Shown: one piece after another, positions 1 to 64,000 of the stretch
How the letters are laid out: every line of letters begins with the position of its first letter
How positions within the stretch are numbered: the stretch's first letter is position 1
Assembly (NCBI GenBank): GCA_942492765.1
Contig: OW818634.1
Location: 729,159-793,158 of the forward strand
Source of the DNA: an uncultured bacterium
GTDB taxonomy: Bacteria > Patescibacteriota > Patescibacteriia > Patescibacteriales > UBA12465
Length of the DNA stretch: 64,000 bases
Direction: 5' to 3'
The notes under the pieces: generated by a model
The model's database searches: none
Seen by the model: only the letters and a program-made list of their open reading frames with translations
What the model was told of the DNA's origin: nothing
Position numbers and translations under genes: made by a program

Positions 1-153
1 ACCAATACCGGCTTCGGCTGCCTAGAAGATTGCGACGTTTGTACTATTAGTGGTTGCGCGTTGTATGACGGCAAGCCGGGGAAATGTACCCCGCCTTGCA
101 TATGGGACCAAATAACTAGTAGGTGCAATGGTTATGAATATCCTATAGAATAA
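1..153 (+). CDS. 3' end of a CDS cut by the window edge; Cys-rich C-terminal tail
   Basis: Frame 1 is open from base 1 to TAA at 151-153 (TNTGFGCLEDCDVCTISGCALYDGKPGKCTPPCIWDQITSRCNGYEYPIE). It has 7 Cys. No family recognised. Confidence 0.3.
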   Translation, partial: TNTGFGCLEDCDVCTISGCALYDGKPGKCTPPCIWDQITSRCNGYEYPIE

Positions 154-193
154 TTAGGTCTGATTTTTGAGCGTCAATTAAATTAGAACCAAT

Positions 194-529
194 ATGTTAA
201 AGAATAAAAAGAATATTATTATTGCCGGCCTAGCCATCGTCATCCTGATTGCGGCGCTCGTCTTAGCGCTAATAAATCGCCAGCGAGCCGGAACGAGCGA
301 TCAGGCCAAGAACCAGCCGGCTAATACTGTCTTGTCAGCTCCGGAGTTTATGACCGCGCAAGAGAAGGCTTATCTTAATATGAGCGATAATGTCAGGGCT
401 CAGGTATTGAGCCGCAATGCTAGCGGCGCTCCAGCCGTCTATAAAGTCATTAAGACCGAAGCTGATATAATTGCCGATCCTTCTAAGATAGAACCGATCA
501 GTCCGCGTCTCGTAGAAGCGGCAAAATAA
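194..529 (+). CDS. Hypothetical protein with N-terminal membrane anchor
   Basis: 111-aa ORF. The N-terminal hydrophobic helix IIIAGLAIVILIAALVLALI follows a KNKKN stretch. No recognisable domain. Confidence 0.5.
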   Translation: MLKNKKNIIIAGLAIVILIAALVLALINRQRAGTSDQAKNQPANTVLSAPEFMTAQEKAYLNMSDNVRAQVLSRNASGAPAVYKVIKTEADIIADPSKIEPISPRLVEAAK

Positions 530-587
530 AATTGGCAAATGACGGAATTTCCGTTATAATGAAGATAATAATAATTTAGCAGCCCAT

Positions 588-1346
588 ATGTTCAACGATC
601 TAAACAACCCTAATAATCAAAATCGCCAAGCAGTCGACGATATCTTCGCAGAGACCGATAAGACTCAGGAAAGCGCGCCGGCATCCGGCTCAGCTGCTCC
701 GAGACCGGTCGGCGGCGCGGAAATAGACACCCAGAGGATAGGCTTGGCGGCTACCGATGAATTATCTGAAAGCGCTCCGGAGAAAAAGAGTCAGGATAAG
801 CTTTTCAAGATCATTATCGCGATTATTGCCGTGGCCGTATTAGGCTTGGGCGGCTATTTGGTTTATAGCAAATTTTTTAATGCTCCGGTCGATACCACTC
901 CTGTCGCTACTACGACCAAGAAAACAAACACGCCTCAGGCGACAACCTCAACGGCTAACACGGCCGGATCTTTCGTGGAAACCGCTGGCACTGCTACGAC
1001 GACAGAATCTACGACTACGCCTATCATCCCGGGAGTGAATGCGCCGGCGACGACTACCGAAATGGTCGCGACTACCACTCCGCCTTTAGTCGATTCTGAT
1101 AGCGACGGCCTGACCGATGCTGAAGAAAAAATCGCCGGTACCAATATCAATATCATCGATACGGATAATGACGGCTTGAGCGATTATGAAGAAGTGAAGA
1201 TCTATAAGACTAATCCGCTCAGCGCCGATACGGACGGAGATAGCTATCTGGATGGAGCTGAAGTCAAGAGCGGGTATAACCCTAACGGCACTGGCAAGCT
1301 TTCCGATGCCGCTTCTGCCGCTAAAGCCGCCCCGACAATCAAATAA
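588..1346 (+). CDS. Membrane-anchored surface protein with Thr-rich linker and thrombospondin type-3-like Ca-binding repeats
   Basis: One TM helix (IIIAIIAVAVLGLGGYLVY) and a T/A-rich low-complexity linker. Three DxDxDGxxDxxE-type repeats follow (DSDSDGLTDAEE, DTDNDGLSDYEE, DTDGDSYLDGAE). Confidence 0.6.
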   Translation: MFNDLNNPNNQNRQAVDDIFAETDKTQESAPASGSAAPRPVGGAEIDTQRIGLAATDELSESAPEKKSQDKLFKIIIAIIAVAVLGLGGYLVYSKFFNAPVDTTPVATTTKKTNTPQATTSTANTAGSFVETAGTATTTESTTTPIIPGVNAPATTTEMVATTTPPLVDSDSDGLTDAEEKIAGTNINIIDTDNDGLSDYEEVKIYKTNPLSADTDGDSYLDGAEVKSGYNPNGTGKLSDAASAAKAAPTIK

Positions 1347-1572
1347 ATCTAATTATGATAACCGGAAATCTGAAGAATTCGCCGCGTCCGCGGACTAGCG
1401 CTTTTATCGGTTCCCGGAATTTTCCTCGGGTATCTTTAAGCCTGCATACCATGCCGCAGACTTCTGACAGCCATTTTAAGAAATGGCTCTTTTTAGGACT
1501 GCTGATTGTCGGGCTGATGATACTCTCCGCTATCTTGTTATTCTGGAAATAAGGAGCGTTCTCATTTAATTT

Positions 1573-2604
1573 ATGCTATTTGGCAAGAAAAAAGAACAGA
1601 AGATAGAAGCGCCTGAGCCGGAGAATATGCCCTCTAGCCAGGATCTTATCGTTCATAATATGCCGAGCCCGTCTAGGCTTAGCGGCAGTTTTTCTGGTTC
1701 TCAGAGATCTGGAGCTAGCAGCTTCGGTTTGCCGGCGACTCCGCAGAAACAGAATTTCAAGGCGGTCGGCTTCTTGATTATCGGCGGCGGCCTCATTTTC
1801 ATCGGCGTCCTGATATATCTCAGTTATCATTTCATTATTTCTCCTACTGCCGGGAAGAACGCGCCCGTTACGCCCGCCGCGAGTGAACAGAAAAAAACAG
1901 CTACAACTGCTCCGGCTATCGTCTCTGCATCCGTCCCGACTTCGACTCCGGTTATCGTAGCGACTTCGACTCCGGTTGAGATGGCGACTTCGACCAGCGC
2001 GACCAGCACGCTCATGAATGAAGAGTTGAGCGGGCAAGATGGCAGCAATCTGCCGCCGCTATTAGATGGCGATAGCGATGGGTTAATTGATGATGAGGAA
2101 GCCTTATTAGGAACGTCAGCCACGTCTGCCGATTCCGATGGCGACAAATATAGCGATTCGGCTGAATTGACTAAGGGGTATGATCCGGCCGGTCCGAAAA
2201 AGATAGCGGATAATCCTAATCTGGCTGTCTATAGCAATAAGACTTTTAATTACAGCATCATTTATCCGAAGTCTTGGGCGGCAAAAGCATTAGCCGAAGA
2301 CGCGACGGTCGTCTTCGTGGCGTCGGAGGATTCTTTGATTCAGATTTCGGTTCAAGATAATCCTGACAAGGCCGGCATCTTGGGCTGGTACGAAAGCTCC
2401 TTCCCGGAAACCACCGCTACTTATGATCAACTATTGAGCGCGGATGGCTGGGACGGGATAATGGGAACAGACGGACTTAATTTTTATCTGACTGATTCCG
2501 CTCACAAGAATATCTATGTAATCTCTTATATTCCGGCTGTCTCTGGGCGCCTGGTTTATCCTAATATCTTCAAGCTGATGATAAATTCACTAGTTATCAA
2601 ATAA
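1573..2604 (+). CDS. Membrane-anchored surface protein with TSP3-like repeats and a C-terminal globular domain
   Basis: TM helix (VGFLIIGGGLIFIGVLIYLSY) and an ST-rich linker. Repeats DGDSDGLIDDEE and DSDGDKYSDSAE. Same architecture as the upstream gene. Confidence 0.6.
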   Translation: MLFGKKKEQKIEAPEPENMPSSQDLIVHNMPSPSRLSGSFSGSQRSGASSFGLPATPQKQNFKAVGFLIIGGGLIFIGVLIYLSYHFIISPTAGKNAPVTPAASEQKKTATTAPAIVSASVPTSTPVIVATSTPVEMATSTSATSTLMNEELSGQDGSNLPPLLDGDSDGLIDDEEALLGTSATSADSDGDKYSDSAELTKGYDPAGPKKIADNPNLAVYSNKTFNYSIIYPKSWAAKALAEDATVVFVASEDSLIQISVQDNPDKAGILGWYESSFPETTATYDQLLSADGWDGIMGTDGLNFYLTDSAHKNIYVISYIPAVSGRLVYPNIFKLMINSLVIK

Positions 2605-2638
2605 TTTTTCATATAAGACTCGATCGCGTATAATACAA

Positions 2639-2664
2639 AATCCCCGGCTATCAGGCCGGGGATT
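2639..2664. terminator. Bidirectional rho-independent terminator between convergent genes
   Basis: Perfect 10-bp stem AATCCCCGGC / GCCGGGGATT with a 6-nt loop. A/T runs lie on both sides. Confidence 0.75.
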
Positions 2665-2680
2665 CTTATTTTACGGTATA

Positions 2681-3265
2681 TTATTTGTTTCTGCCGATAA
2701 CCTTATCGATGAGGCCATATTTCATGGCTTCGTCGGCGCTCATGAAATTATCGCGGTCGCTGTCAGTCTCGACCGTCGCTACTTTCTGGCCGGTATGCTG
2801 AGCGAGAATCTTATTCATCTTGTCCTTTATCTTCAATATATGTTCCGCTCTAATCTTGATGTCCGAGGCTTGGCCTTCGGCTCCGCCCATGACTTGATGG
2901 ATCATGACTTCGCTGTTAGGCAGGGCGAATCTCTTGCCCGGTTTGCCGGCGGCCAAAAGGACTGAAGCCATGGAGGCGGCTAAGCCGACGCAGATAGTCG
3001 AGACGTCTGATTTGATATATTGCATGGTATCATAGATAGCCAGCCCGGCGCTGACCGATCCGCCTGGGGAGTTGATATAGAACTTGATATCCGCGTCTTT
3101 ATTCTCAGCATCGAGGAATAAGAGCTGGGCAATGACGATATTGGCGACGTGGTCGTCTATAGCTTCGCCCAAGAAGATTATCCGATCTTTCAAGAGGCGG
3201 GAGTAGATATCATAAGCCCTTTCAGTCTGGCCGTCTTTCTCAATAACTGTGGGTATTAATGGCAT
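2681..3265 (-). CDS. clpP: ATP-dependent Clp protease proteolytic subunit
   Basis: 194 aa. Typical ClpP sequence ([34 protein letters not shown]) with the Ser-His-Asp context. Confidence 0.95.
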
Positions 3266-3401
3266 ATTCTTTAAATCTAGTTAATTAATGGTAAAATAAA
3301 TTATAAATAAAAAATGGGTTTTTGTAAAGCCCATCCCAGCTTGATTTTTTATTCTACCTATTCTAAGATAGAACCAGTTTAAGCTAATATAAAATAAGTA
3401 T

Positions 3402-4955
3402 ATGTCACTTATCCAAAAATTCTCAAAATTGTCGGTTCGGGCTAGGGCTTGGTGGGTTTTAGCGGTTATTTTCGTCTTCGCGATTGCGGTCGGGTTGACG
3501 GCCGGAGGCCATGTTTACAATAATTGGTCCAAGAATTTGGCCATCAAGACCAATGATATCGTAGTCTTGCCGGTAATCAGGGAATTGCCCTATAATCTGG
3601 GCCTTGATTTGCAGGGCGGAGCTCATTTGGTCTATTCGGCCGATGTCTCCACTATCGCCGCCGCTGACAGGGCTGATGCCATGGAATCTGTCCGCGATGT
3701 CATCGAACGCCGCGTCAACGCCTTCGGCGTCAGCGAGCCGCTCGTTCAGGTCAATAAGAGCGCAACTGGCGAATACCGCATTATCGCAGAATTGGCCGGC
3801 ATCAAGGATATCAAGGAAGCTATCAAGACTATTGGCGATACCCCTATTTTGGAATTCAAGGAACAGGGAGACGATATCCAAGCAGTCAATGTCGGCACAT
3901 CTTCGGCCGCTACTGTTGATTTGAATAATAATTGGAAGAATACCGAATTGACCGGAAAATATCTGAAGAGATCGTCTGTCCAGTTCAATCCTAATGACGG
4001 CTCTCCTGAAGTCTCTTTGGAATTTAATGCTGAGGGAGCGAAATTATTCGAAGAGATCACGGCTCGCAACGTCGGCAAACCAGTAGCTATCTTCTTAGAC
4101 GGCTATCCAATCAGCGTTCCGAATGTCAACGAGAAGATTACTGGCGGACAGGCCTCTATTTCTGGCCGTTTCAATGTTGAAGAAGCTAAATTATTAGTGA
4201 AGAGACTTAATTCTGGCGCTTTACCAGTGCCGATTACCTTGATTTCTCAGAAGACTGTCGAAGCCAGCTTAGGTTCGAAGTCTATCGATAATAGCATGAT
4301 GGCCGGTTTAGTCGGTTTGTTGCTGGTTTCTATCTTCATGATCCTGTATTATCGCTTGCCTGGCTTATTATCTGTCTTGTCATTATTGGTTTACGGCCTG
4401 ACCGTCCTGGCTATCTTCAAAGCTTTGCCTATCTGGCTGGCCTTGGCTTTAGTCATCGTCATGATCGGTTTAGTCTTCTATACTTTCAGCGAGCTGAAGA
4501 TATTCAACGGTACGCTCGCCTTCATGTTCATCGTTATCGGCTTATTATTATTCTTCTATGCCTTGAGGCCGATTACCTTATCGTTATCGGGTGTCGCCGG
4601 CTTCATCCTTTCCATCGGTATCGCCGTCGATGCGAATATCTTGATCTTCTCCCGCACCCGCGAAGAGCTTAAGGCTGGAAAATCTGTCCGCCAAGCGGTC
4701 GAAGACGGCTTTAAGCGCGCCTGGCCGTCTATCCGCGACGGCAATGTCTCCATCATTATTACATGCTTGATACTCATGTTCTTCGGAACTTCCGCGGTCC
4801 AGGGCTTTGGCACGACTTTGTTCATCGGCACCGCTATTTCCTTATTCAGCGCCATCGTCATCACTCATACCTTATTCGTGGTTATCCTTGGCGATTGGAT
4901 GGAGAAACGGACTTGGCTCTTGGGAGCCCGTCGTTCGGCCACAGAGAATAAATAA
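3402..4955 (+). CDS. secD: Protein translocase subunit SecD
   Basis: 517 aa. N-terminal TM, large periplasmic domain (LGLDLQGG) and a C-terminal 5-TM bundle. Directly upstream of secF. Confidence 0.9.
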   Translation: MSLIQKFSKLSVRARAWWVLAVIFVFAIAVGLTAGGHVYNNWSKNLAIKTNDIVVLPVIRELPYNLGLDLQGGAHLVYSADVSTIAAADRADAMESVRDVIERRVNAFGVSEPLVQVNKSATGEYRIIAELAGIKDIKEAIKTIGDTPILEFKEQGDDIQAVNVGTSSAATVDLNNNWKNTELTGKYLKRSSVQFNPNDGSPEVSLEFNAEGAKLFEEITARNVGKPVAIFLDGYPISVPNVNEKITGGQASISGRFNVEEAKLLVKRLNSGALPVPITLISQKTVEASLGSKSIDNSMMAGLVGLLLVSIFMILYYRLPGLLSVLSLLVYGLTVLAIFKALPIWLALALVIVMIGLVFYTFSELKIFNGTLAFMFIVIGLLLFFYALRPITLSLSGVAGFILSIGIAVDANILIFSRTREELKAGKSVRQAVEDGFKRAWPSIRDGNVSIIITCLILMFFGTSAVQGFGTTLFIGTAISLFSAIVITHTLFVVILGDWMEKRTWLLGARRSATENK

Positions 4956-4967
4956 TAATTTAAACAT

Positions 4968-5876
4968 ATGATTTATAGAATAATCCAAAAAAGAAAATTC
5001 TTCCTGACTTTCTCTACCTTGGCAGTCATCGGCTCAATCTTGGCCTTGTTTTTCTGGGGCCTGAACTTCGGAGTTGATTTTACCGGCGGCAGTTTGCTGG
5101 AGGTCGGTTTTCAGAACTATCAGCCGACTGTGACCGAAATTCAAGACAGCCTTAAAGGCCTGGATATCCATGGATTAGTCGTCCAGCCGACCAATGACTC
5201 TGTCATCCTGCGCTTCAAGGAGAGCACTGAAGAGGCTCATCAAGCCGTCTTGACCAAGCTCCAGGATTTAGCCGCTTCCAAGAAAGAAGCGTCAGTCCAG
5301 GAATTACAGTTCGATGCGGTCGGTTCTAGCGTCGGCCAGGAACTTAAGAGCAAATCGTTCAATGCCATCGCCATCGTCTTCGTCATGATCATCATCTATA
5401 TCTCCTGGGCCTTCAAGAAGGTTTCCAAACCGGTAGCTTCTTGGAAATACGGCGTCGCCGCGATCATCGCTTTGATTCATGATATCTTATTCATCCTCGG
5501 CGTCTTTTCCGTTCTCGGCCATTTCTATGGGGTCGAAATCAATACCCCGTTCATCGCCGCCGTCTTGACCGTTCTTGGCTATAGCGTCAGCGATACTATC
5601 ATCGTTTTCGACCGTATCCGCGAGAACCTGCCTAAGAGCCAGGATGATTTTGAAAATACCATTAATCGCAGCGTCAATCAGACCATCACTCGTTCCATTA
5701 ATACCTCGGTTTCTTCCACTTTAGCGTTGATCGCCATCTTATTCTTCGGCGGCGATACTATTAAGGATTTTGCTTTGGCGCTTATCGTCGGCATCTTCGT
5801 CGGCACTTATAGCTCCATCTTCATTGCCAGCCCGGTCCTAGTCGTTTGGGACAATCTGACTCGTGGCAAAAAATAA
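4968..5876 (+). CDS. secF: Protein translocase subunit SecF
   Basis: 302 aa. Contains GLNFGVDFTGGS and GYSVSDTIIVFDRIREN motifs typical of SecF. Confidence 0.9.
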   Translation: MIYRIIQKRKFFLTFSTLAVIGSILALFFWGLNFGVDFTGGSLLEVGFQNYQPTVTEIQDSLKGLDIHGLVVQPTNDSVILRFKESTEEAHQAVLTKLQDLAASKKEASVQELQFDAVGSSVGQELKSKSFNAIAIVFVMIIIYISWAFKKVSKPVASWKYGVAAIIALIHDILFILGVFSVLGHFYGVEINTPFIAAVLTVLGYSVSDTIIVFDRIRENLPKSQDDFENTINRSVNQTITRSINTSVSSTLALIAILFFGGDTIKDFALALIVGIFVGTYSSIFIASPVLVVWDNLTRGKK

Positions 5877-5960
5877 TTGAATATTACGGAAATTTTAGAA
5901 AGATTCGCCTTGGCGGCTAGCTGATGGCGGATCTTTTTTTATTTGATATACTATTAGTGT

Positions 5961-8315
5961 ATGAAATTGAAGCTTAATCTCAAATTTTCTAAGAGCTTAT
6001 CCGCTGATTCTGCGAGAGAAGTGCTCGATCTGCTGATCGAAGCCTCTTATCTAGCAGCGATTTTCTTGGTACCCCTATGGTTCGCCTATTTTTTTCCGAC
6101 CTATAATATCTTTGAATTCAATAAGCTTATCGTCTTTAAGATACTAGTCTGGCTCTTATTCCTGTTTACTTCCTTGAAGATAATTTTCTTCTATTCTCAT
6201 TTCCGCTTTCCTCTCCGCGCCTTTTTTAAAAAATATTGGGTTTGGCCCGCGGTTTTTATCGCCGGGCTGAGCTCTACTCTCTTTTTTTCTGATAATCCGT
6301 TGCTAAGCTTTTATGGGACCATCGAGAGACAGGGCGGTCTAGTATCTTATTTATACTATTTTTTCTGGTTCATCCTGTTAAGCTTTAATCTCTTGACTGT
6401 CGATAACCATCGGCCGCGAGAAGCTGATAGCAAGGGAAAGAAAACTAGGCGGGCAGCCGCCGCAGCTGTCATTTCCGCCGCGCTCGTCTCGGCTTATGGA
6501 ATACTTCAGATCTTAAATATCGATTTTATCAGCTGGCCCGAAGCCCCCTTTCTGACTAACCGAGCCCTGTCCACTTTCGGGCAGCCGAATTTTCTAGCTT
6601 CATGGCTATTGCTGATCATTCCCCTGAGCCTATATTTAGGTTATAGTTCCCGCCGCTTCTTAGTTAGATCTTTTTATTTCCTGGCTGCCGCCATGGAGGT
6701 AATCTGCCTGGCTATGACTGGTAGTCGGGGCGGCCTCTTAGCCTTGTTTTTTGTCGGCGGCCTCTATTTGGTCTATCTGTTCTTTACGGCCGCTTGGCCG
6801 CGTCGACGGAAGTTTTTCATTGGAATATCGTTTGTTCTAATATCCGTTGTTTCTTTATTAGCGGTCAATAAGATTTGGCCAGCGCGTATTAGCGATATCT
6901 TTGATTATAAGTCAGGCAGCGTGGGCGCGCGTGCTAATTTTTATTCAGCGGCCGCCGATGCGGTCAAAGGAAAACCCTTATTCGGCTACGGCTTAGAGGG
7001 AGGCAATGATATATTCATCAAATATTATGAACGAGATTGGGCAGTCTATGGCGACGTCGGCCAATCAGCCGACAGAGCGCACAATATTGTTTTCGATATT
7101 CTTTTAAGCGTCGGGTCTTATGGCTTGATACTTTTTCTGATCCTTTATTATTTCTTCTTTTCGTTAGCCAAGGATAATATAAAGAGGAAGAATGATCTCT
7201 TTTCCTTAGCATTGGTATTAGGCGCAACTGCTTATCTTTTTTCTCTCCTTTTCAGCTTTGCTATTGTTGCCGGAGAAGCTTATTTCTGGTTTTTCTTAGC
7301 GCTCTTAGCAGTCATTAATCATGAAGCGGACGAAACTGCGGGCAAGAAGAGCTGGTTGAACCTGTTCGTTAGATTATTCAGGCGTGACAGGATAAAAATC
7401 GTGGCAAGGATTCTGATAGCCGCAATTTTTTTAGCCCTGTCTTGCTGGCAGATCTCAAGAGCTTTTCGGTCTTTGGCGGCTGACTATTATTTCAATAAGA
7501 TTTATTTTATACTCGCCCAGCCGGATTATTTTACTGCCCTGACTCTTGATAGTTATTTGAAAGAACAGCAAGCTAACCCCATCAATCAGGCGTCTTATGA
7601 TTATTTTTGGGGCGAAAAGCTGAGTGAATTTTATCCGACTATCGACGAATTAGCCGTTAAGAAAGTCGTGGCGGAGAAGATGCGGGAAGTCGAAGCATCG
7701 CTGCCGGCTAAAGGCTATAAGAATCTGTTAGTTAAAGCTAAGATAAATAATGCTCTAGGAGCTTATACGTTAGCGCAGATTTATCTGGACAAGGTGATAG
7801 AGATAGCGCCTCATTGGCCGCTTGTCTATCTGGAAAGGGGCAAAGCTTCTCTTAACCAGAAAGATTTTAAGAGAGCACTGGTTGCTTATAATTTGGCTTT
7901 GGTAAATTTGCCGGCGACAGATGACAGCCGCCTTAATGATCCGCACCGCGAATTGATTCGACGTTACCAGTATTTCATTTATAGCAATATCGGGGCGATA
8001 TATGAGCAGGATAAAAATTACGCCGCCGCTGAAAAATATTTTAAGTTAGCGTATCAAAGCGATCCCTCCGACTTCGTCTTGCTAAAGAGGATGGCGGATA
8101 TGGAATATCGGCAGGGAAATATCGGGAAGGCAATAGGATATACGGAACATGGATTAGCTCGCAACCCGTCTGATTATAAATGGGAAGTCGCTTTAGCGTC
8201 TTTATATTATGAAAGCGGTGATAAGAAAAGCGCCGCCAGTCATATAGAAAAAGCCTTGTTGCTAGCTCCAGATGAACAAGAGATTATAGAATTGGAGAAA
8301 TCTTATAGGAAATAA
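5961..8315 (+). CDS. O-antigen ligase/polymerase-like (Wzy_C-type) polytopic membrane protein fused to C-terminal TPR repeats
   Basis: 784 aa with many TM helices. Has GSRGG and a RAHN..FDILLSVG motif as in O-antigen ligase family proteins. The C-terminal third has TPR-like A/Y/L periodicity. Confidence 0.7.
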   Translation: MKLKLNLKFSKSLSADSAREVLDLLIEASYLAAIFLVPLWFAYFFPTYNIFEFNKLIVFKILVWLLFLFTSLKIIFFYSHFRFPLRAFFKKYWVWPAVFIAGLSSTLFFSDNPLLSFYGTIERQGGLVSYLYYFFWFILLSFNLLTVDNHRPREADSKGKKTRRAAAAAVISAALVSAYGILQILNIDFISWPEAPFLTNRALSTFGQPNFLASWLLLIIPLSLYLGYSSRRFLVRSFYFLAAAMEVICLAMTGSRGGLLALFFVGGLYLVYLFFTAAWPRRRKFFIGISFVLISVVSLLAVNKIWPARISDIFDYKSGSVGARANFYSAAADAVKGKPLFGYGLEGGNDIFIKYYERDWAVYGDVGQSADRAHNIVFDILLSVGSYGLILFLILYYFFFSLAKDNIKRKNDLFSLALVLGATAYLFSLLFSFAIVAGEAYFWFFLALLAVINHEADETAGKKSWLNLFVRLFRRDRIKIVARILIAAIFLALSCWQISRAFRSLAADYYFNKIYFILAQPDYFTALTLDSYLKEQQANPINQASYDYFWGEKLSEFYPTIDELAVKKVVAEKMREVEASLPAKGYKNLLVKAKINNALGAYTLAQIYLDKVIEIAPHWPLVYLERGKASLNQKDFKRALVAYNLALVNLPATDDSRLNDPHRELIRRYQYFIYSNIGAIYEQDKNYAAAEKYFKLAYQSDPSDFVLLKRMADMEYRQGNIGKAIGYTEHGLARNPSDYKWEVALASLYYESGDKKSAASHIEKALLLAPDEQEIIELEKSYRK

Positions 8316-8319
8316 AGGT

Positions 8320-9102
8320 ATGGTGATTTCCGCTTGCCTAGTAGTTTATAATGAAGAGAAAAATATCCGGCGCTGTCTGGATAGCCTTCGTGGCGCGGTC
8401 GATGAGATTATCGTCGTTCATGACGGTGAATGCCGGGATAAGACCCTGGAAATATGCCGTGAATACGGAGCTAAGATTTTTGTGCAGCCGCATATTGGCA
8501 TGATGGAGGCTTATTTAGTGTTTGCGATTGAGCAGACTCAGGGGCAATGGGTCATGAGAATCGATGCTGACGAGTTTTTATCAGATGAGCTGAAAAGCGG
8601 TTTAAGGGGATTGATTGAGAGGGCCGAGGCTGAAGGCATAAGCGCATATTCCTTCTGTTGGCTCAATAGTGCCGGCAAAGGTCAGGAGCGGAAAACGATT
8701 CTTTTTAAGAAAGCCGACCTGTTTTGGTTTTCTATGCCCCATCTTTCTTGGCAGACGAGGGGGCGTTTGGAAGAATCTAAATTTGTTCTAGGCCATATGC
8801 TTAAAGATTATGCCGCCGCCGCTTATTGGAATAAACAGAAGAAATGGGCGAAAATTCAAGCCGAATATATTTTAAAAGATTTCAAGGAATTAGATAATTT
8901 TCAGGCCGAAGAAGCTGACTGGGCAAAAGTATATAGCTTTTCTCGCCGCTATGCTAAATATCCGTTTTTGCCAGTTATAAAATTTTTAAAATCTTTTTGT
9001 GAAAATATAGTTGATGGAGCTGGCATGGGAGAGGCCTGGCGTCAAGGTTTATATAATTTTTATCTAGGAAAATATTTGCATGATCTCGTTTATCATCGTT
9101 AA
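8320..9102 (+). CDS. Glycosyltransferase family 2
   Basis: The N-terminus ISACLVVYNEEKNIRRCLDSL...DEIIVVHDG...RIDADE is a typical GT2 (GT-A) DxD arrangement. Confidence 0.75.
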   Translation: MVISACLVVYNEEKNIRRCLDSLRGAVDEIIVVHDGECRDKTLEICREYGAKIFVQPHIGMMEAYLVFAIEQTQGQWVMRIDADEFLSDELKSGLRGLIERAEAEGISAYSFCWLNSAGKGQERKTILFKKADLFWFSMPHLSWQTRGRLEESKFVLGHMLKDYAAAAYWNKQKKWAKIQAEYILKDFKELDNFQAEEADWAKVYSFSRRYAKYPFLPVIKFLKSFCENIVDGAGMGEAWRQGLYNFYLGKYLHDLVYHR

Positions 9103-9871
9103 TTTCAATACAGCTGAAATCACTAAGGATTGCATATCCTCTCTTTTGTTGAACGCTTCTGATAAGGATAGAGAGATAATTATTGTCGATAATGCTTCTA
9201 GTGATGATAGCTTGGCTATCTTTAATGCTACTTTCGGCGGCAGGATAAAGCTGATACGCAACCATGATAATCTCGGTTTCGCTGCTGCTAACAATATCGG
9301 CGCGCGCGTAGCTAAAGGGGATATTCTTTTTTTCTTGAATAGCGATACTATTATCGGATCGGATATCATCGGTCCTATAATCAAGGCTTTGGATAATCAG
9401 AAGCTGGGCATCGTCGCGCCAGTATTGCTTATGGTAGATGGCCAGAAACAGCCTTTTGCCTGCGGCCGTTTTCCGAGATTGTTTTCTGTCGTTTCTGATA
9501 AGATATTATCATTCAATCGCTTTCGGACAGCTGGTCAGCTTAAGCTAGTCGATTGGGTTAGCGGTGCGGCTTTAGCTATCAGGAGAGAGGTCTTTGAAAG
9601 AATCGGCGGCTGGGACGAAAGATTTTTTCTGTATTTCGAAGACATTGATCTCTGTTGGCGAGTGAGGCAGCAGAATCTTGAGGTGGCTATCTTAGAAAAT
9701 ATTTCTGTGACTCATCTTGGCGGCCGCAGCTTAGCGCAGGGCCGAGAGAGAAAGAAGCAGTACTACCTCGCCCAAGATTATTTTTTTAGAAAGAATCATG
9801 GAAAGATGCCCGCTAATATTTTGAAGATAATGCGTTGGCCCTATATAATGATAAAAACCTTAATTCGATAA
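9080..9871 (+). CDS. Glycosyltransferase family 2
   Basis: ISFIIVNFNTAE...IIVDNASSDDS...NLGFAAANNIG...FLNSDT...FFLYFEDIDLCWR is a canonical GT2 pattern. Overlaps the upstream GT2 gene by 23 nt. Confidence 0.8.
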   Translation: MISFIIVNFNTAEITKDCISSLLLNASDKDREIIIVDNASSDDSLAIFNATFGGRIKLIRNHDNLGFAAANNIGARVAKGDILFFLNSDTIIGSDIIGPIIKALDNQKLGIVAPVLLMVDGQKQPFACGRFPRLFSVVSDKILSFNRFRTAGQLKLVDWVSGAALAIRREVFERIGGWDERFFLYFEDIDLCWRVRQQNLEVAILENISVTHLGGRSLAQGRERKKQYYLAQDYFFRKNHGKMPANILKIMRWPYIMIKTLIR

Positions 9872-9874
9872 TCT

Positions 9875-10639
9875 ATGACCCTCTTATTCTTTAGTTTCGT
9901 TTTCATCTTCGGCCTAATCATCGGCAGCTTCTTGAATTGTCTGATATGGCGCCTATATAAAGACGAGACCATGGGCGGACGTTCTTATTGCCCGAAATGC
10001 CGGCACCTGATCGCTTGGTATGATAATATCCCGCTCCTGAGCTTCGCTCTTCTGCGCGGCCGCTGCCGCCATTGCCACGAGAAGATTTCTTGGCAATATC
10101 CGCTCGTCGAACTGGCGACAGCCGTCTTATTTCTGTTGACTTTTCAGATCGACGCTGTTAATCCGCAATTTTCCTGGCTGCTCATAAGAGACTGGTTCTT
10201 GATAATCACGTTCGTCATCGTCTTTGTCTATGACGCCCGCTGGCAACTCGTACCTGTCAAAGTCGTCTGGTCTATGGGAGCTATCATTTTAGCTCTGAAT
10301 ATTGTTCTTGGAGTTCCTTGGCTATTGGAATTATTCTATATCTCTTTGGGCGCGGTTTTTTTCTTAGTCCAATATTTCTTAACTAAGAAGCGCGGCGTCG
10401 GAGAGGGGGATATCTGGCTGGGCGCTTTCTTGGGAGCGGCTTTTCCGAGCGGCTGGCCCTTGCTCCTAATCATGGTCATATCCTACGGTTTAGGGTCTGT
10501 CATCAGCCTGATTCTCATGTCGGTGGCGAAAAAGAAATGGAAATCCCGGATCGCTTTAGGGCCGTTCTTGGTCAGCGGGGCTATTATTACCTTAATTTGG
10601 GGCGAAAGGATAATTAGCTGGTATCTTAACCTGTTTTAA
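9875..10639 (+). CDS. pilD: Type IV prepilin peptidase (A24 family, PilD-like)
   Basis: N-terminal CPKC...CRHC zinc motif followed by a polytopic membrane domain. Conserved Asp contexts (VYDARW, GEGDIWL) match A24 peptidases. Confidence 0.8.
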   Translation: MTLLFFSFVFIFGLIIGSFLNCLIWRLYKDETMGGRSYCPKCRHLIAWYDNIPLLSFALLRGRCRHCHEKISWQYPLVELATAVLFLLTFQIDAVNPQFSWLLIRDWFLIITFVIVFVYDARWQLVPVKVVWSMGAIILALNIVLGVPWLLELFYISLGAVFFLVQYFLTKKRGVGEGDIWLGAFLGAAFPSGWPLLLIMVISYGLGSVISLILMSVAKKKWKSRIALGPFLVSGAIITLIWGERIISWYLNLF

Positions 10640-10714
10640 GGAGCCGAAAGAATTGTTTAATTTCTATAAATTTTGTATAATATTAACAGCAATTATTTAA
10701 AGCAATAAAACGCT

Positions 10715-11977
10715 ATGAAAGATAATGTTATCGCCGGGCTGGATATCGGCTCTACTTCCATTCGCCTAGTGATAGGCCAGCGGATTGCCGGACCGGCCGG
10801 GGATGAGCTGCAGATCATCGGAGCTATTTCTGTTCCGACAGCTGGAGTCAACCGCGGCATCGTCAATAGTATCGAGGAGACAACTTCCTCTATTTCGGCT
10901 TGCCTAGAAAAAGCGGAGCGTCTTGTCGGCGTGCCGATTTCTCGCGTTTGGGTCAGCATTAATGATCCGTATATAAAGTGCGAACGTTCTAAGGGCGTGG
11001 TCGCGGTCGGCCGCAGCGATGGTGAAATTAATGAAAATGACGTTAACCGCGCGATTGAAGCGGCTCGAGCTCTGGCTGTCCCGGTTAATTATGAAATATT
11101 GCATGTCATCCCGATAAAATTCGGCGTTGATAATCAAGGAGACGTAAAAGACCCTATTGGCATGAACGGCATCCGCCTCGAAGTAGAAACTCTGATCGTC
11201 CAGGGATTAAGCACGCAGATCAAAAACTTGACCAAGGCTATTTATCGTACCGGCTTGGAAATAGAGGATCTGGTTATTGCGCCTCTGGCCGCTGCCGAAG
11301 CGGTTCTGAGCACTAAACAGAAAGAGCTGGGCGTGGCTTTGGTCAATCTCGGTTCTTCAACTACCAGCTTAGCGGTTTATGAAGACCGTAATCTTATCCA
11401 TACCGCTGTCTTGCCTATCGGCGCTGAGCATATCACGGCTGATATCGCTATCGGTCTGCGTTGCCCGATAAATCTGGCAGAAAGGATCAAGCGCGAATAC
11501 GGAACGGCGGCGGTTGAAGATGTCGATAAGAAGGATGAGGTCGATGTCAGCCAGCTTGTCAAAGAAGAAGAGGTTAATGATGATATCAGCGTTATTTCGC
11601 GTAAATACTTAGCGGAGATAATCAGCGCGCGCGTCGAAGAGATTTTCGATAAGGTTGATAATGAGTTCAAGCGCATTGATCGCTCCGGCATGCTTCCGGC
11701 TGGAATAATATTTGTCGGCGGCGGCGCGGAACTTGATGGACTAGTCGAGGCCTCTAAGAAGAAATTGCGCTTGCCGGCCGCTGTCGGCGCGGCTAAGAAT
11801 ATTAACGTCATTATCGATAAGGTTAAGAGCCCGGAATTCTTGACCGCTTTAGGCCTGGTCATCTGGGGCAGCAAGACTGATATGGTCGGCGGCGGGCATA
11901 ATATGGATTTTAAGAAAAATTTGAGCGGATTATTAGACAAGACCAAGGGCTTATGGAATAAGATAATGCCCAAATAA
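10715..11977 (+). CDS. ftsA: Cell division protein FtsA
   Basis: 420 aa actin-like ATPase (GLDIGSTSIRLVIG, VNLGSSTTSLAVY, VGGGAELDG). Immediately upstream of ftsZ. Confidence 0.9.
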   Translation: MKDNVIAGLDIGSTSIRLVIGQRIAGPAGDELQIIGAISVPTAGVNRGIVNSIEETTSSISACLEKAERLVGVPISRVWVSINDPYIKCERSKGVVAVGRSDGEINENDVNRAIEAARALAVPVNYEILHVIPIKFGVDNQGDVKDPIGMNGIRLEVETLIVQGLSTQIKNLTKAIYRTGLEIEDLVIAPLAAAEAVLSTKQKELGVALVNLGSSTTSLAVYEDRNLIHTAVLPIGAEHITADIAIGLRCPINLAERIKREYGTAAVEDVDKKDEVDVSQLVKEEEVNDDISVISRKYLAEIISARVEEIFDKVDNEFKRIDRSGMLPAGIIFVGGGAELDGLVEASKKKLRLPAAVGAAKNINVIIDKVKSPEFLTALGLVIWGSKTDMVGGGHNMDFKKNLSGLLDKTKGLWNKIMPK

Positions 11978-12001
11978 TAAATATTAATATAGAAGAATCG
12001 T

Positions 12002-13192
12002 ATGGCTGAAGTTAAACCAGAAATCGAGACATTCGCAAAGATAAAAGTAGTCGGCGTCGGCGGCGGCGGCGGAAGTGCTGTCAACCGCATGATCGCTAAT
12101 GGCATCAAGGGTGTCGGCTTCGTGGCTATAAACACTGATGTCCAGGCTTTGCATTATAATAAGGCCTCAGAGAAGATTCATATCGGCAAGACCGTGACCA
12201 GAGGCTTGGGGGCGGGCATGAACCCCGACCTAGGCAAGGGCGCGGCTGAAGAGTCTCAGAACGAAATCCGCGAAGTCCTGAAGGATTGCGATATGGTCTT
12301 TATTACTTGCGGCCTAGGCGGCGGCACCGGTTCTGGCGCCTCCCCTATCGTCGCTCAGATCGCTAAGGATCTGGGAGCTTTGACCGTGGCCGTAGTTACT
12401 AAGCCTTTTATGTTTGAAGGCGGCCAGCGCAAGAATATCGCCGATCGGGCCTATTCCGAGCTCGCTGATAAGGTTGATACGATCATCACTATCTCTAATG
12501 ATAAATTATTGCAGGTAATTGATAAGAGAACTTCTCTTTTGGATGCTTTTAAGATAGCTGATGACGTTCTGCGCCAAGGTGTCCAGGGAATCGCCGAAAT
12601 CATCACTGTCCCGGGCATCATCAATGCCGACTTTGCCGACGTTAAGGCGGTTATGGCTAATGCCGGTTCCGCTCTTATGGGTATCGGTACCGCTACGGGC
12701 GAAAATAAGGCCGTAGAAGCGGCTAAGGACGCTATCAACTCAAGTCTCTTGGATATGTCTATCGACGGCGCCAGAGGCATCGTATTCACGATTACGGGCG
12801 GTCCAGACTTGAGCATGACTGAAGTCAGTGAAGCGGCTAAGGTGATCACTTCCGCGGCCGATGAAGATGCTAAGATTATCTTCGGCGCTGTCGTTGACGA
12901 TAAGATGAAAGATTCTATCAAGATCACGGTCGTAGCAACAGGTTTTGACGGCCATGGCAAGAGCCAGAAGAGCGAATCCTTGAAGACCTATACTCCTAAT
13001 ACCTTTATCGCCGAGAAAGAGAATGAGCAAGAGTCTAGCTCGACCTTGAATATCGATAAGAATAAGAATAAATTCTCAGTTTTCAAGAATATCCCGATTA
13101 AGCCGGCCTTAGAGAAGAAAGCCGAGAAGCCGACTATTGATGAGGATGATGATTTGAGCGTGCCGGCATTTATTAGGAAGAAAATGGGGTAG
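12002..13192 (+). CDS. ftsZ: Cell division GTPase FtsZ
   Basis: GVGGGGGSAVNRM and the tubulin signature GGGTGSG are present. C-terminal conserved peptide DDDLSVPAFIRKK. Confidence 0.97.
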   Translation: MAEVKPEIETFAKIKVVGVGGGGGSAVNRMIANGIKGVGFVAINTDVQALHYNKASEKIHIGKTVTRGLGAGMNPDLGKGAAEESQNEIREVLKDCDMVFITCGLGGGTGSGASPIVAQIAKDLGALTVAVVTKPFMFEGGQRKNIADRAYSELADKVDTIITISNDKLLQVIDKRTSLLDAFKIADDVLRQGVQGIAEIITVPGIINADFADVKAVMANAGSALMGIGTATGENKAVEAAKDAINSSLLDMSIDGARGIVFTITGGPDLSMTEVSEAAKVITSAADEDAKIIFGAVVDDKMKDSIKITVVATGFDGHGKSQKSESLKTYTPNTFIAEKENEQESSSTLNIDKNKNKFSVFKNIPIKPALEKKAEKPTIDEDDDLSVPAFIRKKMG

Positions 13193-13221
13193 GCTATAGT
13201 AGAAATTCAGCTTATTTAGAG

Positions 13222-13248
13222 CCGCTATCTGGAAAGATGGCGGTTTTT
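13222..13248 (+). terminator. Rho-independent terminator after ftsZ
   Basis: Stem CCGCTATCT / AGATGGCGG (one G.U) with loop GGAA, followed by TTTTT. Confidence 0.7.
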
Positions 13249-13345
13249 GCTATCTTGACGGTTTATTTTAAATATATTATTATTTTATGAATTTGTCCTT
13301 TTAAAATGCTACCAGAGCGGTTTCTGGGAATTAAGAGATACAGCC

Positions 13346-14149
13346 ATGCGGTACTATAACGAAATAATCAAGACTTCGCGATTCTCCTACGCTAAAGGTT
13401 ATCTTGGCCCTAATCCTATTGTTGATCAGGCAAGACTGATTGGGGAGCTTTTTAAGCTTGATACCGGCCCCGCCCTTTTATTAGCGGAGAACTTATCTGT
13501 CGCCTTGCCTAATGGCGCAGAGGGGTGGTTTGCCAGACCCAAGGAGTCAGCGTTAGCGAGAGAACATTTCCCTGATATTGAAGATAAGCGAGTTCAGCAT
13601 TGCGAGGCTACGAAATTAGCCTTAGAGATGCTGAAAACGCGACGTCATCTCTTTGATGCGCTGGCAGACGACATTGCGCCTAATAAATTGCGGCCCAATG
13701 AGTTGTCGGCCTATGCCATGGCTATCATTGAAGATGAGCAGCCAGGGGATATAGTGATTTTTCCAGCCCAATTTGGCGCTCGCTATAGAGGCCATTCAGA
13801 CAGATTATCCCTGGAGATTATGAATAAGGGAAATCGTGAATTTGGCTTAGATATATTTTCGCTGGCCTGCATGACTTTATGCCACGATAATATTCTCCGA
13901 GCCAAGGAAGAGCTGGGTTTTATTTGTGCCGGGGATGAGTTCTGCCAGGAAAAAGATATTACATTTTCGTCAGCACCCTGCCTTTTTACTTTCAATGGCT
14001 TAAGCGGGCTGATTAATGGCCTGGACAATTCCGTAGAGATGATTCCTGACGGTCGGCTGACTTTAGGGGCGGATCATTCCAGTAGTTATGCTGAGATTTT
14101 CGGAGTAGCTTCATTTTTTTTGCCGCCAATCATGGATATGCCCCAGTAA
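13346..14149 (+). CDS. Hypothetical protein, paralog A of an orphan pair
   Basis: 267-aa ORF with its own putative promoter (TTGACG-17-TATTAT at 13255-13283) and terminator. The C-terminal half aligns by eye with the next gene (shared ...EFGL..., ...AC..L..., ...CAGDE...). Confidence 0.6.
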   Translation: MRYYNEIIKTSRFSYAKGYLGPNPIVDQARLIGELFKLDTGPALLLAENLSVALPNGAEGWFARPKESALAREHFPDIEDKRVQHCEATKLALEMLKTRRHLFDALADDIAPNKLRPNELSAYAMAIIEDEQPGDIVIFPAQFGARYRGHSDRLSLEIMNKGNREFGLDIFSLACMTLCHDNILRAKEELGFICAGDEFCQEKDITFSSAPCLFTFNGLSGLINGLDNSVEMIPDGRLTLGADHSSSYAEIFGVASFFLPPIMDMPQ

Positions 14150-14173
14150 GATGCGAGACTTAAAGCTATTTCT

Positions 14174-14210
14174 AAGAGGTTCACGTTTTTAATAAACGGA
14201 ACCTCTTTTT
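14174..14210 (+). terminator. Rho-independent terminator after paralog A
   Basis: Stem AAGAGGTTC / GAACCTCTT followed by a T-run. Confidence 0.7.
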
Positions 14211-14328
14211 ATATGTTCATCTTGACAAAAGTATAGTATTATTATAAGATTCTTGGTTATTCAGTATTTTAATAATTTGATAAAAACGCAGCCAGGAGCG
14301 ATTTCTTGGCAACCAAAATCTAAATGCC

Positions 14329-15033
14329 ATGAGAAAAGTAGGCAGCAACACCAAGGTAGGATCAAATTCTGCCAATCTTCTAAGAAGCTTAGAACAAGAA
14401 CTCGCGCAATTACAGGTACTTTTTCCTGAGTTAGCACGCTTTGATTTCGATCGAAGTTATGTAGACAGGATAATCAGCGGATGGATAAAATTGCCGGCGG
14501 CCGCGACAAGATGGGCTTTAGTGTTCAATTGGGAGAGGTTTTTTGAATCATCTGAAGAGTCTATCCAATCATCGCTTTCCGCCGTTAATTCGATTCAGGA
14601 AGCTATCGGCGGCCAGTTCCGCCAAGATTTAGGCGCTGAACAGGAGATTAAGCTCTTGAAAACAAGTGCCAGAACGAAATTTGCCCTGCATCAGATCGAT
14701 CAAAGGCAAAAAGGCTTTATTTATGTCATACCGATTCGTGTAAGTCCTCCTTGTCAGGTTGGTGATTATAATGGCATCGGGAAGCTGATGGGCCGCAATG
14801 AGTTTGGCCTTGGCGTGTGCGCCACAGCCTGCTTAATGCTAGCGCAGCCGCTTGGCGCCAAGAGAAATAAGGGGCTTTACGTGGATTGTGCTGGCGACGA
14901 AAGCGTAGCCACTGGCGAAAATCCTTTCTTTTTCTTCCATGGCAAAGGCATATGGTTCTATTCCAGACAATCTAACAATACAGGTAATATCGGTGGTTAC
15001 TATACCAGGATTACTGGGTTTGTAGTCGAATAG
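14329..15033 (+). CDS. Hypothetical protein, paralog B of an orphan pair
   Basis: 234-aa ORF preceded by TTGACA at 14222-14227 and followed by a strong terminator. Shares NEFGLG, ATACLML and DCAGDES blocks with paralog A (REFGLD, SLACMTL, ICAGDEF). Confidence 0.6.
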   Translation: MRKVGSNTKVGSNSANLLRSLEQELAQLQVLFPELARFDFDRSYVDRIISGWIKLPAAATRWALVFNWERFFESSEESIQSSLSAVNSIQEAIGGQFRQDLGAEQEIKLLKTSARTKFALHQIDQRQKGFIYVIPIRVSPPCQVGDYNGIGKLMGRNEFGLGVCATACLMLAQPLGAKRNKGLYVDCAGDESVATGENPFFFFHGKGIWFYSRQSNNTGNIGGYYTRITGFVVE

Positions 15034-15050
15034 AATAGAATAATTTTTTT

Positions 15051-15080
15051 AAGCTCCGTGCAGATAACACGGAGCTTTTT
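15051..15080 (+). terminator. Rho-independent terminator after paralog B
   Basis: Perfect 10-bp stem AAGCTCCGTG / CACGGAGCTT with a 7-nt loop, then TTT. Confidence 0.8.
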
Positions 15081-15098
15081 ATATTTCTGTGGATAAGT

Positions 15099-15120
15099 AG
15101 AAAAATATTAATATTTTTCT
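15099..15120. repeat. 22-bp perfect AT-rich palindrome upstream of the nrdR promoter
   Basis: AGAAAAATATTAATATTTTTCT equals its own reverse complement. It lies about 16 bp upstream of the putative -35 box. Confidence 0.8.
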
Positions 15121-15135
15121 TGAAAATTAGCTGAA

Positions 15136-15164
15136 TTGACCGGTGATTTGAATTTTGCTAAAAT
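15136..15164 (+). promoter_or_regulatory. Putative sigma70-type promoter of the nrd operon
   Basis: TTGACC, 17-nt spacer, TAAAAT. Confidence 0.5.
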
Positions 15165-15173
15165 GACTATAAG

Positions 15174-15221
15174 ACACAACATTTAGTGGTCGATGTCCTA
15201 AAAGGCCACAAAATATAGGGT
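15174..15221 (+). promoter_or_regulatory. Two tandem NrdR boxes
   Basis: ACACAACATTTAGTGG (15174-15189) and CCACAAAATATAGGGT (15206-15221) both resemble the NrdR-box consensus acaCwAtATaTwGtgt. The starts are 32 bp apart, the typical tandem spacing. They sit between the -10 box and the nrdR ATG. Confidence 0.6.
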
Positions 15222-15232
15222 TTTATTCATAT

Positions 15233-15691
15233 ATGAAATGCCCAATCTGCTATTTTCCAGACACTAAGGTGGTCGACTCCCGGGTCGCCCCTGACGGACT
15301 GTCTATCCGCCGCCGCCGCGAATGCCTGAAATGCGGTTTCCGTTTCTCGACTTACGAGGAAATCGAGCTGCTAGACCTGGTTATCGTGAAACGGGACGGA
15401 AGGAGAGAGTCGTATAGCCGGGAAAAGATGGTGAGCGGCTTGAAAAAGTCTTGCGAGAAGAGGTCTATTACCGAGGACCGCTTCAAGAAGCTGATCCATT
15501 CTATTGAAAGAGATCTGCAGCGCCTGAAGAAGACTGAAATAACTTCCCGCCAGATCGGCCAAGCCGTCATGAAGAACCTGAAGAAGGTGGATCCTGTCGC
15601 CTATATCCGCTATGCCTCAGTTTACGAATCTTTCAAGGACGCGCACGAATTCCGCAAGGAACTGAATAAGCTTATAAATGAAAAGAAATAA
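15233..15691 (+). CDS. nrdR: Transcriptional repressor NrdR
   Basis: MKCPICYFPDTKVVDSR...CLKCGFRFSTYE zinc ribbon plus an ATP-cone. 152 aa. Confidence 0.95.
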   Translation: MKCPICYFPDTKVVDSRVAPDGLSIRRRRECLKCGFRFSTYEEIELLDLVIVKRDGRRESYSREKMVSGLKKSCEKRSITEDRFKKLIHSIERDLQRLKKTEITSRQIGQAVMKNLKKVDPVAYIRYASVYESFKDAHEFRKELNKLINEKK

Positions 15692-15696
15692 TATTT

Positions 15697-17748
15697 ATGT
15701 CTGAAACTATCAGCAAGTTAATCAAAAGATCCGGCGAAATCGTCGACTTTGATCAGGATAAGATTGGTAAGGCTATTTATAAGGCGGGTTTGGCGGTAGG
15801 CATCGATGATCGCCATTTGGCGAAGAAGCTCACTGACCAGGTGACCATGCGTTTGAATCAGAAATTTCATAAGAACAGCATTCCGGCCGTGGAAGAAGTC
15901 CAGGACATAGTAGAAGAAATCCTGATCGAGAATAAATTGATCAAGATCGCTAAGGCTTATATTCTTTATCGCGACCAGCATCGCCAATTGCGCGATATCA
16001 ATACCTCTACTTCCGACGATAAGCTCTTGGAAGATTATTTGGGCCGCGCTGATTGGCGCTTGAAAGAGAATAGCAATATGAGCTTCTCGGTTCAGGGCTT
16101 GAATAATTATATTGCCTCCTCTATCTCTGCTCGTTATTGGCTCAATAAGATGTATCCGGAAAATATCCGCCAAGCCCATATCAACGGCGATATTCATATT
16201 CATGATTTGGGCCTGCTTGCTCCTTATTGCTGCGGCTGGGATCTGAAGGATCTATTATTGCGCGGTTTCCGCGGCGTCAGCGAAAAAGTCCAGAGCAACG
16301 CGCCGAAGCATTTTCGCAGCGCGCTCGGCCAGATCATCAATTTTTTCTATACCCTTCAGGGCGAAGCGGCCGGAGCTCAGGCTTTTGCTAATTTCGATAC
16401 CTATCTCGCCCCGTTTATCCGTTATGACGAATTGAGTTTCAAGGAAGTAAAGCAGGGCTTGCAGGAATTCATGTTCAATATCAATGTCCCGACCCGCGTC
16501 GGTTTCCAGACCCCGTTCACTAACATCACTCTCGACGTGACCCCATCTCCGATGATCGGAGAAGAGAATGTGATCATCGGCGGCGAAGTCATGCCGGAAA
16601 AATATAAGGATTTTCAGCCGGAAATGGATATGTTTAATCAGGCTTTTGCCGAGGTCATGTTGGCCGGCGATTCTTCCGGTCGCGTCTTCGGCTTCCCGAT
16701 TCCGACTTATAATATTGATAAGGATTTTGATTGGGACAGAGAATGCTTGAAACCGGCCTGGGAGATGACTGCTAAATACGGTATTCCTTATTTCTCCAAT
16801 TTCGTGAATTCTGATATGAACCGCGACGATGCCCGTTCAATGTGCTGCCGCCTGAGGCTTGATAACCGCGAGTTGCGCAAGCGCGGCGGCGGATTATTCG
16901 GCGCCAATCCTCTGACCGGATCCCTTGGAGTCGTGACTCTGAATCTGGCTAGAGTGGGTTACTTATCTAAGAGCAAGGAAGAATTCAAGGAGCGCATCTT
17001 CAAGTTGATGGAGATATCGAAGGAGAGCTTAGAAATCAAGCGCAAGATCATCGAGAAGTTTACGGAAGATCGCCTCTATCCTTACTCGATGTTCTATCTC
17101 GAGAATATCAAAGCCCATTTCGGGACTTACTGGAAGAATCATTTCTCAACTATCGGCATCAATGGCATGAATGAAGCAGCCCTGAATCTTATGGGTAAAG
17201 ATATCTCTACCCCGGAGGGCCATGCTTTTGCCGCTGAGATCCTCGATTTCATGCGCGAGAAACTGATGGATTTCCAGAACGAGACCAATAATCTCTATAA
17301 CCTGGAAGCGACCCCGGGCGAGGGCTGCACTTATCGCTTTGCTAAGAAAGACCAGCAGCTTTATCCAGGCATAATCTGCGCTAATACCGAAGCGGTCAAG
17401 CGTCAGCATGCCGATCCTTACTATACGAATTCGACTCATTTGCATGTTAATTTCTCCGAGGATATCTTTTCCGCTCTTGATCTCCAAGATGATTTGCAGA
17501 CGAAGTATACCGGCGGCACTGTTCTTCATGGTTATTTAGGGGAGCGCTTGCCTGACGGCGATACGGCTAAGAAATTAGTCAAAAAGATCGTCGAATCTTA
17601 TCGCTTGCCTTATTTCACCATCACCCCGACTTTCTCGATTTGTCCGAAACACGGCTACCTGTCTGGCGAGCATAAGTATTGCCCTAAATGCGACGAGGAA
17701 ATCGGCTATAAAGAGAGCGTCGCCGAGGTTCGCGCCGCTAATCAGTAA
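15697..17748 (+). CDS. nrdD: Anaerobic ribonucleoside-triphosphate reductase (class III) large fragment, lacking the glycyl-radical loop
   Basis: N-terminal ATP-cone, class III RNR core and a C-terminal zinc motif CPKH-x9-CPKC. The ORF ends at TAA 17746-17748 before any RxxGY-type glycyl radical motif. Confidence 0.9.
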   Translation: MSETISKLIKRSGEIVDFDQDKIGKAIYKAGLAVGIDDRHLAKKLTDQVTMRLNQKFHKNSIPAVEEVQDIVEEILIENKLIKIAKAYILYRDQHRQLRDINTSTSDDKLLEDYLGRADWRLKENSNMSFSVQGLNNYIASSISARYWLNKMYPENIRQAHINGDIHIHDLGLLAPYCCGWDLKDLLLRGFRGVSEKVQSNAPKHFRSALGQIINFFYTLQGEAAGAQAFANFDTYLAPFIRYDELSFKEVKQGLQEFMFNINVPTRVGFQTPFTNITLDVTPSPMIGEENVIIGGEVMPEKYKDFQPEMDMFNQAFAEVMLAGDSSGRVFGFPIPTYNIDKDFDWDRECLKPAWEMTAKYGIPYFSNFVNSDMNRDDARSMCCRLRLDNRELRKRGGGLFGANPLTGSLGVVTLNLARVGYLSKSKEEFKERIFKLMEISKESLEIKRKIIEKFTEDRLYPYSMFYLENIKAHFGTYWKNHFSTIGINGMNEAALNLMGKDISTPEGHAFAAEILDFMREKLMDFQNETNNLYNLEATPGEGCTYRFAKKDQQLYPGIICANTEAVKRQHADPYYTNSTHLHVNFSEDIFSALDLQDDLQTKYTGGTVLHGYLGERLPDGDTAKKLVKKIVESYRLPYFTITPTFSICPKHGYLSGEHKYCPKCDEEIGYKESVAEVRAANQ

Positions 17749-17811
17749 TCGGCGATCAGTCAATAGCGGATATTTGTAATTTAAATAGATATAATTTATA
17801 ATGATAATAAT

Positions 17812-17949
17812 ATGAGTCCAATCCAGACACAAAGACAGGAATGTATCGTCTATAGCCGCGTAGTCGGCTGGCTTACTCCGGTAAAGAATTATAACCCGGG
17901 CAAGGCCGCTGAGTATAAGGACCGGAAGACGTTCAAAGTTTGCGAATAA
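17812..17949 (+). CDS. Stand-alone glycyl-radical segment of NrdD (45 aa)
   Basis: ATG at 17812 and TAA at 17947-17949. The product MSPIQTQRQECIVYSRVVGWLTPVKNYNPGKAAEYKDRKTFKVCE matches the conserved NrdD C-terminus (YSRxxGY..PV..WN.GK..E..DR). It is in the same reading frame as nrdD, separated by 63 nt that contain two further stops beyond the nrdD TAA. Too short for the ORF track. Confidence 0.7.
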   Translation: MSPIQTQRQECIVYSRVVGWLTPVKNYNPGKAAEYKDRKTFKVCE

Positions 17950-17961
17950 ATTACCAAAGCT

Positions 17962-18687
17962 ATGATAATTGGCGGTTTAGAGAAATTAACCCTTCTTGAC
18001 TACCCTGATCATCTAGCGGCTATAATCTTCACCCAAGGATGTAATTTCCGTTGCCACTTTTGTTACAACCCTTTGCTTGTCCTGCCCCTTGAGGGAGGGG
18101 ACGAAAAAAATAAAAAAGAAAAAGGTTTTTCTCCGCTTTCCCAAAAAAACCTTTTTCTTTTTTTAACGGAAAGATTCGGCCGTTTAGAAGGAGTCGTCAT
18201 CACCGGCGGGGAGCCGACTTTGCACCCCGACTTGCCTGACTTCATCAGGAAGATAAAAGAGATCGGTTATCTCGTAAAATTAGATACGAATGGAACTAAT
18301 CCCGGCATGCTGGCCGGGCTTATTCGCGATAAGCTCATCGATTACATCGCGATGGACCTGAAGGCTCCTTTAGCTAGATATAGCGAAGTCGTCGGCGTCT
18401 CGGTTGACTGTAAAAATATCGAAAAAAGTGTTAAGATGATAATTGAGAGCGGCCTGCCTTATGAATTCAGGACGACCGTCGTTCCTGGTTTGCTCGGTCA
18501 GGATGATTTTGAAGCGATGGGCCAATCTATTAAGGGCGCCAAAAAATGGTATCTGCAGAATTTTAAATCCGATACAGGGCTGGTCGACGGCGATTTTCAG
18601 GAAAAGCCGGGCTATAGCGCCAAAGAGATGGCGGAATTCGCCGCCATCGGCCGCAAGCACGTCGATCTCTGCGAAGTGCGCGGATAA
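17962..18687 (+). CDS. nrdG: Anaerobic RNR activating enzyme (radical SAM)
   Basis: CNFRCHFCYNP radical-SAM cluster motif, GVVITGGEPTL and KLDTNG. 241 aa. Confidence 0.9.
   Translation: MIIGGLEKLTLLDYPDHLAAIIFTQGCNFRCHFCYNPLLVLPLEGGDEKNKKEKGFSPLSQKNLFLFLTERFGRLEGVVITGGEPTLHPDLPDFIRKIKEIGYLVKLDTNGTNPGMLAGLIRDKLIDYIAMDLKAPLARYSEVVGVSVDCKNIEKSVKMIIESGLPYEFRTTVVPGLLGQDDFEAMGQSIKGAKKWYLQNFKSDTGLVDGDFQEKPGYSAKEMAEFAAIGRKHVDLCEVRG
18112..18163. repeat. 19-bp perfect inverted repeat inside the nrdG coding sequence
   Basis: AAAAAAGAAAAAGGTTTTT (18112-18130) and AAAAACCTTTTTCTTTTTT (18145-18163) are exact reverse complements around a 14-nt loop. The repeat encodes the KKEKGFSPLSQKNLFLF segment. Confidence 0.85.
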
Positions 18688-18697
18688 TTTTCACAAT

Positions 18698-18937
18698 ATG
18701 CCGGAAATAAACAAGATTGATTTAGAAAAATTAGAGGGATTATTGCAGGATAATCTTAAGAGTAGCGCGGAAGTTCTCAAGGCCGTCAACTCTATCAAGA
18801 AATATATACGTTGGCAGCAGGTTTGGAGCACGCTGCGCTTCTTTCTCATTGCTATTCCGATTGCCCTCGGCTTCATCTATCTTCCGCCGCTCATAAAAGA
18901 CGCGCTCCAAAGCTATAAGACCTTCCTCATCAATTAA
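18698..18937 (+). CDS. Small membrane protein (79 aa)
   Basis: Internal ATG of the 164-aa ORF. The upstream part of that ORF overlaps nrdG out of frame. The product MPEINKIDLEKLEG... ends in a hydrophobic helix FFLIAIPIALGFIYLPPLI. Confidence 0.45.
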   Translation: MPEINKIDLEKLEGLLQDNLKSSAEVLKAVNSIKKYIRWQQVWSTLRFFLIAIPIALGFIYLPPLIKDALQSYKTFLIN

Positions 18938-18968
18938 GTTATAAGCTAATTAAGAATATTCGTTTCTT

Positions 18969-20834
18969 ATGCAAGATATCGCAGTATTCGCCCAGACAAC
19001 TTATCGCAACGAATTCAAGAGATTCGGCATCAAGACCGACGATCGTCGCCGGCATATGTATCTGATCGGAAAGACCGGCATGGGCAAGTCTACTATTTTG
19101 GAGAATATGATCGTGGACGATATTCGCGCCGGACATGGCGTTGCCGTTGTCGATCCCCATGGCGACCTAGCCGAAAAGATTATTGAATTCATCCCTGACG
19201 ATCGGATAAAAGACGTCGTCTATTTCAATCCTTCGGATATAAATTTTCCGATCGCTTTTAACGTCGTGGAACAAGTCGAGCCGCATTTGCGCCATCTCGT
19301 CGCTTCCGGGCTTATCGGCGTCTTTCAGAAATTATGGGCGGATTCTTGGGGACCGCGTTTGGAATATATCTTGCGCAACGCTATTTTGGCGATCTTGGAT
19401 TTTCCAGGATCGACTATCTTGGGCGTCGTGCGCATGCTTTCCGATAAGAATTACCGCAAGCGCGTCGTCGCTAATATCAAGGATCCGGTAGTCAAGGCTT
19501 TCTGGGAAAAGGAATTTTCTGGTTATGCCGATAAGTTCGCTTCTGAGGCTGTCTCTCCTATTCAGAATAAGGTCGGACAATTCTTATCGAGCTCGCTCAT
19601 GAGAAATATCATTGGCCAGGTGAAGTCGGCTATCGATATCCGCGATATCATGGATAGCGGCAAAATCTTGATCATGAATCTGTCTAAGGGACGCATCGGC
19701 GAAGATAATTCCGCGCTTCTGGGTGCGATGATGATCACGAAGATCCAATTAGCGGCCATGAGCCGCGTCGATATCCCGGAAAAAGAGCGCCGCGATTTTT
19801 TCCTGTACATCGACGAATTCCAAAATTTCTCGACCGACAGCTTCGCTAATATCTTATCGGAAGCTCGTAAATACCGGCTTAGCTTGATCTTGGCGCATCA
19901 GTATATTGAACAGCTGAGCGAGAAAGTGAAACCAGCTGTCTTCGGTAACGTTGGCACCATGGTCGTTTTCCGCGTCGGCGCGGCCGATGCCGAAGAGCTA
20001 GTCAAGGAATTCACCCCGACTTTTACAGAAGAGGATATCGTCAACCTGCCTAAGTATGAGATGTATCTGAAACTGATGATCGACGGCATCTCCTCTTCGC
20101 CGTTCTCGGCTAAGGGCTTGCCACCTTTGACCGAATCCGAGAAGACTGGAAATACCCAGAAAGTGATCGATTATTCTAGAGAGAATTATGCCTCTGACAG
20201 GGAATCAGTCGAAGAGAAGATCATGAGCTGGCACGAGAATACCGGAGAAGAAACTGCGCCCACTCCAGTCTTAGCGTCGACGCCGGCCTATCACGCAGCC
20301 GTCTCTGCTTCAAGTTCCGCTCCAGTACCGGCCCCATCTCCTAGCCTAGTTAAATCTCCAGCCGTTGCGCCAGCTCGGCCTTATGTCGCGCCAGCTGCCG
20401 CTCCAGCACCCTCTCGCCCAGCCCCGAAACAGCCGGCGGCCGGAGGCTATGCAGCTATTTGTAATTCTTGCGGCCAGGAAACGACGACCGTCTTTGAACC
20501 AGATGGCGTGCGTCCGGTCTATTGCCGCGATTGTCTTAGCAAAAAAAAAGAAGAGAAGCGCCTAGAATTAGAAAAACGCCAAATAGCCAAGATAGAAGAA
20601 AGGCGCCGCGCTGATGAGGAGGACAAGAAAAGGGAGAATGTTCCGACCTTATCCCTTAATGACTTGGCTAAAGCTGCGCCGCGCGATTTTCGCGGCCGCG
20701 AGATAAAAGCTCGCCCGGCTTCTCCAGTTAAGAAAGAACGAACCTCGTCTGATTGGAAAGATATTCCTTTTCCAGAGCTTCCTTATAAGGAGCAGGATCT
20801 GGCCGAAGGAGAAGACATTACTTTTAAGAATTAG
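18969..20834 (+). CDS. TraD/VirD4-like (type IV secretion coupling protein-like) P-loop ATPase with Pro/Ala-rich linker and C-terminal CxxC...CxxC zinc ribbon
   Basis: Walker A GKTGMGKST, Walker B-like FFLYIDEFQNF and an ARKYRLSLILAHQ motif as in TraG/TraD-family ATPases. C-terminal CNSCGQETTTVFEPDGVRPVYCRDC is followed by a K/E/R-rich tail. Confidence 0.7.
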   Translation: MQDIAVFAQTTYRNEFKRFGIKTDDRRRHMYLIGKTGMGKSTILENMIVDDIRAGHGVAVVDPHGDLAEKIIEFIPDDRIKDVVYFNPSDINFPIAFNVVEQVEPHLRHLVASGLIGVFQKLWADSWGPRLEYILRNAILAILDFPGSTILGVVRMLSDKNYRKRVVANIKDPVVKAFWEKEFSGYADKFASEAVSPIQNKVGQFLSSSLMRNIIGQVKSAIDIRDIMDSGKILIMNLSKGRIGEDNSALLGAMMITKIQLAAMSRVDIPEKERRDFFLYIDEFQNFSTDSFANILSEARKYRLSLILAHQYIEQLSEKVKPAVFGNVGTMVVFRVGAADAEELVKEFTPTFTEEDIVNLPKYEMYLKLMIDGISSSPFSAKGLPPLTESEKTGNTQKVIDYSRENYASDRESVEEKIMSWHENTGEETAPTPVLASTPAYHAAVSASSSAPVPAPSPSLVKSPAVAPARPYVAPAAAPAPSRPAPKQPAAGGYAAICNSCGQETTTVFEPDGVRPVYCRDCLSKKKEEKRLELEKRQIAKIEERRRADEEDKKRENVPTLSLNDLAKAAPRDFRGREIKARPASPVKKERTSSDWKDIPFPELPYKEQDLAEGEDITFKN

Positions 20835-20837
20835 CTT

Positions 20838-21410
20838 ATGTATTTATTTTTTGATACGGAAACGACCGGGTTGCCGAAGAATTATCAAGCGCCGCTTGAT
20901 GATTTTTCGAATTGGCCGCGGATAGTCCAGATCTCTTGGAGCTTGTACGACGACGAGGGCAATCATTGGGAGAGCCAGAATTACATCATCAAGCCTAACG
21001 GCTTCGTCATTTCTGATGAGGTAGCGAAGATCCATCGTATCACTCAAGAGCGCGCTCTCAGGGAAGGCGTCGAATTATCGCTTGCCCTGAATCATTTCTT
21101 GCGCGACGTGAAGACGGCTGATTATCTGGTCGCCCATAATATAGATTTCGATGAGAAGATTGTTGGAGCGGAATTTCTCAGAGAGAATCTGGATAATTAT
21201 GTCACTGGCGCCAATAAGATCTGCACAATGAAGAGCAGCGCCCAGTTCTGCAAGCTGCCGAGCGCGCGCGGCGGCTATAAATGGCCTAATTTGACGGAAT
21301 TATATCGCTGTCTCTTTAAGACAGAATTTCCAGACGCTCATGATGCTGTCTTTGATGTTAAGGCTTGCGCGGAATGCTTTTTTGAGCTAAAAAGAAGGGG
21401 AGCTATTTAG
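20838..21410 (+). CDS. DEDDh 3'-5' exonuclease (DnaQ/epsilon-like)
   Basis: Exo I FDTETTGL, Exo II AHNIDFD and Exo III HDAVFD motifs. Confidence 0.8.
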   Translation: MYLFFDTETTGLPKNYQAPLDDFSNWPRIVQISWSLYDDEGNHWESQNYIIKPNGFVISDEVAKIHRITQERALREGVELSLALNHFLRDVKTADYLVAHNIDFDEKIVGAEFLRENLDNYVTGANKICTMKSSAQFCKLPSARGGYKWPNLTELYRCLFKTEFPDAHDAVFDVKACAECFFELKRRGAI

Positions 21411-21424
21411 ATCACCTCTTAAAT

Positions 21425-23023
21425 ATGGACCAAACCATTGATTATCTCAAAATCGGCAAAGCGACTGATCTGGTCGGCCGTGATCGCAAGATTTATCGAA
21501 TATTAGAGATATTTCCTGGGGCTTTTTCCATCGGCACGCTCATTGTCTTAGCGGTGCTATCCTATTTTAATCCGGTTTTAGTCGCTTATTTGATTATCGC
21601 CTTTGATGTTTATTGGCTATTATTAGTCCTTTACATGGCGATTTTTTTAATTACCTCATATCGCCGCTTAAAGCAGGGCATGAAAACCGATTGGAAGGGC
21701 AAGTGCGCGGCTTTGGCTAGAGGTGAGTTCGATTCCTCTAAAGTCGCTAGCGACGCCCTGATCAGGCAAGGAATCAAACCGGACGATGTCTGGCATCTCT
21801 TGGTCCTGCCGACTTATGAAGAGAGCGTCATCGTGTTAAGCGAATGCTTGCAATCCCTGGCCGAAGACGGCTTCCGGACCGATCGCATGATAGTCGCTCT
21901 GACTTTTGAAGAGAGGTCAGGCTTAGAAGCGGCTAAGAAAAGAGCGGCGGAAATAAAAGATAAGTTTAGCGACAAGTTCGGGCGTCTCTTCATCACTTTC
22001 CATCCGGATGGGCTCGTGGGAGAATTGAAAGGCAAGGGCGCCAATCAAGCCTGGTGCGCGGCTAGAGTCCGTGAAGAGATAATCGAACCGGAGAACTTTG
22101 ACGAGTCTAAGATTCTCGTCAGCGTCTTCGACGTCGACACGGTCGTGAGGCCGGGATATTTTTCCGCGCTGACCTATACTTTCCTGACAGTGACCGATCC
22201 TTATCACACTAGCTATCAGCCGGTCCCGGTCTACCATAATAATATCTGGAACGCGCCCTTCTTCTCTCGGGTGGCCGCAACCTCTAATACTTTCTGGCAG
22301 ATGATCATGCAGATCCGCGAGGAAAGCCTGGTGACTTATTCATCCCATTCCATGACCTGGCAAGCCTTGAAAGAGATTGGTTTCTGGGGGACGAAGAATG
22401 TCTCTGAAGATTCTCGCATTTTCTGGGATTGCCTCATGTATTATAACGGTCATTATCGCGTCGAACCGATCCATTTCGAAGTCTCTATGGATGCCACTTG
22501 CGGCATGACTATCTGGCAGACCGCCAAGAACTTATATAAGCAGCAGCGGCGCTGGGCTTGGGGTGGGGAGAATATCCCTTATCTTATCTTCAATGCCTCT
22601 AAGCGCTGGAAGAATAAGGATTTAGACAAAGGCAAGATTATTGGACATATCATTATCCAAGTCTATGGCTTCCATGCTTGGGCGACTAACGCGCTCATCA
22701 TCGGCGTCATCGGCTGGCTGCCGATGCTGCTCGGCGGTGATCGTTTCAACTCTACGGTCCTATCCGGCAACCTGCCTTATGTCACTCAAAACCTGATGAA
22801 TTTCGCGATGGTCGGCTTGATATTATCAGCCGTCGTTTCGGCCCTGTTATTGCCGAAGAAGCCGGAAGGCTATAAGTTCTGGAAGAAGATATTCATGACT
22901 TTAGAATGGGTGGCCGTCCCGATTACCATCGTTATCTTTGGGGCGGTTCCGTGCCTAGAAGCGCAGATCCGGCTGATGCGCGGCAAATATATGGGCTTCT
23001 GGGTGACTCCGAAAGTGAGATAA
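21425..23023 (+). CDS. Membrane-embedded processive GT2-type glycosyltransferase (cellulose/chitin-synthase-like)
   Basis: N-terminal and C-terminal TM helices flank a cytoplasmic domain. That domain has VFDVDT and the QxxRW motif (QQRRWAWG). Confidence 0.7.
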   Translation: MDQTIDYLKIGKATDLVGRDRKIYRILEIFPGAFSIGTLIVLAVLSYFNPVLVAYLIIAFDVYWLLLVLYMAIFLITSYRRLKQGMKTDWKGKCAALARGEFDSSKVASDALIRQGIKPDDVWHLLVLPTYEESVIVLSECLQSLAEDGFRTDRMIVALTFEERSGLEAAKKRAAEIKDKFSDKFGRLFITFHPDGLVGELKGKGANQAWCAARVREEIIEPENFDESKILVSVFDVDTVVRPGYFSALTYTFLTVTDPYHTSYQPVPVYHNNIWNAPFFSRVAATSNTFWQMIMQIREESLVTYSSHSMTWQALKEIGFWGTKNVSEDSRIFWDCLMYYNGHYRVEPIHFEVSMDATCGMTIWQTAKNLYKQQRRWAWGGENIPYLIFNASKRWKNKDLDKGKIIGHIIIQVYGFHAWATNALIIGVIGWLPMLLGGDRFNSTVLSGNLPYVTQNLMNFAMVGLILSAVVSALLLPKKPEGYKFWKKIFMTLEWVAVPITIVIFGAVPCLEAQIRLMRGKYMGFWVTPKVR

Positions 23024-23048
23024 ATATAAAAATCCTTATATTTAAGCT

Positions 23049-23078
23049 AAAAACACGCTATCCTCGGCGTGTTTTTTT
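23049..23078 (+). terminator. Rho-independent terminator
   Basis: Stem ACACGC / GCGTGT with flanking A-run and T-run. Followed by an extended -10 box TGCTATAAT. Confidence 0.7.
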
Positions 23079-23095
23079 GTGCTATAATAAATAAC

Positions 23096-23527
23096 ATGAT
23101 AAAAAATAGGCTTGGCTCTCGTCCGCGAGTGGCTAGCTTTGGCGCTAAGCCAAACAATCCCTGGTATCGATTTTTTTCCAGCCAGCGCTTCTTGGCGCTC
23201 ATCGGCCTGGTTTTTTTAGTAGTCATCATTTTCCCGCTGGCCCGGACTTATAGCCAAAGGCAGCTGATCGAGAATGAAATTGAAGGAGTCAAGAAGCAGA
23301 TCAGCGCATATGAGAGTCAGAACCAGCAGCTGAAAGAGCTGGCTTTATACCTGCAATCCGAACAGTCCTTGGAAGAGCAGGCGCGTTTGAATCTGAATAT
23401 GAAAAAGCCTGGCGAGGCCGTAGTCGTCATCGAGGACGCTAAGAAGAGCGTCGTCTCTGTTAGCGCCAGTGCATCAGAAGAGAATGTCAGTAATCTGACA
23501 AAATGGTGGCGCTATTATTTCGATTAA
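23096..23527 (+). CDS. FtsB/DivIC-like septum formation protein
   Basis: The start was moved to the ATG downstream of the terminator and -10 box. One TM helix (LALIGLVFLVVIIFPL) is followed by a coiled coil (ENEIEGVKKQISAYESQNQQLKEL). Confidence 0.6.
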   Translation: MIKNRLGSRPRVASFGAKPNNPWYRFFSSQRFLALIGLVFLVVIIFPLARTYSQRQLIENEIEGVKKQISAYESQNQQLKELALYLQSEQSLEEQARLNLNMKKPGEAVVVIEDAKKSVVSVSASASEENVSNLTKWWRYYFD

Positions 23528-23531
23528 AAAA

Positions 23532-23560
23532 ACAGCTTGAGCCCTTACGGGCTAAGCTGT
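23532..23560. terminator. Bidirectional terminator between the ftsB-like gene and the tRNA pair
   Basis: Stem ACAGCTTGAGCCC / GGGCTAAGCTGT (one bulge) with loop TTAC. An A-run lies upstream and T-rich sequence downstream. Confidence 0.7.
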
Positions 23561-23567
23561 TTATCTG

Positions 23568-23640
23568 AGCCGAAGAGGGGAATCGGACCCCTGACCTACG
23601 CGTTACGAGTGCGTTGCTCTACCAGCTGAGCTACTTCGGC
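23568..23640 (-). tRNA. tRNA-Thr (anticodon CGT)
   Basis: The reverse complement folds as a cloverleaf: acceptor GCCGAAG/CTTCGGC, D arm GCTC-AGCTGGTA-GAGC and anticodon loop CTCGTAA. The T arm is AGGGG-TCCGATT-CCCCT. No encoded CCA. Confidence 0.85.
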
Positions 23641-23655
23641 ATCTGGTTTGAGAAA

Positions 23656-23730
23656 TGGAGCGGGTGAGCGGAATCGGACCGCCTTCCTCAGCTTGGGAAG
23701 CTGATGTAATAACCATTATACGACACCCGC
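23656..23730 (-). tRNA. tRNA-Gly (anticodon CCC)
   Basis: The reverse complement has acceptor GCGGGTG/CACCCGC and anticodon stem TCAGC/GCTGA with loop TTCCCAA. The T arm is GGCGG-TCCGATT-CCGCT. The 3' CCA is encoded. Confidence 0.85.
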
Positions 23731-23792
23731 GTCTACTGCTATCTGTCCGCTCAAATCTTAATCATTATAGTCTTAAAAAACGACTTTAGTCA

Positions 23793-25301
23793 ATGAAAAT
23801 ATCTATGAATATTAAATGCAAGAGCTATCTTCTGGTTTTCAGCCTTATCTTCTTATCTTTTCCTGTCTTGACGCGCGCGGCTGATGTTTCTAGCTTAGAG
23901 ATAAAATATGAAGTGGCTGCTTTTACCGCACCCGCCAGCTTGGAGATAAGCGAAAGCGCTGAGGCCGTTAATATTCCCTGGGAATGGCAGAAGCTGTCGT
24001 CTGCTTATGAGTATTCTTTCGTGACGGCTGGCCTATATGATCCGAGCCGCCCTTTGACGTTGAAGATAAATTATCAGCCGAAGAATAATTATCTCAAGCA
24101 GATATTCTCTTATGACTCCTTGTCTAAGACTTGGCGTCCGCTTTTGACCAGTGATAACCCCAAGGAAAAATACGTGACCGCGACGACTGACGCGACTTCC
24201 GGTCGTATCATCGTCTTATATAATCCTGATACCCTGAGCGTGGGCACGGCCAGCTGGTATAAATATAAGGGCGGCCTATTCACGGCTTCGCCTGATTTCG
24301 CGAAAGGCACGGTGCTTCGCGTCTATAATCTCAATAACGGAAAATATGTCGATGTCACGGTCAATGATTGGGGGCCGGAGCGCGATAAGCATCCAGATCG
24401 CGTTGTCGATCTTGATTACGTCGCTTTTTCAAAGATCGCTTCTCCCGGCGCCGGCTTGATTCCGGTGAAAATCGAGACTTTGAAAATTGTCCTTCCGGCC
24501 GTAAAACAGGCCACACCTCAGAATACCAGTAATCTCAATATCACCGCCTCTTCCGCCGTCATCATGCTGGAAAAAGACGGCAGCATCTTGTGGGGCAAGA
24601 ATGAGAAGGAGTCTTCTCCTCTGGCGAGCCTGACTAAGCTAGTGGCTATCAAGATATTCTTGGACACGAATCCGGACTTGAAAAAAGTCGTCACTTATAA
24701 ATATCAGGATGAGAAATATAATTACGCCTATTGCAAGCCTTGGGAGTCGGCGCGCCTGACGGTCAAAGAAGGGGACACCATGACCATTGAGAATCTGGTT
24801 TATAGCGCGCTTGTCGGTTCAGCCAATAACGCCATTGAAAGTCTGGTGCGCGTCAGCGGTCTCAGCCGCAATCAGTTCATCGCCAAGATGAATGAGGCTG
24901 TGAAGGATTGGGGCGCGGGCGAAACGTCTTTTATCGAGCCGACCGGATTATCTCCGGAAAACGTGAGTTCACCTCTTGATTATGCTATAATAACTAAAGA
25001 AGTTTTTGGAAATTCTCTGATTAAGAAGATCAGCACCGCCGCCAAGTATACTTTCAAGACTATCAATACCAAGAAGACTCATACTCTGACGAATACGAAC
25101 CAACTCCTGAAGTCCGGAACCTATCCGATTATCGGCTCGAAGACCGGGTATCTCGAAGAGGCTGGCCATTGCCTGATGACCCGCATCCAGACCGCGAGCG
25201 GAAACCTGATCGCCGTGAATTTCGGATCGCAGAGCAAGGCCGCTAATTTTTCCGATAATGAACAGCTGATCCGTTACGGCCTGCGTCTCATAAAAAAGTA
25301 A
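23793..25301 (+). CDS. Secreted fusion protein: RlpA-like double-psi beta-barrel domain plus D-alanyl-D-alanine carboxypeptidase (S11, PBP5-like)
   Basis: Signal peptide. The RlpA/DPBB-like block is GTASWYKYKGGLFTASPDF..GTVLRVYNLNNGKYVDVTVNDWGP. The S11 motifs are SLTK (SxxK), SAN and KTG. Confidence 0.75.
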   Translation: MKISMNIKCKSYLLVFSLIFLSFPVLTRAADVSSLEIKYEVAAFTAPASLEISESAEAVNIPWEWQKLSSAYEYSFVTAGLYDPSRPLTLKINYQPKNNYLKQIFSYDSLSKTWRPLLTSDNPKEKYVTATTDATSGRIIVLYNPDTLSVGTASWYKYKGGLFTASPDFAKGTVLRVYNLNNGKYVDVTVNDWGPERDKHPDRVVDLDYVAFSKIASPGAGLIPVKIETLKIVLPAVKQATPQNTSNLNITASSAVIMLEKDGSILWGKNEKESSPLASLTKLVAIKIFLDTNPDLKKVVTYKYQDEKYNYAYCKPWESARLTVKEGDTMTIENLVYSALVGSANNAIESLVRVSGLSRNQFIAKMNEAVKDWGAGETSFIEPTGLSPENVSSPLDYAIITKEVFGNSLIKKISTAAKYTFKTINTKKTHTLTNTNQLLKSGTYPIIGSKTGYLEEAGHCLMTRIQTASGNLIAVNFGSQSKAANFSDNEQLIRYGLRLIKK

Positions 25302-25311
25302 ATTTTTCTTT

Positions 25312-25992
25312 ATGATCACCCTGGAAAATGTCTCTAAATCATACGACCATAAGCATAAGGTCCTAAAGGATGTCTCCTTGGCTATCAAGCCGGGAGAATT
25401 TGTCTCGATCGTCGGGCAATCCGGTGCGGGCAAGACGACTTTAGTTCGTCTGCTCATCGGCGAAGAAAGAGCGGACGAAGGCAAGGTCATGATCGGCGAT
25501 TGGGACATTACTCGCCTGCGCCGCCGCGAGATTCCTTATCTGCGCCGCCAGATTGGCGTCATCTTTCAGGATTTCAAACTCTTGCCGAAGAAGACCCTAG
25601 AAGAGAACGTCTCCTTCGCGCTCCAGGTTTCCGGAGGCAAGCCTGATAAGATCAAGAAAGTAGTGCCTAGCGTCTTGAAGATAGTCGGTCTTGATGATAA
25701 GAAGAGGCGCTATCCGAACGAAGTGTCCGGCGGCGAACAGCAGCGCGCGGCCATCGCCCGCGCCCTTGTCCACCAGCCGAAGATATTATTGGCCGATGAA
25801 CCGACTGGGAATCTCGACGCGATCAACGCGGATGAGATCATTAATCTCTTGCTCAGAATAAATAAGTTCGGCACGACCGTTATCCTCGTGACCCATAATA
25901 AGGAGATCGTGAATCGCCTGAATCGCCGGGTAGTGACCATGGAGCACGGCCAGATCATTAGCGACCAAGCGCACGGCAGATATCTGCTTTAA
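25312..25992 (+). CDS. ftsE: Cell division ATP-binding protein FtsE
   Basis: ABC ATPase with GQSGAGKTT, LSGGEQQR and LLADEPTGNLD. Upstream of ftsX. Confidence 0.95.
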   Translation: MITLENVSKSYDHKHKVLKDVSLAIKPGEFVSIVGQSGAGKTTLVRLLIGEERADEGKVMIGDWDITRLRRREIPYLRRQIGVIFQDFKLLPKKTLEENVSFALQVSGGKPDKIKKVVPSVLKIVGLDDKKRRYPNEVSGGEQQRAAIARALVHQPKILLADEPTGNLDAINADEIINLLLRINKFGTTVILVTHNKEIVNRLNRRVVTMEHGQIISDQAHGRYLL

Positions 25993-26002
25993 TTATTTTT
26001 TT

Positions 26003-26911
26003 ATGCTTTCTCTCTATCGCATCATCAAATTCAGCTTCCAGGATATAGTCAGGAATATCTGGCTGACGATCGTGACGATCACTATCTTGCTCATCGCCTT
26101 ATTTTCTATCAACACGCTTCTGACCGTGCGACTTATCAGTGATAACGCGGTCGCAGCTATCAGGGAGAAGATCGATATCAGTCTTTATCTGAAGCCGGAA
26201 ACTGTCGAAAGTGAGATTATTGCCCTGAAGAATAAGATTTCCGCTTCTCCAAAAGTCCGAGAGGTCGTCTATACTTCAAAACAGACCGCGATCGACTCCT
26301 TCCGCTCTAAATACGAGAACGATCCGACGGTCCTCGCCGCCTTGAAAGAATTGGGCCGCAACCCGTTGTCTCCGAGCTTGACCGTCATCCCTAAGAATTT
26401 TGATGAATCTAATCTGGTTATCAATGACTTGAAGATGCTCGATAGCTCCATTATCGAATCGCGCGATTTTTCCGATAATACTTCGATCCTGAATAAGATC
26501 AGCAGCATCACTAAGAGAGTCAATGAAGTCGGCCTCGGGATAATCCTGATTTTTGTCCTGACCAGCCTGCTCGTCGTCTATAACGCTATCCGGGTCGCTA
26601 TCTATACGCATCGCCAGGAGATAGAAATCATGCGCCTCGTTGGCGCTTCCAATTTCTTCATCTACATGCCGTATATGTTTTCCGCCCTGGTTTATGCGCT
26701 CATCAGCGTTCTGATAATCATCTCCATCTTCTACCCCTTCTTGACCCTCCTGCAGCCATACCTAGAAACCTTCTTCATGGGCTATAACGTTAATATCCTC
26801 TCTTATTTCTTAAATAACTTTTTTATCATCTTCGGCGCTCAATTCTTGGCCGTCCTCTTCATCAATATCGTTGCCAGCTTATTCGCGGTCAGGAAATACG
26901 CTAAGGTTTAA
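26003..26911 (+). CDS. ftsX: Cell division permease-like protein FtsX
   Basis: 302 aa. One TM helix, an extracytoplasmic domain and three C-terminal TM helices. Follows ftsE. Confidence 0.9.
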   Translation: MLSLYRIIKFSFQDIVRNIWLTIVTITILLIALFSINTLLTVRLISDNAVAAIREKIDISLYLKPETVESEIIALKNKISASPKVREVVYTSKQTAIDSFRSKYENDPTVLAALKELGRNPLSPSLTVIPKNFDESNLVINDLKMLDSSIIESRDFSDNTSILNKISSITKRVNEVGLGIILIFVLTSLLVVYNAIRVAIYTHRQEIEIMRLVGASNFFIYMPYMFSALVYALISVLIIISIFYPFLTLLQPYLETFFMGYNVNILSYFLNNFFIIFGAQFLAVLFINIVASLFAVRKYAKV

Positions 26912-26982
26912 GAGAAAATATTTAGTTCGGTTGACAGATAGAGCCATTTTTAATAATATCCTCTTATGAGGGTATTTTAAAT

Positions 26983-27053
26983 TGCGGGATCGTCTAACGG
27001 TAGGACAGCGGCCTTTGAAGCCGTTTATCCTGGTTCGAATCCAGGTCCCGCAG
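26983..27053 (+). tRNA. tRNA-Gln (anticodon TTG)
   Basis: Acceptor TGCGGGA/TCCCGCA, anticodon stem GCGGC/GCCGT with loop CTTTGAA, and a canonical T arm CCTGG-TTCGAAT-CCAGG. Confidence 0.85.
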
Positions 27054-27060
27054 CTGAATA

Positions 27061-27090
27061 AAAAGAGCCAACTTTATTGGCTTTTTTTTA
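27061..27090 (+). terminator. Rho-independent terminator after tRNA-Gln
   Basis: Stem AGCCAA / TTGGCT followed by a run of 8 T. Confidence 0.75.
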
Positions 27091-27170
27091 TATTAAGAGA
27101 ACTTGAAGCAAGGGAAGGATAGGGCTTGACTAGCAGCTATCCCGTCAAGCATTAAGTTGATAAGTATTTA

Positions 27171-27227
27171 TTGACATCAAATCGGTAAAGAGGTATAATA
27201 AATGTATAATTACATCATATATATGAT
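27171..27227 (+). promoter_or_regulatory. Consensus sigma70 promoter of the lexA-like gene with overlapping palindromic operator candidates
   Basis: TTGACA (27171-27176), 17-nt spacer, TATAAT (27194-27199). This is followed by ATGTA-TAAT-TACAT (27202-27215) and the perfect 14-bp palindrome ATCATATATATGAT (27214-27227), which overlaps the likely ATG at 27223. Confidence 0.5.
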
Positions 27228-27888
27228 ACATCCCATCCAAGAGAAGCTTCTGGAGCTCTCTAAGACAGAAAATTTGGCTAAGATGAGCCTGCGGGAAATG
27301 GGTGACAGTATTGGCTTGTCCGAAGCTTCGCCTCAGAAAATAAAGCACCACCTGGCGCAACTAGAAAAGAAGGGTTTTCTGACCATTAATCGCGCCGAGG
27401 GAACTATGAGACGGTCCGCCGCTAAGCCCGGCTGGGTTAATGATCCTTTCGGGAAATCTTCGACCATCTTCTCGATTCCTATCGTCGGAACCGCGAATTG
27501 TGGTATTGCCACTATCTTTGCCGAAACCAATTTTCAAGGATTCTTAAAGATATCCAATAAGCTGGTCGGTATAAATTTCCCCGACGATCTCTATGCTATC
27601 AAGACCGAAGGCTCTTCGATGAATAAGGCGGAAGTAAAAGGCAAGAAGATCGAAGATGGCGATTATGTGATTGTCGACGGTAAAGAAAAGAGTTTTTCTA
27701 ATAATGACATAGTTCTTGCCATCATCGACAGCAAGGCCACTATTAAGCGGTTTATAGATGATCGTGTCCACGGCCAGATTGTACTCAAAGCCGATTCGTC
27801 ATTCGACTATGACCCTATCTACCTGCATCCGGATGATGATTTCAATATCAGCGGCAAGGTTGTAGCGGTAGTTAAGAACCCTAGTTAA
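27223..27888 (+). CDS. lexA: LexA-like repressor (winged HTH plus S24 peptidase domain)
   Basis: The N-terminal domain is HPIQEKLLELSKTENLAKMSLREMGDSIGLSEASPQKIKHHLAQLEKKGFL. The C-terminal domain has the GSSM active-site Ser context and a downstream Lys (TIKRF). Start chosen at the ATG downstream of the predicted transcription start (TSS). Confidence 0.8.
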   Translation: MIHPIQEKLLELSKTENLAKMSLREMGDSIGLSEASPQKIKHHLAQLEKKGFLTINRAEGTMRRSAAKPGWVNDPFGKSSTIFSIPIVGTANCGIATIFAETNFQGFLKISNKLVGINFPDDLYAIKTEGSSMNKAEVKGKKIEDGDYVIVDGKEKSFSNNDIVLAIIDSKATIKRFIDDRVHGQIVLKADSSFDYDPIYLHPDDDFNISGKVVAVVKNPS

Positions 27889-27889
27889 T

Positions 27890-28423
27890 ATGTTGTCGTA
27901 TTTTTTTCATAATAATCTTGATCAGCAAATCGCGGCACTGTTTCTAGCCCATAGAAGCGAAGCGGGGATAAAGGCTTTTTCTATTATTACCTCTTTCGGC
28001 AGCTGGCAGTTCCTGCTGCCAGCTATCTTAGCTATCGCCCTAGTCCTTTTCATCGCGCGTAAAAGAGAGTTCATAATCCCTTTTATCGCGACGGTTGCCG
28101 GGGCAGAGATCATAACTTTTTTCGGCAAGATCTTATCGCATCGCGACCGGCCGCTATCGGCTGTCTTTCATGCGACTGACTTTTCTTTTCCGAGCGGCCA
28201 TGCGACTATCGCCGTCGCCCTCTATGGCTATTTAGCTTTCATACTCATCAGAATCTGCGGAGATAGGTATAAATGGCCTATAAGTATCTTGGCTTGTCTG
28301 GTCGCCCTCCTAATTGGTTTCAGTCGCCTTTATTTAGGGGTCCATTATTTAAGCGATGTGCTGGCTGGTTTTCTGATCGGGTTGACGGCGTTAGTTGTCG
28401 GGATAAGATATGTTAAGTTATAG
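27890..28423 (+). CDS. PAP2-family membrane phosphatase
   Basis: Acid phosphatase motifs KILSHRDRP, PSGH and SRLYLGVHYLSD. Confidence 0.8.
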   Translation: MLSYFFHNNLDQQIAALFLAHRSEAGIKAFSIITSFGSWQFLLPAILAIALVLFIARKREFIIPFIATVAGAEIITFFGKILSHRDRPLSAVFHATDFSFPSGHATIAVALYGYLAFILIRICGDRYKWPISILACLVALLIGFSRLYLGVHYLSDVLAGFLIGLTALVVGIRYVKL

Positions 28424-28450
28424 AATAGTTTAGATAATCAATCTAATCAT

Positions 28451-28948
28451 ATGTCAAAAGTAGAACTCAGGTATCAGAGGCTAGGAGATGCTAAGCGTTT
28501 CTTCGAAATCGCGACAAACCCTAACTTTATTTATCTCGACCTTAAGGTTAAGACTTTGGATGACGAGAAGAAGTGGCTGAAGTCTAATCCTCAGAAGCGG
28601 AAGGATAATGTCGCTTGGAACTACACGATTCTGTTTAACGGGAAGGTAGTTGGAGCAATCGGCTTAAGGATAAATCTTTTCCGGAAGCATATCGGCGAGA
28701 TAGGTTATTTTATCGATGAGAAATATTGGGGCAAGGGCATTACGACTAAAGCCGTGAAGCTGATTGAGAAGGAAGGCTTTGGGAAGATCGGCTTGAGTCG
28801 AATCGAAATCCTGATGCGCCCAGAGAATAAAGCGAGCGAGAAAGTCGCCAAGAAGAACGGTTACGTGCGAGAAGGTCGGCTCAGAAAATATATCAAAGAC
28901 AAGCAGGGAATATTGAGAGATTTTTGGCTGTATTCTAAAGTTAGATAG
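28451..28948 (+). CDS. GNAT family N-acetyltransferase (RimJ/RimL-like)
   Basis: 165 aa with a GYFIDEKYWGKGITTKAV acetyl-CoA binding-type motif. Confidence 0.8.
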   Translation: MSKVELRYQRLGDAKRFFEIATNPNFIYLDLKVKTLDDEKKWLKSNPQKRKDNVAWNYTILFNGKVVGAIGLRINLFRKHIGEIGYFIDEKYWGKGITTKAVKLIEKEGFGKIGLSRIEILMRPENKASEKVAKKNGYVREGRLRKYIKDKQGILRDFWLYSKVR

Positions 28949-28958
28949 CTTTAAATTT

Positions 28959-29384
28959 ATGGAAGGATTCATTTATGCGCTTGGCGCGGCAGTTACTTGG
29001 GGGATAGTTTACGCTATAGATCAAAAGATATTAGTCGGCGTTTCGCCCATGACCCTTTTATTCGTTAATTCTATCATCGCCACTATAGTGATTTTGCCGT
29101 TTTTGTTTTTTAATGACGGGTCGATAAAGAATGTACTTGCTTCTGGCGGTAAGAATTTATCCCTTATTATAATTTCTGTCATTCTGGCGGCTTTAGCTAA
29201 TTTTTTAATTTTTTCTAGCATCAAGAGCCTAAATGCTTCAGTCGCTTCCATGATAGAGATCGCTTATCCATTTTTTGTCGTTTTGTTCAGCTATATATTC
29301 TTTCGTTCCGTTCCAAATCTATATTTTTTCATCGGCGGCGCCTTGATATTTATCGGCTCGATAATAATCATCAAATTCGCTTAA
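28959..29384 (+). CDS. Small EamA/DMT-type membrane transporter (single EamA domain)
   Basis: 141 aa with about 4-5 TM helices. The composition resembles half-size DMT proteins. Confidence 0.55.
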   Translation: MEGFIYALGAAVTWGIVYAIDQKILVGVSPMTLLFVNSIIATIVILPFLFFNDGSIKNVLASGGKNLSLIIISVILAALANFLIFSSIKSLNASVASMIEIAYPFFVVLFSYIFFRSVPNLYFFIGGALIFIGSIIIIKFA

Positions 29385-29394
29385 AATAATATTT

Positions 29395-29426
29395 AAAAAA
29401 CACGGACCTAAGCGTCCGTGTTTTTT
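29395..29426. terminator. Bidirectional terminator between convergent genes
   Basis: AAAAAA-CACGGAC-CTAAGC-GTCCGTG-TTTTTT. Confidence 0.8.
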
Positions 29427-29439
29427 GTTGTCTGAATAC

Positions 29440-31995
29440 TTATCCTTGAGATTGGTTGCGAGCGATCCGTTTATAGAATTGCTGCTTGATCAACTCGACC
29501 ATGAATAGATAGATTAGGACCAGGCCGAAAATAACGAGGAAGGCGACGAAGGGCAGGGGTTCAAAACCAAAGATATAACCAAGGCCCTTCATAGTCAGGA
29601 TAACCCCCAGAATGACCGCGCCTAGGGTCGTAGCAAGCAGCGCTTTGCTTGGGCGAGACTGCAGGAAGGGGATCTTCTGGGTTCTGATGACATAGATGAC
29701 GAGTGTCTGGGTTGCAAGCGATTCGACAAACCAGCCAGCCTGGAAAGCGCCTTGACTGAGATGCAGGACGCCGAAGAGAACGTAGAAAGTCAGGAAATCA
29801 AAGAGCGAGCTGATCGGACCGAAAACGAGCATATATTTCTTGATGAAGCCGATATTCCAATGCTTCGGCTTCTTAAGATATTCCGGATCGACATTATCTG
29901 AGGGGATAGATAATTGCGAGGTGTCGTAGATGAAATTATTGAGTAAGATCTGACCAGCGGTCATTGGGAAGAAAGGCAGAAAGAGGCTGGCGCCGATCAT
30001 GGAAAACATGTTGCCGAAATTAGAGCTTAGTCCCATGAGCAGATATTTCATGGTATTGCCGAAGGTCTTGCGGCCCTCGATTACTCCTTCCATCAATTCT
30101 TTCAGGCCCTTCTTCATCAGGATGATATCGGCGGTTTCTTTAGCGATATCGACGGCGTTATCGACGGAAATACCGACATCAGCCGCCTTAAGGGACGGGG
30201 CGTCATTGATGCCGTCGCCGAGGTAACCGACGACGAGGCCGTTGCGCTTCAGCTCGACGATAATCTTCTCTTTCTGGCTCGGGCTGAGGCGGGCGCAGAT
30301 CGTTGCTTCTCGGACCTTCTTGTAGATTTCTTCGTCAGTCAGGCGATTAAGGTCGAGATCTTCGCCCGTGATGATGCCTTTGACTTCAAGGCCGATATCA
30401 GCGCAGATTTTCTTCGTGACGAGCGGGCTGTCGCCAGTTAGGATCTTCATCTCGACGCCGTGCTCTTTCATGAATTCTAGAGTCTCTTTGACGTCGAATT
30501 TAGGCGGATCATAGAAAGCCATAAAGCCTTTGAGCACCAGACCGTTCTCTTCGGATAACGGATATTGGCTTTTTCTCTCGCGAATCTCTTTCTCGGCTAT
30601 CGCCAAGACTCTTAGTCCTTGGCTGCTGAGCTCATCATAAACTGCCTGGGCGCGGCGTAATATCTCTGGATTGATAGGTATTATGGTTTGTCCTTCGTAA
30701 TAGCTGGTACTGATTTTGAAAACTTCTTCAGGCGCGCCTTTAGTGATCATGGTTAAATGGCCGCCATGCTCGTAGACGATGGAAGATCGTTTGCGGTTAA
30801 AATCATAGGGGAGTTCTTCAATCTTTTCATAGCCGTCCATTTCTAAACGCTTATGGCTCAAGATAGCTTCGTCTAAAATGCTTTTGATGCCGGTTTCGAA
30901 ATAGCCGTTGATATAGGCAGACTTGAAGATATCTTCCGATTCCTGGCCAAAGATATCGATATGCTTGATGAGCGTGATCCGATCTTCAGTCAGGGTTCCG
31001 GTCTTGTCAGTCGCCAGGATATCGATAGAGCCGAAAGTCGGGATGGAATTCAGGCGTTTAACTAGGACACCGCCCCTAGCCATCTTAGCCGCGCCCTTGG
31101 CCATATTAATACTCATGATCATCGGCAATAATTCAGGAGTGACTCCGACAGCGACCGCGAGCGCGAACAGGAAAGAATTCAGGATGCCTTTATGCATGAT
31201 CGCGTTGATCAGGAAGATTATCGCGACGATGAAGACGATGACGCGGATGATCAGATAGCCGAAGCTGTTGATGCCTTTCTCAAAAGCGTTTTGCGGTTCC
31301 GGGCGCGACAATCTTTGGGCGATCTGGCCGAATTCAGTTGTGATGCCGGTATTAGTCGCGAGATAACGGCCGAAGCCGGAAACGACGTTCGTGCCGGCGA
31401 AGATGACATTGTCGTTGTCGGCATATTTTTCTAAGGGCAGGCTTTCGCCGGTCAGCGACGCTTCGTTCAAGAAGAAATCATCGGCGCTGATGATGCGCCC
31501 GTCCGCCGGGACGATATCGCCGGCCGAGAGAAGGATGATATCGCCGGGAACTATGTATTTAGTTTCTATCTCCTGCTCTTGGCCGTTGCGCAGCAGCTTA
31601 GCTCGGATAGCGATGCGCCGCGCGATCTTCTCGGCGGCTTTGTCGGATTTACGCTCCTGATAGAAATTCAGGACTATGCTCAAAAATATCATGGACAGGA
31701 TTATGGCCATGCTGCGCAAGCTGCCGGTCAGGCCGGAAATCGTGGCCGCGACGATGAGGATGATGATGAGAGGGTTCTTGAAATAGCCGAGGAAGAGGAA
31801 GAAAGGGTGGACTTTCTTGACGGCCTTGAATTCGTTATAGCCGAAAAGCTTTGAGCGCTTGATGGCTTCGTCGGTTCTTAAGCCGTCCGCGCTCGAACCC
31901 GTGATCGCGTAAAGCTCGGAGAGGGGCAGAGTTTTGAGATCGGCGGTCGTGACTTTCTTGATAGTCATAATGATGAGGCTATGTTTAGCTAGCAT
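29440..31995 (-). CDS. mgtA: Magnesium-translocating P-type ATPase
   Basis: DKTGTLT phosphorylation site, GDGINDAP, and the MgtA-like C-terminal block SSNFGNMFSM...NNFIYDTSQLSIPSDNVD. The true start may be the internal MTIKK (31968). Confidence 0.9.
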   Translation of the reverse strand: MLAKHSLIIMTIKKVTTADLKTLPLSELYAITGSSADGLRTDEAIKRSKLFGYNEFKAVKKVHPFFLFLGYFKNPLIIILIVAATISGLTGSLRSMAIILSMIFLSIVLNFYQERKSDKAAEKIARRIAIRAKLLRNGQEQEIETKYIVPGDIILLSAGDIVPADGRIISADDFFLNEASLTGESLPLEKYADNDNVIFAGTNVVSGFGRYLATNTGITTEFGQIAQRLSRPEPQNAFEKGINSFGYLIIRVIVFIVAIIFLINAIMHKGILNSFLFALAVAVGVTPELLPMIMSINMAKGAAKMARGGVLVKRLNSIPTFGSIDILATDKTGTLTEDRITLIKHIDIFGQESEDIFKSAYINGYFETGIKSILDEAILSHKRLEMDGYEKIEELPYDFNRKRSSIVYEHGGHLTMITKGAPEEVFKISTSYYEGQTIIPINPEILRRAQAVYDELSSQGLRVLAIAEKEIRERKSQYPLSEENGLVLKGFMAFYDPPKFDVKETLEFMKEHGVEMKILTGDSPLVTKKICADIGLEVKGIITGEDLDLNRLTDEEIYKKVREATICARLSPSQKEKIIVELKRNGLVVGYLGDGINDAPSLKAADVGISVDNAVDIAKETADIILMKKGLKELMEGVIEGRKTFGNTMKYLLMGLSSNFGNMFSMIGASLFLPFFPMTAGQILLNNFIYDTSQLSIPSDNVDPEYLKKPKHWNIGFIKKYMLVFGPISSLFDFLTFYVLFGVLHLSQGAFQAGWFVESLATQTLVIYVIRTQKIPFLQSRPSKALLATTLGAVILGVILTMKGLGYIFGFEPLPFVAFLVIFGLVLIYLFMVELIKQQFYKRIARNQSQG

Positions 31996-32019
31996 TATTA
32001 TAGCATTATTAGCCTTTAC

Positions 32020-32048
32020 TTGACAATTATGTATTTTTATGGTAATAT
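32020..32048 (+). promoter_or_regulatory. Putative promoter of the 110-aa orphan gene
   Basis: TTGACA, 17-nt spacer, TAATAT. Confidence 0.5.
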
Positions 32049-32106
32049 AATTATATTAAGTACGTTAACATTATTGATCAAAATACTCACATAAAATCTC
32101 AAAAAG

Positions 32107-32439
32107 ATGATTACAGAACCCGTTTTCTGCAACAGTCGAGGAGAAACGCTTCCTTTAGCCGAGATAGCTAAAAAGAACATCGTTTCCGTAAAAATCTCCT
32201 ACTTTTCCGAAAGAGGAATCGCACAAGAGATGGAAATAGCTAACAAGCAACTTTCCCTCCGCTGCCTTTTGAAAGGAGCAACGATCGTTATCGGTCTTCC
32301 TTCAGAGATAAAAGAATACGAACGTATTGAGCAATCAGATCATGATGAAAATAGCCTCTGCGCCAGATTCCTTAGCTCTGGGCTCTGCCAATTATTCCTT
32401 CCTTTAACAGGATTAAAGAATATTGAGTGGACCAGCTAA
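32107..32439 (+). CDS. Hypothetical protein (110 aa)
   Basis: ORF with its own promoter-like sequence and a downstream terminator. No recognisable motifs. Confidence 0.45.
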   Translation: MITEPVFCNSRGETLPLAEIAKKNIVSVKISYFSERGIAQEMEIANKQLSLRCLLKGATIVIGLPSEIKEYERIEQSDHDENSLCARFLSSGLCQLFLPLTGLKNIEWTS

Positions 32440-32457
32440 GCTCTTGAAAAGACCAAA

Positions 32458-32487
32458 CAAAAAGCTCGCCTAAAAACGAGCTTTTTT
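32458..32487 (+). terminator. Rho-independent terminator
   Basis: Stem AAAGCTCG / CGAGCTTT followed by a T-run. Confidence 0.75.
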
Positions 32488-32708
32488 ATTTGGGGAGAGA
32501 GGGGGGGGCTCCACCGGCGTGTATAGCTTAAATTATCGATATTTTTTTACCCGTGTTTGTAATTAATGCGAGATTTTTAGAATAATGCTATAATTAATGT
32601 GTTGAGATAACTTAATGATGTTAATATGAGCTTGAGTTTAAAAGGGTAATCCATTTAGCCACCTAAAATGCGGAGATATTTATATTTAGCAAATTACTAA
32701 TTAAAATT

Positions 32709-34460
32709 ATGAAATTGATTAGTTTTAGTTTAAAGAATTATCGATCAATATCAACGGCGTACAAGCTACCCCTATCAGATTATGCGGTTATTGTTGGACC
32801 AAACAATGAAGGGAAAAGTAATATTTTAAAGGGGTTAGGACTGGCATTATCAATATTAACTAATGAAAGATTTTTTAGTATTGGAGGGCACATTAATCAC
32901 TTCGTTGGCAGATATAGCAGGGGGGCTGTATTGTCGAATAATAGATTGGCTGACTACTTAAGATATAACTGGGAGCGAGATTTTCCTATTAATTTGCAAA
33001 AAACTTCTAAAAAAGGCAGAGATCGATCTGAATTTACATGCGAATTTGAATTAGAAGAAAAAGAGTTTAGAGAATTTAAAGAAAAAACTAAAATTAATCT
33101 TGCTACAAATTTGAAAGCGAGCGTTATTATAGAAAAATCTGGTAAGGTGACGGTAGACTTTTTACTGAATGGAAAGGGGAAGGTGGCATTGAACACAAAA
33201 AAACGTGAGATTTCTAATTTTATAAATAGTAAATTATTACTTCAGTATATACCAGCCATAAGAACATCTGATTTGGCAATTGAGATTGTTGATAATTTAT
33301 TAGAAGAAGAGTTATCTACTCTTGAGGGTAATCCCGAATTCCAAAATGTAATTAAAATTATTGAAAAACTTCAAAAGCCAATAATTAAAAAAATATCAAA
33401 AAGTCTCACCCAGTCAGTTTCAAAATTTATTCCAGATGTGGCGTCAGTTTCTATCAAGAACCAAGAAGATATTAGTGAATTGATCAGCGCCTCTTGTCGC
33501 ATCTATATTAATGATGGAATAGAAACAGATTTAAAACTAAAGGGGGACGGAGTAATAAGTTTAACAGCAATTTCTTTACTGCAACATTTCAGCAAGCATG
33601 ACTCCCTGAATAAAGGTTTTGTGTTATTGCTTGAAGAACCAGAAAGTCATTTACATCCTAAAGCCATACACAATTTAAAAGAAATTTTGCATGAGATATC
33701 TAAAACAAATCAAGTTATTATGACCACGCATTCTCCTATTATAGTAGACAGGCTCGAAGTGCATCACAATATAATTGTACAGAACGGCAAAGCCGGGCCA
33801 GCTGAAAACGTAAGTGAAATTAGAAAATCTCTAGGAATCACCATGTCTGATAATTTATCCAGCGCCTATTTGGTTTTATTGGTGGAGGGTTTAGAAGATG
33901 TAATTATTCTATGGCAGTGGCTTAAAGAAAAATCAGTTAAAATTAAGTCGGCTTTAGAAAATGCAACTTTAATTATAGATCATTTAGGAGGTGCTAGTAA
34001 TATATGTTATAAAGCAACTCAGTATAAAAGTAATTTGTGTAATGTGGTTGCGTATCTTGACGATGATGAAAGCGGGAAAAAGGCGATTAATGATGCGAGG
34101 TCAAAGAATATTTTAAAAGATAGTGAATATGTTCTGTCGTCATGTTTAGGTAGACAAACGAGTGAAATAGAAGATTTGATACTTATTTCTGCATATAAAC
34201 AAGTAATTATAGAAGATTACGGTGTAAATCTGGAAGTTCCTCATTTTAAAGATAATAAAACAAAATGGTCAGATAGAGTGAAAAAATTATTTAAGAGTAA
34301 TGGAAAATTGTGGAATGATAAAATCGAAGTTGAAATAAAACAAAAAATTTCTAAACAAGCAGCATCTTTAGGGCTTTCCTCTTTAGATTCTCATAAAATC
34401 AGCTCAATTGATTCACTGGTTTTAACTATTGAGAGCGTTCTCAATAAGCAGGATAGTTAA
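32709..34460 (+). CDS. OLD-family nuclease: N-terminal ABC/AAA-type ATPase fused to a C-terminal TOPRIM domain
   Basis: The N-terminus KLISFSLKNYRSI...VIVGPNNEGKSNILKGL carries the Walker A. LLLEEPESHLHP is the Walker B/D-loop and MTTHSP the H-loop. The TOPRIM glutamate is in LVLLVEGLEDVI and the DxD motif in AYLDDDESGKKA. The gene is very AT-rich compared with its flanks. Confidence 0.8.
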   Translation: MKLISFSLKNYRSISTAYKLPLSDYAVIVGPNNEGKSNILKGLGLALSILTNERFFSIGGHINHFVGRYSRGAVLSNNRLADYLRYNWERDFPINLQKTSKKGRDRSEFTCEFELEEKEFREFKEKTKINLATNLKASVIIEKSGKVTVDFLLNGKGKVALNTKKREISNFINSKLLLQYIPAIRTSDLAIEIVDNLLEEELSTLEGNPEFQNVIKIIEKLQKPIIKKISKSLTQSVSKFIPDVASVSIKNQEDISELISASCRIYINDGIETDLKLKGDGVISLTAISLLQHFSKHDSLNKGFVLLLEEPESHLHPKAIHNLKEILHEISKTNQVIMTTHSPIIVDRLEVHHNIIVQNGKAGPAENVSEIRKSLGITMSDNLSSAYLVLLVEGLEDVIILWQWLKEKSVKIKSALENATLIIDHLGGASNICYKATQYKSNLCNVVAYLDDDESGKKAINDARSKNILKDSEYVLSSCLGRQTSEIEDLILISAYKQVIIEDYGVNLEVPHFKDNKTKWSDRVKKLFKSNGKLWNDKIEVEIKQKISKQAASLGLSSLDSHKISSIDSLVLTIESVLNKQDS

Positions 34461-34516
34461 TGTTGTATGTATTAAGTGGTCTGCAGAAGTTTAGTATTAA
34501 GTAGATATTTATTTAA

Positions 34517-35365
34517 TTATTTGTAAGTATCTATAAAATTAGTATATGCTATCCTGGCCTCTTTGACTTTCTTTTCCATGGGGCTAATTAGATTTCTAAT
34601 TAAAGGCGAGGTTTTGTTAGCGCCAATTTTTATTCCTTCTTGTTTGGCACGCAGACATAAATCGGCGATATCAGTGGCAATTTTCATCGCAGCCTCGTTA
34701 ATAAATAATATATAGAAAATTTTTGGATTTTTTTTATAATTTAAAGTTATTTTATTTTTTTTGGCTGCTCTCAAAATTAATATATTTGCTGGTGTTATAA
34801 CTCCGGCCAGTAGGTCATCAAGCCAATCACATGAATCATCGGACAGTTGTTTGGCAGCCAGGGCATATCGGAAAAAATTTAGTGCCACTTGTTTATTTTG
34901 TGATTTTTTTGGGCTATCAATAATATCGAAAATTGCTATCGACCACAGACTTAAAGCTAGGGATTTACGCGAAAGATCTATAAGATTAGAAAAATACGGT
35001 AGGTGAGGTGGTAGATATACACGTTCATTTTTTATTTGTAGTTTTTTAGTGCTGACTTCCAGGCGATTAGCATAGTCAAGATCGTCAATTATTTTTTCAA
35101 AAATTTTATAAAAGCCCGGACTCAATTTTAATTGATAATATATTTTTAGAAATTGTCTGTAATATTTATTAGCTGTTGGTAAATTTTTCGGCAAGCCTTC
35201 ACCGTCAAGAAAATCATCGTATAAATTAAGAGCACGCCAGAGACAAAGATTTGCATAACATAATTTGTTAATTATTTTTTTTGGAATACTTTTTTGTTCT
35301 GACAGGCTCAATGATTTAATAAACCATTTTGGCCAGAAATATGCTTTTTCAATATTTTTTTGCAT
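34517..35365 (-). CDS. Hypothetical, probably all-alpha protein with Asp-rich motifs (distant isoprenoid-synthase-like?)
   Basis: 282-aa AT-rich ORF convergent with the OLD gene. Acidic motifs are DDFLD (res 50-54), DDLD (res 94-97) and DDSCDWLDD (res 176-184). A TATAAT box lies 9 nt upstream of the ATG on the minus strand. Confidence 0.55.
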   Translation of the reverse strand: MQKNIEKAYFWPKWFIKSLSLSEQKSIPKKIINKLCYANLCLWRALNLYDDFLDGEGLPKNLPTANKYYRQFLKIYYQLKLSPGFYKIFEKIIDDLDYANRLEVSTKKLQIKNERVYLPPHLPYFSNLIDLSRKSLALSLWSIAIFDIIDSPKKSQNKQVALNFFRYALAAKQLSDDSCDWLDDLLAGVITPANILILRAAKKNKITLNYKKNPKIFYILFINEAAMKIATDIADLCLRAKQEGIKIGANKTSPLIRNLISPMEKKVKEARIAYTNFIDTYK

Positions 35366-35385
35366 AAGATGTTTATTATAAGTGT

Positions 35386-35418
35386 AGGCGCTTCCGGTGT
35401 TTCAGGCCGGAAGCGCCT
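35386..35418. other. GC-rich 12-bp perfect hairpin in an AT-rich intergenic region
   Basis: AGGCGCTTCCGG / CCGGAAGCGCCT around a 9-nt loop, followed on the plus strand by TATTTTT. Confidence 0.8.
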
Positions 35419-35742
35419 TATTTTTAGTCTCTCCAGGGAGTTGCTGCATTAACAGCAGCCGCTTTAATTTTTATATCTTTCAGGCTTTGGGCCTTAGGAT
35501 GAATTTTATTATTTTTAGGCATAATACAAAAATGTTTTTTTATTCTATGATATCGACCTTTGTCTGGTTGCACAAACTTAGCCAGACTATCATTATAAAT
35601 TATATAATATTATAGACAAATACAAAATACTAATTTAGACTAAAAGTAGATTAGTATTAAAAATGGCAAAATTTTGATATTTTTTATTTAAAGATGTATA
35701 CCTATAATAGATATACATGATTAATAAATTAAGATTTAAAAT

Positions 35743-36423
35743 ATGGAATTTTTAATTAAGATAATAATAGTAATTATTATTGCCGCCTTTTTTGGCTATA
35801 TTATACCAGTAATCCATTTTTCTAAGCCCTGGGTTAATAGTCTTATTGTTGCAGTTATTAGCGCCGTTTATCTTTTTGGTTCTAGCGAAATTATAAACAT
35901 GATTGGTGAAATTTTTGATAAACCGCAAGTATATGTCAGCATACAAAAAAAATCTACAGAAATTAATATCAATTTAAAAACCAAAGGTACCATTACGAGG
36001 TTTTCCCTAAATTACCCGGTACAGGGGATAGTTACTAACCTTAATGACTTGAATTTAATTGCCGATGCCTACACGCCCGTAGCTCGTATAATTGGCGGGG
36101 CATCAGAAAATGATGTACAAAATATTCTAGAAATTTCAATCACAAATTTAAAGCCAGACGCCCAAATAAATTATAAAGTTTTTTATACCCCATCTATTGG
36201 GAACATTTTTATTATGGGGAATGACAAGTATCAGTATTCTTACGAGTGGGAGTATAAAGGAGAAAAAAAGTACAAATATGTTTGGAAAATGGTGTCTGAT
36301 AATTCAGAAACAACCTCTCCCAATGCTAGCGTTCAGGGAGTACAAATTTTTAATAGAGAATTAACGCCAGAAGAGATAAAAAAGATATACGAATCTGGTC
36401 CGTTAAAAAGGAATTTAAATTAG
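35743..36423 (+). CDS. Hypothetical membrane protein (two N-terminal TM helices plus a beta-rich C-terminal domain)
   Basis: 226-aa AT-rich ORF. TM helices are IIIVIIIAAFFGYIIPVI and LIVAVISAVYLFG. The C-terminal tail VQIFNRELTPEEIKKIY resembles the terminal strand motif of LamG/concanavalin-like domains. The promoter TATAAT (35703-35708) is bracketed by ATGTATA / TATACAT. Confidence 0.55.
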   Translation: MEFLIKIIIVIIIAAFFGYIIPVIHFSKPWVNSLIVAVISAVYLFGSSEIINMIGEIFDKPQVYVSIQKKSTEININLKTKGTITRFSLNYPVQGIVTNLNDLNLIADAYTPVARIIGGASENDVQNILEISITNLKPDAQINYKVFYTPSIGNIFIMGNDKYQYSYEWEYKGEKKYKYVWKMVSDNSETTSPNASVQGVQIFNRELTPEEIKKIYESGPLKRNLN

Positions 36424-36510
36424 GTGCTTATTTGTTATATTAAAAAAACAAATCCTCTCCAAAGTCAATCTTGCTTTTAGGGGCTATCCGGGCTAAAATG
36501 ATTAAAAGAT

Positions 36511-38598
36511 ATGAGCCCATATTTTCTAAAAAATGCCCATAAAAGCCGCTTGATAGAATCCTTGCGCGAGCAGAAAGAGGATCCTTTTTTAGTGAAGGAG
36601 GGGAAATTTAATTTCGGCGGGCTCAAGGATTCGCTCTATCAGACTGATTGGACCGAGGAATCATTCTTGGCTGATTCGAGTCATAAAGAAATGGTCAGCC
36701 GCTCCTTTGATCTGAGCCAGCTCCGCTACTTCATCCTCTTCGGCGCTCTCGCCCTCGGCCTTCTGCTTGTCCGCTCTTTCTGGCTGCAGATAAATAAGAA
36801 CGATTATTATAGCCTCCTCTCCGAGAATAACCGCTTGCGCGCCGAAGTCATCGAACCGAAGCGGGGCATAATCTATACCCGCGACATGGAGCCGCTCGTC
36901 CGGAACAAGGCGAACTTCGTCCTCTACTTCAAACCGATCGAGCTGCCTAAAGACGAGCTTGTCCGCGACGATATGCTCCGGCGCCTGAGCCTGATAATGG
37001 AGGGCAGTGCGACCACGACTCGGTTAGCCGACGCTAGCGCTAACGGCCTGGCGGTCGTGTCTGATAATGCGACTTTCTATAAGATGAAAGATATCCTGGC
37101 TAAGGTGAAGATGGGCTCGCTCGAATCATATCAGCCGCTTTTCATCGCCGATAACGTCGAGTATGACAAGGCTATGCTCATCGCGCTCGACCTGCCGGAA
37201 TGGCCCGGCGTCTTCTTGTCGAGCAAGATACGCCGCGAATATCTGGTCTCATCCGCTTCTTCTAGCCCGCAAGTTCTCGGCGAGAGCAGCTTTTCTCATA
37301 TCTTGGGCTATACTGGAAAAATCAGCGCTGATGAATTAGCTAGCTTGGGTTCTAATTATTCTCCGATAGATTATGTCGGCAAGATGGGCATCGAATATTA
37401 TTGGGAGAAAGAATTGAAAGGCAAGGCCGGCAGGAAGAATATCGAAGTGGACGCTCTCGGCCGCCAGAAGAAGATTATTAATGAAGAATCGGCCCAAGAC
37501 GGCGCTAACTTGCATCTGTCTTTAGACTTGGGACTCCAACAGAAAGCGGAGGCGGTCACGGCCGCTTATCTGGAGAAAGCTAAGCTGCATCGTGCTTCCG
37601 TCATTATCATAAATCCGCAGAACGGTGAAATCTTAGCTTTAGTCAGCTTGCCTGGCTATGATAATAATGCTTTCGCGCGCGGTATCAGCCAGGCCGAGTA
37701 TTCTAAATTCTTGAATGATTCGGATCGTCCGCTCTTTAATCGTTCGGTCAGCGGCGAATTTCCGTCCGGCTCAACAATCAAACCGGTCTTCGCGGCCGGC
37801 GCCTTGCAAGAGAATGTCATTACTCAGAAAACCAGCTTTTTAAGCACGGGCGGCCTGCGCATCGGCGAATGGTTCTTCCCGGATTGGAAGGCCGGCGGCC
37901 ATGGCACTATCAATGTCCGTTCCGCCTTAGCTTGGTCAGTCAATACTTTTTTCTATTATATCGGCGGCGGCTATGGTGACTTTAAAGGCCTAGGCGTCGA
38001 AGGACTGGTCAAATATGCCCGCCTCTTCGGGCTCGGTGAGAAGACTGGCGTTGATTTGCCCGGCGAACAGGCCGGCTTCGTGCCGACAGTCGCCTGGAAA
38101 GAAGAGGTTAAGAACGAGCCCTGGTATATCGGCGATACTTATCATTTCGCTATTGGCCAAGGCGACGTGCTCGTGACTCCGCTCCAGGTCGCGAACTATA
38201 ACGCGGCGATAGCTAACGGCGGAACTCTATATGAGCCGCACCTAGTCAGTCAGATATTAGGCGAAGGCGATAAAGTCATCAGAGATATCGCGCCTAAGAT
38301 AATCCGGAAAGATTTCATCTCCCCGGAGAATATCGAGATAGTGCGTCAGGGCATGAGGGAAACCGTCGCTTATGGCAGCGCTCGGTCTCTTGATGCCCTG
38401 CCGGTTAAGGTCGCCGGCAAGACCGGCACTGCCCAATGGTCGAGCAAGAAAGGGCCGCATGCTTGGTTCATCGGCTTCGCGCCTTATGATGATCCTAATA
38501 TCGCGATTACTGTCTTAGTAGAAGAAGGCGTCGAGGGCAGCGCTATCGCCGTGCCGATCGCCAAAGATATCCTGAACTGGTATTACAGCCCTCAATAA
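36511..38598 (+). CDS. mrdA: Penicillin-binding protein 2 (class B transpeptidase)
   Basis: N-terminal TM helix, dimerisation domain, and transpeptidase motifs STIKP (SxxK), SVN and KTGTA. Confidence 0.9.
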   Translation: MSPYFLKNAHKSRLIESLREQKEDPFLVKEGKFNFGGLKDSLYQTDWTEESFLADSSHKEMVSRSFDLSQLRYFILFGALALGLLLVRSFWLQINKNDYYSLLSENNRLRAEVIEPKRGIIYTRDMEPLVRNKANFVLYFKPIELPKDELVRDDMLRRLSLIMEGSATTTRLADASANGLAVVSDNATFYKMKDILAKVKMGSLESYQPLFIADNVEYDKAMLIALDLPEWPGVFLSSKIRREYLVSSASSSPQVLGESSFSHILGYTGKISADELASLGSNYSPIDYVGKMGIEYYWEKELKGKAGRKNIEVDALGRQKKIINEESAQDGANLHLSLDLGLQQKAEAVTAAYLEKAKLHRASVIIINPQNGEILALVSLPGYDNNAFARGISQAEYSKFLNDSDRPLFNRSVSGEFPSGSTIKPVFAAGALQENVITQKTSFLSTGGLRIGEWFFPDWKAGGHGTINVRSALAWSVNTFFYYIGGGYGDFKGLGVEGLVKYARLFGLGEKTGVDLPGEQAGFVPTVAWKEEVKNEPWYIGDTYHFAIGQGDVLVTPLQVANYNAAIANGGTLYEPHLVSQILGEGDKVIRDIAPKIIRKDFISPENIEIVRQGMRETVAYGSARSLDALPVKVAGKTGTAQWSSKKGPHAWFIGFAPYDDPNIAITVLVEEGVEGSAIAVPIAKDILNWYYSPQ

Positions 38599-38601
38599 GC
38601 T

Positions 38602-39099
38602 ATGCATATATCTTTAGCTCTCCATATAGCCATTCATTTTATTATTGCCGCCCTGACGGGCCTGGCTGTCGGTTTTTATTTTAAGAAGCCTTGGCTCGGA
38701 CTGATCGCCGGCGTCATGGGCGGGCTCTTGATTGACCTCGACCATGTCTTGGAGTATTTTTTCATTTTCGGACCGCATTTTAATCTTGCTTATTTCTTGG
38801 AAGGCCGTCAGTTTCTGATCAGCAATAAGATCTTATTAATTTTCCACGGCTGGGAGTATGCTACTGTCATATTAGTCGCCGCTTGGCTCCTGCGCCGCCG
38901 TCGCCATATCTATATCTTCTTGCTCGCCCTAGCTTGCGGGGGAATAGTCCATTTAGCCTCGGATTGCATCCTGAACGATTATCCGCCGCGCAATTATTCT
39001 ATCATCTACCGGGCCTCTCAGGGGTTTTCCGCTTCGACTCTACTCAATCCCGAGCAGCAGGCTTGGTATGACGAGCTCCGGCAGGAATTGGGATTATAG
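38602..39099 (+). CDS. Membrane-bound metal-dependent hydrolase-like protein (YdjM/DUF457-like)
   Basis: 165 aa with 4-5 TM helices and His/Asp-rich loops (IDLDHVLEY, HGWEY, HLASD). Confidence 0.5.
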   Translation: MHISLALHIAIHFIIAALTGLAVGFYFKKPWLGLIAGVMGGLLIDLDHVLEYFFIFGPHFNLAYFLEGRQFLISNKILLIFHGWEYATVILVAAWLLRRRRHIYIFLLALACGGIVHLASDCILNDYPPRNYSIIYRASQGFSASTLLNPEQQAWYDELRQELGL

Positions 39100-39129
39100 G
39101 CTAATATAAAGTAAATTATTATAATGTTA

Positions 39130-39158
39130 TTGACAAAATTATACAAATATGGTATAAT
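39130..39158 (+). promoter_or_regulatory. Perfect consensus sigma70 promoter
   Basis: TTGACA, 17-nt spacer, TATAAT. Confidence 0.65.
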
Positions 39159-39186
39159 TTTTTGTTAGTATAGATCTTTGAAATAG

Positions 39187-39242
39187 AAGTTTTAATGGTT
39201 TCCAGAGTGGGCCAGCGCCTTTTGTGGAAACCATTAAAACTT
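39187..39242 (+). promoter_or_regulatory. 18-bp perfect inverted repeat (stem-loop) in the 5' leader, ending 5 nt before the ATG
   Basis: AAGTTTTAATGGTTTCCA (39187-39204) and TGGAAACCATTAAAACTT (39225-39242) are exact reverse complements. The 20-nt loop is GC-rich (GAGTGGGCCAGCGCCTTTTG). Confidence 0.8.
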
Positions 39243-39247
39243 AAAAA

Positions 39248-39637
39248 ATGAACTATAAATCAGAATTTTCAAATGGAGGCGCAAATCCATGGTGGGAATT
39301 GCTAGAGATTACTGCCGAACTAGGCTTTGCCAAAGGCCTTACTATTGAAGGCAGAACTTGGGGTCATGACGGCTGTGAAATACGTCTTTTTGATGAAAAG
39401 CATCAGGAGATGGGTCATTATCGTTATGATTACCATTGGAATTTGTTTTATGAGCATCAGATGGCCAAAGATCTCGCCGCAGACATGAATCTTTTGCTTG
39501 AATTAATGGGAATCGATTCCTCGGTTAGCTCAAGTGATTTATTTCCCGTGGCGCAAGAAATGCGCCGAAAATGCGAAATGCGTTGCGGCAACCCTTTGCC
39601 TGATTCCGACTATGAGGTTCGGGTAACGTTCATTTAA
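39248..39637 (+). CDS. Hypothetical protein (129 aa)
   Basis: ORF with a consensus promoter, a structured leader and a strong terminator. It is His/Trp/Tyr-rich (GHYRYDYHWNLFYEH). No family recognised. Confidence 0.55.
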   Translation: MNYKSEFSNGGANPWWELLEITAELGFAKGLTIEGRTWGHDGCEIRLFDEKHQEMGHYRYDYHWNLFYEHQMAKDLAADMNLLLELMGIDSSVSSSDLFPVAQEMRRKCEMRCGNPLPDSDYEVRVTFI

Positions 39638-39645
39638 GACTTCGA

Positions 39646-39685
39646 AAAGAATATAGCTTAACACTATATTCTTTTTTATTTTTTC
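39646..39685 (+). terminator. Rho-independent terminator
   Basis: Stem AAAGAATATAG / CTATATTCTTT followed by a long T-run. Confidence 0.8.
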
Positions 39686-39689
39686 CTTA

Positions 39690-39716
39690 TTAGCACTCTC
39701 TTGACTTGAGTGCTAA
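39690..39716 (+). promoter_or_regulatory. CIRCE operator (HrcA binding site) overlapping the hrcA promoter
   Basis: TTAGCACTC-N9-GAGTGCTAA is an exact match to the CIRCE consensus. A -35 box TTGACT lies inside the spacer (39701-39706), and TATAAT is at 39723-39728. Confidence 0.9.
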
Positions 39717-39736
39717 TTTTGTTATAATAGGGCTAT

Positions 39737-40432
39737 ATGATATCCGACCGCAAAAAATTCCTGCTTGAGACCATAATCAGGGAGTACGTTAAAACCGCGA
39801 CTCCGGTCTCTTCGGGCATGCTGGTCGAAAAATATAAATTAGATATCTCGCCGGCGACCGTCCGCAACGAGATGATGGAGCTGGAAGAGGAAGGCTATAT
39901 CTATCAGCCGCATACGTCCAGCGGCCGAATCCCGACCGAAGCCGCCTATGAACTTTTCATCGCCGGATTCAAGGAAGCGAAGAAAAAGAAAGGCTTAAGA
40001 GAAGCGGATGAGAAATCGTTAGACCAGATGTTCAAGCGCGAGGAAACTGCTTATAAAGCGACGGCTAAAGCAATCGCCGAATTATCCAGCGCCGCCGTCT
40101 TCTGGGCTTTCCATAAGAATGACTTGTATTATACCGGGCTCAGCAATCTTTTCTCTCAGCCGGAATTCCGCCAAGTCAACGCCGTTTGTGATGTCTCCGG
40201 AGTGATTGATCGTCTCGAAGATATCATCGACGAGGTTTTTGAGGACCTAGAAGAAGGAGAACAAATATTGATCGGCTCGAAGAATCCTTTCGGGAATTTC
40301 CTGAGCGCGGTTATCGTTAAATATAAGCATAACAATCAGAGCGGCGTTTTGGGAATATTAGGTCCGATGCGCATGGACTATGAGAAGAATTTAGCTTTAG
40401 TAGAATTCATTAAGAGAAAATTTTCAACATAA
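39737..40432 (+). CDS. hrcA: Heat-inducible transcription repressor HrcA (short form, 231 aa)
   Basis: N-terminal wHTH RKKFLLETIIREYVKTATPVSSGMLVEKY...SPATVRNEMMELEEEGYI.QPHTSSGRIPT. Preceded by CIRCE and followed by grpE. Confidence 0.9.
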   Translation: MISDRKKFLLETIIREYVKTATPVSSGMLVEKYKLDISPATVRNEMMELEEEGYIYQPHTSSGRIPTEAAYELFIAGFKEAKKKKGLREADEKSLDQMFKREETAYKATAKAIAELSSAAVFWAFHKNDLYYTGLSNLFSQPEFRQVNAVCDVSGVIDRLEDIIDEVFEDLEEGEQILIGSKNPFGNFLSAVIVKYKHNNQSGVLGILGPMRMDYEKNLALVEFIKRKFST

Positions 40433-40435
40433 CTT

Positions 40436-41050
40436 ATGGATAATTTAAAAAAAGGAATATATCGCCATTATAAGGGAAATGAATATCGGATGATAGAAGA
40501 AGGACAATTAGAGCACGATAAGGAAGACATGGTTATTTATGGCGCTATTGATGGCGGTAATTTGTGGATTCGGCCGAAGGCTGAATTTCTGGAGGAGGTC
40601 GAAGTGGATAGTATAAAAAAACCGCGCTTCGAATTCTTGCGCGAGGAAGAAGCTGAGACGAGCGAGAATAAATACCTCCGCGCCCTGGCTGATTACCAGA
40701 ACCTCTTGAAACAGACAGCGAAGGATAGAGAGGATTTTATCAAGTACGCGTTGTCTGATTTCTTGCAGGATATCCTGCCGGTCTATGACCATCTGAAACT
40801 GTCCATGTCCGGACTGAACGAAGAAGAGGCCAAGAACCCTTGGGCCGTCGGAGTGAAGCATGTCCTTAAGCAATTCAAAGACATTTTGGAAGCGAGAGGT
40901 GTCGAAGAGATCAAGACCATCGGCGAGAAGTTTGATCATGATCTGATGGAGGCGCTGGATGGCCAAGGCGAGAAAGTTAAGCAAGAAATCATGCCGGGCT
41001 ATAAGCTGAATGGAAAAGTCATCCGGCATGCGAAAGTCATAGTTGAATAA
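40436..41050 (+). CDS. grpE: GrpE nucleotide exchange factor with an N-terminal DUF1653-like domain
   Basis: Residues about 5-65 (GIYRHYKGNEYRMI...MVIYGAIDGGNLWIRPKAEFLEEVEVD..KPRFEF) look like DUF1653. The remainder (YLRALADYQNL...FDHDLMEAL...GYKLNGKVIRHAKVIV) is GrpE. Confidence 0.85.
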   Translation: MDNLKKGIYRHYKGNEYRMIEEGQLEHDKEDMVIYGAIDGGNLWIRPKAEFLEEVEVDSIKKPRFEFLREEEAETSENKYLRALADYQNLLKQTAKDREDFIKYALSDFLQDILPVYDHLKLSMSGLNEEEAKNPWAVGVKHVLKQFKDILEARGVEEIKTIGEKFDHDLMEALDGQGEKVKQEIMPGYKLNGKVIRHAKVIVE

Positions 41051-41118
41051 AATCATTAATTTTTTCTTGCCGTCTCTACTGGGCTCGGCCCAAGTTTTAC
41101 GGGAAGATATATAAATTT

Positions 41119-41550
41119 ATGTCACTCATCAAATGGGCCCCATTTTTTCCAGAGTTTGATGACATGGATAAGATGATGGGCGAAATGCTGCCGGCGGTGC
41201 GCGGCAATCAATTCGGATTCACGCCCGCGATCGACATGTATGAAGACAAGGACAACGTCGTCGTCGAGACGCAATTAGGCGGCATCGATCCGGAGAAAGT
41301 CGATATTTCGATCGAGAATAACGTCCTGACTATCAAAGGAGAGAGCGAAAAGAAGAGCGAAGTCGAGGATAAGAATTATTACCGCAAGGAGATCCGCCGC
41401 GGCTCTTTCTACCGTTCTATCCCGCTGCCGACGAAAGTCGATGGCGATAAGGCAATAGCTACTAATGACGAAGGCATCCTGAAGATTACTGTGCCGAAAG
41501 CGGCCGAAGTCAAGCCGAAGACTATTAAGATATTAGCTAAGAAGAAATAA
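41119..41550 (+). CDS. Small heat shock protein (Hsp20/alpha-crystallin family)
   Basis: 143 aa. The alpha-crystallin domain pattern is PAIDMYEDKDNVVVETQLGG...ISIENNVLTIKGE...GSFYRSIPLP...GILKITVPK. Confidence 0.9.
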   Translation: MSLIKWAPFFPEFDDMDKMMGEMLPAVRGNQFGFTPAIDMYEDKDNVVVETQLGGIDPEKVDISIENNVLTIKGESEKKSEVEDKNYYRKEIRRGSFYRSIPLPTKVDGDKAIATNDEGILKITVPKAAEVKPKTIKILAKKK

Positions 41551-41628
41551 TCGTTGGCTGACACTAGCCCTGTTTCGGGGGCTAGGAATGAGCCAATAAT
41601 TAAAATAATTAATTAAACAAAAAAACAT

Positions 41629-43548
41629 ATGTCAAAAATTTTAGGAATCGATCTGGGAACGACGAATTCCGCCATGGCTATCATGGAGGGCGGCGCTCCG
41701 AAGATCTTGGAGAACATCGAAGGCAATCGCACGACTCCGTCGATTGTTGCGATGTCTAAAAATAACGAGCGCATTGTCGGCCAATCCGCCAAGCGCCAGG
41801 CCGTCATTAATCCGGAAAATACCGTCTATGCCGTTAAGCGTTTGATCGGCCGCCATTTTTCCGAGGACGAAGTCCAGCGCGATTTAAAAACTGCACCGTA
41901 CAAGATCTTGCAAGCCGGCGAAGGCGTGAAGGTCAAGATCGGTGATAAGGAATATACGCCGCAAGAGATTTCCGCGATGATTCTTTCTAAATTGAAAGCA
42001 GACGCCGAAGCGAAACTGGGAGAAACTATCACCGAAGCGATCATTACCGTGCCGGCTTACTTTAACGATGCTCAGCGCCAGGCCACGAAAGATGCCGGCA
42101 CGATTGCCGGTCTCGACGTCAAGCGTATTATCAACGAACCGACTGCGGCCGCTCTGGCTTACGGCTTTGATAAGAAGCAAGGTCAGAAGATTGTCGTCTA
42201 TGATTTAGGCGGCGGCACTTTCGATGTTTCTGTTTTAGACATTTCTGCCGATACCGTTGAAGTTAAAGCCACTAACGGCGATACGCATCTGGGCGGCGAA
42301 GATTTCGATCAGAGAATCATTAATTGGATCATCGAAGAGTTCAAGAAGGATCAGGGCATCGATTTATCCAAGGATACTTTAGCTCTGCAACGCATCAAGG
42401 AATCTGCCGAAAAGGCGAAAATCGAATTATCGACCGCGCAAGAGACCGAAATCAATCAGCCGTTCATTACGACCGATGCCAATGGTCCGAAGCACTTGGT
42501 CATGAAGATATCCCGTGCTAAATTAGAGGCTTTAGTCATGGATCTCGTCGAGAAGACGATCGAGCCGTGCAAAAAGGCTTTGGCCGATTCCGGTTTTAAA
42601 TTAAGCGATATTAATGAAGTTGTCATGGTCGGCGGCATGACCCGCATGCCTTTAGTGCTTCAGAAGGTCAAGGAGTTTTTCGGCAAAGAACCGAACCTGA
42701 CCGTTAATCCTGATGAAGTCGTCGCCATGGGCGCGGCGGTTCAGGCTGGCGTGCTCCAAGGAGACGTTAAGGACGTCTTGTTATTAGATGTTACTCCGTT
42801 AACTTTAGGCATTGAAACTTTGGGCGGTGTTGCTACTCCTTTAATCGAAAGAAATACGACTATTCCGACTTCTAAGTCTCAGGTTTTCTCAACGGCTGCT
42901 GACGGACAGACTGCGGTCGAGATTCATATCGTCCAGGGCGAACGCCCGATGGCGAGCGATAATAAGACTTTAGGTCACTTCACGCTCGATGGTATTCCGT
43001 CTGCGCCGCGCGGCATCCCTCAGGTCGAAGTTAAATTCGATTTGGATGCTAACGGCATCTTGAATGTATCCGCGACTGATAAGGCGACTAATAAGCAGCA
43101 GAAGATTACGATTACCGCTTCATCCGGACTCTCCAAAGAAGAGATCGAGAAGATGAAGAAGGAGGCGGAATTGCATTCTGAAGAAGATAAGAAGAAGAAG
43201 GAAGAGGTCGAGATTAAGAATCAGGCCGATGCCGTCAGCTTCACGATGGAAAAGATGATCAAGGAGTCAGGTGATAAGATGAAGCCCGAAGATAAGAAAG
43301 AACTTGAAGACAAGAACGCCGAACTTAAGAAAGCGAAGGAATCCGGCAATCTTGAAGATATGAAAAAGAAAATGGAAGAGATCAACGCGATCGCGCAGAG
43401 AATCGGCGCGGCCATGTATCAGCAGCCGGGAGCCGGCGCTCCGGGAGCCGATCAGGCCGGGGCCGGACAGGCTGATGCCGGCGCTACTGGCGCAGGCGAA
43501 AAGAAAGACGATAATGTCGTCGAAGGCGAGGTCGAAGAAAAGAAATAA
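41629..43548 (+). CDS. dnaK: Molecular chaperone DnaK (Hsp70)
   Basis: [17 protein letters not shown] and [11 protein letters not shown] are present. 639 aa. Confidence 0.98.
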
Positions 43549-43563
43549 TTTCTTTGTTCATAG

Positions 43564-43589
43564 GCTGTCTCTCATTTATGAGAGACAGC
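43564..43589 (+). terminator. Stem-loop terminator after dnaK
   Basis: Perfect 11-bp stem GCTGTCTCTCA / TGAGAGACAGC with loop TTTA, then TTGTT. Confidence 0.7.
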
Positions 43590-43627
43590 TTGTTGAATAA
43601 ATAAATATATCCGCTGAATACATAATT

Positions 43628-44707
43628 ATGTCAAAAGACTATTACAATATTTTAGGCGTCGGTAAGAGCGCCTCTCAGGACGAGATCAAGGCGGCTTTCC
43701 GCAAGAAAGCGCACGAGCATCATCCGGACAAAGGCGGCGACGCGGAAAAATTCAAAGAGCTTAATGAAGCCCACCAGGTTTTAGGCAACCCGGAGAAGCG
43801 GCAGCAGTATGACCGCTTCGGTTCAGCTTATCAGAACGGCCAGGCTGGCGGCGCGGGCGGCTTCGGCGGCGGTTTTAGCGGCTTTCAGGGCGGCCAAGGA
43901 TTTGATTTTGAAGATCTGGGAGATATGTTCGGCGGTTTTGGCGATATTTTTGGTTTTGGCGGAGGCGGAGGCTCTTCTCGAAAGCAAGCTCGCGGCCGTG
44001 ATCTAGAGATGAAAGTCAGTTTAGATTTTTTAGAAGCAGCTTTCGGTTTGGAAAAAGAAATCAGTTTTTCTAAGAATATAACTTGCGACCGCTGCCATGG
44101 CAATGGCGCTGAACCAGGCGCTAAAGTAGAAACTTGCCCGACCTGTAAAGGTTCGGGCCAGGTCAGCCGCCTCCAGCGCACCATCCTTGGCAATATCCAG
44201 ACACAGGCGACTTGCTCGCATTGCCACGGCGAAGGCAAGATTTATTCTCAGAAATGCACGAAATGCGAAGGTAGCGGCGTTTATCATGATCATGTCAGCT
44301 TCAAGGTCAAGATTCCGGCCGGCATTAACGATGGTGAATCGATCAGGCTGAGCGGCCAGGGCGAAGCCGGCCAGAAAGGCGCTCCGGCTGGCGATCTGTA
44401 TCTGCGCGTTTCAGTCAGGAATCATAAGAGATTTGTCCGCGCTGGCTATGATATCCGGACAGAAGAGAAGATTAGCGTAAAACAGGCGGTACTAGGCGAT
44501 AAGATTGATGTCGAGACTATCCATGGTCCGGTGAAGCTGAAGATTCCGGAAGGAACGCAATCAGGGACGGTCTTCAAGCTGAAAGAGAAGGGGGTCACGA
44601 AATTGAATAATCGGGGGATAGGCGATCAGTTTATCAAGGTCATTGTCGAAATCCCGAAGAGCTTGAGTAAGAAGCAGAAACAGATGCTGGAAGAATTGGA
44701 TATTTAG
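43628..44707 (+). CDS. dnaJ: Molecular chaperone DnaJ
   Basis: J domain with HPD (DYYNILGV...HHPDK), a G/F-rich region and four CxxCxG zinc-finger repeats. Confidence 0.97.
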
Positions 44708-44779
44708 GCCGTTTTTATTGACTATTCTGCTCAGGATGTTAAACTATAAGTGAGTTTATTATTAATTTACCCAAAATTT

Positions 44780-44932
44780 ATGTGCAATTTCTTCAAGAAG
44801 CTTTTTGGCGGTTGTTGCTGTTCTAAGCACGATGACTGCTGTTCCAAACAAGATGAGTGCTGTTCTAAGCACGATGACTGCTGCCATCATGATGAGAAGC
44901 CCGAAGCCGCTAAAGAAGAGATAAAGAAGTAA
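44780..44932 (+). CDS. Small Cys/His/Asp-rich peptide (50 aa) built of CCSK(H/Q)D(D/E) heptads
   Basis: MCNFFKKLFGGCCCSKHDDCCSKQDECCSKHDDCCHHDEKPEAAKEEIKK. It is preceded by TTGACT-16-TAAACT (44718-44745). The upstream GTG start in the ORF track is less likely. Confidence 0.5.
   Translation: MCNFFKKLFGGCCCSKHDDCCSKQDECCSKHDDCCHHDEKPEAAKEEIKK
44816..44878 (+). repeat. Three tandem 21-bp repeats inside the Cys-rich ORF
   Basis: Units 1 and 3 are identical (TGCTGTTCTAAGCACGATGAC). Unit 2 is TGCTGTTCCAAACAAGATGAG. Confidence 0.9.
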
Positions 44933-44940
44933 GAAAAGCC

Positions 44941-45792
44941 ATGTTCATAGATACCCATGCTCATGTGAACTTTGCCGCTTTCAAAGACGACGCTGACGAA
45001 GTCATCCGTCGTTCTTTGGGTAATAACACTTGGATGGTTCTGGTCGGCTCTGAAATCAAGACTTCGACGCGCGCCCTTAATTACGCGAATAAGTATGAAA
45101 AGGGCGTTTACGCCGCTATCGGTTTGCATCCAGTCCATCTTGAAGACGGCTCAATCGACACCGGCGAAGACGGCGCTAATTCCAGTTTTGTCTCGCGCGC
45201 CGAAGAATTCGATTATGGCAGCTATGAGAAGCTGGCAAAATTTGAGAAGGTCGTGGCCATCGGCGAGATCGGGTTGGATTACTATCATCTTGATCCAGCC
45301 AAAGATTTGCCGGCGATCAAGAAGAAGCAGCATGAGATATTTGCTCAGCAATTGCTCTTAGCTCGCAGTCTAGATCTGCCAGCCATCATCCATTGCCGCC
45401 AAGCCCATGACGATTTGCTCACGATTCTCACCGAATTCAAGAAAGAATACGGCCACCTAATTCCGGCTGATCGTCCCTGGGGAGTCATTCATTGCTTTTC
45501 CGGCGATGAGGATCTAGCTTGGAAATATTTCCGGCTCGGCCTTCTTATCTCCTTTACGGGGCTCATCACTTTCAGCAAGCAATGGGATGACCTGATCCGG
45601 AAGATTCCTTTGGATAAGATGATGATCGAGACCGATACTCCTTATATGACCCCGGAACCTTACCGCGGCCAGCGCAATGAACCGGTCCTCGTCCAATATG
45701 TCGCTAATCGGATCGCCGATATCAGGGGGATAAAGCTAGAAAAGGTAGCGGAGGTGACCACGGCGACCGCTCGCAATTTCTTCAGAATTTAG
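44941..45792 (+). CDS. tatD: TatD-family metal-dependent hydrolase/DNase
   Basis: MFIDTHAHVNF, GEIGLDY, IHCR and ETDTPYM motifs. Confidence 0.9.
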   Translation: MFIDTHAHVNFAAFKDDADEVIRRSLGNNTWMVLVGSEIKTSTRALNYANKYEKGVYAAIGLHPVHLEDGSIDTGEDGANSSFVSRAEEFDYGSYEKLAKFEKVVAIGEIGLDYYHLDPAKDLPAIKKKQHEIFAQQLLLARSLDLPAIIHCRQAHDDLLTILTEFKKEYGHLIPADRPWGVIHCFSGDEDLAWKYFRLGLLISFTGLITFSKQWDDLIRKIPLDKMMIETDTPYMTPEPYRGQRNEPVLVQYVANRIADIRGIKLEKVAEVTTATARNFFRI

Positions 45793-45827
45793 CCGTAAAA
45801 GCGGCTTCGACCCTAAAAATCGGAGGG

Positions 45828-45856
45828 TTGACACTTAGGGTTTTTTGCGCTATAAA
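45828..45856 (+). promoter_or_regulatory. Putative promoter of the atp operon
   Basis: TTGACA, 17-nt spacer, TATAAA. Confidence 0.5.
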
Positions 45857-45882
45857 TGAGTTGTTAAAAACAAGCAAAATAT

Positions 45883-46152
45883 ATGAAAAATGAATCCTGG
45901 AGCTTAGCCCTGAAAGTTATGGCTAATATTTCAGGCTGGATCGCTTTTCCAGTCATTATCGGCCTGTTTTTAGGACGCTGGCTCGATAGGCGCTTCGGAA
46001 CCGAGCCTTGGCTGTTCTTGACGACTATCGGAGCTTGCTTCATCATTTCCATCTACGGCCTAGTCATTAACTCGCTTAAAGAATTTAAGAAGATCGAAAA
46101 AGATTACGCCGCGGAAAAAGCTGCCAAGCTGGAAGCGGCCGAGAAGAAATAA
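45883..46152 (+). CDS. AtpZ/AtpI-like small membrane protein preceding the ATP synthase operon
   Basis: Two TM helices with GLFLGRWLDRRFGTEPWLFL, typical of the ATPase_gene1-type proteins found upstream of atpB. Confidence 0.6.
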   Translation: MKNESWSLALKVMANISGWIAFPVIIGLFLGRWLDRRFGTEPWLFLTTIGACFIISIYGLVINSLKEFKKIEKDYAAEKAAKLEAAEKK

Positions 46153-46158
46153 TTTAAC

Positions 46159-46983
46159 TTGAATAAAATGGCGGGAGAAGAAATTATCCATGAGAATACT
46201 TTGTATGCCGAACCGATAGCCCATATCGGCGAGTTTCCTATTACGAACGCGCTTGCGACTTCGACGGTTGCCTTGGTTATTATCGTAATCTTGGGGCTGC
46301 TCATCGGCCGCAATATCAAGAAGGTTCCGACCGGCTTGCAGAACGCGCTCGAAATGATTATCGAAGGGTTCTTGGGAATATTCGATGGCGTCACCGGCAG
46401 CCGCAAGAAATCGATGCAGTTTGCGCCTGTCGTCTTGGCTTTTTTCTTCTTCATTCTTATAAATAATTGGATGGGCATCCTGCCTGGCGTCGGTTCTATC
46501 GGCCAGATTGCCTCGGAACACGGTGAGAAGATCTTTATTCCTTATCTGCGCGGCGGCACAGCTGATCTCAATACGACTTTGGCCTTGGCTACTTTAGGCG
46601 TCGTGTTGAGCCATATCATGGGCGTGCTCGCTATCGGTTGGTGGAAATATCTGAATAAGTTCATCAACATAAAAGCGTTCTTGGAAATACCTAAGAAGAT
46701 AATGAAGGATCCGATGATAATCTTGGTCAATCCGATCAAGGCTTTCGTCGGCATCATCGAGATCATCGGCGAGATGGCGAAGATCGCCAGCCTCTCCTTC
46801 CGTTTATTCGGCAATGTCTTCGCCGGCGAAGTCCTGCTCGCTTCTATGTCCGCTATCATGGCTTATGGCGTTCCGATTCCGTTCTTATTCCTGGAAGTCC
46901 TGGTCGGCCTGATTCAAGCGCTTATCTTCGCGATGTTGATTTTGACATATCTGACTATCAACACCACAGCGGAAGAACACTAA
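46159..46983 (+). CDS. atpB: F0F1 ATP synthase subunit a
   Basis: Conserved LSFRLFGNVFAGE motif with the essential Arg. The start is TTG at 46159 or ATG at 46168. Confidence 0.9.
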   Translation: MNKMAGEEIIHENTLYAEPIAHIGEFPITNALATSTVALVIIVILGLLIGRNIKKVPTGLQNALEMIIEGFLGIFDGVTGSRKKSMQFAPVVLAFFFFILINNWMGILPGVGSIGQIASEHGEKIFIPYLRGGTADLNTTLALATLGVVLSHIMGVLAIGWWKYLNKFINIKAFLEIPKKIMKDPMIILVNPIKAFVGIIEIIGEMAKIASLSFRLFGNVFAGEVLLASMSAIMAYGVPIPFLFLEVLVGLIQALIFAMLILTYLTINTTAEEH

Positions 46984-46992
46984 AATTATTAA

Positions 46993-47259
<267 letters not shown>

Positions 47260-47339
47260 TATTTTGACGGATTTCTCCTGAGTTTCTCGGGAGAAAGCGC
47301 TAGATTATTATCACGGCCGGTCTAACGGCTAATATAAAT

Positions 47340-47828
47340 ATGGAATCATTAATCTCAACTTTCCACGTCGACATCAGATTGCTGGCCGCTCAGCTGGTCA
47401 ATTTCGCTATCGTATTTTCAGTCTTATATTTCTTCGCTTTCAAGCCCTTAGTCAAAGTCATGGCTGAGAGAACCGAGAAGATCGATAAGAGCTTGAAGGA
47501 CGCTGATGCGATCGAAAAGCGCTTAGCGCTGACCGAAAAGGAACGCGAAGACATCATTGCGGCCGCCAAGAAGCAGGCTAATCTGATAATCGAGGAAGCG
47601 GATAAGCGCGGCGAAGAAAGGAAGGGAGAGCTTATCGCCAAAGCCAAGGAAGAGATCGGCCAGGTGATCAATAACGAGAAAGCCAAGCTCGCCAGCGAAA
47701 AAGCTGAAACCTTGAAAGAGATCAAAAAAGAAGTGGCTGAATTAGTAATCCTGACGACCGAGAAGCTATTGAATGAAAAGATGAATGGCGATAAAGATAG
47801 AGAATTGATTAAGAAATTGGTTAAGTAA
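47340..47828 (+). CDS. atpF: F0F1 ATP synthase subunit b
   Basis: N-terminal TM helix followed by a long charged helix. Its operon position matches. Confidence 0.85.
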   Translation: MESLISTFHVDIRLLAAQLVNFAIVFSVLYFFAFKPLVKVMAERTEKIDKSLKDADAIEKRLALTEKEREDIIAAAKKQANLIIEEADKRGEERKGELIAKAKEEIGQVINNEKAKLASEKAETLKEIKKEVAELVILTTEKLLNEKMNGDKDRELIKKLVK

Positions 47829-47830
47829 TT

Positions 47831-48232
47831 ATGAAGATATCCGTTCAACAATACGCGGCTAGCCTATTTGAAGCCGTTGCCGGCAAATCCGAGAAGGAAG
47901 CTAAGGCGGCGGTGAAGAATTTTGTCGCGATCCTGGGCAGGAATCGGGAACTCAGCAAGGAAGCGGCGATCATTGCGGCCTTCAATGAGATCTGGAATCG
48001 GGAGCACGGCGAAATCATGGCGACTCTTTCGAGCGCGCGTGAATTGGGTCAGACCGCCCGCGAGTCCATCGTCGAATATCTGAAAGAGAAGACGGCGGCG
48101 AAGAAGATAAATCTCGATGAGAAGATAGATAAGGGATTGCTCGGCGGATTCGTGCTCAGATACGGGAGCAAGGTGTTGGATGGAAGCCTGAAGAACAGCC
48201 TTGATTCCTTGAAGAATAAAATTAGCAATTAA
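47831..48232 (+). CDS. atpH: F0F1 ATP synthase subunit delta (short, 133 aa)
   Basis: Lies between atpF and atpA. The C-terminal GGFVLRYGSKVLDGSLKNSL matches the OSCP/delta signature. Confidence 0.75.
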   Translation: MKISVQQYAASLFEAVAGKSEKEAKAAVKNFVAILGRNRELSKEAAIIAAFNEIWNREHGEIMATLSSARELGQTARESIVEYLKEKTAAKKINLDEKIDKGLLGGFVLRYGSKVLDGSLKNSLDSLKNKISN

Positions 48233-48265
48233 GAATAAATAAGCATAAATATTTAGCATAAACGT

Positions 48266-49789
48266 ATGTCAACTACAAAGGATTTCATCGTCGAACAGCT
48301 GAAAGAGGAAATATCCGGCTTTAAAGCTGAAGTGAGCGAAAAATCAGTCGGAAAAGTATTGAAGGTTTCCGACGGCATCGCGCTCGTTTCTGGATTGGCC
48401 GAAGCGATGATGAGCGAAATTTTGATTTTTAAAACCGAAACCGCTGAAGTTACGGGCGTCGCTTTGAATCTGGAAGAAAGCCAGGTCGGCGCCATTATTC
48501 TCGGCGACTACACTGCCATTAAAGAGGGCGATGAGGTTATCGCGACTAAGCGCATTCTCGAAGTTCCGGTCGGCGAAAACATGATCGGACGCGTGGTCAA
48601 TCCTCTCGGGGAACCCATGGATGGCAAAGGCAAGATCGAGACCTCTAAGTTCTATCCGATTGAAAAGATCGCTCCGGGCGTCATTACCCGCGCTTCCGTC
48701 AAAGAGCCGGTCCAGACCGGCGTCAAAGCTATCGACGCCATGATTCCGATCGGCCGCGGTCAGAGAGAACTGATCATCGGCGACCGTCAATTGGGCAAGA
48801 CTGCTTTGGCCATCGACACCATCATCAATCAGAAAGGCCAGAACATGAAATGTATCTACGTTGCTATCGGCCAGAAAGAATCCAAGGTCGCTAATATCGT
48901 CACTAAATTGACTGAGGCTGGCGCCATGGATTATACGACTATCGTGTTGGCCGGCGCTTCTACTTCCGCTTCCTTATTATATATCGCGCCTTACGCCGGC
49001 TGCGCTATGGCTGAATACTTCTTGGATAAGGGCGAAGACGTATTAATCATTTACGATGATTTATCTAAGCATGCCGTCTCTTATCGTGAAATTTCTCTCT
49101 TATTGAGAAGACCTCCGGGACGCGAAGCTTACCCGGGCGATGTCTTTTACCTTCACTCCCGTTTATTGGAACGCGCTTGTAAATTGAATAAAGATTTTGG
49201 CGGCGGTTCGATTACGGCTCTTCCGATCATTGAAACTCAGGCTGGAGACTTATCCGCCTATATTCCGACTAACGTTATTTCCATTACTGACGGTCAGATC
49301 TTCTTGGAACCAGACCTGTTCTATAAGGGCAATCGTCCGGCCGTTAATGCCGGTTTGTCTGTTTCTCGTGTCGGTTCTTCTGCCCAGATCAAGGCGATGA
49401 AGAAAGTCGCCGGCAAGATGCGTTTAGAAGCGGCCCAGTATCGCGAGCTTGCGGCTTTTGCCCAGTTCGGTTCTGATCTTGATTCTGAGACTCAGAAGAA
49501 ACTGGAAAGAGGCAAGCGCTTATACGAAATCTTTAAGCAGGATCAATATCAGCCTTTATCCGTCGCTAAGCAGGTCGCTGCATATTACGCGCTCATCAAC
49601 GGCTTCATGGATAATGTTCCGGTCGAGAAGATTAGAGAATTCGAAGCCGGCTTATATAAGTATGCCGATCTAAATGACGCCGTCTTGAAGGCGATCGAGA
49701 CCAAGAAAGAATTGGACGCTGAAGTCGAGGCTGGCTTGAAGAAATTGATCGATGATTATAAAGCAACAGTTGATTACTTAATAAAGTAA
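48266..49789 (+). CDS. atpA: F0F1 ATP synthase subunit alpha
   Basis: GDRQLGKT Walker A plus conserved alpha-subunit blocks. Confidence 0.98.
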
Positions 49790-49793
49790 GAAC

Positions 49794-52129
<2,336 letters not shown>

Positions 52130-52132
52130 TCT

Positions 52133-52576
52133 ATGTCTAACAAGACTATAAAATTCGAGATCGTGACGCCGGAACGCGTAGTGCTCTCGCAGGATATCCT
52201 GCAGATCAGCGTGCCGACGACTAGCGGTGAGATAACCGTCTTACCTGATCATATTCCCTTGGTTTCAGTCTTGAAGCCGGGCGTTATCGAGATCAAGCTA
52301 GCGGACAATACGTCGGAAATCATGTCGACTTCCGGCGGATTCATCGAAGTCATGAAAGATAAGGTTGTCATTCTGGCCGATACTGCGGAAAGAGCGGAAG
52401 AACTCGATGAAGAGCGCATCAAGGCGGCCCAAGCGCGCGCTGAGAATCTCAAGGAAGAGGCGCGGAATGTTGATGATGTCCAGTTCGCAGCTGTCGCTGC
52501 CAAACTTGAAAAGGAATTGGCTCGTCTGCGCGCGGTCAATCGCTGGAGAAGATTAAAGGGAATAGATAATAAATAA
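52133..52576 (+). CDS. atpC: F0F1 ATP synthase subunit epsilon
   Basis: The N-terminal beta sandwich (FEIVTPERVV...) and C-terminal helices match epsilon. It is the last gene of the operon. Confidence 0.9.
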   Translation: MSNKTIKFEIVTPERVVLSQDILQISVPTTSGEITVLPDHIPLVSVLKPGVIEIKLADNTSEIMSTSGGFIEVMKDKVVILADTAERAEELDEERIKAAQARAENLKEEARNVDDVQFAAVAAKLEKELARLRAVNRWRRLKGIDNK

Positions 52577-52599
52577 TATATAGATTTTAGTACATTATA

Positions 52600-53418
52600 A
52601 TGCATCATATGTCTAACTCAATCGAAAACATGCACATGGAAAAAGGACACGAGAATAATCTTGTCGATCAGGGCTGGGAAAAGGCTCGCCAGAATGAGCT
52701 GATCAAGCGCCTAGATTCAGGAGAGAATATCCAGGGAATCATGGAATCCTTTCCGGAATTCAAGGAGGCTTTCAAGGCGCTAGACACTATCGACTGTTCC
52801 GACGGGCGCGTGCTCAAGGGCCGGAAGATGGGCATCGCTGGTAGCGGCCTCTTATTGCCGGAAGCGGAAAGAGCGACGTTCGTCTCTCACTTCAAAGGCA
52901 AAATCGAGACTATTACGACTCATTCTGATTGCGGCGCGGCCGCCCTCAAATTCAATTCCTTAAAACAAGAAGAGATTCCCGAGGGTGTGAAGACTGCTGA
53001 CGAATACGGGACTTATTGTGGTCGGAAATTAGCCGAAGATCTGGGAGCAAAACACGAATATCTGGATCGCGACGAGATGGCTAACGAATACCACAATGAA
53101 ACTGCTATCGTTATTGATCAGACCGGAGAATTCGACTCCACTAATCTAGAGGGTTTCCCCGCTCATTTCGTCTGTACTGGTGCCGGCTTAGGCTTTAGTC
53201 CGGAATATATGAAATCAGAGGTGAAGACTCTGGCTGGAATCGCCTTAGGGCATCATGGCTTCGGCGATCGTTTCGACTCTGCTAATCCGTTGCGCGTCAT
53301 CGTCGCGGCCAAAGATCAGGCACAGCTTGATCGCTGGATCGAGATCGGCCAAGAGGCTATCAAAGACTTCGGCGCTCGCGTCAAAGTCGATGGCTTCATC
53401 GCCCCCGAGAAGGAATAA
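52600..53418 (+). CDS. Hypothetical protein with beta-carbonic-anhydrase-like zinc motifs
   Basis: CSDGR (CxDxR) is followed 42 residues later by HSDCG (HxxCG). These are the two motifs that supply the Cys/His/Cys zinc ligands and the Asp-Arg dyad in beta-class carbonic anhydrases. The rest is not recognisably similar by eye. Confidence 0.4.
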   Translation: MHHMSNSIENMHMEKGHENNLVDQGWEKARQNELIKRLDSGENIQGIMESFPEFKEAFKALDTIDCSDGRVLKGRKMGIAGSGLLLPEAERATFVSHFKGKIETITTHSDCGAAALKFNSLKQEEIPEGVKTADEYGTYCGRKLAEDLGAKHEYLDRDEMANEYHNETAIVIDQTGEFDSTNLEGFPAHFVCTGAGLGFSPEYMKSEVKTLAGIALGHHGFGDRFDSANPLRVIVAAKDQAQLDRWIEIGQEAIKDFGARVKVDGFIAPEKE

Positions 53419-53436
53419 TCAGAATTTTTCTATTTT

Positions 53437-53465
53437 AAAAAGACCGCTCAAAACGGTCTTTTTTA
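53437..53465 (+). terminator. Rho-independent terminator
   Basis: Stem AAGACCG / CGGTCTT with a 7-nt loop, followed by a T-run. Confidence 0.8.
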
Positions 53466-53522
53466 TTGTCTTCAAATAAGCTATAATTTAAGCGAAAAGA
53501 CTAATTCTAATCATTTAGTGAT

Positions 53523-54104
53523 ATGCGCGTCAATAAATTTTATAAACTCCTGATTTCCGCTTACTGTCTTTCCAGCTTCAGCGAAGGTATTATCCTGCCG
53601 ATCTATGCGATCTTCGTACAGAAGGTCGGTGGCGACATTCTTGAGGCCTCCGGTGCCATGGCCCTCTTCTTGCTGGTAGAAGGAATATTTACCATACTGG
53701 TTCATCGTTTTCACTGGAGCAAGAAGCATAGGCGCCTGATGCTCATCGGCGGCTGGATTATCTGGGTTTTGGGCATTTTCCTTTATTTCTTCATTTCTAA
53801 TATTCTCACTTTGTTGATTACTCAGGTGTTTACGGCCATAGGCAATGCAGTTGCGGATCCGGTCTTTGATGCGGAGCTAGCCGAAAACACCGATCGCGGT
53901 CATGAAGAATTCGAGTATGGCTTCTTCGAAGGGTCAAAGTCTATTTTAGATGGAATTGCTGCGCTGCTCGGTGGTGTCATCGTCGCTATCTTTGGCTTCA
54001 AAGTACTGATAATCGTTATGGTTTCGACGGCGACCGTTTCTTTGGGCTTGATTCTTATTTATGCTCGCAAGAAGAAGACTCCTTGGTTGGCGAAGTTCAT
54101 CTAA
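53523..54104 (+). CDS. Six-TM membrane protein (half-size MFS-like)
   Basis: 193 aa with about 6 hydrophobic helices. No diagnostic motif. Confidence 0.4.
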   Translation: MRVNKFYKLLISAYCLSSFSEGIILPIYAIFVQKVGGDILEASGAMALFLLVEGIFTILVHRFHWSKKHRRLMLIGGWIIWVLGIFLYFFISNILTLLITQVFTAIGNAVADPVFDAELAENTDRGHEEFEYGFFEGSKSILDGIAALLGGVIVAIFGFKVLIIVMVSTATVSLGLILIYARKKKTPWLAKFI

Positions 54105-54119
54105 CAGTTGTGAATTAAG

Positions 54120-54145
54120 AAAGAGCGGCTCTAGAGCCGCTCTTT
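54120..54145. terminator. Bidirectional terminator (26-bp perfect palindrome)
   Basis: AAAGAGCGGCTCT/AGAGCCGCTCTTT lies between convergent genes. Confidence 0.85.
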
Positions 54146-54171
54146 TTGCTTGATAACATTGGGAATGTTTA

Positions 54172-54963
54172 TTATTTCAGAAAAATCCAGGCAAAGATAA
54201 TCGCACCCAAGACTATCCGATACCAACCGAAAAGCGCGAAATCGTTTTTTTGGATGAACTTGATGAAGAACTTGATGCCGATGACGGCGGTGATGAAGGC
54301 AGTGACGAAACCGATAGCCCAGATTATCAGGTCTTGTCCGCTCAGAGCGCCGATAAGATTGCGGCTTTCATAGAGGTCGAATCCGGTAGCCGCCGCCATG
54401 GTCGGGATGGCTAAGAGAAATGAAAACTCGACGATATTTTTCCGGCTGATTCCGAGGCCGAGACCGCCGAGAATGGTTGCGGCCGAACGGGAAACGCCGG
54501 GAATCATAGCCAGGGATTGGCAGGCGCCAATAGCGACGGCCTGGTTATAGGTCATAGTCCCTAGATCTTTTTCTGACGCCGCTCCTGATTTTTTAGAATA
54601 GTATTTTTCTAAGATGATGATAGCTAAGCCGCCGACAAGCAAAGCTCCCGCGATCAGAGTGAAATTTTCCATCAGATAATTTTTTACTATCTTGTATAGA
54701 GCTAGGCCGATGATCGAAGTCGTGATAAAAGCGGCGCCGATTTTGAAGATGATATCCCATGAGCTCCAGATTCTTTTCCAATAGAGGATGACGACCGCGA
54801 GAATCGCGCCGAGCTGGATAGAGATAGTGAAGGTTTTTAAGAATTCAGTGGCCGGAATCTTCATCCAGGCACTCGCGAGTATCATGTGTGCTGTGGAAGA
54901 GATAGGTAGGAATTCGGTTAGCCCCTCGATGATACCAAGAATCAGGCCGTGGAAGATAGTCAT
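54172..54963 (-). CDS. uppP: Undecaprenyl-diphosphate phosphatase
   Basis: The N-terminus GIIEGLTEFLPISSTAHM and the PGVSRSAATI motif are typical of BacA/UppP. Confidence 0.9.
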   Translation of the reverse strand: MTIFHGLILGIIEGLTEFLPISSTAHMILASAWMKIPATEFLKTFTISIQLGAILAVVILYWKRIWSSWDIIFKIGAAFITTSIIGLALYKIVKNYLMENFTLIAGALLVGGLAIIILEKYYSKKSGAASEKDLGTMTYNQAVAIGACQSLAMIPGVSRSAATILGGLGLGISRKNIVEFSFLLAIPTMAAATGFDLYESRNLIGALSGQDLIIWAIGFVTAFITAVIGIKFFIKFIQKNDFALFGWYRIVLGAIIFAWIFLK

Positions 54964-55106
54964 ATTTTTATAGTTATGCTCTTATTTTACTATAAAAATC
55001 AGGTTGTTGATAGATTGACATGAAGTGCTTAATCTATCAGATGTCCGAGTTTTATTTTAGCCCGCTCTTTGCTATAATATACTCATCTATTTACTAGTAT
55101 TTTGCT

Positions 55107-55607
55107 ATGCTAAAATCTGCTAAAAAAACGAAAAAAATCTCAAAAAAACCAATAGTCGTGGCTGTTTCCGGCTATTTTAATCCGCTTCATGTCGGTCATT
55201 TGGAAATGATCCAAAAATCCAAGAAATTGGGCGACGAATTGGTGGTGATTATCAATAATGATTTTCAAGTTTCCTTGAAGGGCAGTGTGCCGTTCATGTC
55301 GCTAGTTGATCGGGTTAAGATAATCAAGGCCTTGCGCGATGTCGACCGCGTTTTTATTTCTATTGATAAGGACAAGACTGTCTGCAAATCTTTAGCTAAA
55401 GTCCGGCCAGATATCTTCGCTAATGGCGGCGACCGCCATAGCATCGGCGACGTTCCCGAATATACCGTCTGTAAAAAATATGGGATCAAGATGGTTGATG
55501 GCCTCGGCAAGAAGATTCGCGCCAGCTCTCAGCTCATCGCTAACGCCGCTGCGCTTAAAGCGCAGAAGGCCGCAGAAATGAAAGCCGCTGGAGTGACCAA
55601 AAAATAA
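55107..55607 (+). CDS. Cytidylyltransferase-family nucleotidyltransferase (RfaE domain II / TagD-like)
   Basis: SGYFNPLHVGHLEM (HxGH motif) in a roughly 130-aa Rossmann-like core. The C-terminal tail is Ala/Lys-rich. Confidence 0.65.
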   Translation: MLKSAKKTKKISKKPIVVAVSGYFNPLHVGHLEMIQKSKKLGDELVVIINNDFQVSLKGSVPFMSLVDRVKIIKALRDVDRVFISIDKDKTVCKSLAKVRPDIFANGGDRHSIGDVPEYTVCKKYGIKMVDGLGKKIRASSQLIANAAALKAQKAAEMKAAGVTKK

Positions 55608-55609
55608 TT

Positions 55610-56557
55610 ATGAGAAAATTGATAAAATACTTTTCCATCGTTGTTGCGGTGCTGGTCATGACTGTCATCATTGTCGGCTTTTTCTATATCCGCTCTGTCT
55701 ATAAGGCGCTGGTTACTGATAATGAGAAGAATTTTCCGCCGTTTATCGTCAGCCTCATTGATAAGTTGGCGCGGCGTGAACCAGCTCCGGCTATCCAGCC
55801 TCCGGCCGAAGAGACTATCCGAGTATTAGAGGGCTGGACTAATAGCGATATCGCTCGCTATTTCGCCAGCGAAGGAAAATGGTCGAGCAATCAATTTTTA
55901 GAAGCCGCTGGTTTGCCACGAGTTGATTATCGTTATAATAAGAAAGCTCCAGTTTTGAAAGATTGGTCGGATGAATTTTCGTTCTTGGCGGATAAACCAA
56001 AATATTACGGCCTGGAGGGCTATCTGTTTCCAGACACTTACCGGATCTACGCCAGCTCGACAGTAGCGGATGTGATTGAGAAGATGCTAGGTAATTTTGA
56101 TGCTAAGCTGACCGCTAAGATGCGCACGGATATCAAGAAGCAAGGGAAGAGCATCTATGAGATCATTACCATGGCCTCTATCATCGAGAAAGAAGCGCCG
56201 ATAAATTATCAGAAAGATGATAATCGCGACGCCCGCATCATTTCGGGCATATTCTGGAATCGCTTAGAGATCGGAATAGCCTTGGGTTCAGATGCAACTT
56301 TGACCTATATTTTCGGCGATAATGACCCCGCCCATAGCATCAAGGACACGAAAGTTGATTCTCCATATAATACGTATAAATATCGCGGCTTGCCACCCGG
56401 ACCGATATGTAATCCTGGCATTGTGGCTATTGAAGCGGCGATTTACCCGCTAGCGACTGATTATCTTTATTTTTTAACACCATTAGGCAAGAACGAAGTT
56501 ATCTATGCTCACACCAACGAGGAACATTCAGCGAATAAATATAAATATTTGAAATAA
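55610..56557 (+). CDS. mltG: Endolytic murein transglycosylase MltG (YceG-like)
   Basis: N-terminal TM helix, GYLFPDTY, ASIIEKEA, SPYNTY and GLPPGPICNPG motifs. Confidence 0.9.
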   Translation: MRKLIKYFSIVVAVLVMTVIIVGFFYIRSVYKALVTDNEKNFPPFIVSLIDKLARREPAPAIQPPAEETIRVLEGWTNSDIARYFASEGKWSSNQFLEAAGLPRVDYRYNKKAPVLKDWSDEFSFLADKPKYYGLEGYLFPDTYRIYASSTVADVIEKMLGNFDAKLTAKMRTDIKKQGKSIYEIITMASIIEKEAPINYQKDDNRDARIISGIFWNRLEIGIALGSDATLTYIFGDNDPAHSIKDTKVDSPYNTYKYRGLPPGPICNPGIVAIEAAIYPLATDYLYFLTPLGKNEVIYAHTNEEHSANKYKYLK

Positions 56558-56561
56558 CTTT

Positions 56562-58940
56562 ATGTTTTCCGATCAGTCTACCATCCTTTCGTCGGAGCTG
56601 GAATCATCTGCCGGAGCTCCGGCGCCCGAGTCTTCTTCGCCGACGCCGAGCAGGAAGATAATTATTATGGTCGCTTTCGGAGCAGCGGCCATCCTCTTGC
56701 TTGTCGGCGCTTTTTTCATGGTTAAAAGATTTATTCTTCCCAGGAACGAAGCGCCGGCGCTAGAAACGGAAATCGTCGCGACGACGACGGAAATTTCCGG
56801 AATACCGGCTGCCTTGCCCGGACTGAACGTTCCAGAAACGGCGACGACCACGGTCGCGACCTCGTCTTTCTCGAATCTGGCCATCGAATATCTCTCTTTT
56901 GCTGACTTCTATAAGACTCCGGATAACGCCGTTACCCCTAAGCTGAATGACTATAGGCTGCCGCTCAATATCAAGATCGACGTGATGAATTATTATGACG
57001 TCTCCCGAAAATTAAGCTTAGACCCGGCGCTAGAAAAACTTAATACTCAAGGCTTTGCGGTTATTGATAATCCTTCGTCTAAGGACATCGTTGATTTTTA
57101 CTCCGCCTATTCCTTCCTAGACTCCAAGCAGCTGCCGCTGCTCATCACTTCTGATTTTATGATCTATTATTATCAGAATGTCTTGAAAAAAGCCTTTAAG
57201 GACGTAGAAGAGAATGTCTTCTATGATAATCTCTGGGATATAAATAAGGAGTTATACGCCGCCGCCAAGAGCCGTTATGAAGAGCGTTTGGCCGCTATCG
57301 GCAATATCAATGATTCCGTCCTCGAAGGGGAGCGCCTAGAGGTCGCTTTCTTTGCTACCGCTCTCGAGCTATTAAAGCCGACAGTTGAGCAGGCCAAGAG
57401 CGGCCAGTCTAATCCCGTAGCCGGATCTTTCACTTCAGCCGATACCGATCGCTTCTATTTTGTTACGCCACCCTATCTTAAAGATGATGTCCTGGCAGAA
57501 GTTAAGCTGATCCGCGATGCCAAGGTCAAGCTTAAATCCCCAGTCCTGCTTTACGACCGCGATTATACAAGCTTTTCAGTCCCGTTCGACTATAAGGCGA
57601 ACGCTAAGCTGAATAATTTTTACCTGACGACTGCTTGGCTCAACTCGGTCTTTCCACTCAACTATCGGGGCAAGGATTGCGCTAATTGCTTATTGGATGC
57701 GGCCGACTGGCGGGTTAACATGATAGCGGTCAGCTTCATCGCTAAGGATTTTTCTGAACTGCCGGGACTGAAGAATAAATGGGCGCGCATCTATAAGGTC
57801 ATGTCCTTCTTTAAAGGACTGCGCGAGGATCTTAATTATGTCCATTATCGCGACTCTTTGATTGCCGCTTTCGGCGCCGATTATAAGATCGAGGAACTTT
57901 TTGCCGATTCTAATAAGAGCGCGTCCGCCAATCTGGAAAAATTGCGCTCTAAAGTTCTAGCTTATGACTTCGCGGAGATAAACGGCGCCTTGAGCAAGAA
58001 GGACGCAAGCTTGAAGCCCAGGCTCGGCCTCAAGCCTCTGGCCGAATCTTATTGGCCGAATAATTATATCTTCTCCCGCCTGACATCACCAGCGGCCGGT
58101 TCTTTCAATGCGACTACTACTGCTAGCAATGATATTACGACTTGTTTGGATAATAAAGTCTATAAGCGCTGTAATGGCTTCGCTCTCGATATCGTCAACC
58201 TGGCTTATCCAATCGGCAATAATAATTATTTCAATATCAACACTAATTTCTCCGGCTATAGCAAAGCTGCCAGCGGCTTGCAGGCGGAGCTGGTGAAGAG
58301 TAATATCTGGCATACTAATAATTATTGGGCGAACTTGAGCGCCATGAAAGCGCTGCTGACGATTAATCGGGAAAACCTGCCGCTTTTCACCCGTTCCTCA
58401 GCTTGGCAGGATAAGTCCATCCGGACGGCGGCGAGCGCTTGGATAAACCTGCAATTGCCTATGGATAAGTTTTCTACTGGGGCGAGCGTCAAGAGCGCAG
58501 GACTTAATAACGCAGCGCGCTGGAATGAGAATTCTTATGTCGAGCCGAACCTTGATCTTATCAATGAGCTGATAGCTAACATCTCTATGGTTTCCCAGAT
58601 GTTTTCCGCTCTGCAATTAGATACTGAAGTGCGCGTCGCTTTCCAAGATATCAAGGATTTTGCTAGCAGCCTGGAAGAGATGAGGGCAATTACTCTTAAG
58701 GAATTAACTGGTGAAGAGTTGAACGCCGCTGATAATGAAGCGATTGCCGATTTTGCCAAGCAGTTTAAGACGACAGCCGCCTCGGCTAAGGAGAAGCAGT
58801 TGTCTATCAAGCTGCCGCAACAAAAAACCGCCTTAAAAGAAGATTTAAGCCGGTTGAAATTATTATTGATTATCCATCAGGAAGGGGAGAATAAGATATT
58901 TTCCGTCGGTCCGGTCTGGGATTACCAAGAGAGCCGCTAG
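56562..58940 (+). CDS. Large membrane-anchored extracytoplasmic protein of unknown function
   Basis: 792 aa with one N-terminal TM helix (IIIMVAFGAAAILLLVGAFFMV). No motif recognised with confidence. Confidence 0.5.
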   Translation: MFSDQSTILSSELESSAGAPAPESSSPTPSRKIIIMVAFGAAAILLLVGAFFMVKRFILPRNEAPALETEIVATTTEISGIPAALPGLNVPETATTTVATSSFSNLAIEYLSFADFYKTPDNAVTPKLNDYRLPLNIKIDVMNYYDVSRKLSLDPALEKLNTQGFAVIDNPSSKDIVDFYSAYSFLDSKQLPLLITSDFMIYYYQNVLKKAFKDVEENVFYDNLWDINKELYAAAKSRYEERLAAIGNINDSVLEGERLEVAFFATALELLKPTVEQAKSGQSNPVAGSFTSADTDRFYFVTPPYLKDDVLAEVKLIRDAKVKLKSPVLLYDRDYTSFSVPFDYKANAKLNNFYLTTAWLNSVFPLNYRGKDCANCLLDAADWRVNMIAVSFIAKDFSELPGLKNKWARIYKVMSFFKGLREDLNYVHYRDSLIAAFGADYKIEELFADSNKSASANLEKLRSKVLAYDFAEINGALSKKDASLKPRLGLKPLAESYWPNNYIFSRLTSPAAGSFNATTTASNDITTCLDNKVYKRCNGFALDIVNLAYPIGNNNYFNINTNFSGYSKAASGLQAELVKSNIWHTNNYWANLSAMKALLTINRENLPLFTRSSAWQDKSIRTAASAWINLQLPMDKFSTGASVKSAGLNNAARWNENSYVEPNLDLINELIANISMVSQMFSALQLDTEVRVAFQDIKDFASSLEEMRAITLKELTGEELNAADNEAIADFAKQFKTTAASAKEKQLSIKLPQQKTALKEDLSRLKLLLIIHQEGENKIFSVGPVWDYQESR

Positions 58941-58958
58941 CGGCTCCGAGGCTATCTC

Positions 58959-60926
58959 TTAGCGCTGGTATTTGAAGATATAGACTTCGTTATTTATCGT
59001 CCACCACTTATCGGCTGCCAGCTTAGCTTCATTGATGACGCGGCCGCTCTGATACCAATACTTATTTATAGCCAGATAGCCGATATCGACTCCGGCCAGA
59101 TCCAGGGCATTCAGCATGCTCTCTCGGCCGGGGTTTTTATATACCATTTCTAGATAATATCGGTATAAGGGACTGCCGGTCGGAATCGGATAGAAATAAA
59201 GTTCGCCAGCGCTAGTCTGATAATAATGATCAAAGCCGAAAGAGCGCAGAGCAGCAGCCGAGACTTGCTGGTTTGCTAAAGCGATATAAGGCGCGCGCGC
59301 TTCCAGGTTGATCGATTTGACAGCAGCAACGTCGTTAGCGCTCGTGCTATAGCCGCGGCTATTGAAATATTTGTCAAAGCGCGGATAGGAGATGTAAAGG
59401 CTAGCGCTGAGAACGCCGAGGCCGAAAATTAGCCAGACCAAGCGGATAATTATCCTCTCTTCTAGGATGCGGCTGATCAGCCTGGCTAGAATCAGGGCGA
59501 TAGCGGGCAAGCAGAATATCATGATCGCGACCGGAATGCGGTTGGCAAAACCGGATTGTTCATAATTGATGATATTATCGAAGATTATCTGCCCGCTCAA
59601 GAAATAGGCGAATAGCAGAGCGGAGGAGATAAAAATAAAACTGCGATCAAGCGCGCGCCTCGTCTGCCATAATGCCGCCGCGATAACCAGAATGATGATC
59701 AGATGGAAATTATTGGCTATGAGGTAGATAAAATTAGAGATAACATCTTCGCGTCCGGCGCCGTTCAGGGTTCCAATAAGATTCGTGACCGAAGCTAAAA
59801 ATAATCTGCCGCTGCCGATATTCTTAAAATTAGACCCAGAAGAGATGAAGAGGGCGACCGGGATGGATAGGGCGGTAAATAGCCAGATGGCTGCCTGGAT
59901 TATTTTTTGCGCGCCCACTTTGATTCGATCCTCATAGCGGTTAAGCGCGACGAGAGCTGTTAGTGCGATGGCGGGCAGACCGGATAGGGGATGGATAGCG
60001 GCCGAAGCTAAAGACAATATTAGGACGCGTCCGAGATTATCCTGGCTGGCAGCTGATAAGACGGCTAAAACCAAGAAAAGGTAGCTCAGGTTCTGGGGTG
60101 TCGTCGCTATGAAAGGAGAGAAGCCTAAAGCTAGTAGGAATAGGATAGTTAAGAGTGCGGCGGACGAAGACTCCGTCCGTTTTTTTAAGAAGCCGAATAA
60201 GGCAGAGGGGAGGAATAGGGCAGCCAGGAAAGGAACGAGAAATCTATTGATTACTTGGATGGTTAAGCCGCTGATTTTGGAGAGAATTATGATCAAGCTA
60301 TATTCGCCTAGATAATAAGGCGTCTTCGGCAGGATCAGGCCCTTGGCAGCAATGATTTCCATGGTCGCTTGATGGATGAAGGGGTCGAAGCCGTAGCCGA
60401 TCTTATAGACGATAGCGGCGGCGCTGAAGGATAAGAAGTAATGGATAGAAACTAATGTCAGCTTCAGACCGGATCTAACCTTAGCCCTAGCTAACAGGAG
60501 ACTCAGGATCAGCGAGCCTAGAGCGTATAGCCAGAAGAAATCATGATTTATGACCTGCCAGGGAGAGATGAGAGCGCGGTCGCTTCTAGCCGCGTAGAAT
60601 CTATAAAAGGCCGTGATTGTCAGGGCTAGATACCCGATAATCAAGGTTAGGTTTATTTTATTTAATATTAGGTAATTTATTAAAGACTTTGAATTTTTAC
60701 CAATATCAGTCTCGGCATCAGCCTCCTTTAGAGAAAAGATATTTTTTATCCAAAAAAAGCTAAAAAATGTCAAAACTAAAGTTAAGATAATTCCGAGCGT
60801 GGTTAGCGCGTAAAAATAATAAATTAACGCCCCCCAGATGATGACTAGGGAGCTTAAAAGCAAACCTTTGTTCATATGCTTTAATGATAGCAAATTCTTG
60901 CTAAAATTGGCAATTTCGGATAACAT
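58959..60926 (-). CDS. Polytopic membrane protein with a C-terminal soluble domain (possible glycosyltransferase-C-like)
   Basis: 655 aa with at least 12 hydrophobic segments followed by a roughly 130-aa hydrophilic C-terminus. Divergent from the GT39-like gene. Confidence 0.45.
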   Translation of the reverse strand: MLSEIANFSKNLLSLKHMNKGLLLSSLVIIWGALIYYFYALTTLGIILTLVLTFFSFFWIKNIFSLKEADAETDIGKNSKSLINYLILNKINLTLIIGYLALTITAFYRFYAARSDRALISPWQVINHDFFWLYALGSLILSLLLARAKVRSGLKLTLVSIHYFLSFSAAAIVYKIGYGFDPFIHQATMEIIAAKGLILPKTPYYLGEYSLIIILSKISGLTIQVINRFLVPFLAALFLPSALFGFLKKRTESSSAALLTILFLLALGFSPFIATTPQNLSYLFLVLAVLSAASQDNLGRVLILSLASAAIHPLSGLPAIALTALVALNRYEDRIKVGAQKIIQAAIWLFTALSIPVALFISSGSNFKNIGSGRLFLASVTNLIGTLNGAGREDVISNFIYLIANNFHLIIILVIAAALWQTRRALDRSFIFISSALLFAYFLSGQIIFDNIINYEQSGFANRIPVAIMIFCLPAIALILARLISRILEERIIIRLVWLIFGLGVLSASLYISYPRFDKYFNSRGYSTSANDVAAVKSINLEARAPYIALANQQVSAAALRSFGFDHYYQTSAGELYFYPIPTGSPLYRYYLEMVYKNPGRESMLNALDLAGVDIGYLAINKYWYQSGRVINEAKLAADKWWTINNEVYIFKYQR

Positions 60927-60961
60927 TAAAAAAGAAATACTTCGCCCGTAGCGCTAAAAAA

Positions 60962-62734
60962 ATGTTTTTCAAAAAGCACCTCAATCTAATAATCGTCGGC
61001 TTATTGGCGTTAGCCTTTTTCATGGCGACCGCTAGTTTTAATTATTTGAGCCAGGAGCCGGATTACGTGAAATGGTCATCTCCTGATGAAACCGCTAATT
61101 ATTTCTTCACTAAGAATTTCGCTTTGACCGGTGAATTGGCAGTTTTTGATCGGGCTAATCTGCGCGGTGACAATATGGTCATCCCGCGCAGCGTCAGGTG
61201 CGATAGCGGTTTTATGAAACCGGTGAGCTTCTTGGGCATCACTCTTATCTATGGCACTATTGCCGCCGCGACCGATATCGCCGTCATTCCGTATCTGACT
61301 CCGATTTTTGCCGCCCTAGGCATCCTCCTCTTTTATCTGATTATCCGGCGCCTTTTTTCCGAACGCGTCGGTCTGTGGTCGGCTTTCTTATTAGCGTCTT
61401 TTCCGGTCTATATCTATTATACGGTTCGGAGCATGTTCCATAATATCTTGTTCGTCGTCCTGCTCTTAGCCGGATTATATTTATTCTTGCTGGCTTTGGG
61501 AGAAAAGAGAGAAAAGATAAAGACTGCTTTTCTGACTTGGAAATTGTCATGCCGAACTTGGCTGGAATGCCTAGCCGCGCTCGCTTCCGGCCTCTTCATG
61601 GGGTTAGCCGTTATCACGCGCACCTCGGAGGCTCTCTGGCTCCTGCCATCGCTGTTTATCATCTGGATATTTTATGCGCGCCGGTATGGTCTGATGAAGA
61701 CGGTCTTATCCATCGTCGGCTTTTCTCTGCCATTGCTTTTGGTCGCTTATCTTAATCAGATATTATACGGCTCCTTCTGGTATGGCGGCTATAATGAGAT
61801 GAATCGGTCCTTAGAGGATATCGCCCGCACCGGCGGCGAGATATTCAGATTCAGCTGGGGTTTAGATAATCTTGTCTATTATCGCGATTATCTCTTGAAG
61901 ATATTTAAGAATATCTTTTATTTCGGCTTCAATCCGGAGCAATCAAGGTCGATGTTTATCAATTATGTTATCAAGATGTTTCCGGCTTTGTTTTATGCGG
62001 GTCTATCCGGAATATTGCTCCTGATAGTCCAGAATTGCCGCCGTTTCCAGAAGAAATATCTGGTCTATGTCTTGGTCTGGCTATCTCTGAGCGCTTTTCT
62101 CGTGGTCTATTATGGCAGCTGGAAGTTTAACGATAATCCAGATTTAGCGCACTACACTATCGGCAATTCTTATACCCGCTATTGGCTGCCATTCTATCTA
62201 GGTCTAATACCTTTAGCTGCGTTAACTCTTGTGCGCATATCGCGAACTCTGCTGCTGATGAGCGCTAAGACTACGGGGCGCATCAGGCGGATGATCGCCA
62301 CCGGCCTGCAAGCGGCCGTTATCCTGGTCTTGGCCGCTATTTCTATCATCTTCGTGCTTTACGGTTCAGAAGAAGGCTTGGCTTATCTGTATTATAATAA
62401 TCAAGCCGAGGAGTTCAATACTAGGCAGGTCTGGGCGCTGACTGATCCGGAAGGAATAGTCATTACCAGGTATTATGATAAGTTTTTTTGGCCGGAACGG
62501 CGCGTTATCATGGGCACTCTTCCTGACGACGGCATCCTGAAAGCCGCCGTAAAATTAGTCCATTATTATCCGGTCTATTATTATAATTTTTACCTAAAGC
62601 CCGCTGACGTCAATTATCTCAATCAGAATAAATTCTCTCCTTACGGGCTGATGATGAAAGAAGTGAAGAAAGTGAATGCGAAGTTCGGTTTATATAAGTT
62701 AGAGTTAGGGACTAGCACTGTCCCGGTAAAGTAA
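60962..62734 (+). CDS. ArnT/PMT-like (GT-C, family 39/83-type) membrane glycosyltransferase
   Basis: 590 aa polytopic protein. The N-terminal loop SSPDETANYFF (Asp/Glu in the first extracytoplasmic loop) is as in GT-C enzymes. Confidence 0.55.
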   Translation: MFFKKHLNLIIVGLLALAFFMATASFNYLSQEPDYVKWSSPDETANYFFTKNFALTGELAVFDRANLRGDNMVIPRSVRCDSGFMKPVSFLGITLIYGTIAAATDIAVIPYLTPIFAALGILLFYLIIRRLFSERVGLWSAFLLASFPVYIYYTVRSMFHNILFVVLLLAGLYLFLLALGEKREKIKTAFLTWKLSCRTWLECLAALASGLFMGLAVITRTSEALWLLPSLFIIWIFYARRYGLMKTVLSIVGFSLPLLLVAYLNQILYGSFWYGGYNEMNRSLEDIARTGGEIFRFSWGLDNLVYYRDYLLKIFKNIFYFGFNPEQSRSMFINYVIKMFPALFYAGLSGILLLIVQNCRRFQKKYLVYVLVWLSLSAFLVVYYGSWKFNDNPDLAHYTIGNSYTRYWLPFYLGLIPLAALTLVRISRTLLLMSAKTTGRIRRMIATGLQAAVILVLAAISIIFVLYGSEEGLAYLYYNNQAEEFNTRQVWALTDPEGIVITRYYDKFFWPERRVIMGTLPDDGILKAAVKLVHYYPVYYYNFYLKPADVNYLNQNKFSPYGLMMKEVKKVNAKFGLYKLELGTSTVPVK

Positions 62735-62736
62735 AT

Positions 62737-64000
62737 ATGAAACATAATAAGACTTATCACATAATAACCATCGGCTGCCAGATGAACAAAGTCGACAGCG
62801 AGCGCCTGGCGGCTTTTTTGGAATCTGAGGGTTATAAATCCAGTCCAGATTTCAAGCGCGCCGGCGTCGTCATCATCAATACTTGCGGCATCCGCCAGAT
62901 GGCCGAGGATCGCGTCTACGGCCTAGTCAATCAGATCAAGAAATTCAATCCGAATTCGAAAGTAGTCATTGCCGGCTGCCTGAGTAAGCGCACGGATGTG
63001 AAGAAGCGCTTAGACGGAAGAGCAGATGTATTCTTGCCTATCAGCGAAATGCTGCGTTTGCCGGAATTATTAGGCGGAGAAGAATTCCAGCCGCTTTTCA
63101 GCCTGGATGAAGTGCGTTTGGAGAAAGGAGAAAAATATTTAGATATAAAGCCGAAGCATGAAAGTAAATTCACTGCCTATATACCGATCGGCAACGGCTG
63201 TAATAATTTCTGTTCCTATTGCGTCGTGCCCTATGCGCGCGGGCGGGAAGTCTATCGCCGTGCGGCCGATATCTTGAAAGAAGCGCGCGGCCTCATCAAG
63301 CAGGGTTATAAGGAGATAGTCCTTATCGCTCAGAACGTCAATAGTTATCATGACGATGAGATGAAATTCCCCGAACTCCTAGAGAAGATCATCAAGATTC
63401 CAGGAAAATTCTGGATCCGTTTCTCATCTAGCCACCCGAAAGATATGTCTGACGATCTGATAAGAGTTATTGGATCGTCTCCCAAAGTTTGTCCGCATTT
63501 GCATCTAGCGGTCCAATCCGGCGATGATCAGGTCTTAAAGGCGATGAATCGCGGCTATACCGCGAAGCATTATCAGGGTCTCATTAAGAAAGTCCGCGCG
63601 GCCAAGCCGGGCATCGCGATTACGACCGACGTCATTGTCGGTTTTGCGGGAGAGACCAAGGCGCAATTCCTAAATACCGTAAAATTATTCAAGGCGGTCA
63701 ATTTTGATCTGGCCTATATCGCCCAGTATAGCCCGCGCCCGGGCACAGTTTCATATAATAAGATGAAAGATAATGTCAGCCCGGCCGAAAAGAAGCGCCG
63801 CGCTGAAGTTATCAACGAAATCTTAAAAGTGACAGCAGCGAAGAATAACCAGTCGCATCTGGGAGAGATAATGGAAGTGCTCGTCGAAGGGAAGAATAAG
63901 CGCGGAAAATATTATGGCAAGACCGGCAGCTATCAGACCGTGCTTATCAATGTGGATAAAAAGCAGAAAGATAGCTTGATTGGAAATTTTGTCGGAGTGA
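62737..64000 (+). CDS. miaB: tRNA methylthiotransferase MiaB (3' end beyond the window)
   Basis: ATG at 62737 and open to the window end. It has the UPF0004 Cys triad (GCQMN, NTCGIR, AGC) and the radical-SAM motif CNNFCSYCVVPYARGRE. Confidence 0.9.
   Translation, partial: MKHNKTYHIITIGCQMNKVDSERLAAFLESEGYKSSPDFKRAGVVIINTCGIRQMAEDRVYGLVNQIKKFNPNSKVVIAGCLSKRTDVKKRLDGRADVFLPISEMLRLPELLGGEEFQPLFSLDEVRLEKGEKYLDIKPKHESKFTAYIPIGNGCNNFCSYCVVPYARGREVYRRAADILKEARGLIKQGYKEIVLIAQNVNSYHDDEMKFPELLEKIIKIPGKFWIRFSSSHPKDMSDDLIRVIGSSPKVCPHLHLAVQSGDDQVLKAMNRGYTAKHYQGLIKKVRAAKPGIAITTDVIVGFAGETKAQFLNTVKLFKAVNFDLAYIAQYSPRPGTVSYNKMKDNVSPAEKKRRAEVINEILKVTAAKNNQSHLGEIMEVLVEGKNKRGKYYGKTGSYQTVLINVDKKQKDSLIGNFVGV

What the first reader, a model, noticed from the sequence alone, without database searches (positions are those of the whole stretch)
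1..64000. No called coding sequence ends in TGA
I read the terminal codon of every CDS listed here, about 70 including minus-strand genes. All end in TAA (the large majority) or TAG. The TAG genes include ftsZ, the 234-aa orphan, the TraD-like ATPase, the exonuclease, PAP2, GNAT, the 226-aa island gene, the YdjM-like gene, dnaJ, tatD and the 792-aa gene. Conserved proteins are full length under the standard table, so TGA is not a frequent sense codon either, unlike code 4 or code 25 genomes. For a genome of intermediate base composition, complete avoidance of TGA stops over 64 kb is unexpected. It could reflect loss or weakness of release factor 2 with TGA effectively unassigned, or an early or late stage of stop-codon reassignment.
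Basis: seen in the sequence. Interest (0 to 1): 0.55.

Follow-up and report, generated by a model that had tools for sequence, protein, structure and literature searches.

The report
Rare TGA stops, not new code
This 64-kb piece of a tiny uncultured groundwater-type bacterium (Falkowbacteria-like, Patescibacteria) really has no gene ending in TGA, but its whole lineage uses TGA only rarely while still using it as a stop, so this is most likely a strong stop-codon bias and not a changed genetic code.

Summary
There are 64 complete CDS plus one 5'-partial CDS: TAA 52 (+1), TAG 12, TGA 0. None of the 19,530 sense codons is TGA, yet TGA is common out of frame (553 and 555 in the other two frames, observed/expected 1.08). 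The four short TGA-ending ORFs are spurious.

The window comes from a Falkowbacteria-like Patescibacteria chromosome. I fetched 161 related loci. The clade uses TGA for only 8% of stops (78 of 974), against 20% in more distant CPR relatives. At matched GC the figures are 9.6% and 24%. TAG outnumbers TGA.

TGA is still a genuine stop in the closest relatives. L161 (87.6% nucleotide identity) has 1 TGA stop in 24 genes. In L081 the TraD-like ortholog ends in TGA exactly where the window has TAG. No ortholog in any locus carries an internal TGA, and none of 200 tRNAs has a UCA anticodon.

Against the clade baseline, zero in 64 genes is only mildly unusual (P about 0.004 to 0.03). The best reading is the standard code with lineage-wide avoidance of the RF2-specific stop. 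Loss of RF2 in this genome could not be tested, because its prfB and the rest of its 895,742-bp contig were unreachable. I give that reading about 10%.

The parts
1..64000 (.). Whole window. 64 complete CDS plus a 5'-partial CDS (ends TAA at 151-153) and a 3'-partial miaB-like CDS (62737 onward). Stops: TAA 52 (+1), TAG 12, TGA 0. 91.8% coding, GC 0.46.
18969..20834 (+). TraD/TrwB-like ATPase gene ending in TAG. The homologous stop position is TGA in L081 and TAA in L083 and L084, so all three stop codons interchange at one site within the genus.
43628..44707 (+). dnaJ ending in TAG. Full-length orthologs end in TGA in L002 (DnaK 90% identical), L020, L030 and L038.
23069..23527 (+). divIC-like gene ending in TAA. 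13 of 46 orthologs with aligned C-termini end in TGA.
26003..26911 (+). ftsX ending in TAA. It was the query that fetched L081-L160. Orthologs in L093 and L146 end in TGA.
40436..41050 (+). grpE (with N-terminal DUF1653) ending in TAA. The ortholog in L011 (DnaK 90%) ends in TGA at the same C-terminus.
18698..18937 (+). Conserved 79-aa membrane-protein gene ending in TAA. It is the real gene in the nrdG-TraD spacer. The TGA-ending ORF 18691-18876(-) is its antisense shadow.
14217..14375 (-). 52-aa TTG-start ORF ending in TGA in a promoter-like spacer. It has no homolog in any locus and is judged spurious.
62931..63485 (-). Two short TGA-ending ORFs (62931-63173 and 63348-63485), both antisense to the miaB-like CDS. 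Spurious.
23567..23730 (-). tRNA-Thr(CGT) and tRNA-Gly(CCC). With tRNA-Gln(TTG) at 26983-27054 these are the only tRNAs in the window, and none has a UCA anticodon.
25312..26911 (+). ftsE-ftsX. In Moranbacteria-like relatives prfB lies directly upstream of ftsE. Here the upstream gene is a D-Ala-D-Ala carboxypeptidase (23793-25301), and no release-factor gene occurs anywhere in the window.

Best explanation
The window is ordinary chromosomal DNA of a Falkowbacteria-like member of the Patescibacteria (CPR) that uses the standard bacterial code. Its whole clade strongly avoids the RF2-specific stop codon TGA. TGA makes up about 8% of stops in the clade, against 20-24% in more distant CPR relatives of similar GC. 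TAA makes up about 73-80%, and TAG outnumbers TGA.

TGA is still read as a stop in the lineage. Zero TGA in 64 genes is the low tail of that bias. It is pushed lower because the window is rich in core, highly expressed genes, whose orthologs use TGA only about 5% of the time.

Shown:
- TGA is absent in frame in the window.
- The depletion is clade-wide.
- Near relatives have genuine TGA stops at conserved C-termini.
- No sense TGA or tRNA-UCA was found in the sampled DNA.

Inferred: RF2 is present in this genome, and the bias reflects selection against a poorly served stop (low RF2 supply or efficiency, or leakier UGA termination), not mutation pressure. The mutation argument is that A-to-G pressure would raise TAG and TGA equally, yet TAG to TGA is 12 to 0 here and 181 to 78 in the clade.
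For: Identity of the organism:
- The best DnaK hits are named Candidatus Falkowbacteria or Patescibacteria group. An identical DnaK (P0001) sits on an 895,742-bp NCBI contig.

Window census:
- TAA 52, TAG 12, TGA 0.
- No in-frame TGA in 19,530 codons, against 553 and 555 TGA in the other two frames.

Clade census (ORFs of at least 150 aa):
- TAA 715, TAG 181, TGA 78, so TGA is 8.0%. The outgroup has TAA 288, TAG 114, TGA 102, so 20%.
- TGA share rises as DnaK identity falls: 9%, 7%, 14%, 16%, 28%.
- At GC 0.42-0.52 the clade has 9.6% and the outgroup 24%.
- Rates are homogeneous. The beta-binomial fit collapses to a binomial, and 37 loci have zero TGA against 37.4 expected.

Genuine TGA stops in close relatives:
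- L161 (DnaK 99%, 87.6% nucleotide identity over 16 kb, GC 0.466): the histidine-kinase gene ends in TGA, 1 of 24 genes.
- L081: the TraD-like ortholog ends in TGA where the window has TAG and L083 and L084 have TAA.
- L001: a response-regulator gene ends in TGA.
- dnaJ in L002, grpE in L011, the PBP2 gene in L012 and ftsX in L093 also end in TGA.
- Among 652 orthologs of window genes with aligned C-termini, 34 (5.2%) end in TGA.

No sign of recoding:
- No alignment to a window protein spans an internal TGA in any locus.
- No UCA anticodon among 200 tRNAs.

Precedent: Flavobacterium johnsoniae uses RF2-specific stops for only 7% of genes and retains prfB (PMC12421855).
Against: - prfB was not found for this genome or for any member of its clade. 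No release-factor gene lies within 10 kb of dnaK or ftsX in about 106 clade loci, whereas Moranbacteria-like relatives have prfB directly upstream of ftsE.
- Zero of 64 is still below the clade expectation: P = 0.004 at 8.2%, about 0.03 with ortholog-specific rates, and about 0.03 at the genus-level rate of ~5.5%. This genome may therefore avoid TGA more strictly than its relatives.
- No sequence from the same species outside the window could be obtained.
- The proposed cause (low RF2 supply or efficiency) is untested.
Confidence: 0.8

Rival explanations
1. This particular genome has gone one step further than its relatives. All TGA stops have been purged, prfB has been lost or disabled, and UGA is an unassigned codon. 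That would be a natural codon-capture or unassigned-codon intermediate at about 46% GC.
For: - 0 of 64 stops and 0 of 19,530 sense codons are TGA.
- This is significantly fewer than the homogeneous clade rate predicts (P = 0.004).
- TAG to TGA is 12 to 0.
- There are no ATGA start-stop overlaps in the window, although 2.3% of clade genes have one.
- No prfB is in the window, and none lies next to ftsE where Moranbacteria-like relatives keep it.
Against: - The closest relatives (87.6% and 84.6% nucleotide identity) still end genes in TGA, one of them at a site homologous to a window stop. Any loss would therefore be very recent.
- With ortholog-specific rates the zero count has P of about 0.03. 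That is unremarkable for a feature picked out by scanning.
- Clade rates show no excess of TGA-free loci.
- The absence of prfB from 64 kb of a roughly 0.9-Mb genome says nothing either way.
Confidence: 0.1
2. UGA has been reassigned to an amino acid (Trp as in code 4, or Gly as in code 25 of the related Gracilibacteria and Absconditabacteria), and it is simply rare in this stretch.
For: - The organism belongs to the CPR, which contains the code-25 lineages.
- No gene ends in TGA in the window.
Against: - There is no in-frame TGA in 19,530 codons of the window.
- No internal TGA is spanned by an alignment in orthologs from 161 loci.
- TGA-ending ORFs in relatives stop at the conserved C-terminus.
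- No tRNA-UCA among 200 tRNAs.
- Conserved proteins are full length under table 11.
Confidence: 0.02
3. This is pure sampling and expression bias with no lineage effect. The window happens to hold highly expressed genes that prefer TAA in any bacterium.
For: - The window holds dnaK, dnaJ, grpE, the atp operon, ftsZ, ftsA, secDF and clpP.
- Orthologs of window genes use TGA less often (5.2%) than the clade average (8.2%).
Against: - The same gene neighbourhoods in more distant CPR relatives use TGA for 20-28% of stops, so the depletion is specific to the lineage.
- P(0 of 64) at 24% is about 2e-8.
Confidence: 0.05

Closest known systems
Standard-code bacteria with very low use of the RF2-specific stop but an intact prfB. 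Examples are Flavobacterium johnsoniae (7% of stops) and the prfB-retaining Mycoplasmatota (Acholeplasmataceae) (PMC12421855).
   Same: TGA is a rare but genuine stop. TAA dominates. Demand for RF2 is low. There is no sense TGA.
   Different: This lineage is in the Patescibacteria, and its low TGA share persists at intermediate GC (0.42-0.52), where its own outgroups use 24%. prfB was not observed here, and the window itself has zero TGA.
UGA-to-Gly code 25 in Gracilibacteria and Absconditabacteria, and UGA-to-Trp code 4 in Mycoplasmatales, insect endosymbionts and Eggerthellaceae (PMC8629427, PMC13462651).
   Same: No gene ends in TGA in the window. The organism is a CPR bacterium with a small genome.
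   Different: The defining markers are absent from the sampled DNA: in-frame UGA at conserved Gly or Trp columns, and tRNA-UCA. Close relatives terminate genes at TGA.
Unassigned-codon or codon-capture intermediates. Examples are CGG in Mycoplasma capricolum and the CGG-free outgroup of Peptacetobacter (PMC8629427). The 'unassigned codon' model for UGA is discussed in PMC13462651.
   Same: Within 64 kb the codon appears neither as a stop nor as a sense codon.
   Different: Absence is shown only for about 7% of the genome. Loss of the decoding factor is not shown. GC is not low, and sister species still use the codon.

Membership tests
UGA-reassigned genetic code (table 4 or table 25) | In-frame UGA at conserved Trp or Gly positions of conserved proteins | tested here: not met
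   There are 0 in-frame TGA in 19,530 codons. No alignment spans an internal TGA in orthologs from 161 loci. The single apparent case was a run of N.
UGA-reassigned genetic code (table 4 or table 25) | A tRNA with anticodon UCA | tested here: inconclusive
   None among the 3 window tRNAs or among 200 tRNAs in the window plus all loci. This covers only about 7% of the focal genome.
UGA-reassigned genetic code (table 4 or table 25) | Loss of prfB (RF2) | not testable with these tools
   The window has no prfA or prfB. The rest of the 895,742-bp contig could not be fetched. The top 120 hits of an RF2 homolog search were all Moranbacteria or Parcubacteria.
Unassigned UGA (codon-capture intermediate) | UGA absent genome-wide both as stop and as sense codon | tested here: inconclusive
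   True for the 64-kb window. The rest of the genome was not available.
Unassigned UGA (codon-capture intermediate) | No release factor able to read UGA | not testable with these tools
   As above: prfB status is unknown for this genome and for its clade.
Unassigned UGA (codon-capture intermediate) | Closest relatives also lack UGA, or show a graded approach to zero | tested here: not met
   L161 has 1 TGA stop in 24 genes. L081 has 2 in 16 (ORFs of at least 150 aa; 2 of 18 at 80 aa). L083 has 1 in 17 (1 of 18 at 80 aa). The clade is a homogeneous 8.2% with no excess of zero-TGA loci.
Standard code 11 with low RF2-specific stop usage | TGA terminates conserved genes at the canonical C-terminus in the lineage | tested here: met
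   34 of 652 orthologs with aligned C-termini end in TGA. The TraD-like stop site is TAG, TGA or TAA among congeners.
Standard code 11 with low RF2-specific stop usage | TGA share far below GC-matched relatives | tested here: met
   9.6% in the clade against 24% in the outgroup at GC 0.42-0.52. 8.0% against 20% overall.
Standard code 11 with low RF2-specific stop usage | Intact prfB present | not testable with these tools
   Inferred only from the working TGA stops in close relatives. The one prfB seen in the DnaK and FtsX locus sets is in the Moranbacteria-like L038. The other prfB loci, L162-L164, are also Moranbacteria-like and were fetched through RF2 hit P0143.

The most novel reading that the evidence does not exclude
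This Falkowbacteria-like genome (about 0.9 Mb, 46% GC) has completely eliminated UGA and lost RF2, leaving UGA unassigned. It would be a free-living-style natural snapshot of the 'unassigned codon' stage of stop-codon reassignment. It would have arisen in a clade already at about 8% TGA, and without extreme AT pressure.
Probability: 0.1. Interest if true: 0.75.

Novelty: new member of a known kind. Interest (0 to 1): 0.27.

Why it matters
As it stands, this is a clean example of lineage-specific stop-codon bias and not a code change. A sizeable Patescibacteria clade keeps TGA at about 8% of stops and prefers TAG over TGA even at intermediate GC.

That has some practical use. Gene callers and code-inference tools should not read 'no TGA stops' in a CPR contig as evidence for code 25 or code 4.

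It also marks the clade as a place where demand for RF2 is low. The step to an unassigned or reassigned UGA would therefore be short. If the complete genome proved to be TGA-free and to lack prfB, it would be a rare natural intermediate in stop-codon reassignment.

Tried and rejected
1. Reaching the rest of the focal genome. Exact-protein look-ups failed for four window proteins and for the identical DnaK P0001. The genome is not among the species representatives in genome contigs. The nearest DNA obtained is 87.6% identical (L161).

2. Finding prfB of the clade.
- tblastn with E. coli RF1, E. coli RF2 and a CPR RF2 against all loci found only the prfB of L038.
- I searched with the L038 RF2 and compared contig lengths with those of clade contigs. 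All 120 top hits were Moranbacteria or Parcubacteria and none matched.
- A near match (46,587 against 46,588 bp) turned out to be an unrelated contig.
- The 50%-identity representative library and a cluster look-up returned Firmicutes and unnamed representatives, which was uninformative.

3. Hypothesis that the surviving TGA stops are concentrated in ATGA start-stop overlaps. Rejected: 28% of TGA stops are such overlaps in both the clade and the outgroup.

4. Hypothesis of clade-specific back-up stops after TGA. Tandem stops follow TGA at a similar rate in the clade (13%) and the outgroup (11%).

5. A first screen for internal TGA used the wrong BLAST columns and should be ignored. It was redone correctly. 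Its only hit was a run of N in L043.

6. Literature searches for low TGA use or RF2 loss in Patescibacteria or Falkowbacteria found nothing specific.
Full report
**What is in the window**

The 64-kb window is densely coding (91.8%) with GC 0.46. It holds core bacterial genes, all full length against curated profiles under table 11:
- clpP, secD, secF, ftsA, ftsZ
- nrdR, nrdD, nrdG
- a TraD/TrwB-like ATPase
- divIC, ftsE, ftsX, lexA
- a P-type ATPase and PBP2
- hrcA, grpE, hsp20, dnaK, dnaJ, tatD
- the complete atp operon, uppP and mltG

The best DnaK homologs are named Candidatus Falkowbacteria or Patescibacteria group. An identical DnaK (P0001) lies on an 895,742-bp NCBI contig. The source is therefore a small-genome CPR bacterium.

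**Checking the observation**

Mechanical ORF calling followed by curation gives 64 complete CDS: TAA 52, TAG 12, TGA 0. A 5'-partial CDS also ends in TAA.

The only TGA-ending ORFs are four short ones, and none is credible:
- Two are antisense to a miaB-like gene that runs off the window end.
- One is the antisense shadow of a better-conserved 79-aa plus-strand gene that ends in TAA.
- One has no homolog anywhere in the fetched loci.

No TGA occurs in frame among 19,530 sense codons. TGA is frequent in the other two frames (553 and 555) and between genes (88). Its overall observed/expected ratio is 1.08. The avoidance is therefore specific to the reading frame and is not a shortage of the trinucleotide.

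**Is it more than chance? It depends on the baseline**

I fetched three sets of related DNA:
- 80 loci around dnaK from species-representative genomes.
- 80 loci around ftsX from metagenomes.
- One Logan contig carrying a 99%-identical DnaK.

TGA share of stops rises steadily with distance from the window, measured by DnaK identity:

| DnaK identity | TGA share of stops |
|---|---|
| at least 86% | 9% |
| 78-85% | 7% |
| 72-77% | 14% |
| 66-71% | 16% |
| 60-65% | 28% |

Pooled, the clade has TAA 715, TAG 181 and TGA 78 (8.0%). The outgroup has TAA 288, TAG 114 and TGA 102 (20%). At matched GC (0.42-0.52) the figures are 9.6% and 24%. Within the clade the rate is homogeneous. A beta-binomial fit collapses to a binomial, and 37 loci have zero TGA against 37.4 expected.

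The probability of 0 in 64 is then:
- About 2e-8 against the outgroup rate.
- 0.004 against the clade rate.
- About 0.03 with gene-specific rates. Orthologs of the window's own genes, with aligned C-termini, end in TGA only 5.2% of the time (34 of 652, of which 13 are divIC). Using those rates for the 34 genes that have orthologs and 8.2% for the remaining 30 gives about 0.03 (my arithmetic).

**Is TGA still a stop in this lineage? Yes**

- The nearest DNA available is L161, 87.6% identical over 16 kb with GC 0.466. It ends a histidine-kinase gene in TGA, 1 of 24 called genes.
- L081 is 84.6% identical and syntenic from nrdD to ftsX. It ends the TraD-like ortholog in TGA at exactly the position where the window has TAG and L083 and L084 have TAA.
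- Other full-length orthologs that end in TGA: a response regulator in L001, dnaJ in L002, grpE in L011, the PBP2 gene in L012, hsp20 in L032 and ftsX in L093.
- A corrected screen found no alignment to any window protein that spans an internal TGA in any locus. The single apparent case was a run of N.
- None of 200 tRNAs in the window and loci has a UCA anticodon.

TGA therefore behaves as a rare but genuine stop and not as a sense codon.

**Release factor 2**

This is the test I could not complete.
- The window has no prfA or prfB.
- The focal contig could not be reached beyond the window.
- Among the 161 dnaK, ftsX and L161 loci only one prfB was seen, in the Moranbacteria-like L038.
- There, and in L162-L164, prfB sits directly upstream of ftsE-ftsX, in a cluster that continues to hrcA-grpE-dnaK.
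- In the focal clade no release-factor gene lies within 10 kb of ftsX or dnaK in about 106 loci. prfB has therefore either moved or been lost there.
- Because clade members end about 8% of their genes in TGA at conserved C-termini, relocation is the parsimonious reading.
- Homolog and representative searches seeded with the L038 RF2 never reached the clade.

**Most likely explanation**

The organism uses the standard code, and its lineage selects against the RF2-specific stop. Mutation pressure alone is unlikely to be the cause, for three reasons:
- The clade's higher-GC members keep TGA low.
- TGA is abundant out of frame.
- TAG is favoured over TGA (12 to 0 in the window, 181 to 78 in the clade), whereas the outgroup has near parity (114 to 102).

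The asymmetry points to termination efficiency: low RF2 supply or activity relative to RF1, or leakier UGA. That step is inferred and not shown.

Comparable low RF2-specific stop use with an intact prfB is documented for Flavobacterium johnsoniae (7%) and for the prfB-retaining Mycoplasmatota (PMC12421855).

Two side hypotheses failed. Neither enrichment of the surviving TGA stops in ATGA overlaps nor clade-specific back-up stops after TGA was seen.

**What remains open**

The window's zero is still somewhat below the clade expectation. I cannot exclude that this species has purged TGA entirely and lost prfB. I put that at about 10%, because sister species less than 15% divergent still use TGA, one of them at a site homologous to a window stop. 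Reassignment of UGA to an amino acid is effectively excluded for the sampled DNA.

I found no paper describing low TGA use or RF2 loss in Falkowbacteria or Patescibacteria outside the known code-25 lineages.

**Verdict**

Its dramatic interpretation is mostly not supported. This is a new example of a known kind of stop-codon bias, of modest interest. One cheap and decisive follow-up remains: a genome-wide stop census plus a prfB and tRNA-UCA search on the 895,742-bp contig.

Noticed in passing
window 32000-36450: Low-GC island (GC 0.32 against 0.46-0.47). It carries an OLD/GajA/AriA-like AAA_15/AAA_21 ATPase (32709-34460) and unannotated neighbours. In the nearest relative, L161, the same slot upstream of PBP2 holds a Fic protein and a two-component system instead. 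It looks like a variable defence or accessory slot.
   Followed up: partly
window 18698-18937 (+): Small 79-aa gene with a predicted membrane helix, between nrdG and the TraD-like gene. It is conserved in at least 20 relatives and is easy to miss, because a longer TTG-start ORF and an antisense ORF overlap it.
   Followed up: yes
L038 2302-5320; L162 10001-17413; L163; L164: Moranbacteria-like relatives keep prfB-ftsE-ftsX-(small ORF)-hrcA-grpE-dnaK as one cluster. In the focal clade ftsEX and hrcA-grpE-dnaK lie about 13 kb apart, and no prfB is within 10 kb of either.
   Followed up: partly
L162 9932-10001 and L038 2302-3390: The prfB of L162 carries the classical +1 frameshift site (TAT CTT TGA C). 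The prfB of L038 is a single uninterrupted 362-codon ORF. RF2 autoregulation therefore varies among closely related CPR lineages.
   Followed up: partly
window 40436-41050: GrpE carries an N-terminal DUF1653 domain. The fusion is also present in L161, whereas L162 has a NUDIX-GrpE fusion instead.
   Followed up: no
window 18969-20834: The TraD/TrwB-like coupling-protein ATPase has a C-terminal treble-clef zinc finger. It is not on a mobile island. It sits in a conserved core neighbourhood (nrdDG, 79-aa gene, TraD-like, exonuclease, GT2, divIC) shared across the clade.
   Followed up: partly
window 8320-9871: Two family-2 glycosyltransferase ORFs (8320-9102 and 9080-9871) overlap by 23 nt in different frames.
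   Followed up: no
window 53523-54104: The MFS transporter ORF is only 193 aa and matches the first half of the MFS_1 profile (positions 2-180 of 347). It may be truncated or a half-transporter.
   Followed up: no
window 23567-23730 and 26983-27054; clade loci L081-L160: tRNA-Thr(CGT) plus tRNA-Gly(CCC) upstream of the dacB-like gene, and tRNA-Gln(TTG) downstream of ftsX, form a conserved frame around dacB-ftsE-ftsX across the clade (51, 51 and 77 copies in the fetched loci).
   Followed up: partly

Follow-up and report, generated by a model that had tools for sequence, protein, structure and literature searches.

What two tandem genes lodged between ftsZ and the nrdR-nrdD operon of an uncultured Patescibacteriota bacterium encode, and how they came to be there, is the question raised by this locus. 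The genes lie in a 64-kb window (the whole stretch of DNA that was analysed) and are called here gene A (P0001; 267 aa; 13346..14149) and gene B (P0003; 234 aa; 14329..15033), both on the plus strand. Their reading frames have exactly the boundaries and lengths given in the initial annotation. The ftsZ ORF (12002..13192, plus strand) lies to the left, and nrdR (15233..15691) is the right neighbour of gene B, within the anaerobic ribonucleotide reductase operon nrdR-nrdD (15233..17748, plus strand). The reading favoured here, at a probability of roughly 0.7, is that A and B are paralogous former targets of a diversity-generating retroelement (DGR), now fixed, the diversification apparatus and its cis elements being gone.

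Two diverged members of a large CPR protein family

A and B had been proposed to be divergent paralogs, and they are true tandem paralogs: BLASTP aligns them at E=2e-5 and a family HMM matches both. This HMM was built from 86 genes, all from other genomes, so that the window genes are independent of it, and it gives E=6.5e-48 for gene A (residues 3-260) and E=1.8e-14 for gene B (residues 19-219). The extent of these matches contradicts the earlier statement that the N-terminal halves are unrelated, as does the N-terminal motif common to both proteins (Q..L..LFP(E)L ... LP.GAEGW). Both genes are short-form members of the CPR DGR variable-protein family and lack the 70-100-aa N-terminal extension of its common ~300-aa form. 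Gene B is very diverged, with only ~27-29% identity to any canonical member. In a tree, gene A, gene B and a 224-aa variant from locus L001 form one clade, a grouping that may be due to long-branch attraction.

The conserved scaffold of gene A (GDIVIFPAQFG ... EFGLD ... CAGDEF; residues 134-199; 13745..13942, plus strand) is the block that had been aligned by eye with gene B, in which it reads GFIYVIPIR ... EFGLG ... CAGDE (residues 129-191; 14713..14901, plus strand). The F.F.G pairing after CAGDE is to be read as framework of the former variable repeat (VR). The canonical scaffold (…PAQFG.RHRGRSVRRAR…EFGLG…MLLTHPERL…DCAGDE) stops exactly where the variable repeat starts. In A and B as well, the scaffold motifs Q..G.I...P, EFGL and DCAGDE come immediately before the VR-equivalent. 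Q132, G167, L168, C194, G196 and D197 (gene A numbering) are invariant or nearly so in the family and present in both A and B; among 43 diverse members the same degree of conservation extends to E198. The basic motif of the family, RHRGRSVRRAR, is gone from the scaffold of gene B. The VR-equivalent of gene A (residues 200-267; 13943..14146, plus strand) keeps the framework FS.AP..F.F.G ... G.AS.FLP and carries an insertion of ~17-24 aa that splits the HMM alignment; that of gene B (14902..15030, plus strand) comprises 43 codons, the canonical VR length.

The description of the two genes as orphans does not hold. An exhaustive profile search retrieved 1,722 representative clusters (50% identity) with a cutoff of E<=1e-3, of which 616 reach E<=1e-30, and the census showed a lineage-specific family, almost all clusters being from Patescibacteria/CPR; relatives are encoded in 189 genome loci, nearly all of them in Patescibacteria MAGs. 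A and B are full-length, highly diverged members of this huge CPR-specific family of DGR targets, which replaces the orphan label by a concrete identity. Contrary to the earlier remark, they can thus be assigned to a family, one that no named model matches. No Pfam family was matched by A or B at E<=1, Pfam, NCBIfam, PHROGs and PADLOC gave nothing meaningful for the two proteins and as many as 43 of their relatives, and a search of PDB sequences with two profiles returned noise only. Additionally, tblastn with a consensus-like member found no match in the INPHARED phages and PLSDB plasmids. With more than 1,700 clusters, this is apparently a major CPR DGR target family for which Pfam, NCBIfam, PHROGs and PADLOC hold no model.

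The family as a target of diversity-generating retroelements

In 45 family genes, distributed over 41 loci, the terminal ~130 nt are a copy of a nearby non-genic template repeat (TR), and 809 of the 865 VR/TR mismatches fall at template adenines (all of them do in 32 genes). The TR is adjoined by matches to RVT_1 (E 1e-20 to 1e-24) and bAvd PF22296 (E 1e-16 to 1e-19), an RT being present in 40 family loci and Avd in 39. An adenine-biased ~130-nt repeat adjoined by bAvd and RT identifies these proteins as DGR variable proteins and the family as a target of these retroelements. One TR is common to two tandem targets in L012, L025, L065 and L071, active CPR cassettes that A and B resemble in being a tandem pair. 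Where a family locus is flanked by 2.5 kb or more on either side, a local RT is missing in about a third of cases; 21 such loci are without a local RT or Avd, and many of these still have canonical VRs and the post-VR repeat.

CPR DGR targets without recognisable domains have been described previously (Roux et al., 2021; PMC8144416), and an earlier survey assigned the VRs of CPR bacteria to "unknown VR" classes (Wu et al., 2018; PMC5758913). The nearest described counterparts of A and B are the "DGR clade 2" targets of the former study and the CPR set with classes UVR1-6 of the latter, and full-length profile homology would place them in one protein family. Like these CPR DGR targets (PMC8144416, PMC5758913), A and B have neither a signal peptide nor a transmembrane segment nor any recognisable domain, and their (former) variable repeat is likewise at the C-terminus.

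In canonical members, TR, bAvd and RT together rewrite the ~131-nt variable repeat at adenine-templated positions, in a protein that is predicted to have an alpha/beta N-terminal region followed by the conserved scaffold up to the repeat; the outcome is a hypervariable C-terminal surface, presumably ligand-binding, as DGR biology in general suggests. The A/B pair would descend from such targets, two-target tandems being common in the family, and it occupies the variable ftsZ-nrdR slot as an inserted 1.9-kb segment. The former variable regions, which carry indels, would now be fixed; they are under purifying selection, as is the remainder of each gene, and each of the two genes is probably driven by its own predicted promoter and terminator. 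By inference, A and B are no longer acted upon by a DGR at any other place in the genome, and they would be binding proteins with frozen specificity.

Loss of diversification signals from genes A and B

The search for DGR components covered the 64 kb of the window; the reported size of the whole genome is 895,742 bp. A six-frame unfiltered HMM search of the window found no RT, Avd or TR, with no RT/Avd match below E=1; RT and Avd were also not found in L001 and L002. No TR for A or B was detected in the 64 kb by blastn, and no window sequence fits the rule that each template base must be the VR base or A, a rule that yielded 33 matches in the positive control L012. Nearby absence alone is not decisive, because a local RT is missing in about one third of the well-flanked family loci. 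The sequence of the genes and of their 3' flanks was also compared with that of canonical members. The IMH-like, GC-rich 3' end and CTTG-periodic inverted repeat of canonical VRs, elements of target recognition, are kept by neither A nor B, and the 70 nt after each of the two stop codons contain no CTTG/CTCG at all, whereas loci with a TR have a median of 5. At non-A positions, identity to the family TRs is 0.53 for A and 0.48 for B, with 0.44 in a shuffled-B control and 0.735 for non-cognate canonical VRs. Unlike CPR DGR targets, then, A and B are without TR, Avd and RT within 64 kb and without the post-VR inverted repeat, and their VR-equivalents are no longer TR-like, that of gene A having in addition acquired its insertion. 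Three properties, namely a TR under the adenine rule, a CTTG-periodic repeat after the VR and resemblance to a TR at non-A positions, provide a reusable test for telling diversified from retired copies.

Across three strains (the window, L001 and L002) the VR-equivalents share ~90% identity, and the changes are mostly at third positions or otherwise ordinary. In gene B the ~90% identity among the three strains reflects mainly synonymous changes, and gene A shows ordinary differences with respect to L002. The dN/dS ratio is 0.09 for gene A (against L002) and 0.11-0.125 for gene B (among the three strains), at dS values of 0.6-1.3. Both genes are under purifying selection and functional rather than decaying. 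The persistence of such ex-targets under purifying selection bears on the role of DGR-evolved proteins in tiny genomes.

Predicted fold

The solved DGR variable proteins of the CLec fold are Mtd (Bordetella phage BPP-1), TvpA (Treponema denticola), AvpA (Nanoarchaeota) and TaqVP (Thermus aquaticus). As in these proteins, the C-terminal ~45 residues of the family relatives are diversified at adenine-templated codons, and framework residues are conserved at both VR ends; unlike them, the family gives no significant fold match, and the solved proteins are missing from its PDB match lists. The AF2 model of gene A has a pLDDT of 90.4 and a pTM of 0.90. Foldseek returned nothing below E=0.9, either with this good model (pLDDT 90) against PDB and BFVD or with a shallow model (pLDDT 66) against PDB. 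The best PDB match of the good model, 7t4r_A (an entry of the HCMV Pentamer-thrombomodulin complex), is weak (E=1.7, TM 0.42 on target), and so is the top PDB match of the shallow model, LOX-1; both are lectin-like domains. A match to herpesvirus UL45 occupies rank 4 in BFVD. Residues ~134-262 are predicted to follow the order beta-alpha-alpha-beta-beta-beta-beta, which would be compatible with a CLec-like domain. Comparison of the family alignment with Mtd by hhalign gave a probability of 0.1%, and the Pfam families FGE-sulfatase, DUF1566 and Lectin_C were found neither in A and B (E<=1) nor in 43 members (E<=0.01).

The clear match to a well-characterised family that the initial annotation had allowed for was thus found neither by sequence nor by fold. 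The fold is confidently predicted by the model and has no solved counterpart, which makes the family a reasonable candidate for structure determination. It is a tentative suggestion, and one more probably wrong than right, that the family represents a non-C-type-lectin DGR scaffold and the pair "frozen" variants kept after loss of the retroelement. If true, this would be a new architecture tolerating massive variation, and a case in which DGR-evolved binding specificity has been domesticated to a fixed cellular function beside division genes.

Alternative explanations for the pair

It is conceivable, if unlikely, that A and B are still-active remote targets of a DGR located outside the 64-kb window and equipped with its own diverged TR(s). 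DGRs can act in trans, with targets more than 100 kb away for some of them, according to Wu et al. (2018; PMC5758913), whose survey found none among CPR DGRs. The 21 well-flanked family loci (2.5 kb or more on either side) that have no RT/Avd, many of them with canonical VRs and the post-VR repeat, point in the same direction as trans action, as does the canonical 43-codon length of the VR-equivalent in gene B. The pair also resembles the remote targets that the survey describes in Treponema denticola (PMC5758913) in being far from any RT/TR; unlike remote targets, which by definition differ from their TR by A-to-N changes only, A and B have no such TR in the window, and their segments do not resemble the family TRs, with identity at non-A positions near the shuffled level. 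Additionally, the two VR-equivalents differ from each other in both length (68 and 43 codons) and sequence, and therefore a single TR would be unable to serve both; the GC-rich 3' end and CTTG-periodic inverted repeat, moreover, are lost in both genes.

The Cys, Asp and Glu of CAGDE had been taken to suggest a catalytic or metal-binding core, and a pair of enzymes or metal-binding proteins, with these residues and the conserved Gln as active site and the DGR link secondary, has an even lower probability than remote targeting. The near-invariance of C194, G196, D197, E198, Q132 and G167-L168, all kept in both window copies, agrees with such a role; the block does not attest to a catalytic core, however: family-wide it is an invariant scaffold that ends where the DGR variable repeat starts, and the position of the motif exactly at the 5' edge of that repeat fits a structural anchor for a variable surface. 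Neither an enzyme family match in Pfam, NCBIfam or PDB sequences nor a fold match in PDB or BFVD was obtained, and the other conserved charged motif, RHRGRSVRRAR, is the one missing in gene B. Very improbable is the view that A and B have no function and are pseudogenes in the making, left behind to decay by a DGR cassette that was lost. Their distance from the family consensus, most evident in gene B, and the dispensability of the slot in relatives would suit decay, but the frames are intact in three strains despite dS values of 0.6-1.3, the dN/dS ratios of 0.09-0.125 are low, promoter-like sites and strong terminators are retained at both genes, and gene A yields a confident AF2 model.

The ftsZ-nrdR slot and its transcription signals

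Together, A and B make up an inserted segment of 1.9 kb, and the slot that it occupies between ftsZ and nrdR is variable. Whether this junction is empty in relatives had been raised as a question, and L090, L091 and eight more of the closest relatives indeed have nothing but about 180-270 bp of spacer there; L097 harbors one canonical family gene at the junction, and about 13 other loci carry unrelated cargo. The alignment of the window with empty-site relatives diverges immediately past the ftsZ stop. FtsZ identity to the window is 99.5% in L001 and 51-95% across 80 metagenome loci. A functional link to ftsZ was considered, ftsZ being located within 3.5 kb of family genes in L032 and L034; it was dropped because such co-location is about what chance predicts in ~0.9-Mb genomes and because the junction of the closest relatives is empty. 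Composition gave no evidence of recent transfer, the island genes having a GC content of 0.44-0.49, like the flanks.

Gene A is preceded by a sigma-70-like promoter match (TTGACG-17-TATTAT; 13255..13283, plus strand), gene B by another (TTGACA-17-TAAGAT; 14222..14250, plus strand), and both are putative in that they are consensus matches only. A terminator-like hairpin (14174-14207) followed by UUUUU lies after gene A (14174..14212, plus strand; -17.4 kcal/mol, z=-6.66; 0 of 200 shuffles equally stable), and one with a 10-bp stem (15051-15077) and a T-run after gene B (15051..15085, plus strand; z=-4.3). The promoter-like sequence and terminator attributed earlier to each gene are thus both found, and A and B look like separately transcribed, independent cassettes. 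A further hairpin with a T-run follows ftsZ (13218..13250, plus strand; -18.9 kcal/mol for a 58-nt stretch, z=-2.9); it is part of the inserted segment and stands in for the ftsZ terminator of the empty sites. The downstream hairpins were also considered as DGR cruciform elements and discarded, as T-runs follow them and the conserved repeat of the family is absent. On the right, the inserted segment ends at ~15078, marked by the gene B terminator. Just beyond it, TTATCCACA (15088..15096, minus strand), a perfect match to the DnaA-box consensus, lies in the spacer that precedes nrdR and is conserved; this site belongs to the context outside the insertion and is kept in the empty-site relatives L090, L091 and L092 and also in L097.

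Family assignment of the gene pair

Two open reading frames lie on the forward strand between ftsZ (12002–13192) and the nrdR–nrdD genes (15233–17748), gene A (13346–14149, 267 aa) and gene B (14329–15033, 234 aa), with exactly the coordinates and lengths first recorded. Promoter-like hexamer pairs precede A (13255–13283) and B (14222–14250), and stable hairpins followed by T-runs are found 3' of ftsZ, A and B (after A, -17.4 kcal/mol, z = -6.7; after B, a 10-bp stem, z = -4.3); as far as consensus signals go, each gene can therefore reasonably be read as its own transcription unit, as in the initial annotation. The paralogy proposed there from an alignment by eye is weak but real (29% identity between A 115–198 and B 110–191, E = 2e-5 in a single BLASTP comparison). 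The N-terminal halves had been described as unrelated; family alignments showed instead that A and B align over nearly their full length and have a common N-terminal motif (Q..L..LFP(E)L ... LP.GAEGW). An HMM built from 86 family genes of other genomes only matches A over residues 3–260 (E = 6.5e-48).

The orphan status of both genes was refuted by an HMM census. Word-indexed searches returned only a few close relatives (P0002, 85% identical to A; P0004 and P0005, 76–77% to B), and a profile of these proteins found four distant ones; an exhaustive HMM search with the same profile retrieved 1,722 representative clusters (50% identity) at E<=1e-3, with 1,459 at E<=1e-10 and 616 at E<=1e-30. A scan with one genome per species gave 189 family loci, nearly all in Patescibacteria/CPR MAGs (Saccharibacteria, Parcubacteria, Berkelbacteria and others). 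None of 43 diverse family members matches any Pfam or NCBIfam model, the nine closest members match no PHROG or PADLOC model, family profiles have no match among PDB sequences, and the source name, where given, is "hypothetical protein". The top match of the exhaustive search, P0010 (478 aa), is a tandem fusion in which two matched stretches each correspond to a complete family unit, the first carrying DAPGDE in place of the DCAGDE motif. Another member, P0008 (226 aa, with an extra C-terminal tail of ~27 aa), is found in L003 1–10177 (a 21-kb Logan SRR21686418 contig) where many small ORFs in one orientation form a phage-like array that includes a ParB_N and N6_N4 methyltransferase fusion; no reverse transcriptase (RT) was seen near it in the stretch examined.

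The family as targets of diversity-generating retroelements

Counting of copies per locus revealed short pseudo-ORFs 300–400 bp from the family gene, whose translation corresponds to its last ~48 residues and is Asn-rich and unusually conserved (PDADGDFSNAPYFNFNDGKVKFNTNWVSNANDNYGSASGF). At the DNA level, the last ~130 nt of 45 genes in 41 loci (the variable repeat, VR) are 78–91% identical to a non-genic repeat (the template repeat, TR), and 809 of 865 mismatches fall at TR adenines, exclusively so in 32 genes (e.g., 22/22 in L012, 25/25 in L015, 26/26 in L036 and 29/29 in L067). Beside the TR lie genes for a bAvd-like protein (PF22296, E 1e-16 to 1e-19) and an RT (RVT_1, E 1e-20 to 1e-24); an RT is present in 40 family loci and an Avd in 39. 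This VR–TR pattern is the signature of a diversity-generating retroelement (DGR). Because the VR begins directly after an invariant DCAGDE block, this block and the framework after it could be aligned by eye in A and B. Seven other loci also have two family genes in tandem (40–47% identity, 170–600-bp spacers), and a single TR templates both members in L012, L025, L065 and L071; the two-gene layout is thus a normal variant of this DGR. These results agree with the literature, in which the targets of CPR-restricted DGRs (clade 2) lack recognisable domains (PMC8144416) and CPR VRs are assigned to "unknown VR" classes (PMC5758913). The orphan puzzle is solved in an ordinary way, A and B being members of a DGR target family: CPR bacteria were already known from surveys to have elements of this kind, DGR variable proteins, and what is new is this specific pair, an unusually diverged DGR-less member. 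Still worth recording are the size of the family, the absence of an annotation model, a fold without a match and the evidence that "retired" targets are retained.

Several features accompany the cassettes. In canonical family genes the stop codon is followed immediately by an imperfect but conserved inverted repeat (...CCTTGA...CTTGAAT.CTTGGATCTTTTGAC.CCTTGTC..TTGATCCTTG...), in which CTTG/CTCG recurs about every 10 nt (L046 6685–6750, L078 5457–5525, L036 6664–6730, L059 5334–5400 and most other TR-bearing loci); it is probably the target-recognition (cruciform) element of this DGR lineage. The Rfam LOOT RNA (RF03000) was detected within a few kb of the cassette in 5 of 19 family loci scanned (L078 5639–5762, L046 6880–6999, L081 9855–9967, L049 10618–10741 and L019 10243–10364), with scores of 69–86 bits against a gathering score of 46.4, and not in the window; there may be a link to CPR DGR cassettes, or to the element carrying them. 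Serine-recombinase-like genes (…YARKSTDDKDKQVRSLPDQ…) lie near cassettes in nine loci, including L049 10860–12515 and L065 3644–4459, and tRNA genes cluster near those of L012, L016, L028, L036, L037, L078 and L088, which suggests that the cassettes ride on integrative elements. Additionally, L034 carries a TR-like repeat (7067–7197) with A-directed mismatches only (17/17), but the ~6 kb to each side contain neither RT nor Avd; this locus may represent a DGR whose RT is absent or lies far away.

Status of the window copies

An unfiltered six-frame HMM search found no RT, Avd or TR in all 64 kb of the window. No sequence in it obeys the rule for a cognate TR (each position is the VR base or A), under which the positive control L012 gave 33 matches. 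The 70 nt 3' of canonical family genes, where the CTTG-periodic inverted repeat lies, contain a median of 5 CTTG/CTCG, whereas those 3' of A and B contain 0 and show plain terminators. Identity at TR non-adenine positions is 100% for cognate VRs and 73.5% for non-cognate canonical VRs (5–95%: 64–85%), compared to 53% for A, only 48% for B and 44% for shuffled sequence. The VR-equivalent of A (13943–14146) additionally contains an insertion of ~17–24 residues. Between the window and two related strains (L001 and L002; DNA 86–90% identical), the VR-equivalents, 14902–15030 in B, are ~90% identical, with ordinary, largely synonymous changes. By these measures the window copies are no longer diversified, if they ever were. 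DGR-less members are common: among family loci with sufficient flanking sequence, about one third have no RT or Avd nearby.

Selection on A and B is clearly purifying, though weaker than on their housekeeping neighbours: dN/dS is 0.09 for A and 0.11–0.125 for B (at dS 0.6–1.3), 0.05 for pilD, 0.01–0.03 for nrdR and 0.007–0.008 for ftsA and ftsZ. The A and B proteins diverge strongly where the neighbouring FtsZ is 99.5% identical; with dN/dS of ~0.1 this reflects looser constraint over dS of ~0.5–1 rather than hypermutation. In L001 the first slot holds a member of 224 aa that has diverged much further (~24% identity to A; HMM E = 1.1e-17); either turnover or very fast divergence has taken place at that position.

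The reading we favour, with a probability of about 0.72, is that A and B are fixed descendants of DGR target genes, that their former variable surface is now frozen, and that they would be cytoplasmic proteins, transcribed separately from an accessory island; no signal peptide or hydrophobic segment is visible in either sequence. Both genes could still be active, remote targets of a DGR outside the window, since the 64 kb searched make up ~7% of a contig with a reported length of 895,742 bp, but this is rather improbable. Somewhat less likely still, they could be enzymes using the CAGDE residues, in line with the catalytic or metal-binding core suggested by the initial annotation; such a role is compatible with family membership. 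That the genes are decaying remnants is very improbable in view of the purifying selection on both.

Structural model

The AlphaFold2 model of A from a 43-sequence alignment is confident (pLDDT 90.4, pTM 0.90). Its N-terminal part is alpha/beta, and the C-terminal unit (residues ~134–262) has the order beta-alpha-alpha-beta-beta-beta-beta. Foldseek searches against PDB and BFVD gave no match below E = 0.9; the top weak matches are lectin-like domains, LOX-1 (with a shallow model) and the thrombomodulin-complex entry 7t4r_A (TM 0.42 on the target), with herpesvirus UL45 lower in the list (rank 4, BFVD search). Comparison of the family with Mtd by hhalign was null. A divergent CLec fold, expected for such domains by Roux et al. 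(PMC8144416), is possible, as is a new scaffold.

The ftsZ–nrdR junction

Eighty metagenomic loci with FtsZ 51–95% identical to that of the window were examined. The junction proved to be empty in a number of relatives, a point raised in the initial annotation: the spacer is ~180–270 bp in L090, L091 (the closest by FtsZ, 95%) and eight others. L097 carries a single canonical long-form family gene there; neither a TR nor an RT lies within 17 kb, and a remnant of the T-rich/CTTTTGA repeat persists at the locus. About 13 further loci contain unrelated cargo; the junction is a variable slot of this lineage, empty in many relatives. The cargo measures 0.9–5 kb (L101, L104, L106, L107, L109, L111–L115, L118 and L161) and includes Fic-like proteins, a response regulator with a sensor/histidine kinase, a GMP-synthase-like gene, a heavy-metal P-type ATPase, flotillin-like proteins and membrane proteins.

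Alignment with empty sites delimits the island at ~13195–15078, with unremarkable base composition. The nrdR promoter lies in the conserved spacer 3' of it, together with a perfect DnaA box: TGTGGATAA at 15088–15096 matches the DnaA-box consensus TTATCCACA in reverse complement. The box lies within a spacer conserved across relatives (TTTTTATATTTCTGTGGATAAGT), just upstream of the promoter-like site of nrdR–nrdD (15136–15164), and is kept at the equivalent position in L090, L091, L092 and L097. This arrangement suggests that in this CPR lineage the operon for anaerobic ribonucleotide reductase is under DnaA control. The nrdD ORF itself reaches ~1,000–1,090 aa in L090 (4514–7531), L098 (9868–12924) and L112 (13111–16389) versus 683 aa in the window; the greater length is what would be expected were nrdD interrupted by an intein or another insertion.

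Follow-up and report, generated by a model that had tools for sequence, protein, structure and literature searches.

A class III ribonucleotide reductase of Patescibacteriota predicted to be encoded in two genes, with the glycyl-radical segment on a separate 45-codon ORF

Results

Layout of the locus

The window (the whole 64-kb stretch of DNA that was analysed) contains a cluster of genes for anaerobic ribonucleotide reduction, all on the forward strand, which also constitutes the inventory of ribonucleotide reductase (RNR) genes considered here for this host. It comprises the following features.

15136..15164, +, predicted sigma-70 promoter of nrdR and the large nrdD piece (TTGACC-17-TAAAAT, extended TG; 10/12 matches in a consensus scan)
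15174-15189 and 15206-15221, +, two NrdR boxes, 32 bp apart, with the promoter on one side and nrdR on the other
15233..15691, +, nrdR, transcriptional repressor with zinc ribbon and ATP-cone (TIGR00244, 182.8 bits; Pfam Zn_ribbon_NrdR and ATP-cone)
15697..17748, +, large piece of nrdD, 683 aa (Pfam NRDD positions 1-529 of 562, E 2e-181; PRK08270, 1023 bits)
17749..17811, +, AT-rich spacer of 63 nt (GC 24%), holding a predicted internal promoter
17812..17949, +, small ORF, 45 aa, NrdD glycyl-radical segment (Pfam NRDD positions 530-562 of 562, 29.6 bits)
17962..18687, +, nrdG, radical-SAM activase (TIGR02495 NrdG2, 204 bits versus a 131-bit cut-off)

The large ORF ends at a TAA (17746), which is followed in the same frame by TAG (17764) and TAA (17782) before an ATG at 17812 opens the small ORF; these coordinates agree with the initial annotation. 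The two NrdR boxes that it had proposed were also recovered: with up to 3 mismatches allowed, nothing else in the 64-kb window matches ACACWATATATWGTGT, where 0.28 matches would be expected by chance. Both nrdR and nrdG match their profiles and are intact, as had been claimed, and nrdG starts 12 nt 3' of the end of the small ORF, with which it is probably co-transcribed. An Rfam scan returned three tRNAs and nothing else, hence no family at the split point. A terminator-like hairpin lies at 15051-15077, just 5' of the predicted nrdR-nrdD promoter.

The large piece lacks only the radical loop

The large piece consists of an ATP-cone (residues 8-96) and a catalytic core (residues 124-667), with a finger loop, MCCR, at residues 382-385 (16840-16851), a signature of the double-cysteine subclass of NrdD (PMC9669993). 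It matches NCBIfam PRK08270 well beyond the cut-off of that family (548 bits), and when the AlphaFold2 (AF2) model described below was searched with Foldseek, the best 36 matches were all NrdD structures (9d3x, 8p23, 4u3e and 1h79 among them). The zinc motif CPKH-x9-CPKC previously read from the sequence was found at residues 649-665 (17641-17691, with CPKH at 17641-17652 and CPKC at 17680-17691), and this CPxH...CPxC arrangement, a predicted metal site, is kept in all relatives. The large piece would therefore hold, in its own sequence, a complete predicted zinc site (Cys, His, Cys, Cys) together with the catalytic barrel and the ATP-cone. By contrast, the glycyl-radical loop (RVxG[YFW]) is absent from it, the chain stopping 18 residues after CPKC, with a conserved DEEIGY (17692-17709) followed by a 12-residue tail that is variable across the 79 loci compared.

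The small ORF supplies the missing radical segment

The small ORF matches Pfam NRDD (PF13597) with an E-value of 3.8e-7, above the 26.2-bit gathering cut-off, and it supplies exactly the end of the profile that the large ORF leaves uncovered, without overlap. In line with this, the large piece covers positions 3-659 of the 684 positions of PRK08270 and the small ORF positions 649-683. Such complementary matches are far beyond chance, and they uphold the earlier identification of the small ORF as the canonical NrdD radical segment. Of the two Pfam models proposed for this verification, NRDD matched both pieces, while Gly_radical (PF01228) did not match the small ORF, for which NRDD was the only family at E <=1. 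A phmmer search of the 45-aa ORF against PDB sequences gave no match at E <=10, because the query is too short; Thermotoga maritima NrdD was accordingly aligned through the tail of a contiguous NrdD instead of the 45-aa query.

The radical motif, RVVGW, is encoded at 17857-17871, with the codon of the predicted radical glycine, Gly19 (GGC), at 17866-17868. It is invariant as RVVG[WY], the residue after the glycine being Trp in this clade, and R8, Y14, R16, V17, V18, G19, W20, P23, G30, E34 and D37 are invariant in the small ORF. Purifying selection on the small ORF is strong, its dN/dS being 0.046 (42 pairs) versus 0.026 for the adjacent zinc-ribbon codons, with a pS of 0.79 and a pN of 0.11 over all pairs. 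A further conserved residue, Cys11 (codon 17842-17844), was considered as a ligand completing the zinc site at this locus and then dropped, the large piece already having four ligands; it may play that role in other split types, such as that of locus L137.

Structure prediction was applied to a direct concatenation of both ORFs, i.e. a covalent fusion, guided by contiguous homologues. The resulting AF2 model had a pLDDT of 82 and a pTM of 0.78, with the radical segment at block-mean pLDDT values of 79-83 and Gly702 placed at the tip of a hairpin, between strands 695-700 and 703-706, while the junction itself fell below a pLDDT of 50. The peptide alone was predicted to be helical, with a pLDDT of 67 and a pTM of 0.35, and its fold would therefore depend on the large piece.

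It could be argued that the small protein is not the radical carrier at all, but a regulator or decoy of NrdG, and that the role of the large piece is a different one or its radical comes from elsewhere, such as the glycine of DEEIGY. The strictly conserved [ILM]-G-[YF] that closes the large piece and the isolated peptide not being predicted to fold would both suit this reading. However, the small ORF keeps all the hallmarks of the radical segment (R16, G19, an aromatic residue at 20, P23, G30, E34 and D37), whereas DEEIGY has neither the Arg nor the upstream strand, and its glycine lies 5 residues past the zinc knuckle versus at least 12 in contiguous enzymes, a distance that probably would not let it reach the active site. 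Moreover, neither the finger loop nor any part of the core is missing from the large piece. We thus regard a non-carrier role of the small protein as improbable.

The spacer carries a conserved predicted promoter

The spacer contains a predicted sigma-70 promoter, TTGTAA (17774-17779) and TATAAT (17797-17802) separated by 17 nt (10/12 matches in the scan), the -10 box of which ends 9 nt 5' of the small-ORF ATG. The exact TTGTAA-N17-TATAAT was found in at least 28 related spacers, and TATAAT is present in 51 of 79 spacers versus 21.9 +/- 3.9 in shuffled sequences; in three loci, the TAA of TTGTAA doubles as the stop codon of the large gene. As judged from its consensus match, this element is thus a putative conserved sigma-70 promoter. 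A leaderless mRNA was envisaged as a general rule and abandoned, since the -10 box lies anywhere between 6 and 80 nt from the ATG, depending on the locus.

The initial annotation had estimated that about 45 codons of foreign or degenerate sequence interrupt the gene. The number was about right, since the tail contributes 18 codons, the spacer 21 and the leader 10, plus a stop, where contiguous relatives have 3-5 residues (7 and 27 in two outliers) between the last zinc-knuckle Cys and the next conserved Cys. The description was not: the intervening sequence is made of a lineage-variable C-terminal tail, a spacer with a conserved promoter and the conserved leader of a small protein. The 63-nt spacer holds no ORF and no Rfam family, and those of relatives range from 11 to 201 nt with a GC content of 17%.

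These features also bear on the restoration of a single polypeptide, whether by recoding (read-through, bypassing of the T4 gene 60 type or frameshifting), by RNA splicing or by protein trans-splicing. Both ORFs are indeed in the same frame here, only 63 nt apart, but three stops lie between them at this locus, and among relatives the frame of the small ORF relative to the large one is not fixed (0, 1 and 2 in 33, 22 and 24 loci, respectively), nor is the gap conserved save for the promoter. The gene order itself is permuted elsewhere, being large-nrdG-small in L115 and small-large in L162. Splicing finds no intron or other Rfam match at the locus, and no known split intein is as short as the 18-aa tail or the 10-aa leader, neither of which has intein motifs. 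Reconstitution of one chain is therefore very improbable.

The split is conserved among relatives

The same split, with nrdR-large-small-nrdG synteny and 75-98% identity, was found in 78 of 80 related species-level genomes, the two remaining loci being cut by contig ends. The ATG at which the small ORF opens is conserved throughout (MSP...), and every split relative has an intact nrdR, nrdG and large ORF. The initial annotation had considered that the gene might be recently disrupted, the small ORF being a leftover of a decaying pseudogene, and that relatives might all have a contiguous nrdD. The three in-frame stops and the AT-rich interruption in this window could suggest such decay; yet the split is conserved, the small ORF is under purifying selection, the start codon and the promoter are maintained and the neighbouring genes are intact. 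This reading is consequently refuted, and we attach hardly any probability to it. The chance that the stops are sequencing or assembly errors is vanishingly small, as this possibility draws on nothing more than the general error rate of metagenome assemblies, whereas the split is common to 78 independent genomes, 20 contigs drawn from NCBI, ENA, JGI and Logan assemblies, four independent sources, carry the identical 45-aa protein in the same synteny, and split large pieces bear a distinct tail motif, CDEEIGY, where contiguous forms have C-(3-5 aa)-C-EVYSR.

The family-wide split coexists with contiguous relatives, close relatives elsewhere in Patescibacteria having a contiguous nrdD. Split and contiguous forms were interleaved in a neighbour-joining tree of the large cores; because this tree has no support values, junction types were used instead of it in considering the number of split origins. 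Zinc knuckle and radical loop meet at a natural break point, which has apparently been used more than once.

Discussion

A probable two-gene class III RNR

The comparative evidence favours a functional class III RNR made of two obligate subunits encoded by two genes, in which the radical loop would be provided in trans; we put the probability of this reading at roughly 85%. It corresponds to the two-piece enzyme with a detachable radical domain that had been proposed as conceptually similar to GrcA/YfiD, the resemblance being one of analogy, not homology.

Mechanistically, the upstream promoter, under the control of the NrdR boxes, would drive nrdR and the large nrdD piece, while the conserved spacer promoter would drive the small ORF and probably nrdG as well. 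NrdG would take a hydrogen from Gly19 of the 45-aa peptide, which would then insert, folded as a beta-hairpin, into the large-subunit barrel and hand the radical to the finger-loop cysteine, catalysis proceeding as in contiguous NrdD. We infer this assembly in trans, the activation by NrdG and an advantage in repair from the gene arrangement and its conservation. Glycyl-radical proteins exposed to oxygen are cut at the radical glycine. As this residue is here on the 45-aa peptide, cheap repair is a likely benefit of the split, the peptide alone being lost and replaced. Conversely, a free radical-bearing peptide of 45 aa might be unstable. Because the large partner has no radical loop, the small protein would be obligate for the enzyme; however, essentiality of the split RNR cannot be assumed, since Patescibacteria with reduced genomes might salvage deoxynucleosides.

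Comparison with known systems

The nearest counterparts are the contiguous NrdD proteins of other Patescibacteria (PRK08270 family), whose core is 57-62% identical to the large piece and which share with it the ATP-cone, the MCCR double-cysteine finger loop, the CPxH...CPxC zinc motif and an adjacent nrdG; their radical segment, EVYSRVVGY, resembles that of the small ORF. T. maritima NrdD (PDB 4U3E/4COI) is a structural relative. In contiguous NrdD, a single chain passes from the zinc knuckle directly to the radical loop (C-P-x-C, 3-5 residues, C-EVYSRVVGY), whereas here the junction is occupied by a stop codon, a promoter and a further start codon.

To our knowledge, characterised glycyl radical enzymes bear the radical glycine on the catalytic chain, with GrcA/YfiD from Escherichia coli together with Y06I of phage T4 as the sole exception. 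Like the small ORF product, these are small stand-alone carriers of a glycyl-radical loop; they are activated by the cognate radical-SAM activase and serve a large catalytic protein in trans, and phage-borne copies exist (PMC8683613, PMC13450708). GrcA is, however, homologous to the C-terminus of pyruvate formate-lyase (Pfam Gly_radical PF01228, IPR011140), and since the small ORF matches the NrdD profile and not Gly_radical, it is not a GrcA homologue. GrcA, with about 127 aa and a disordered N-terminus compared with 45 aa here, serves as a spare part, its partner enzyme having a radical loop of its own, while the small protein described here would be the sole radical loop. Reviews up to 2026 report spare parts for pyruvate formate-lyase only, and those of 2021 and 2026 present their existence for other glycyl radical enzymes as an open question (PMC8683613, PMC13450708).

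Split catalytic subunits do occur in other RNR classes, and the pieces of NrdJa/NrdJb and of NrdA-a/NrdA-b reportedly reassemble into active enzyme. The class II NrdJa/NrdJb of Pseudomonas aeruginosa resembles the present case in that its catalytic subunit comes from two adjacent genes; its biochemistry has been described (Crona 2015, via PMC9669993). The nrdA of Aeromonas phage Aeh1 became two genes (NrdA-a/NrdA-b) through insertion of mobE (PMC3653736). Both differ from the present case in class and split point, the radical-harbouring element staying with the barrel, and the Aeh1 split results from a homing-endonuclease insertion, of which there is none at the split point here. Phage nrdD genes may also be interrupted; the T4 intron is said to sit elsewhere in the gene. 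Two coding regions separated by group I introns, inteins or short non-coding gaps have been described in T4, Lactococcus phage 949 and Aeromonas phage phiAS4, most of these interruptions being mobile elements mended by splicing, with the phiAS4 gap unexplained (PMC3653736). No report presents any of them as a conserved radical-loop gene with a promoter of its own, and no description of a split NrdD radical loop was found in open-access papers and bioRxiv.

A naturally split class III RNR offers an experimental handle on the exit of the radical domain from the barrel towards its activase, on the installation of a radical on a free peptide and on the repair of oxygen damage. In practical terms, RNR surveys that demand a full-length NrdD will miscall such genomes as lacking a radical site, and will miss hundreds of very small phage ORFs, which are possible auxiliary metabolic genes.

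Stand-alone radical peptides beyond the clade

The distribution of stand-alone NrdD-type radical peptides extends far beyond this clade. Of 4254 representative matches, the best 150 were all short proteins, and among 80 metagenome loci, 31 were split and 37 contiguous. The split also occurs in archaeal-labelled metagenome-assembled genomes, with gaps of 0-8 nt and a Shine-Dalgarno sequence inside the tail of the large piece. On about 49 of 80 viral contigs, an orphan peptide of this type was found with no nrdD or nrdG within 4 kb; these phage ORFs match Pfam NRDD only, not PF01228, and PHROGs has no family for a stand-alone radical peptide. The orphan phage copies might fit a spare-part role.

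More tentatively, and with less than even confidence on our part, the NrdD radical peptide could be a diffusible, exchangeable cofactor, which would be activated by NrdG off the enzyme, dock in the large subunit and be swapped after oxygen damage. The phage copies, of about 50 aa or of 100-147 aa with a private zinc ribbon, would then re-arm or take over the host anaerobic RNR during infection. If true, it would be the first case of an autonomous glycyl-radical cofactor system for an enzyme other than pyruvate formate-lyase; the system would be obligate in certain lineages, and in others it would be an auxiliary gene of phages. Three viral loci had neighbours scoring in Pfam, namely Mu F-like, P22 coat, tail lysozyme, M23 peptidase and glycosyltransferase. 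A collection of cultured phages gave 3 matches, two of them under annotated NrdD genes and the third in an unannotated record.

The Radical Loop of NrdD Is Encoded by a Separate ORF

The nrdD gene lies in two pieces between nrdR and nrdG, arranged as follows.

15136-15164, predicted promoter-like site, upstream of the NrdR boxes
15174-15189 and 15206-15221, two NrdR boxes, just downstream of the promoter-like site
15233-15691, + strand, nrdR
15697-17748, + strand, nrdD large ORF, 683 aa, stop TAA at 17746
Between the large and small ORFs, 63-nt spacer with in-frame TAG 17764 and TAA 17782
17812-17949, + strand, small ORF, 45 aa, Pfam NRDD positions 530-562
17962-18687, + strand, nrdG (NrdG2 equivalog, 204 bits)

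Every coordinate of the initial annotation proved correct when the window sequence was re-checked, and nrdR, the NrdR boxes and nrdG are indeed intact, the two boxes being the only NrdR-box matches in the 64-kb window. Taken together, the two ORFs cover a single protein family, each supplying the part that the other lacks. In profile searches, the large ORF matched positions 1-529 of the 562 of Pfam NRDD (E 2e-181) and the small ORF the remainder (29.6 bits against a cut-off of 26.2 bits), while NCBIfam PRK08270 (684 positions) was matched at 3-659 by the large ORF and at 649-683 by the small one. The identification of the small ORF as the NrdD radical segment is upheld by the NRDD match; the Gly_radical model (PF01228), on the other hand, gave no match. 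The large ORF contains the ATP-cone, an MCCR finger loop (residues 382-385) and the CPKH-x9-CPKC zinc motif (residues 649-665).

Conservation of the Split and Alternative Explanations

The same split, sought in one genome per species, was recovered throughout the relatives of this bacterium. Among 80 loci from Falkowbacteria and other Patescibacteria MAGs, with large pieces 75-98% identical to that of the window, 78 had a large ORF stopping soon after the zinc motif, followed by the small ORF and then nrdG, the other two being interrupted by contig ends. Over 79 loci, window included, the spacer ranged from 11 to 201 nt (median 77, GC 17%), the frame of the small ORF with respect to the large one was 0 in 33 loci, 1 in 22 and 2 in 24, and the small-ORF ATG was aligned to residue 1 in every case (MSP, rarely MAP). 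Splicing, of RNA or by an intein, is unlikely, given spacers as short as 11 nt and flanking tails too short for inteins. Past the conserved CPKC-DEEIGY, the large-ORF tail differs among loci in both sequence and length, with 9-42 residues following CPKC.

Purifying selection on the small ORF is strong. Its dN/dS was 0.046 over 42 moderately diverged pairs, compared with 0.026 for the adjacent 41 zinc-ribbon codons; over all pairs, pS was 0.79 (synonymous sites saturated) and pN 0.11. Residues R8, Y14, R16, V17, V18, G19, W20, P23, G30, E34 and D37 are invariant. A non-catalytic role of the peptide is improbable, given that none of the loop's hallmark residues has been lost. Of the two readings initially offered, a recently disrupted gene is ruled out by the persistence of the split and by this dN/dS, as is any decaying pseudogene; the other, a two-piece reductase, gains comparative support from the same figures and from the retention of all loop hallmarks. 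Read-through, bypass and frameshifting, as well as single-base errors, are excluded by the variable spacer length, the three frames and the constant aligned ATG. An assembly or sequencing artefact is likewise ruled out, the exact 45-aa protein being found on 20 contigs from four assembly sources (NCBI, ENA, JGI and Logan), with identical neighbours throughout.

Two contigs of one MAG (CAYGLM01; loci L021 and L022) each carry an nrdD large piece 87% identical to that of the window, which could reflect strain heterogeneity or a second copy. In several relatives (loci L049-L060, L061, L068, L071 and L080), both pieces, large tail and small ORF, end in cysteine pairs (…CSDC*, …SCC*, …CGSCGCDK*), recalling the C-terminal redox shuttles of class I and II RNRs.

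Break Point and Predicted Structure

Contiguous relatives (57-62% identical; Pacebacteria, Portnoybacteria, Nealsonbacteria, Minisyncoccia) read C-P-x-H...C-P-x-C-(3-5 residues)-C-E-V-Y-S-R-V-V-G-Y. The nrdD of the window is broken after the CPKC knuckle and before the next conserved Cys, with ...CPKC-DEEIGY-tail at the end of the large piece and MSPIQTQRQE-C-IVYSRVVGW at the start of the small one. The complete four-ligand zinc motif is thus kept on the large piece; the small one carries the radical loop, preceded by the fifth Cys (Cys11) and followed by the C-terminal segment. Cys11 is family-specific, the equivalent position in T. maritima NrdD being Val. The conserved part of the large piece always ends in [DE]E[ILM]G[YF] (window DEEIGY, 17692-17709), and MAFFT places the contiguous xCPKCx knuckle on MSPIQT of the small ORF (17812-17829), which hints that the split began as a local duplication, after which one copy of each element decayed.

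Another split point was found in locus L137, where the fourth zinc-knuckle Cys is absent from the large piece (tail ...ETCPLDAREK...) and is borne by the small protein MVKKECGKKCEIWSRSVGY as C-G-K-K-C (C-x3-C-EVYSR), so that the zinc site would need to form between two chains. Two Cys (C-x3-C) also precede the radical loop in P0243, P0247, P0267, P0181 and P0196, known from the small proteins alone. In P0126 and P0196, the radical-loop segment is tandemly duplicated inside the small ORF (…EVYSRVVGYLSPVSHWNEGKKEEW repeated twice).

For AlphaFold2, the large and small pieces were directly concatenated, and the input alignment combined contiguous homologues with small ORFs. The resulting model, biased toward the canonical arrangement by the fusion and by those contiguous homologues, reached a pLDDT of 82.4 and a pTM of 0.78. 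The junction (residues 674-687) fell below a pLDDT of 50 and the radical segment had block means of 79-83, with strands 695-700 and 703-706 flanking Gly702 (Gly19 of the small ORF) as the canonical hairpin in this model. The best 36 Foldseek matches were all NrdD structures. The peptide alone was predicted poorly, as helices (pLDDT 67, pTM 0.35), which suggests that folding takes place on the large subunit.

A Predicted Internal Promoter in the Spacer

The interrupting sequence, at first regarded as possibly foreign or degenerate, proved not to be foreign DNA. It carries a predicted sigma-70-type promoter, TTGTAA-17 nt-TATAAT (17774-17802), ending 9 nt before the small-ORF ATG. The same hexamers at exactly 17-nt spacing occur in at least 28 related spacers, with unconserved flanks. 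TATAAT was present in 51 of 79 spacers, compared with 21.9 +/- 3.9 (maximum 36) in 500 shuffles, and in L005, L013 and L072 the large-gene stop codon is the TAA of TTGTAA. The window scan found no NrdR box at this promoter, and no Rfam family matched the spacer region. From this conserved promoter consensus, we infer that the small ORF, probably together with nrdG 12 nt downstream, is transcribed from a start distinct from that of the NrdR-controlled nrdR-nrdD unit.

Distribution Beyond the Clade

A profile of the small ORF, searched against 1.84 billion representative proteins, gave 4254 matches at E <=1e-3 and 520 at E <=1e-10. The best 150 of the 4254 were all short (47-115 aa), save a single contiguous-NrdD fragment of 236 aa, and were mostly Met-initiated, with an RVVGY-type loop behind unrelated leaders. 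When a diverse alignment served as the query of a word-indexed search, 7979 matches were obtained, the best 120 all being of 44-72 aa. Some such mini-ORFs are automatically annotated in databases as 'anaerobic ribonucleoside-triphosphate reductase'.

Among 80 metagenome loci, 31 were split with the large piece adjacent (27 with nrdG), 37 contiguous, 4 orphan, with no nrdD nearby, and 8 near a contig edge. Split loci differed in junction type; the CDEEIGY tail was common to many, and L104, L106, L135 and L141 had tails of other kinds. Gene order was permuted in L115:1238-4141 (nrdD-large, nrdG, small ORF) and in the viral locus L162:3226-6425 (small ORF ahead of the large piece). Three MAG loci, one labelled as a Thermoplasmatota archaeon (L245:1687-5147, L247:1553-5165, L248:2976-5165), read nrdR-large-small-nrdG with gaps of 0-8 nt, frame relations of 0, 1 and 2, and a GGAGG-like Shine-Dalgarno within the final codons of the large gene (...CPKCDEEIGYKG*). 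Two of their large genes bear inteins (1101 and 1147 aa), and nrdG is followed by a TM1506-family gene in L247 and L248. In a neighbour-joining tree of large pieces, built without support values, split and contiguous forms were interleaved; our conclusion goes no further than the existence of several junction types.

The 80 loci on contigs listed as viral in IMG/VR (L161-L240) comprised 8 contiguous, 49 orphan, 22 near a contig edge and the one with the small ORF upstream. About 49 of these 80 contigs thus carry orphan NrdD-type ORFs of 41-157 aa (e.g., L165:4001-4132, L182:4001-4153, L207:3986-4132), with neither NrdD (HMM) nor NrdG (phmmer) within about 4 kb and at least 2.5 kb of upstream sequence. 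Their Pfam NRDD matches are confined to the final 32-52 positions of the profile. Pfam neighbours in three of five loci tried were Mu F-like, P22 coat, tail lysozyme, M23 peptidase and glycosyltransferase; those in the other two were uninformative. A short flavour of about 50 aa occurs beside a longer one of about 93-157 aa with its own CxxC...CxxC zinc ribbon before the radical loop (L176:3758-4159, L223:3680-4120, L184:1450-1782, L185:225-500, L187, L191, L206, L218, L221; proteins P0177, P0259), which, by its sequence, amounts to a complete detached radical domain. No family dedicated to the stand-alone peptide was found in PHROGs. The orphans may be phage-borne radical cofactors for host NrdD.

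Proposed Mechanism and Known Systems

The split itself is real, and the comparative evidence supports a functional reading. We consider it very probable (roughly 85%) that the locus encodes an obligate two-subunit class III RNR. NrdG would put the radical on Gly19 of the peptide, which would enter the barrel as a hairpin beside the MCCR loop, catalysis then proceeding as in contiguous enzymes. With separate promoters, synthesis of peptide and activase could be uncoupled from that of the NrdR-repressed large subunit. The radical glycine is the oxygen cleavage site in glycyl-radical proteins (PMC13450708), so that replacing a damaged 45-aa carrier may offer cheap repair. The MCCR finger loop places the enzyme in the double-cysteine subclass, associated with thioredoxin-type reduction (PMC9669993); a thioredoxin-reductase-like Pyr_redox_2 gene after nrdG in L245, L247 and L248 is consistent with this.

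By function, the closest parallels are GrcA/YfiD and T4 Y06I, which serve PFL. The small ORF, however, is not a member of the GrcA/YfiD family, lacking the PF01228 match, and it is the sole radical loop here, whereas GrcA/YfiD is a spare. In its gene structure, the locus most resembles the split class II NrdJa/NrdJb and the genes-in-pieces NrdA of Aeh1; another kind is represented by phage nrdD genes that introns, inteins or a short gap divide (PMC3653736). YfiD and Y06I are the only validated radical spare parts, others for glycyl radical enzymes being still to find (PMC8683613, 2021; PMC13450708, 2026), and the full text of open-access papers and bioRxiv yielded no description of an NrdD whose radical loop is split off. 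The enzyme and the concept of an autonomous radical domain are known; their combination and the family are new. Widespread, conserved and seemingly unreported in the searchable literature, this arrangement makes an explicitly open question experimentally accessible.

Neighboring Genes

Upstream of nrdR, adjacent ORFs at 13346-14149 and 14329-15033 (+) are remotely related paralogues, with 29% identity across 91 aa (E 2e-5) and a shared EFGL...AC...CAGDE motif. Downstream of nrdG, 18969-20834 (+) encodes a VirD4/TrwB-like coupling ATPase whose C-terminus bears a treble-clef zinc finger, the same neighbour as in close relatives (L241-L243). Further on, 32709-34460 (+) encodes an AAA_15/AAA_21 (AbiEii-like) ATPase, possibly a defence gene.

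Follow-up and report, generated by a model that had tools for sequence, protein, structure and literature searches.

Csp1 and Csp3 are proteins of about 120–130 aa that form Cys-lined four-helix bundles storing Cu(I). The C-terminal tail of SlyD is a further Cys/His-rich segment that binds metal. Metallothioneins (MTs) in their apo form are often disordered. Besides MinD, the proteins FtsA, FtsY and SepF also bear amphipathic membrane-targeting sequences. Patescibacteria (CPR) have tiny genomes with many unannotated small genes. Bacterial MTs use both Cys and His as ligands, and SmtA binds four Zn(II) (PMC10612145). Hpn peptides with a CC motif are stronger Zn(II) and Ni(II) binders than CH/HC motifs are, and the peptides Ac-EEGCCHGHHE and Ac-CCSTSDSHHQ anchor Zn(II)/Ni(II) via their CC motif (PMC10221980). 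The ranthipeptide precursor PapA contains six CX3D motifs, which are cross-linked by the radical SAM enzyme PapB (PMC9413430). The membrane-targeting sequence (MTS) of E. coli MinD, KGFLKRLFGG, is transplantable (PMC5471200). For CPR/Patescibacteria, a literature search on metallothioneins or cysteine-rich small proteins found nothing.

We analyzed a small gene in a 64-kb stretch of DNA, referred to below as the window. Like SmtA/BmtA, MymT and the Pseudomonas MTs, its product is about 50 aa long, rich in Cys, and has His within the Cys cluster. The ORF lies on the + strand, starting with ATG at 44780 and ending with TAA at 44930–44932, and the 50-aa product is MCNFFKKLFGGCCCSKHDDCCSKQDECCSKHDDCCHHDEKPEAAKEEIKK. 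Its ten Cys are at residues 2, 12–14, 20–21, 27–28 and 34–35, and its four His are at residues 17, 31, 36 and 37. A vicinal CC pair occurs every 7 residues. The initial annotation had described this ORF, its 10 Cys and 4 His and the heptad spacing of the CC pairs, and both coordinates and sequence were exact. It had also proposed a TTGACT-16-TAAACT promoter and a position between dnaJ and tatD; the promoter-like site is present, and the TIGR matches identify the two flanking genes. The locus contains the following features.

43628–44707, + strand: dnaJ, the last gene of an hrcA-grpE-hsp20-dnaK-dnaJ cluster (TIGR02349, E 7.5e-124)
44718–44745, + strand: sigma-70-type promoter-like site, TTGACT, 16-nt spacer, TAAACT, with a TG extended −10 (sequence match and family conservation)
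44746–44779, + strand: A/T-rich short 5' leader without a Shine-Dalgarno (SD) sequence, carrying at 44755–44768 the motif TTTATTATTAATTT, which recurs in relatives
44780–44932, + strand: small-protein gene, 50 aa plus stop (syntenic homologues and pN/pS)
44780–44812, + strand: residues 1–11, MCNFFKKLFGG, N-terminal amphipathic helix, candidate for membrane targeting (motif logo, AF2 and hydrophobic moment)
44813–44890, + strand: residues 12–37, Cys/His cluster of 9 Cys and 4 His in CC-x5-CC heptads (Cys conservation and His enrichment)
44816–44899, + strand: 21-bp tandem repeat, with units at 44816–44836, 44837–44857 and 44858–44878 and a degenerate fourth at 44879–44899
44891–44929, + strand: residues 38–50, DEKPEAAKEEIKK, a short charged tail, corresponding to longer acidic tails, rich in Pro/Glu/Thr, in other members
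44941–45792, + strand: tatD/ychF-family metal-dependent hydrolase gene (TIGR00010, E 2.5e-68, above cutoff), starting 8 nt past the stop of the small gene

TRF analysis gave a period of 21 bp with 3.2 copies at 44816–44883 (score 108). Units 1 and 3 are both TGCTGTTCTAAGCACGATGAC, in agreement with the three units, first and third identical, that had been noted before. Unit 2 differs from them at 4 positions, and the degenerate fourth unit codes for CCHHDEK. The initial annotation had taken the identity as a sign of recent repeat expansion, and this holds in part. Recent duplication or conversion is suggested by the identical units 1 and 3 only, and the heptad itself is older than the window's lineage, because a CC-x5-CC heptad is also encoded by a 21-bp repeat in a member of another clade (L019). 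The L019 repeat codes for CCHKGED, and the heptad CC[SH]K[HG][DE]D is common to both.

The 50-aa ORF is a genuine selected gene, with purifying selection acting on both the reading frame and the Cys codons. The homologues P0002 (88%) and P0003 (63%) and the L003 allele have the same synteny, and all keep the frame. Between the window gene and its nearest syntenic homologue (L001), 17 of 21 differences fall at codon position 3. The sense-frame pN/pS of the small gene is 0.05–0.15. In every pair among the four alleles, all aligned Cys are conserved (9–10 of 9–10) through 3–7 synonymous swaps per pair, the swaps being TGC/TGT. Indels among the alleles are 3, 18 and 3 nt long, all multiples of 3. 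Frame conservation, homologues and repeat-number variation were among the checks that the initial annotation had proposed, and all three gave positive answers, with CCSK units of 3, 3, 2 and 2. The CCSK unit is present in three copies in the window and L001, and in two copies in L002, L003 and L086. Total cluster Cys stays at 8–9 across the window clade despite the differing repeat number. The CCSK subtype is rare, with four known alleles, since a metagenome DNA scan for further alleles of this type returned one contig only, carrying the known 46-aa allele.

One antisense frame, whose third positions are aligned with those of the sense frame, mirrors the low pN/pS. The strand was therefore settled from the stop and start codons of 50 loci, the promoter orientation and the N-terminal motif. 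That antisense frame contains stops in 43 of the 50 loci, and an ATG-started ORF spans the gene in one of the 50. The remaining antisense frames had pN/pS >1. Two overlapping candidates were rejected, a +1-frame ORF at 44805–44924 (pN/pS 6.3) and a 42-aa antisense ORF at 44762–44890 (pN/pS 4.5).

Six related genomes have no small gene between dnaJ and tatD, so the gene is dispensable or relocated. Absence from close relatives, with the repeat evolving as non-coding DNA, had been named beforehand as the finding that would speak against a gene. In several close relatives the small gene was lost by clean deletion, and no decaying non-coding repeat was seen.

The window peptide is the most Cys-rich member of an unannotated Candidatus Falkowbacteria small-protein family. 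Of 80 related Falkowbacteria/Patescibacteria genomes, about 50 have an ORF of 41–97 aa immediately 5' of tatD, and M-C-N-W-[LF]-K-K-L-F-G-G-K-K is common to about 100 distinct members. A profile search against 1.84e9 representatives gave 52 matches, nearly all of 40–77 aa and alike at the N-terminus. Members are built of the N-terminal motif, a variable Cys/His cluster (if present) and an acidic tail. The tails have a mean net charge of −6 and a weak C-terminal pattern, E-E-x-x-Q/K; the tail of the window peptide is short and not net-acidic. Cluster Cys range from 0 to 9, rising toward the window's clade, and their spacing varies (CC, CxC, CCC, CCx5CC and also CxxC). In 35 of 103 members there is no Cys after the helix. 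The family is defined by its N-terminal amphipathic motif and acidic tail, not by Cys. About a third of the members lack any Cys, which excludes metal binding as the family's original core function. We infer that the older family was Cys-free, that the Cys/His cluster was elaborated in particular lineages and that it grew or shrank via in-frame 21-bp slippage.

Single members depart from the common layout. L012 carries an additional His-rich repeat, (HEN)3, which speaks for metal binding. In P0064 a SUFU domain is joined to an N-terminus of the family type with an acidic linker, which speaks for the membrane helix. P0061 is a weak profile match that adjoins corA instead of tatD; it is a doubtful member, and no inference was drawn from it. 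Six-frame translation of the window revealed no paralogue of the N-terminal motif.

Pfam, NCBIfam and PHROGs gave no significant match for the peptide (E up to 10 in Pfam/NCBIfam) or for 46 family members (E up to 1). The earlier statement that the CC heptads cannot be assigned to a known bacterial family thus stands for the curated families. Sub-threshold matches to FtsA_C (E 0.24), CCGSCS (E 0.072) and PSM-epsilon (E 0.085) were set aside as evidence. The sole match of a PDB sequence search, the spider toxin U21-hexatoxin (E 0.018), was rejected as an artefact of Cys composition.

The conserved N-terminus was analyzed in a logo of 99 members. W/F was present in 99/99, the two K in 84/99 and 89/99, L in 84/99, F in 77/99 and G in 92/99. 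AF2 modeling (metal-free, 28-sequence alignment) predicted a helix at residues 2–9 only, with a pLDDT of 56. The hydrophobic moment was about 0.50, a value that 5–11% of shuffles reached, which makes the test marginal. M1, F4, F5, L8 and F9 are located on one face, and K6 and K7 on the opposite face. The N-terminus thus has the features of MinD-type MTSs, a predicted helix of some 10 residues at the end of the chain with one hydrophobic and one basic face. The family consensus N-W-[LF]-K-K-L-F-G-G matches the MinD MTS at F/L-K-K/R-L-F-G-G, and both are terminal, amphipathic and about 10 residues long; the likeness extends over 9 residues and is not homology. A difference is that the MinD MTS is C-terminal, whereas the family helix is N-terminal and comes without an ATPase, GTPase or FtsZ-binding domain. 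In the family an acidic disordered stretch follows the helix, as in FtsY and SepF. Residues 1–11 are a candidate membrane-targeting helix, with membrane binding proposed from a short likeness of 9–10 residues. A lipoprotein (Lgt/Lsp substrate) was rejected by inspection: the first cluster Cys is preceded by 11 residues with KK mid-way and no h-region, LFGG-C is a poor fit to the lipobox [LVI][ASTVI][GAS]C, and many members have no Cys there.

The Cys richness of the 50-aa peptide is far above chance. Among 206 ATG-started ORFs of ≥40 aa in six frames, its Cys fraction was 20% and the next-highest was 9%. Cys accounts for 0.67% of the 18,947 residues encoded by the 57 remaining window genes, which contain only 2 CC dipeptides. 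With 50 aa, this Cys fraction and no aromatic residue at positions 12–50, the peptide has the size and composition of MTs in the broad sense. Among non-Cys residues, His made up 15% inside the family clusters versus 0.8% in the tails (about 20-fold; odds ratio 22, with related sequences counted as independent). The metal-binding reading fits this strong co-clustering of Cys and His, and the cluster probably binds metal. The ribonucleotide reductase of the organism is of the anaerobic type (NrdD/NrdG), which suggests an anaerobic, reducing cytoplasm in which thiols would stay reduced. No conserved neighbour gene for metal homeostasis was found. No fold search was run on the AF2 model, because its low confidence would make matches meaningless. 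As a separate speculation, a helical Cys/His stripe was considered; His lies on the Cys face in CCSKHDD and not in CCHKGED.

The best explanation overall, to which we assign a probability of roughly 0.45, is that the gene encodes a translated, membrane-peripheral, metallothionein-like metal-thiolate peptide that is not homologous to known MTs. The gene has a conserved promoter of its own. Residues 1–11 would act as a short MinD/FtsA/FtsY-type amphipathic helix that places the protein on the membrane's cytoplasmic side. The nine thiolates and four imidazoles of residues 12–37 would bind several soft metal ions as a metal-thiolate cluster, with Zn2+, Cu+, Ni2+, Cd2+ or Fe2+ as candidates. The short charged tail corresponds to the family's acidic disordered tail. 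Near the membrane, the peptide would thereby buffer or sequester metal in the manner of a metallothionein. A bolder form of this proposal, unlikely as it stands, is a new class of membrane-tethered bacterial MT. Its MinD-like helix would hold a metal-thiolate "cysteine string" at the inner membrane face, its capacity would be tuned by in-frame 21-bp slippage, and it would have been built stepwise (0, ~3, 5, 9 Cys) on a Cys-free small protein coupled to TatD. In a more radical variant, the juxta-membrane Cys string could itself be the anchor, metal-bridged into oligomers or S-acylated, by analogy with eukaryotic cysteine-string/GAP-43-type proteins. We know of no bacterial precedent for a Cys-string anchor of that kind.

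The small gene is constantly paired with tatD; dnaJ lies upstream in part of the family only. The upstream neighbour of the small ORF varies (dnaJ, metG plus yrdC-like, atpD-atpC and others), and tatD always follows directly. This arrangement would fit a rival explanation in which the core function does not involve metal. The protein would be an acidic disordered peptide tethered to the membrane, a partner or regulator of the adjacent TatD nuclease that might act as a nucleic-acid mimic or as a tether, and the Cys/His cluster would merely add a redox- or metal-sensitive switch in this clade. Cys-free members retain the helix and the acidic tail, and the weak C-terminal pattern and the gap of just 7–9 nt to tatD in the window clade also agree with a TatD partner. 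However, the gap is 50–270 nt in the other clades, which are most of them, with a terminator-like hairpin between the two genes at at least one locus. Several close relatives have tatD without the small gene, and the tail of the window peptide itself is short and not net-acidic. We consider a TatD partner rather unlikely.

A redox buffer, a disulfide relay or an Fe-S ligand, in place of a metallothionein-like store, is quite unlikely. The high thiol density, the NrdD/NrdG-based picture of an anaerobic host and the scarcity of Cys in the rest of the proteome fit such a role, but His and Asp/Glu are co-enriched with Cys, which is typical of metal sites and not of disulfide relays. Moreover, vicinal CC pairs give strained disulfides, and the hypervariable number and spacing of the Cys are unlike a defined Fe-S site.

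A promoter of the form TTGACT/TTGACA-16-TAxAAT lies 30–48 nt 5' of the ATG with a score ≥9/12 in 43 of 50 family loci, so the site in the window is conserved, and the TG extended −10 is visible at further family loci too. The absent SD is uninformative because the genome is SD-poor, with an SD-like match of any kind at just 6 of 58 window genes. No + strand terminator was found between the small ORF and tatD, and in this genome the two genes are probably co-transcribed. The own promoter, the 8-nt gap and the run of Cys codons could also describe a leader peptide or uORF, whose translation (e.g. stalling at Cys codons) controls tatD while the peptide itself has no function. That would hardly explain why the N-terminal amino acids are conserved in about 100 members through synonymous change, or why many members have no Cys. 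RNA folding of the locus was at chance level versus shuffles (z = −0.32), Rfam gave no match at E up to 1, and there is no terminator/antiterminator. In addition, tatD is not a cysteine-pathway gene and lies 50–270 nt away in most clades. A leader peptide is very unlikely.

We regard a RiPP precursor as highly improbable. In such a ranthipeptide-like precursor, the N-terminus would be the leader, and the C-x3-D repeats (CSKHD, CSKQD, CSKHD) would receive cross-links from a radical SAM enzyme, as the CX3D motifs of PapA do from PapB (PMC9413430). Like PapA, the window peptide is short, repeats C-x3-D/E and has a conserved N-terminal part, here followed by a hypervariable Cys-rich region. In contrast to PapA, no rSAM-SPASM maturase, RRE, protease or exporter adjoins it in about 50 loci, and the context is one of housekeeping genes. 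The only radical SAM genes in the window encode an NrdG-type activase and a MiaB/RimO-type (UPF0004) protein, 27 kb and 18 kb away. CX3D is missing from most members (CKCHC and CCCH types), a third lack Cys altogether, the "leader" would comprise only some 11 residues, and a long acidic tail follows the Cys region in the family.

A spurious ORF over a non-coding repeat, or a real gene on the opposite strand, is barely credible and largely refuted. In its favor, the ORF is short, without SD and without database annotation, and antisense frames are open in the window, one of them mirroring the low pN/pS, but that frame is broken by stops in most loci, the window's 42-aa antisense ORF is in the frame with pN/pS 4.5, the indels keep the frame, and the sense ATG, N-terminal motif and + strand promoter are conserved family-wide.

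The family is a lineage-wide group of about 100 distinct small-protein sequences, unnamed in the sources consulted, present in no curated family and equipped with its own conserved promoter. It offers a case of evolutionary tinkering, in which a peptide of membrane helix and acidic tail gained a Cys/His cluster that was then expanded in frame by 21-bp units. If metal and membrane binding are both true, the peptide would be a structurally new, membrane-associated type among the few known bacterial MTs. In that case, the peptide with its CC-x5-CC heptads would also be a compact model of metal-thiolate chemistry that is simple to synthesise. A functional link to TatD, if there is one, would give a clue to what TatD/YabD-type hydrolases do in the cell.

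Among the known systems, the Csp proteins resemble the window peptide in that heptad-spaced Cys would line one helix face. However, AF2 predicts no helix in the window's Cys region, and in the sister heptad CCHKGED the positions of His and Gly do not favor a common helical face. The Helicobacter pylori proteins Hpn and HspA (EEGCC, CCSTSDSHH) have CC pairs beside acidic residues and His, and DDCCSKH and DDCCHHDE of the window peptide are similar by composition only. Hpn is cytosolic and dominated by His runs, whereas the window peptide has strict heptads encoded by 21-bp units and a membrane-type helix. The host also has no hydrogenase or urease context of the Hpn/HspA kind. With SmtA/BmtA there is no sequence homology; the PF02069 (Metallothio_Pro) profile matched neither the peptide nor the 46 members. 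The AF2 model (metal-free, pLDDT 56) shows no GATA-type zinc-finger fold around a Zn4 Cys/His cluster, as may also hold for a true MT in its often disordered apo form. The N-terminal amphipathic helix and acidic tail, together with a Cys number that is hypervariable and can be zero, further set the family apart from bacterial MTs. In its 9 cluster Cys plus His, the window peptide has a ligand inventory of the same order as that of SmtA.

Window positions 44780–44932 (+) translate to MCNFFKKLFGGCCCSKHDDCCSKQDECCSKHDDCCHHDEKPEAAKEEIKK. Residues 1–37 hold 10 Cys and 4 His, with CC pairs at seven-residue intervals, and retranslation matched the initial annotation exactly. Tandem Repeats Finder reported a 21-bp period with 3.2 copies at 44816–44883 (score 108). 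Repeat units 1 and 3 are the same DNA. Four positions set unit 2 apart, and CCHHDEK is encoded by a fourth, degenerate unit. The promoter and the placement between dnaJ and tatD, both described earlier, were also found:

43628–44707: dnaJ, flanking the small gene
44718–44745: promoter-like site, TTGACT-16-TAAACT with a TG extended -10
44780–44932, + strand: the small gene
44941–45792: TatD/YchF-family hydrolase gene, flanking the small gene

The genes hrcA-grpE-hsp20-dnaK precede dnaJ, and the F-ATPase operon follows tatD. A DUF1653 domain is fused to the N-terminus of the window's GrpE (40436–41050; E 1.9e-18), as it also is in L001 and L085, two of the loci fetched around tatD homologues in related genomes (L numbers). 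A 272-aa ORF directly 3' of atpC (52600–53418) starts with MHHMSNSIENMHMEKGHENN and had no Pfam match at E ≤1e-5. Across the window's other 57 genes, Cys makes up 0.67% of 18,947 residues and CC dipeptides occur twice; among ATG-started ORFs of ≥40 aa in all frames of the window, the others reach at most 9% Cys. The composition of the window peptide is far from chance.

The homologue search covered 5.8 billion proteins. It matched an identical protein on an 896-kb NCBI contig and homologues with 88% (P0002) and 63% identity (P0003, 46 aa), both in loci with dnaJ-ORF-tatD-atp synteny. L003 provided a fourth allele. DNA alignment indicated that indels within the ORF were 3, 18 and 3 nt, all multiples of three, and that 17 of 21 differences between the window and L001 were at codon position 3. 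Sense-frame pN/pS was 0.05–0.15 among the window's three alleles, so the frame conservation that the initial annotation had proposed to examine was observed. Jukes–Cantor-corrected dN/dS was 0.03–0.04 for the small gene vs 0.01–0.03 for tatD, with synonymous sites near saturation. The aligned Cys (9–10) were all kept in 6/6 allele pairs, with 3–7 TGC/TGT swaps per pair. The initial annotation would have been undermined by relatives in which the ORF was absent and the repeat decayed as non-coding DNA. Six related genomes (L004, L005, L015, L029, L043, and L076) lack the small gene at this site, with a dnaJ–tatD spacing of only 5–30 nt (junction around 2970–3001; tatD 90–92% identical to the window's in some); the absence is clean, with no decaying repeat.

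The dN/dS value alone cannot fix the strand of a short ORF, because the antisense frame with coinciding third codon positions was equally low (pN/pS 0.09 vs sense 0.09; window 44780–44929 vs L001 5001–5150). That frame contained stops in 43/50 family loci, and an ATG-started ORF spanned the region in 1/50. The window's 42-aa antisense ORF is in another frame and had a pN/pS of 4.5, whereas the sense ATG, N-terminal motif and + strand promoter were kept family-wide. These results settled the strand. No Shine–Dalgarno sequence was found upstream of the small gene, which is the rule in this genome: an SD-like match precedes only 6/58 genes in the window and is missing from dnaK, ftsZ, and the atp genes as well. 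A/T-rich stretches, often TAAAxxT, lie before start codons in the window (e.g. upstream of dnaK at 41629, ftsZ at 12002, and atpA at 48266). The small gene's RNA had no Rfam match, and its folding was on a par with shuffled sequence (z = -0.32); a leader peptide was rejected on this folding result, and a lipoprotein by inspection. The ORF is, with near certainty, a genuine + strand coding gene.

From GTDB species genomes we retrieved 80 loci containing tatD homologues and catalogued the ORFs immediately 5' of tatD. Informative titles were Candidatus Falkowbacteria, Patescibacteria or Parcubacteria; many others were TPA MAGs titled 'uncultured Gammaproteobacteria'. Many of the latter (L003, L006, L010, L011, and others) carry a Patescibacteria-type locus with tatD 75–96% identical to the window's, and their titles look taxonomically wrong. 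About 50 of the 80 loci had a 41–97-aa ORF upstream of tatD, all opening with the same motif and none named in any source. When 1.84 billion cluster representatives were searched exhaustively with a profile, 52 matched at E <1e-3, nearly all of 40–77 aa with this N-terminus. Together they form a family of about 100 distinct sequences with three parts:

N-terminus: family motif M-C-N-W-[LF]-K-K-L-F-G-G-K-K
Cys/His cluster: begins 1–6 residues past the motif, confined within 25 residues; 0 to 9 Cys, several styles
Tail: acidic, Pro/Glu/Thr/Ala-rich, mean net charge -6

W/F was present in all 99 sequences compared; counts for the other motif residues were 84 and 89 (KK), 84 (L), 77 (F), and 92 (G). 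The CCSK(H/Q)D(D/E) heptads are confined to the window's four alleles; further styles are CCHKGED or CCHQGAD heptads, CKCHCEKCHC-type CxC runs, and CCC(C)H. Cys after the helix was absent in 35/103 members. A His-rich HENHENHENHEDH stretch follows the Cys cluster in L012 (2745–2951), and PE(V/A)xPE(A/S)TPE repeats occur in the tails of L014 (2722–2925) and L016 (2719–2931), indicating that repeat-driven evolution is general in the family. Segments resembling GFGSFFKKLFGGGKRDE(E/D)SAE occur three times inside P0034 (315 aa). In P0064 (228 aa), the N-terminal motif and an acidic linker are fused to a SUFU domain. The motif thus seems to be a reusable module beyond the small proteins.

Cys number climbed with relatedness to the window organism (Spearman 0.78, n=50), with medians of 0, 3, 5, and 9 at tatD identities of <72%, 72–80%, 80–90%, and ≥90%, which makes the window peptide the extreme of a progressive elaboration. 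Repeat number varied, with three copies in the window and L001 and two in L002, L003, and L086. The cluster total stayed at 8–9 Cys because shorter alleles end in CCC or CCCC. The initial annotation had proposed recent repeat expansion. The identical units 1 and 3 support it, but L019, from a second clade, also codes heptads by a 21-bp tandem repeat, so the CC[SH]K[HG][DE]D unit predates the window's lineage.

A TTGACT/TTGACA-16-TAxAAT promoter with a TG extended -10, 30–48 nt 5' of the ATG, scored ≥9/12 in 43/50 loci. In the short leader between the -10 hexamer and the ATG, TTTATTATTAATTT (window 44755–44768) was conserved at the equivalent position in L001, L003, L011, L014, L016, L020, L022, and L023; it may serve as a translation enhancer or operator. 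The small ORF was always directly 5' of tatD, and its upstream neighbour differed (dnaJ, metG plus a yrdC-like gene, atpD-atpC, and others). The gap to tatD was 7–9 nt in the window clade and 50–270 nt elsewhere. In L044, which has a Cys-free member, a terminator-like hairpin (2946–2980; 15-bp stem plus T-run) lies between the two genes, indicating that co-transcription with tatD is not universal.

The N-terminus may be a peripheral membrane anchor. AF2 predicted a helix at residues 2–9 and nothing else. On a helical wheel, M1, F4, F5, L8, and F9 share one face opposite K6 and K7 (hydrophobic moment ~0.5). The family motif matches almost residue for residue the KGFLKRLFGG of E. coli MinD, a transplantable membrane-targeting sequence (PMC5471200), and the P0064 arrangement fits a portable targeting module. 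The Cys/His cluster would bind soft metals. His made up 15% of non-Cys residues in clusters, 0.8% in tails of the same proteins, and 0.5% in Cys-free members (odds ratio 22); the sequences are related, so the p-value overstates independence, and His is present in each distinct cluster style. One member, L012, has a (HEN)3 repeat. For Zn(II) and Ni(II), CC-containing Hpn peptides are stronger binders than CH/HC motifs (PMC10221980), and Cys plus His mixing is typical of bacterial metallothioneins, with SmtA binding 4 Zn (PMC10612145). The host encodes the anaerobic-type ribonucleotide reductase NrdD/NrdG, suggesting an anaerobic organism in which cytoplasmic thiols would not become oxidized. 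We give a membrane-proximal metallothionein-like peptide a probability of about 0.45. The composition-based metal-binding guess of the initial annotation was reasonable but unproven.

The Cys-free members show that the ancestral role needs no thiolates; it may be that of a membrane-tethered acidic peptide connected to TatD. A core function that is metal-independent, as a TatD partner, is an unlikely rival to the metallothionein-like reading. The window peptide's repeated C-x3-D formally fits the ranthipeptide motif (PMC9413430). No locus had a maturase, RRE, protease or exporter beside the small gene, and the window's only radical SAM genes encode NrdG-type and MiaB-type enzymes distant from it; a ranthipeptide precursor was rejected.

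The finding is real, and the family with its evolutionary Cys gradient is the more informative result. SmtA/BmtA membership was rejected, as there was no family profile match; AF2 predicted no zinc-finger fold, although metal-free metallothioneins are often disordered. Profile searches likewise bore out the statement that the CC heptads fit no known bacterial family, and we found no such proteins in CPR bacteria in the literature. The window peptide is a small Cys/His-rich candidate metal-binding peptide of apparently new architecture, with no homology to known families. It resembles metallothioneins and Hpn-type Cys/His peptides in its predicted metal binding, and MinD/FtsY-type amphipathic anchors in its predicted membrane binding.
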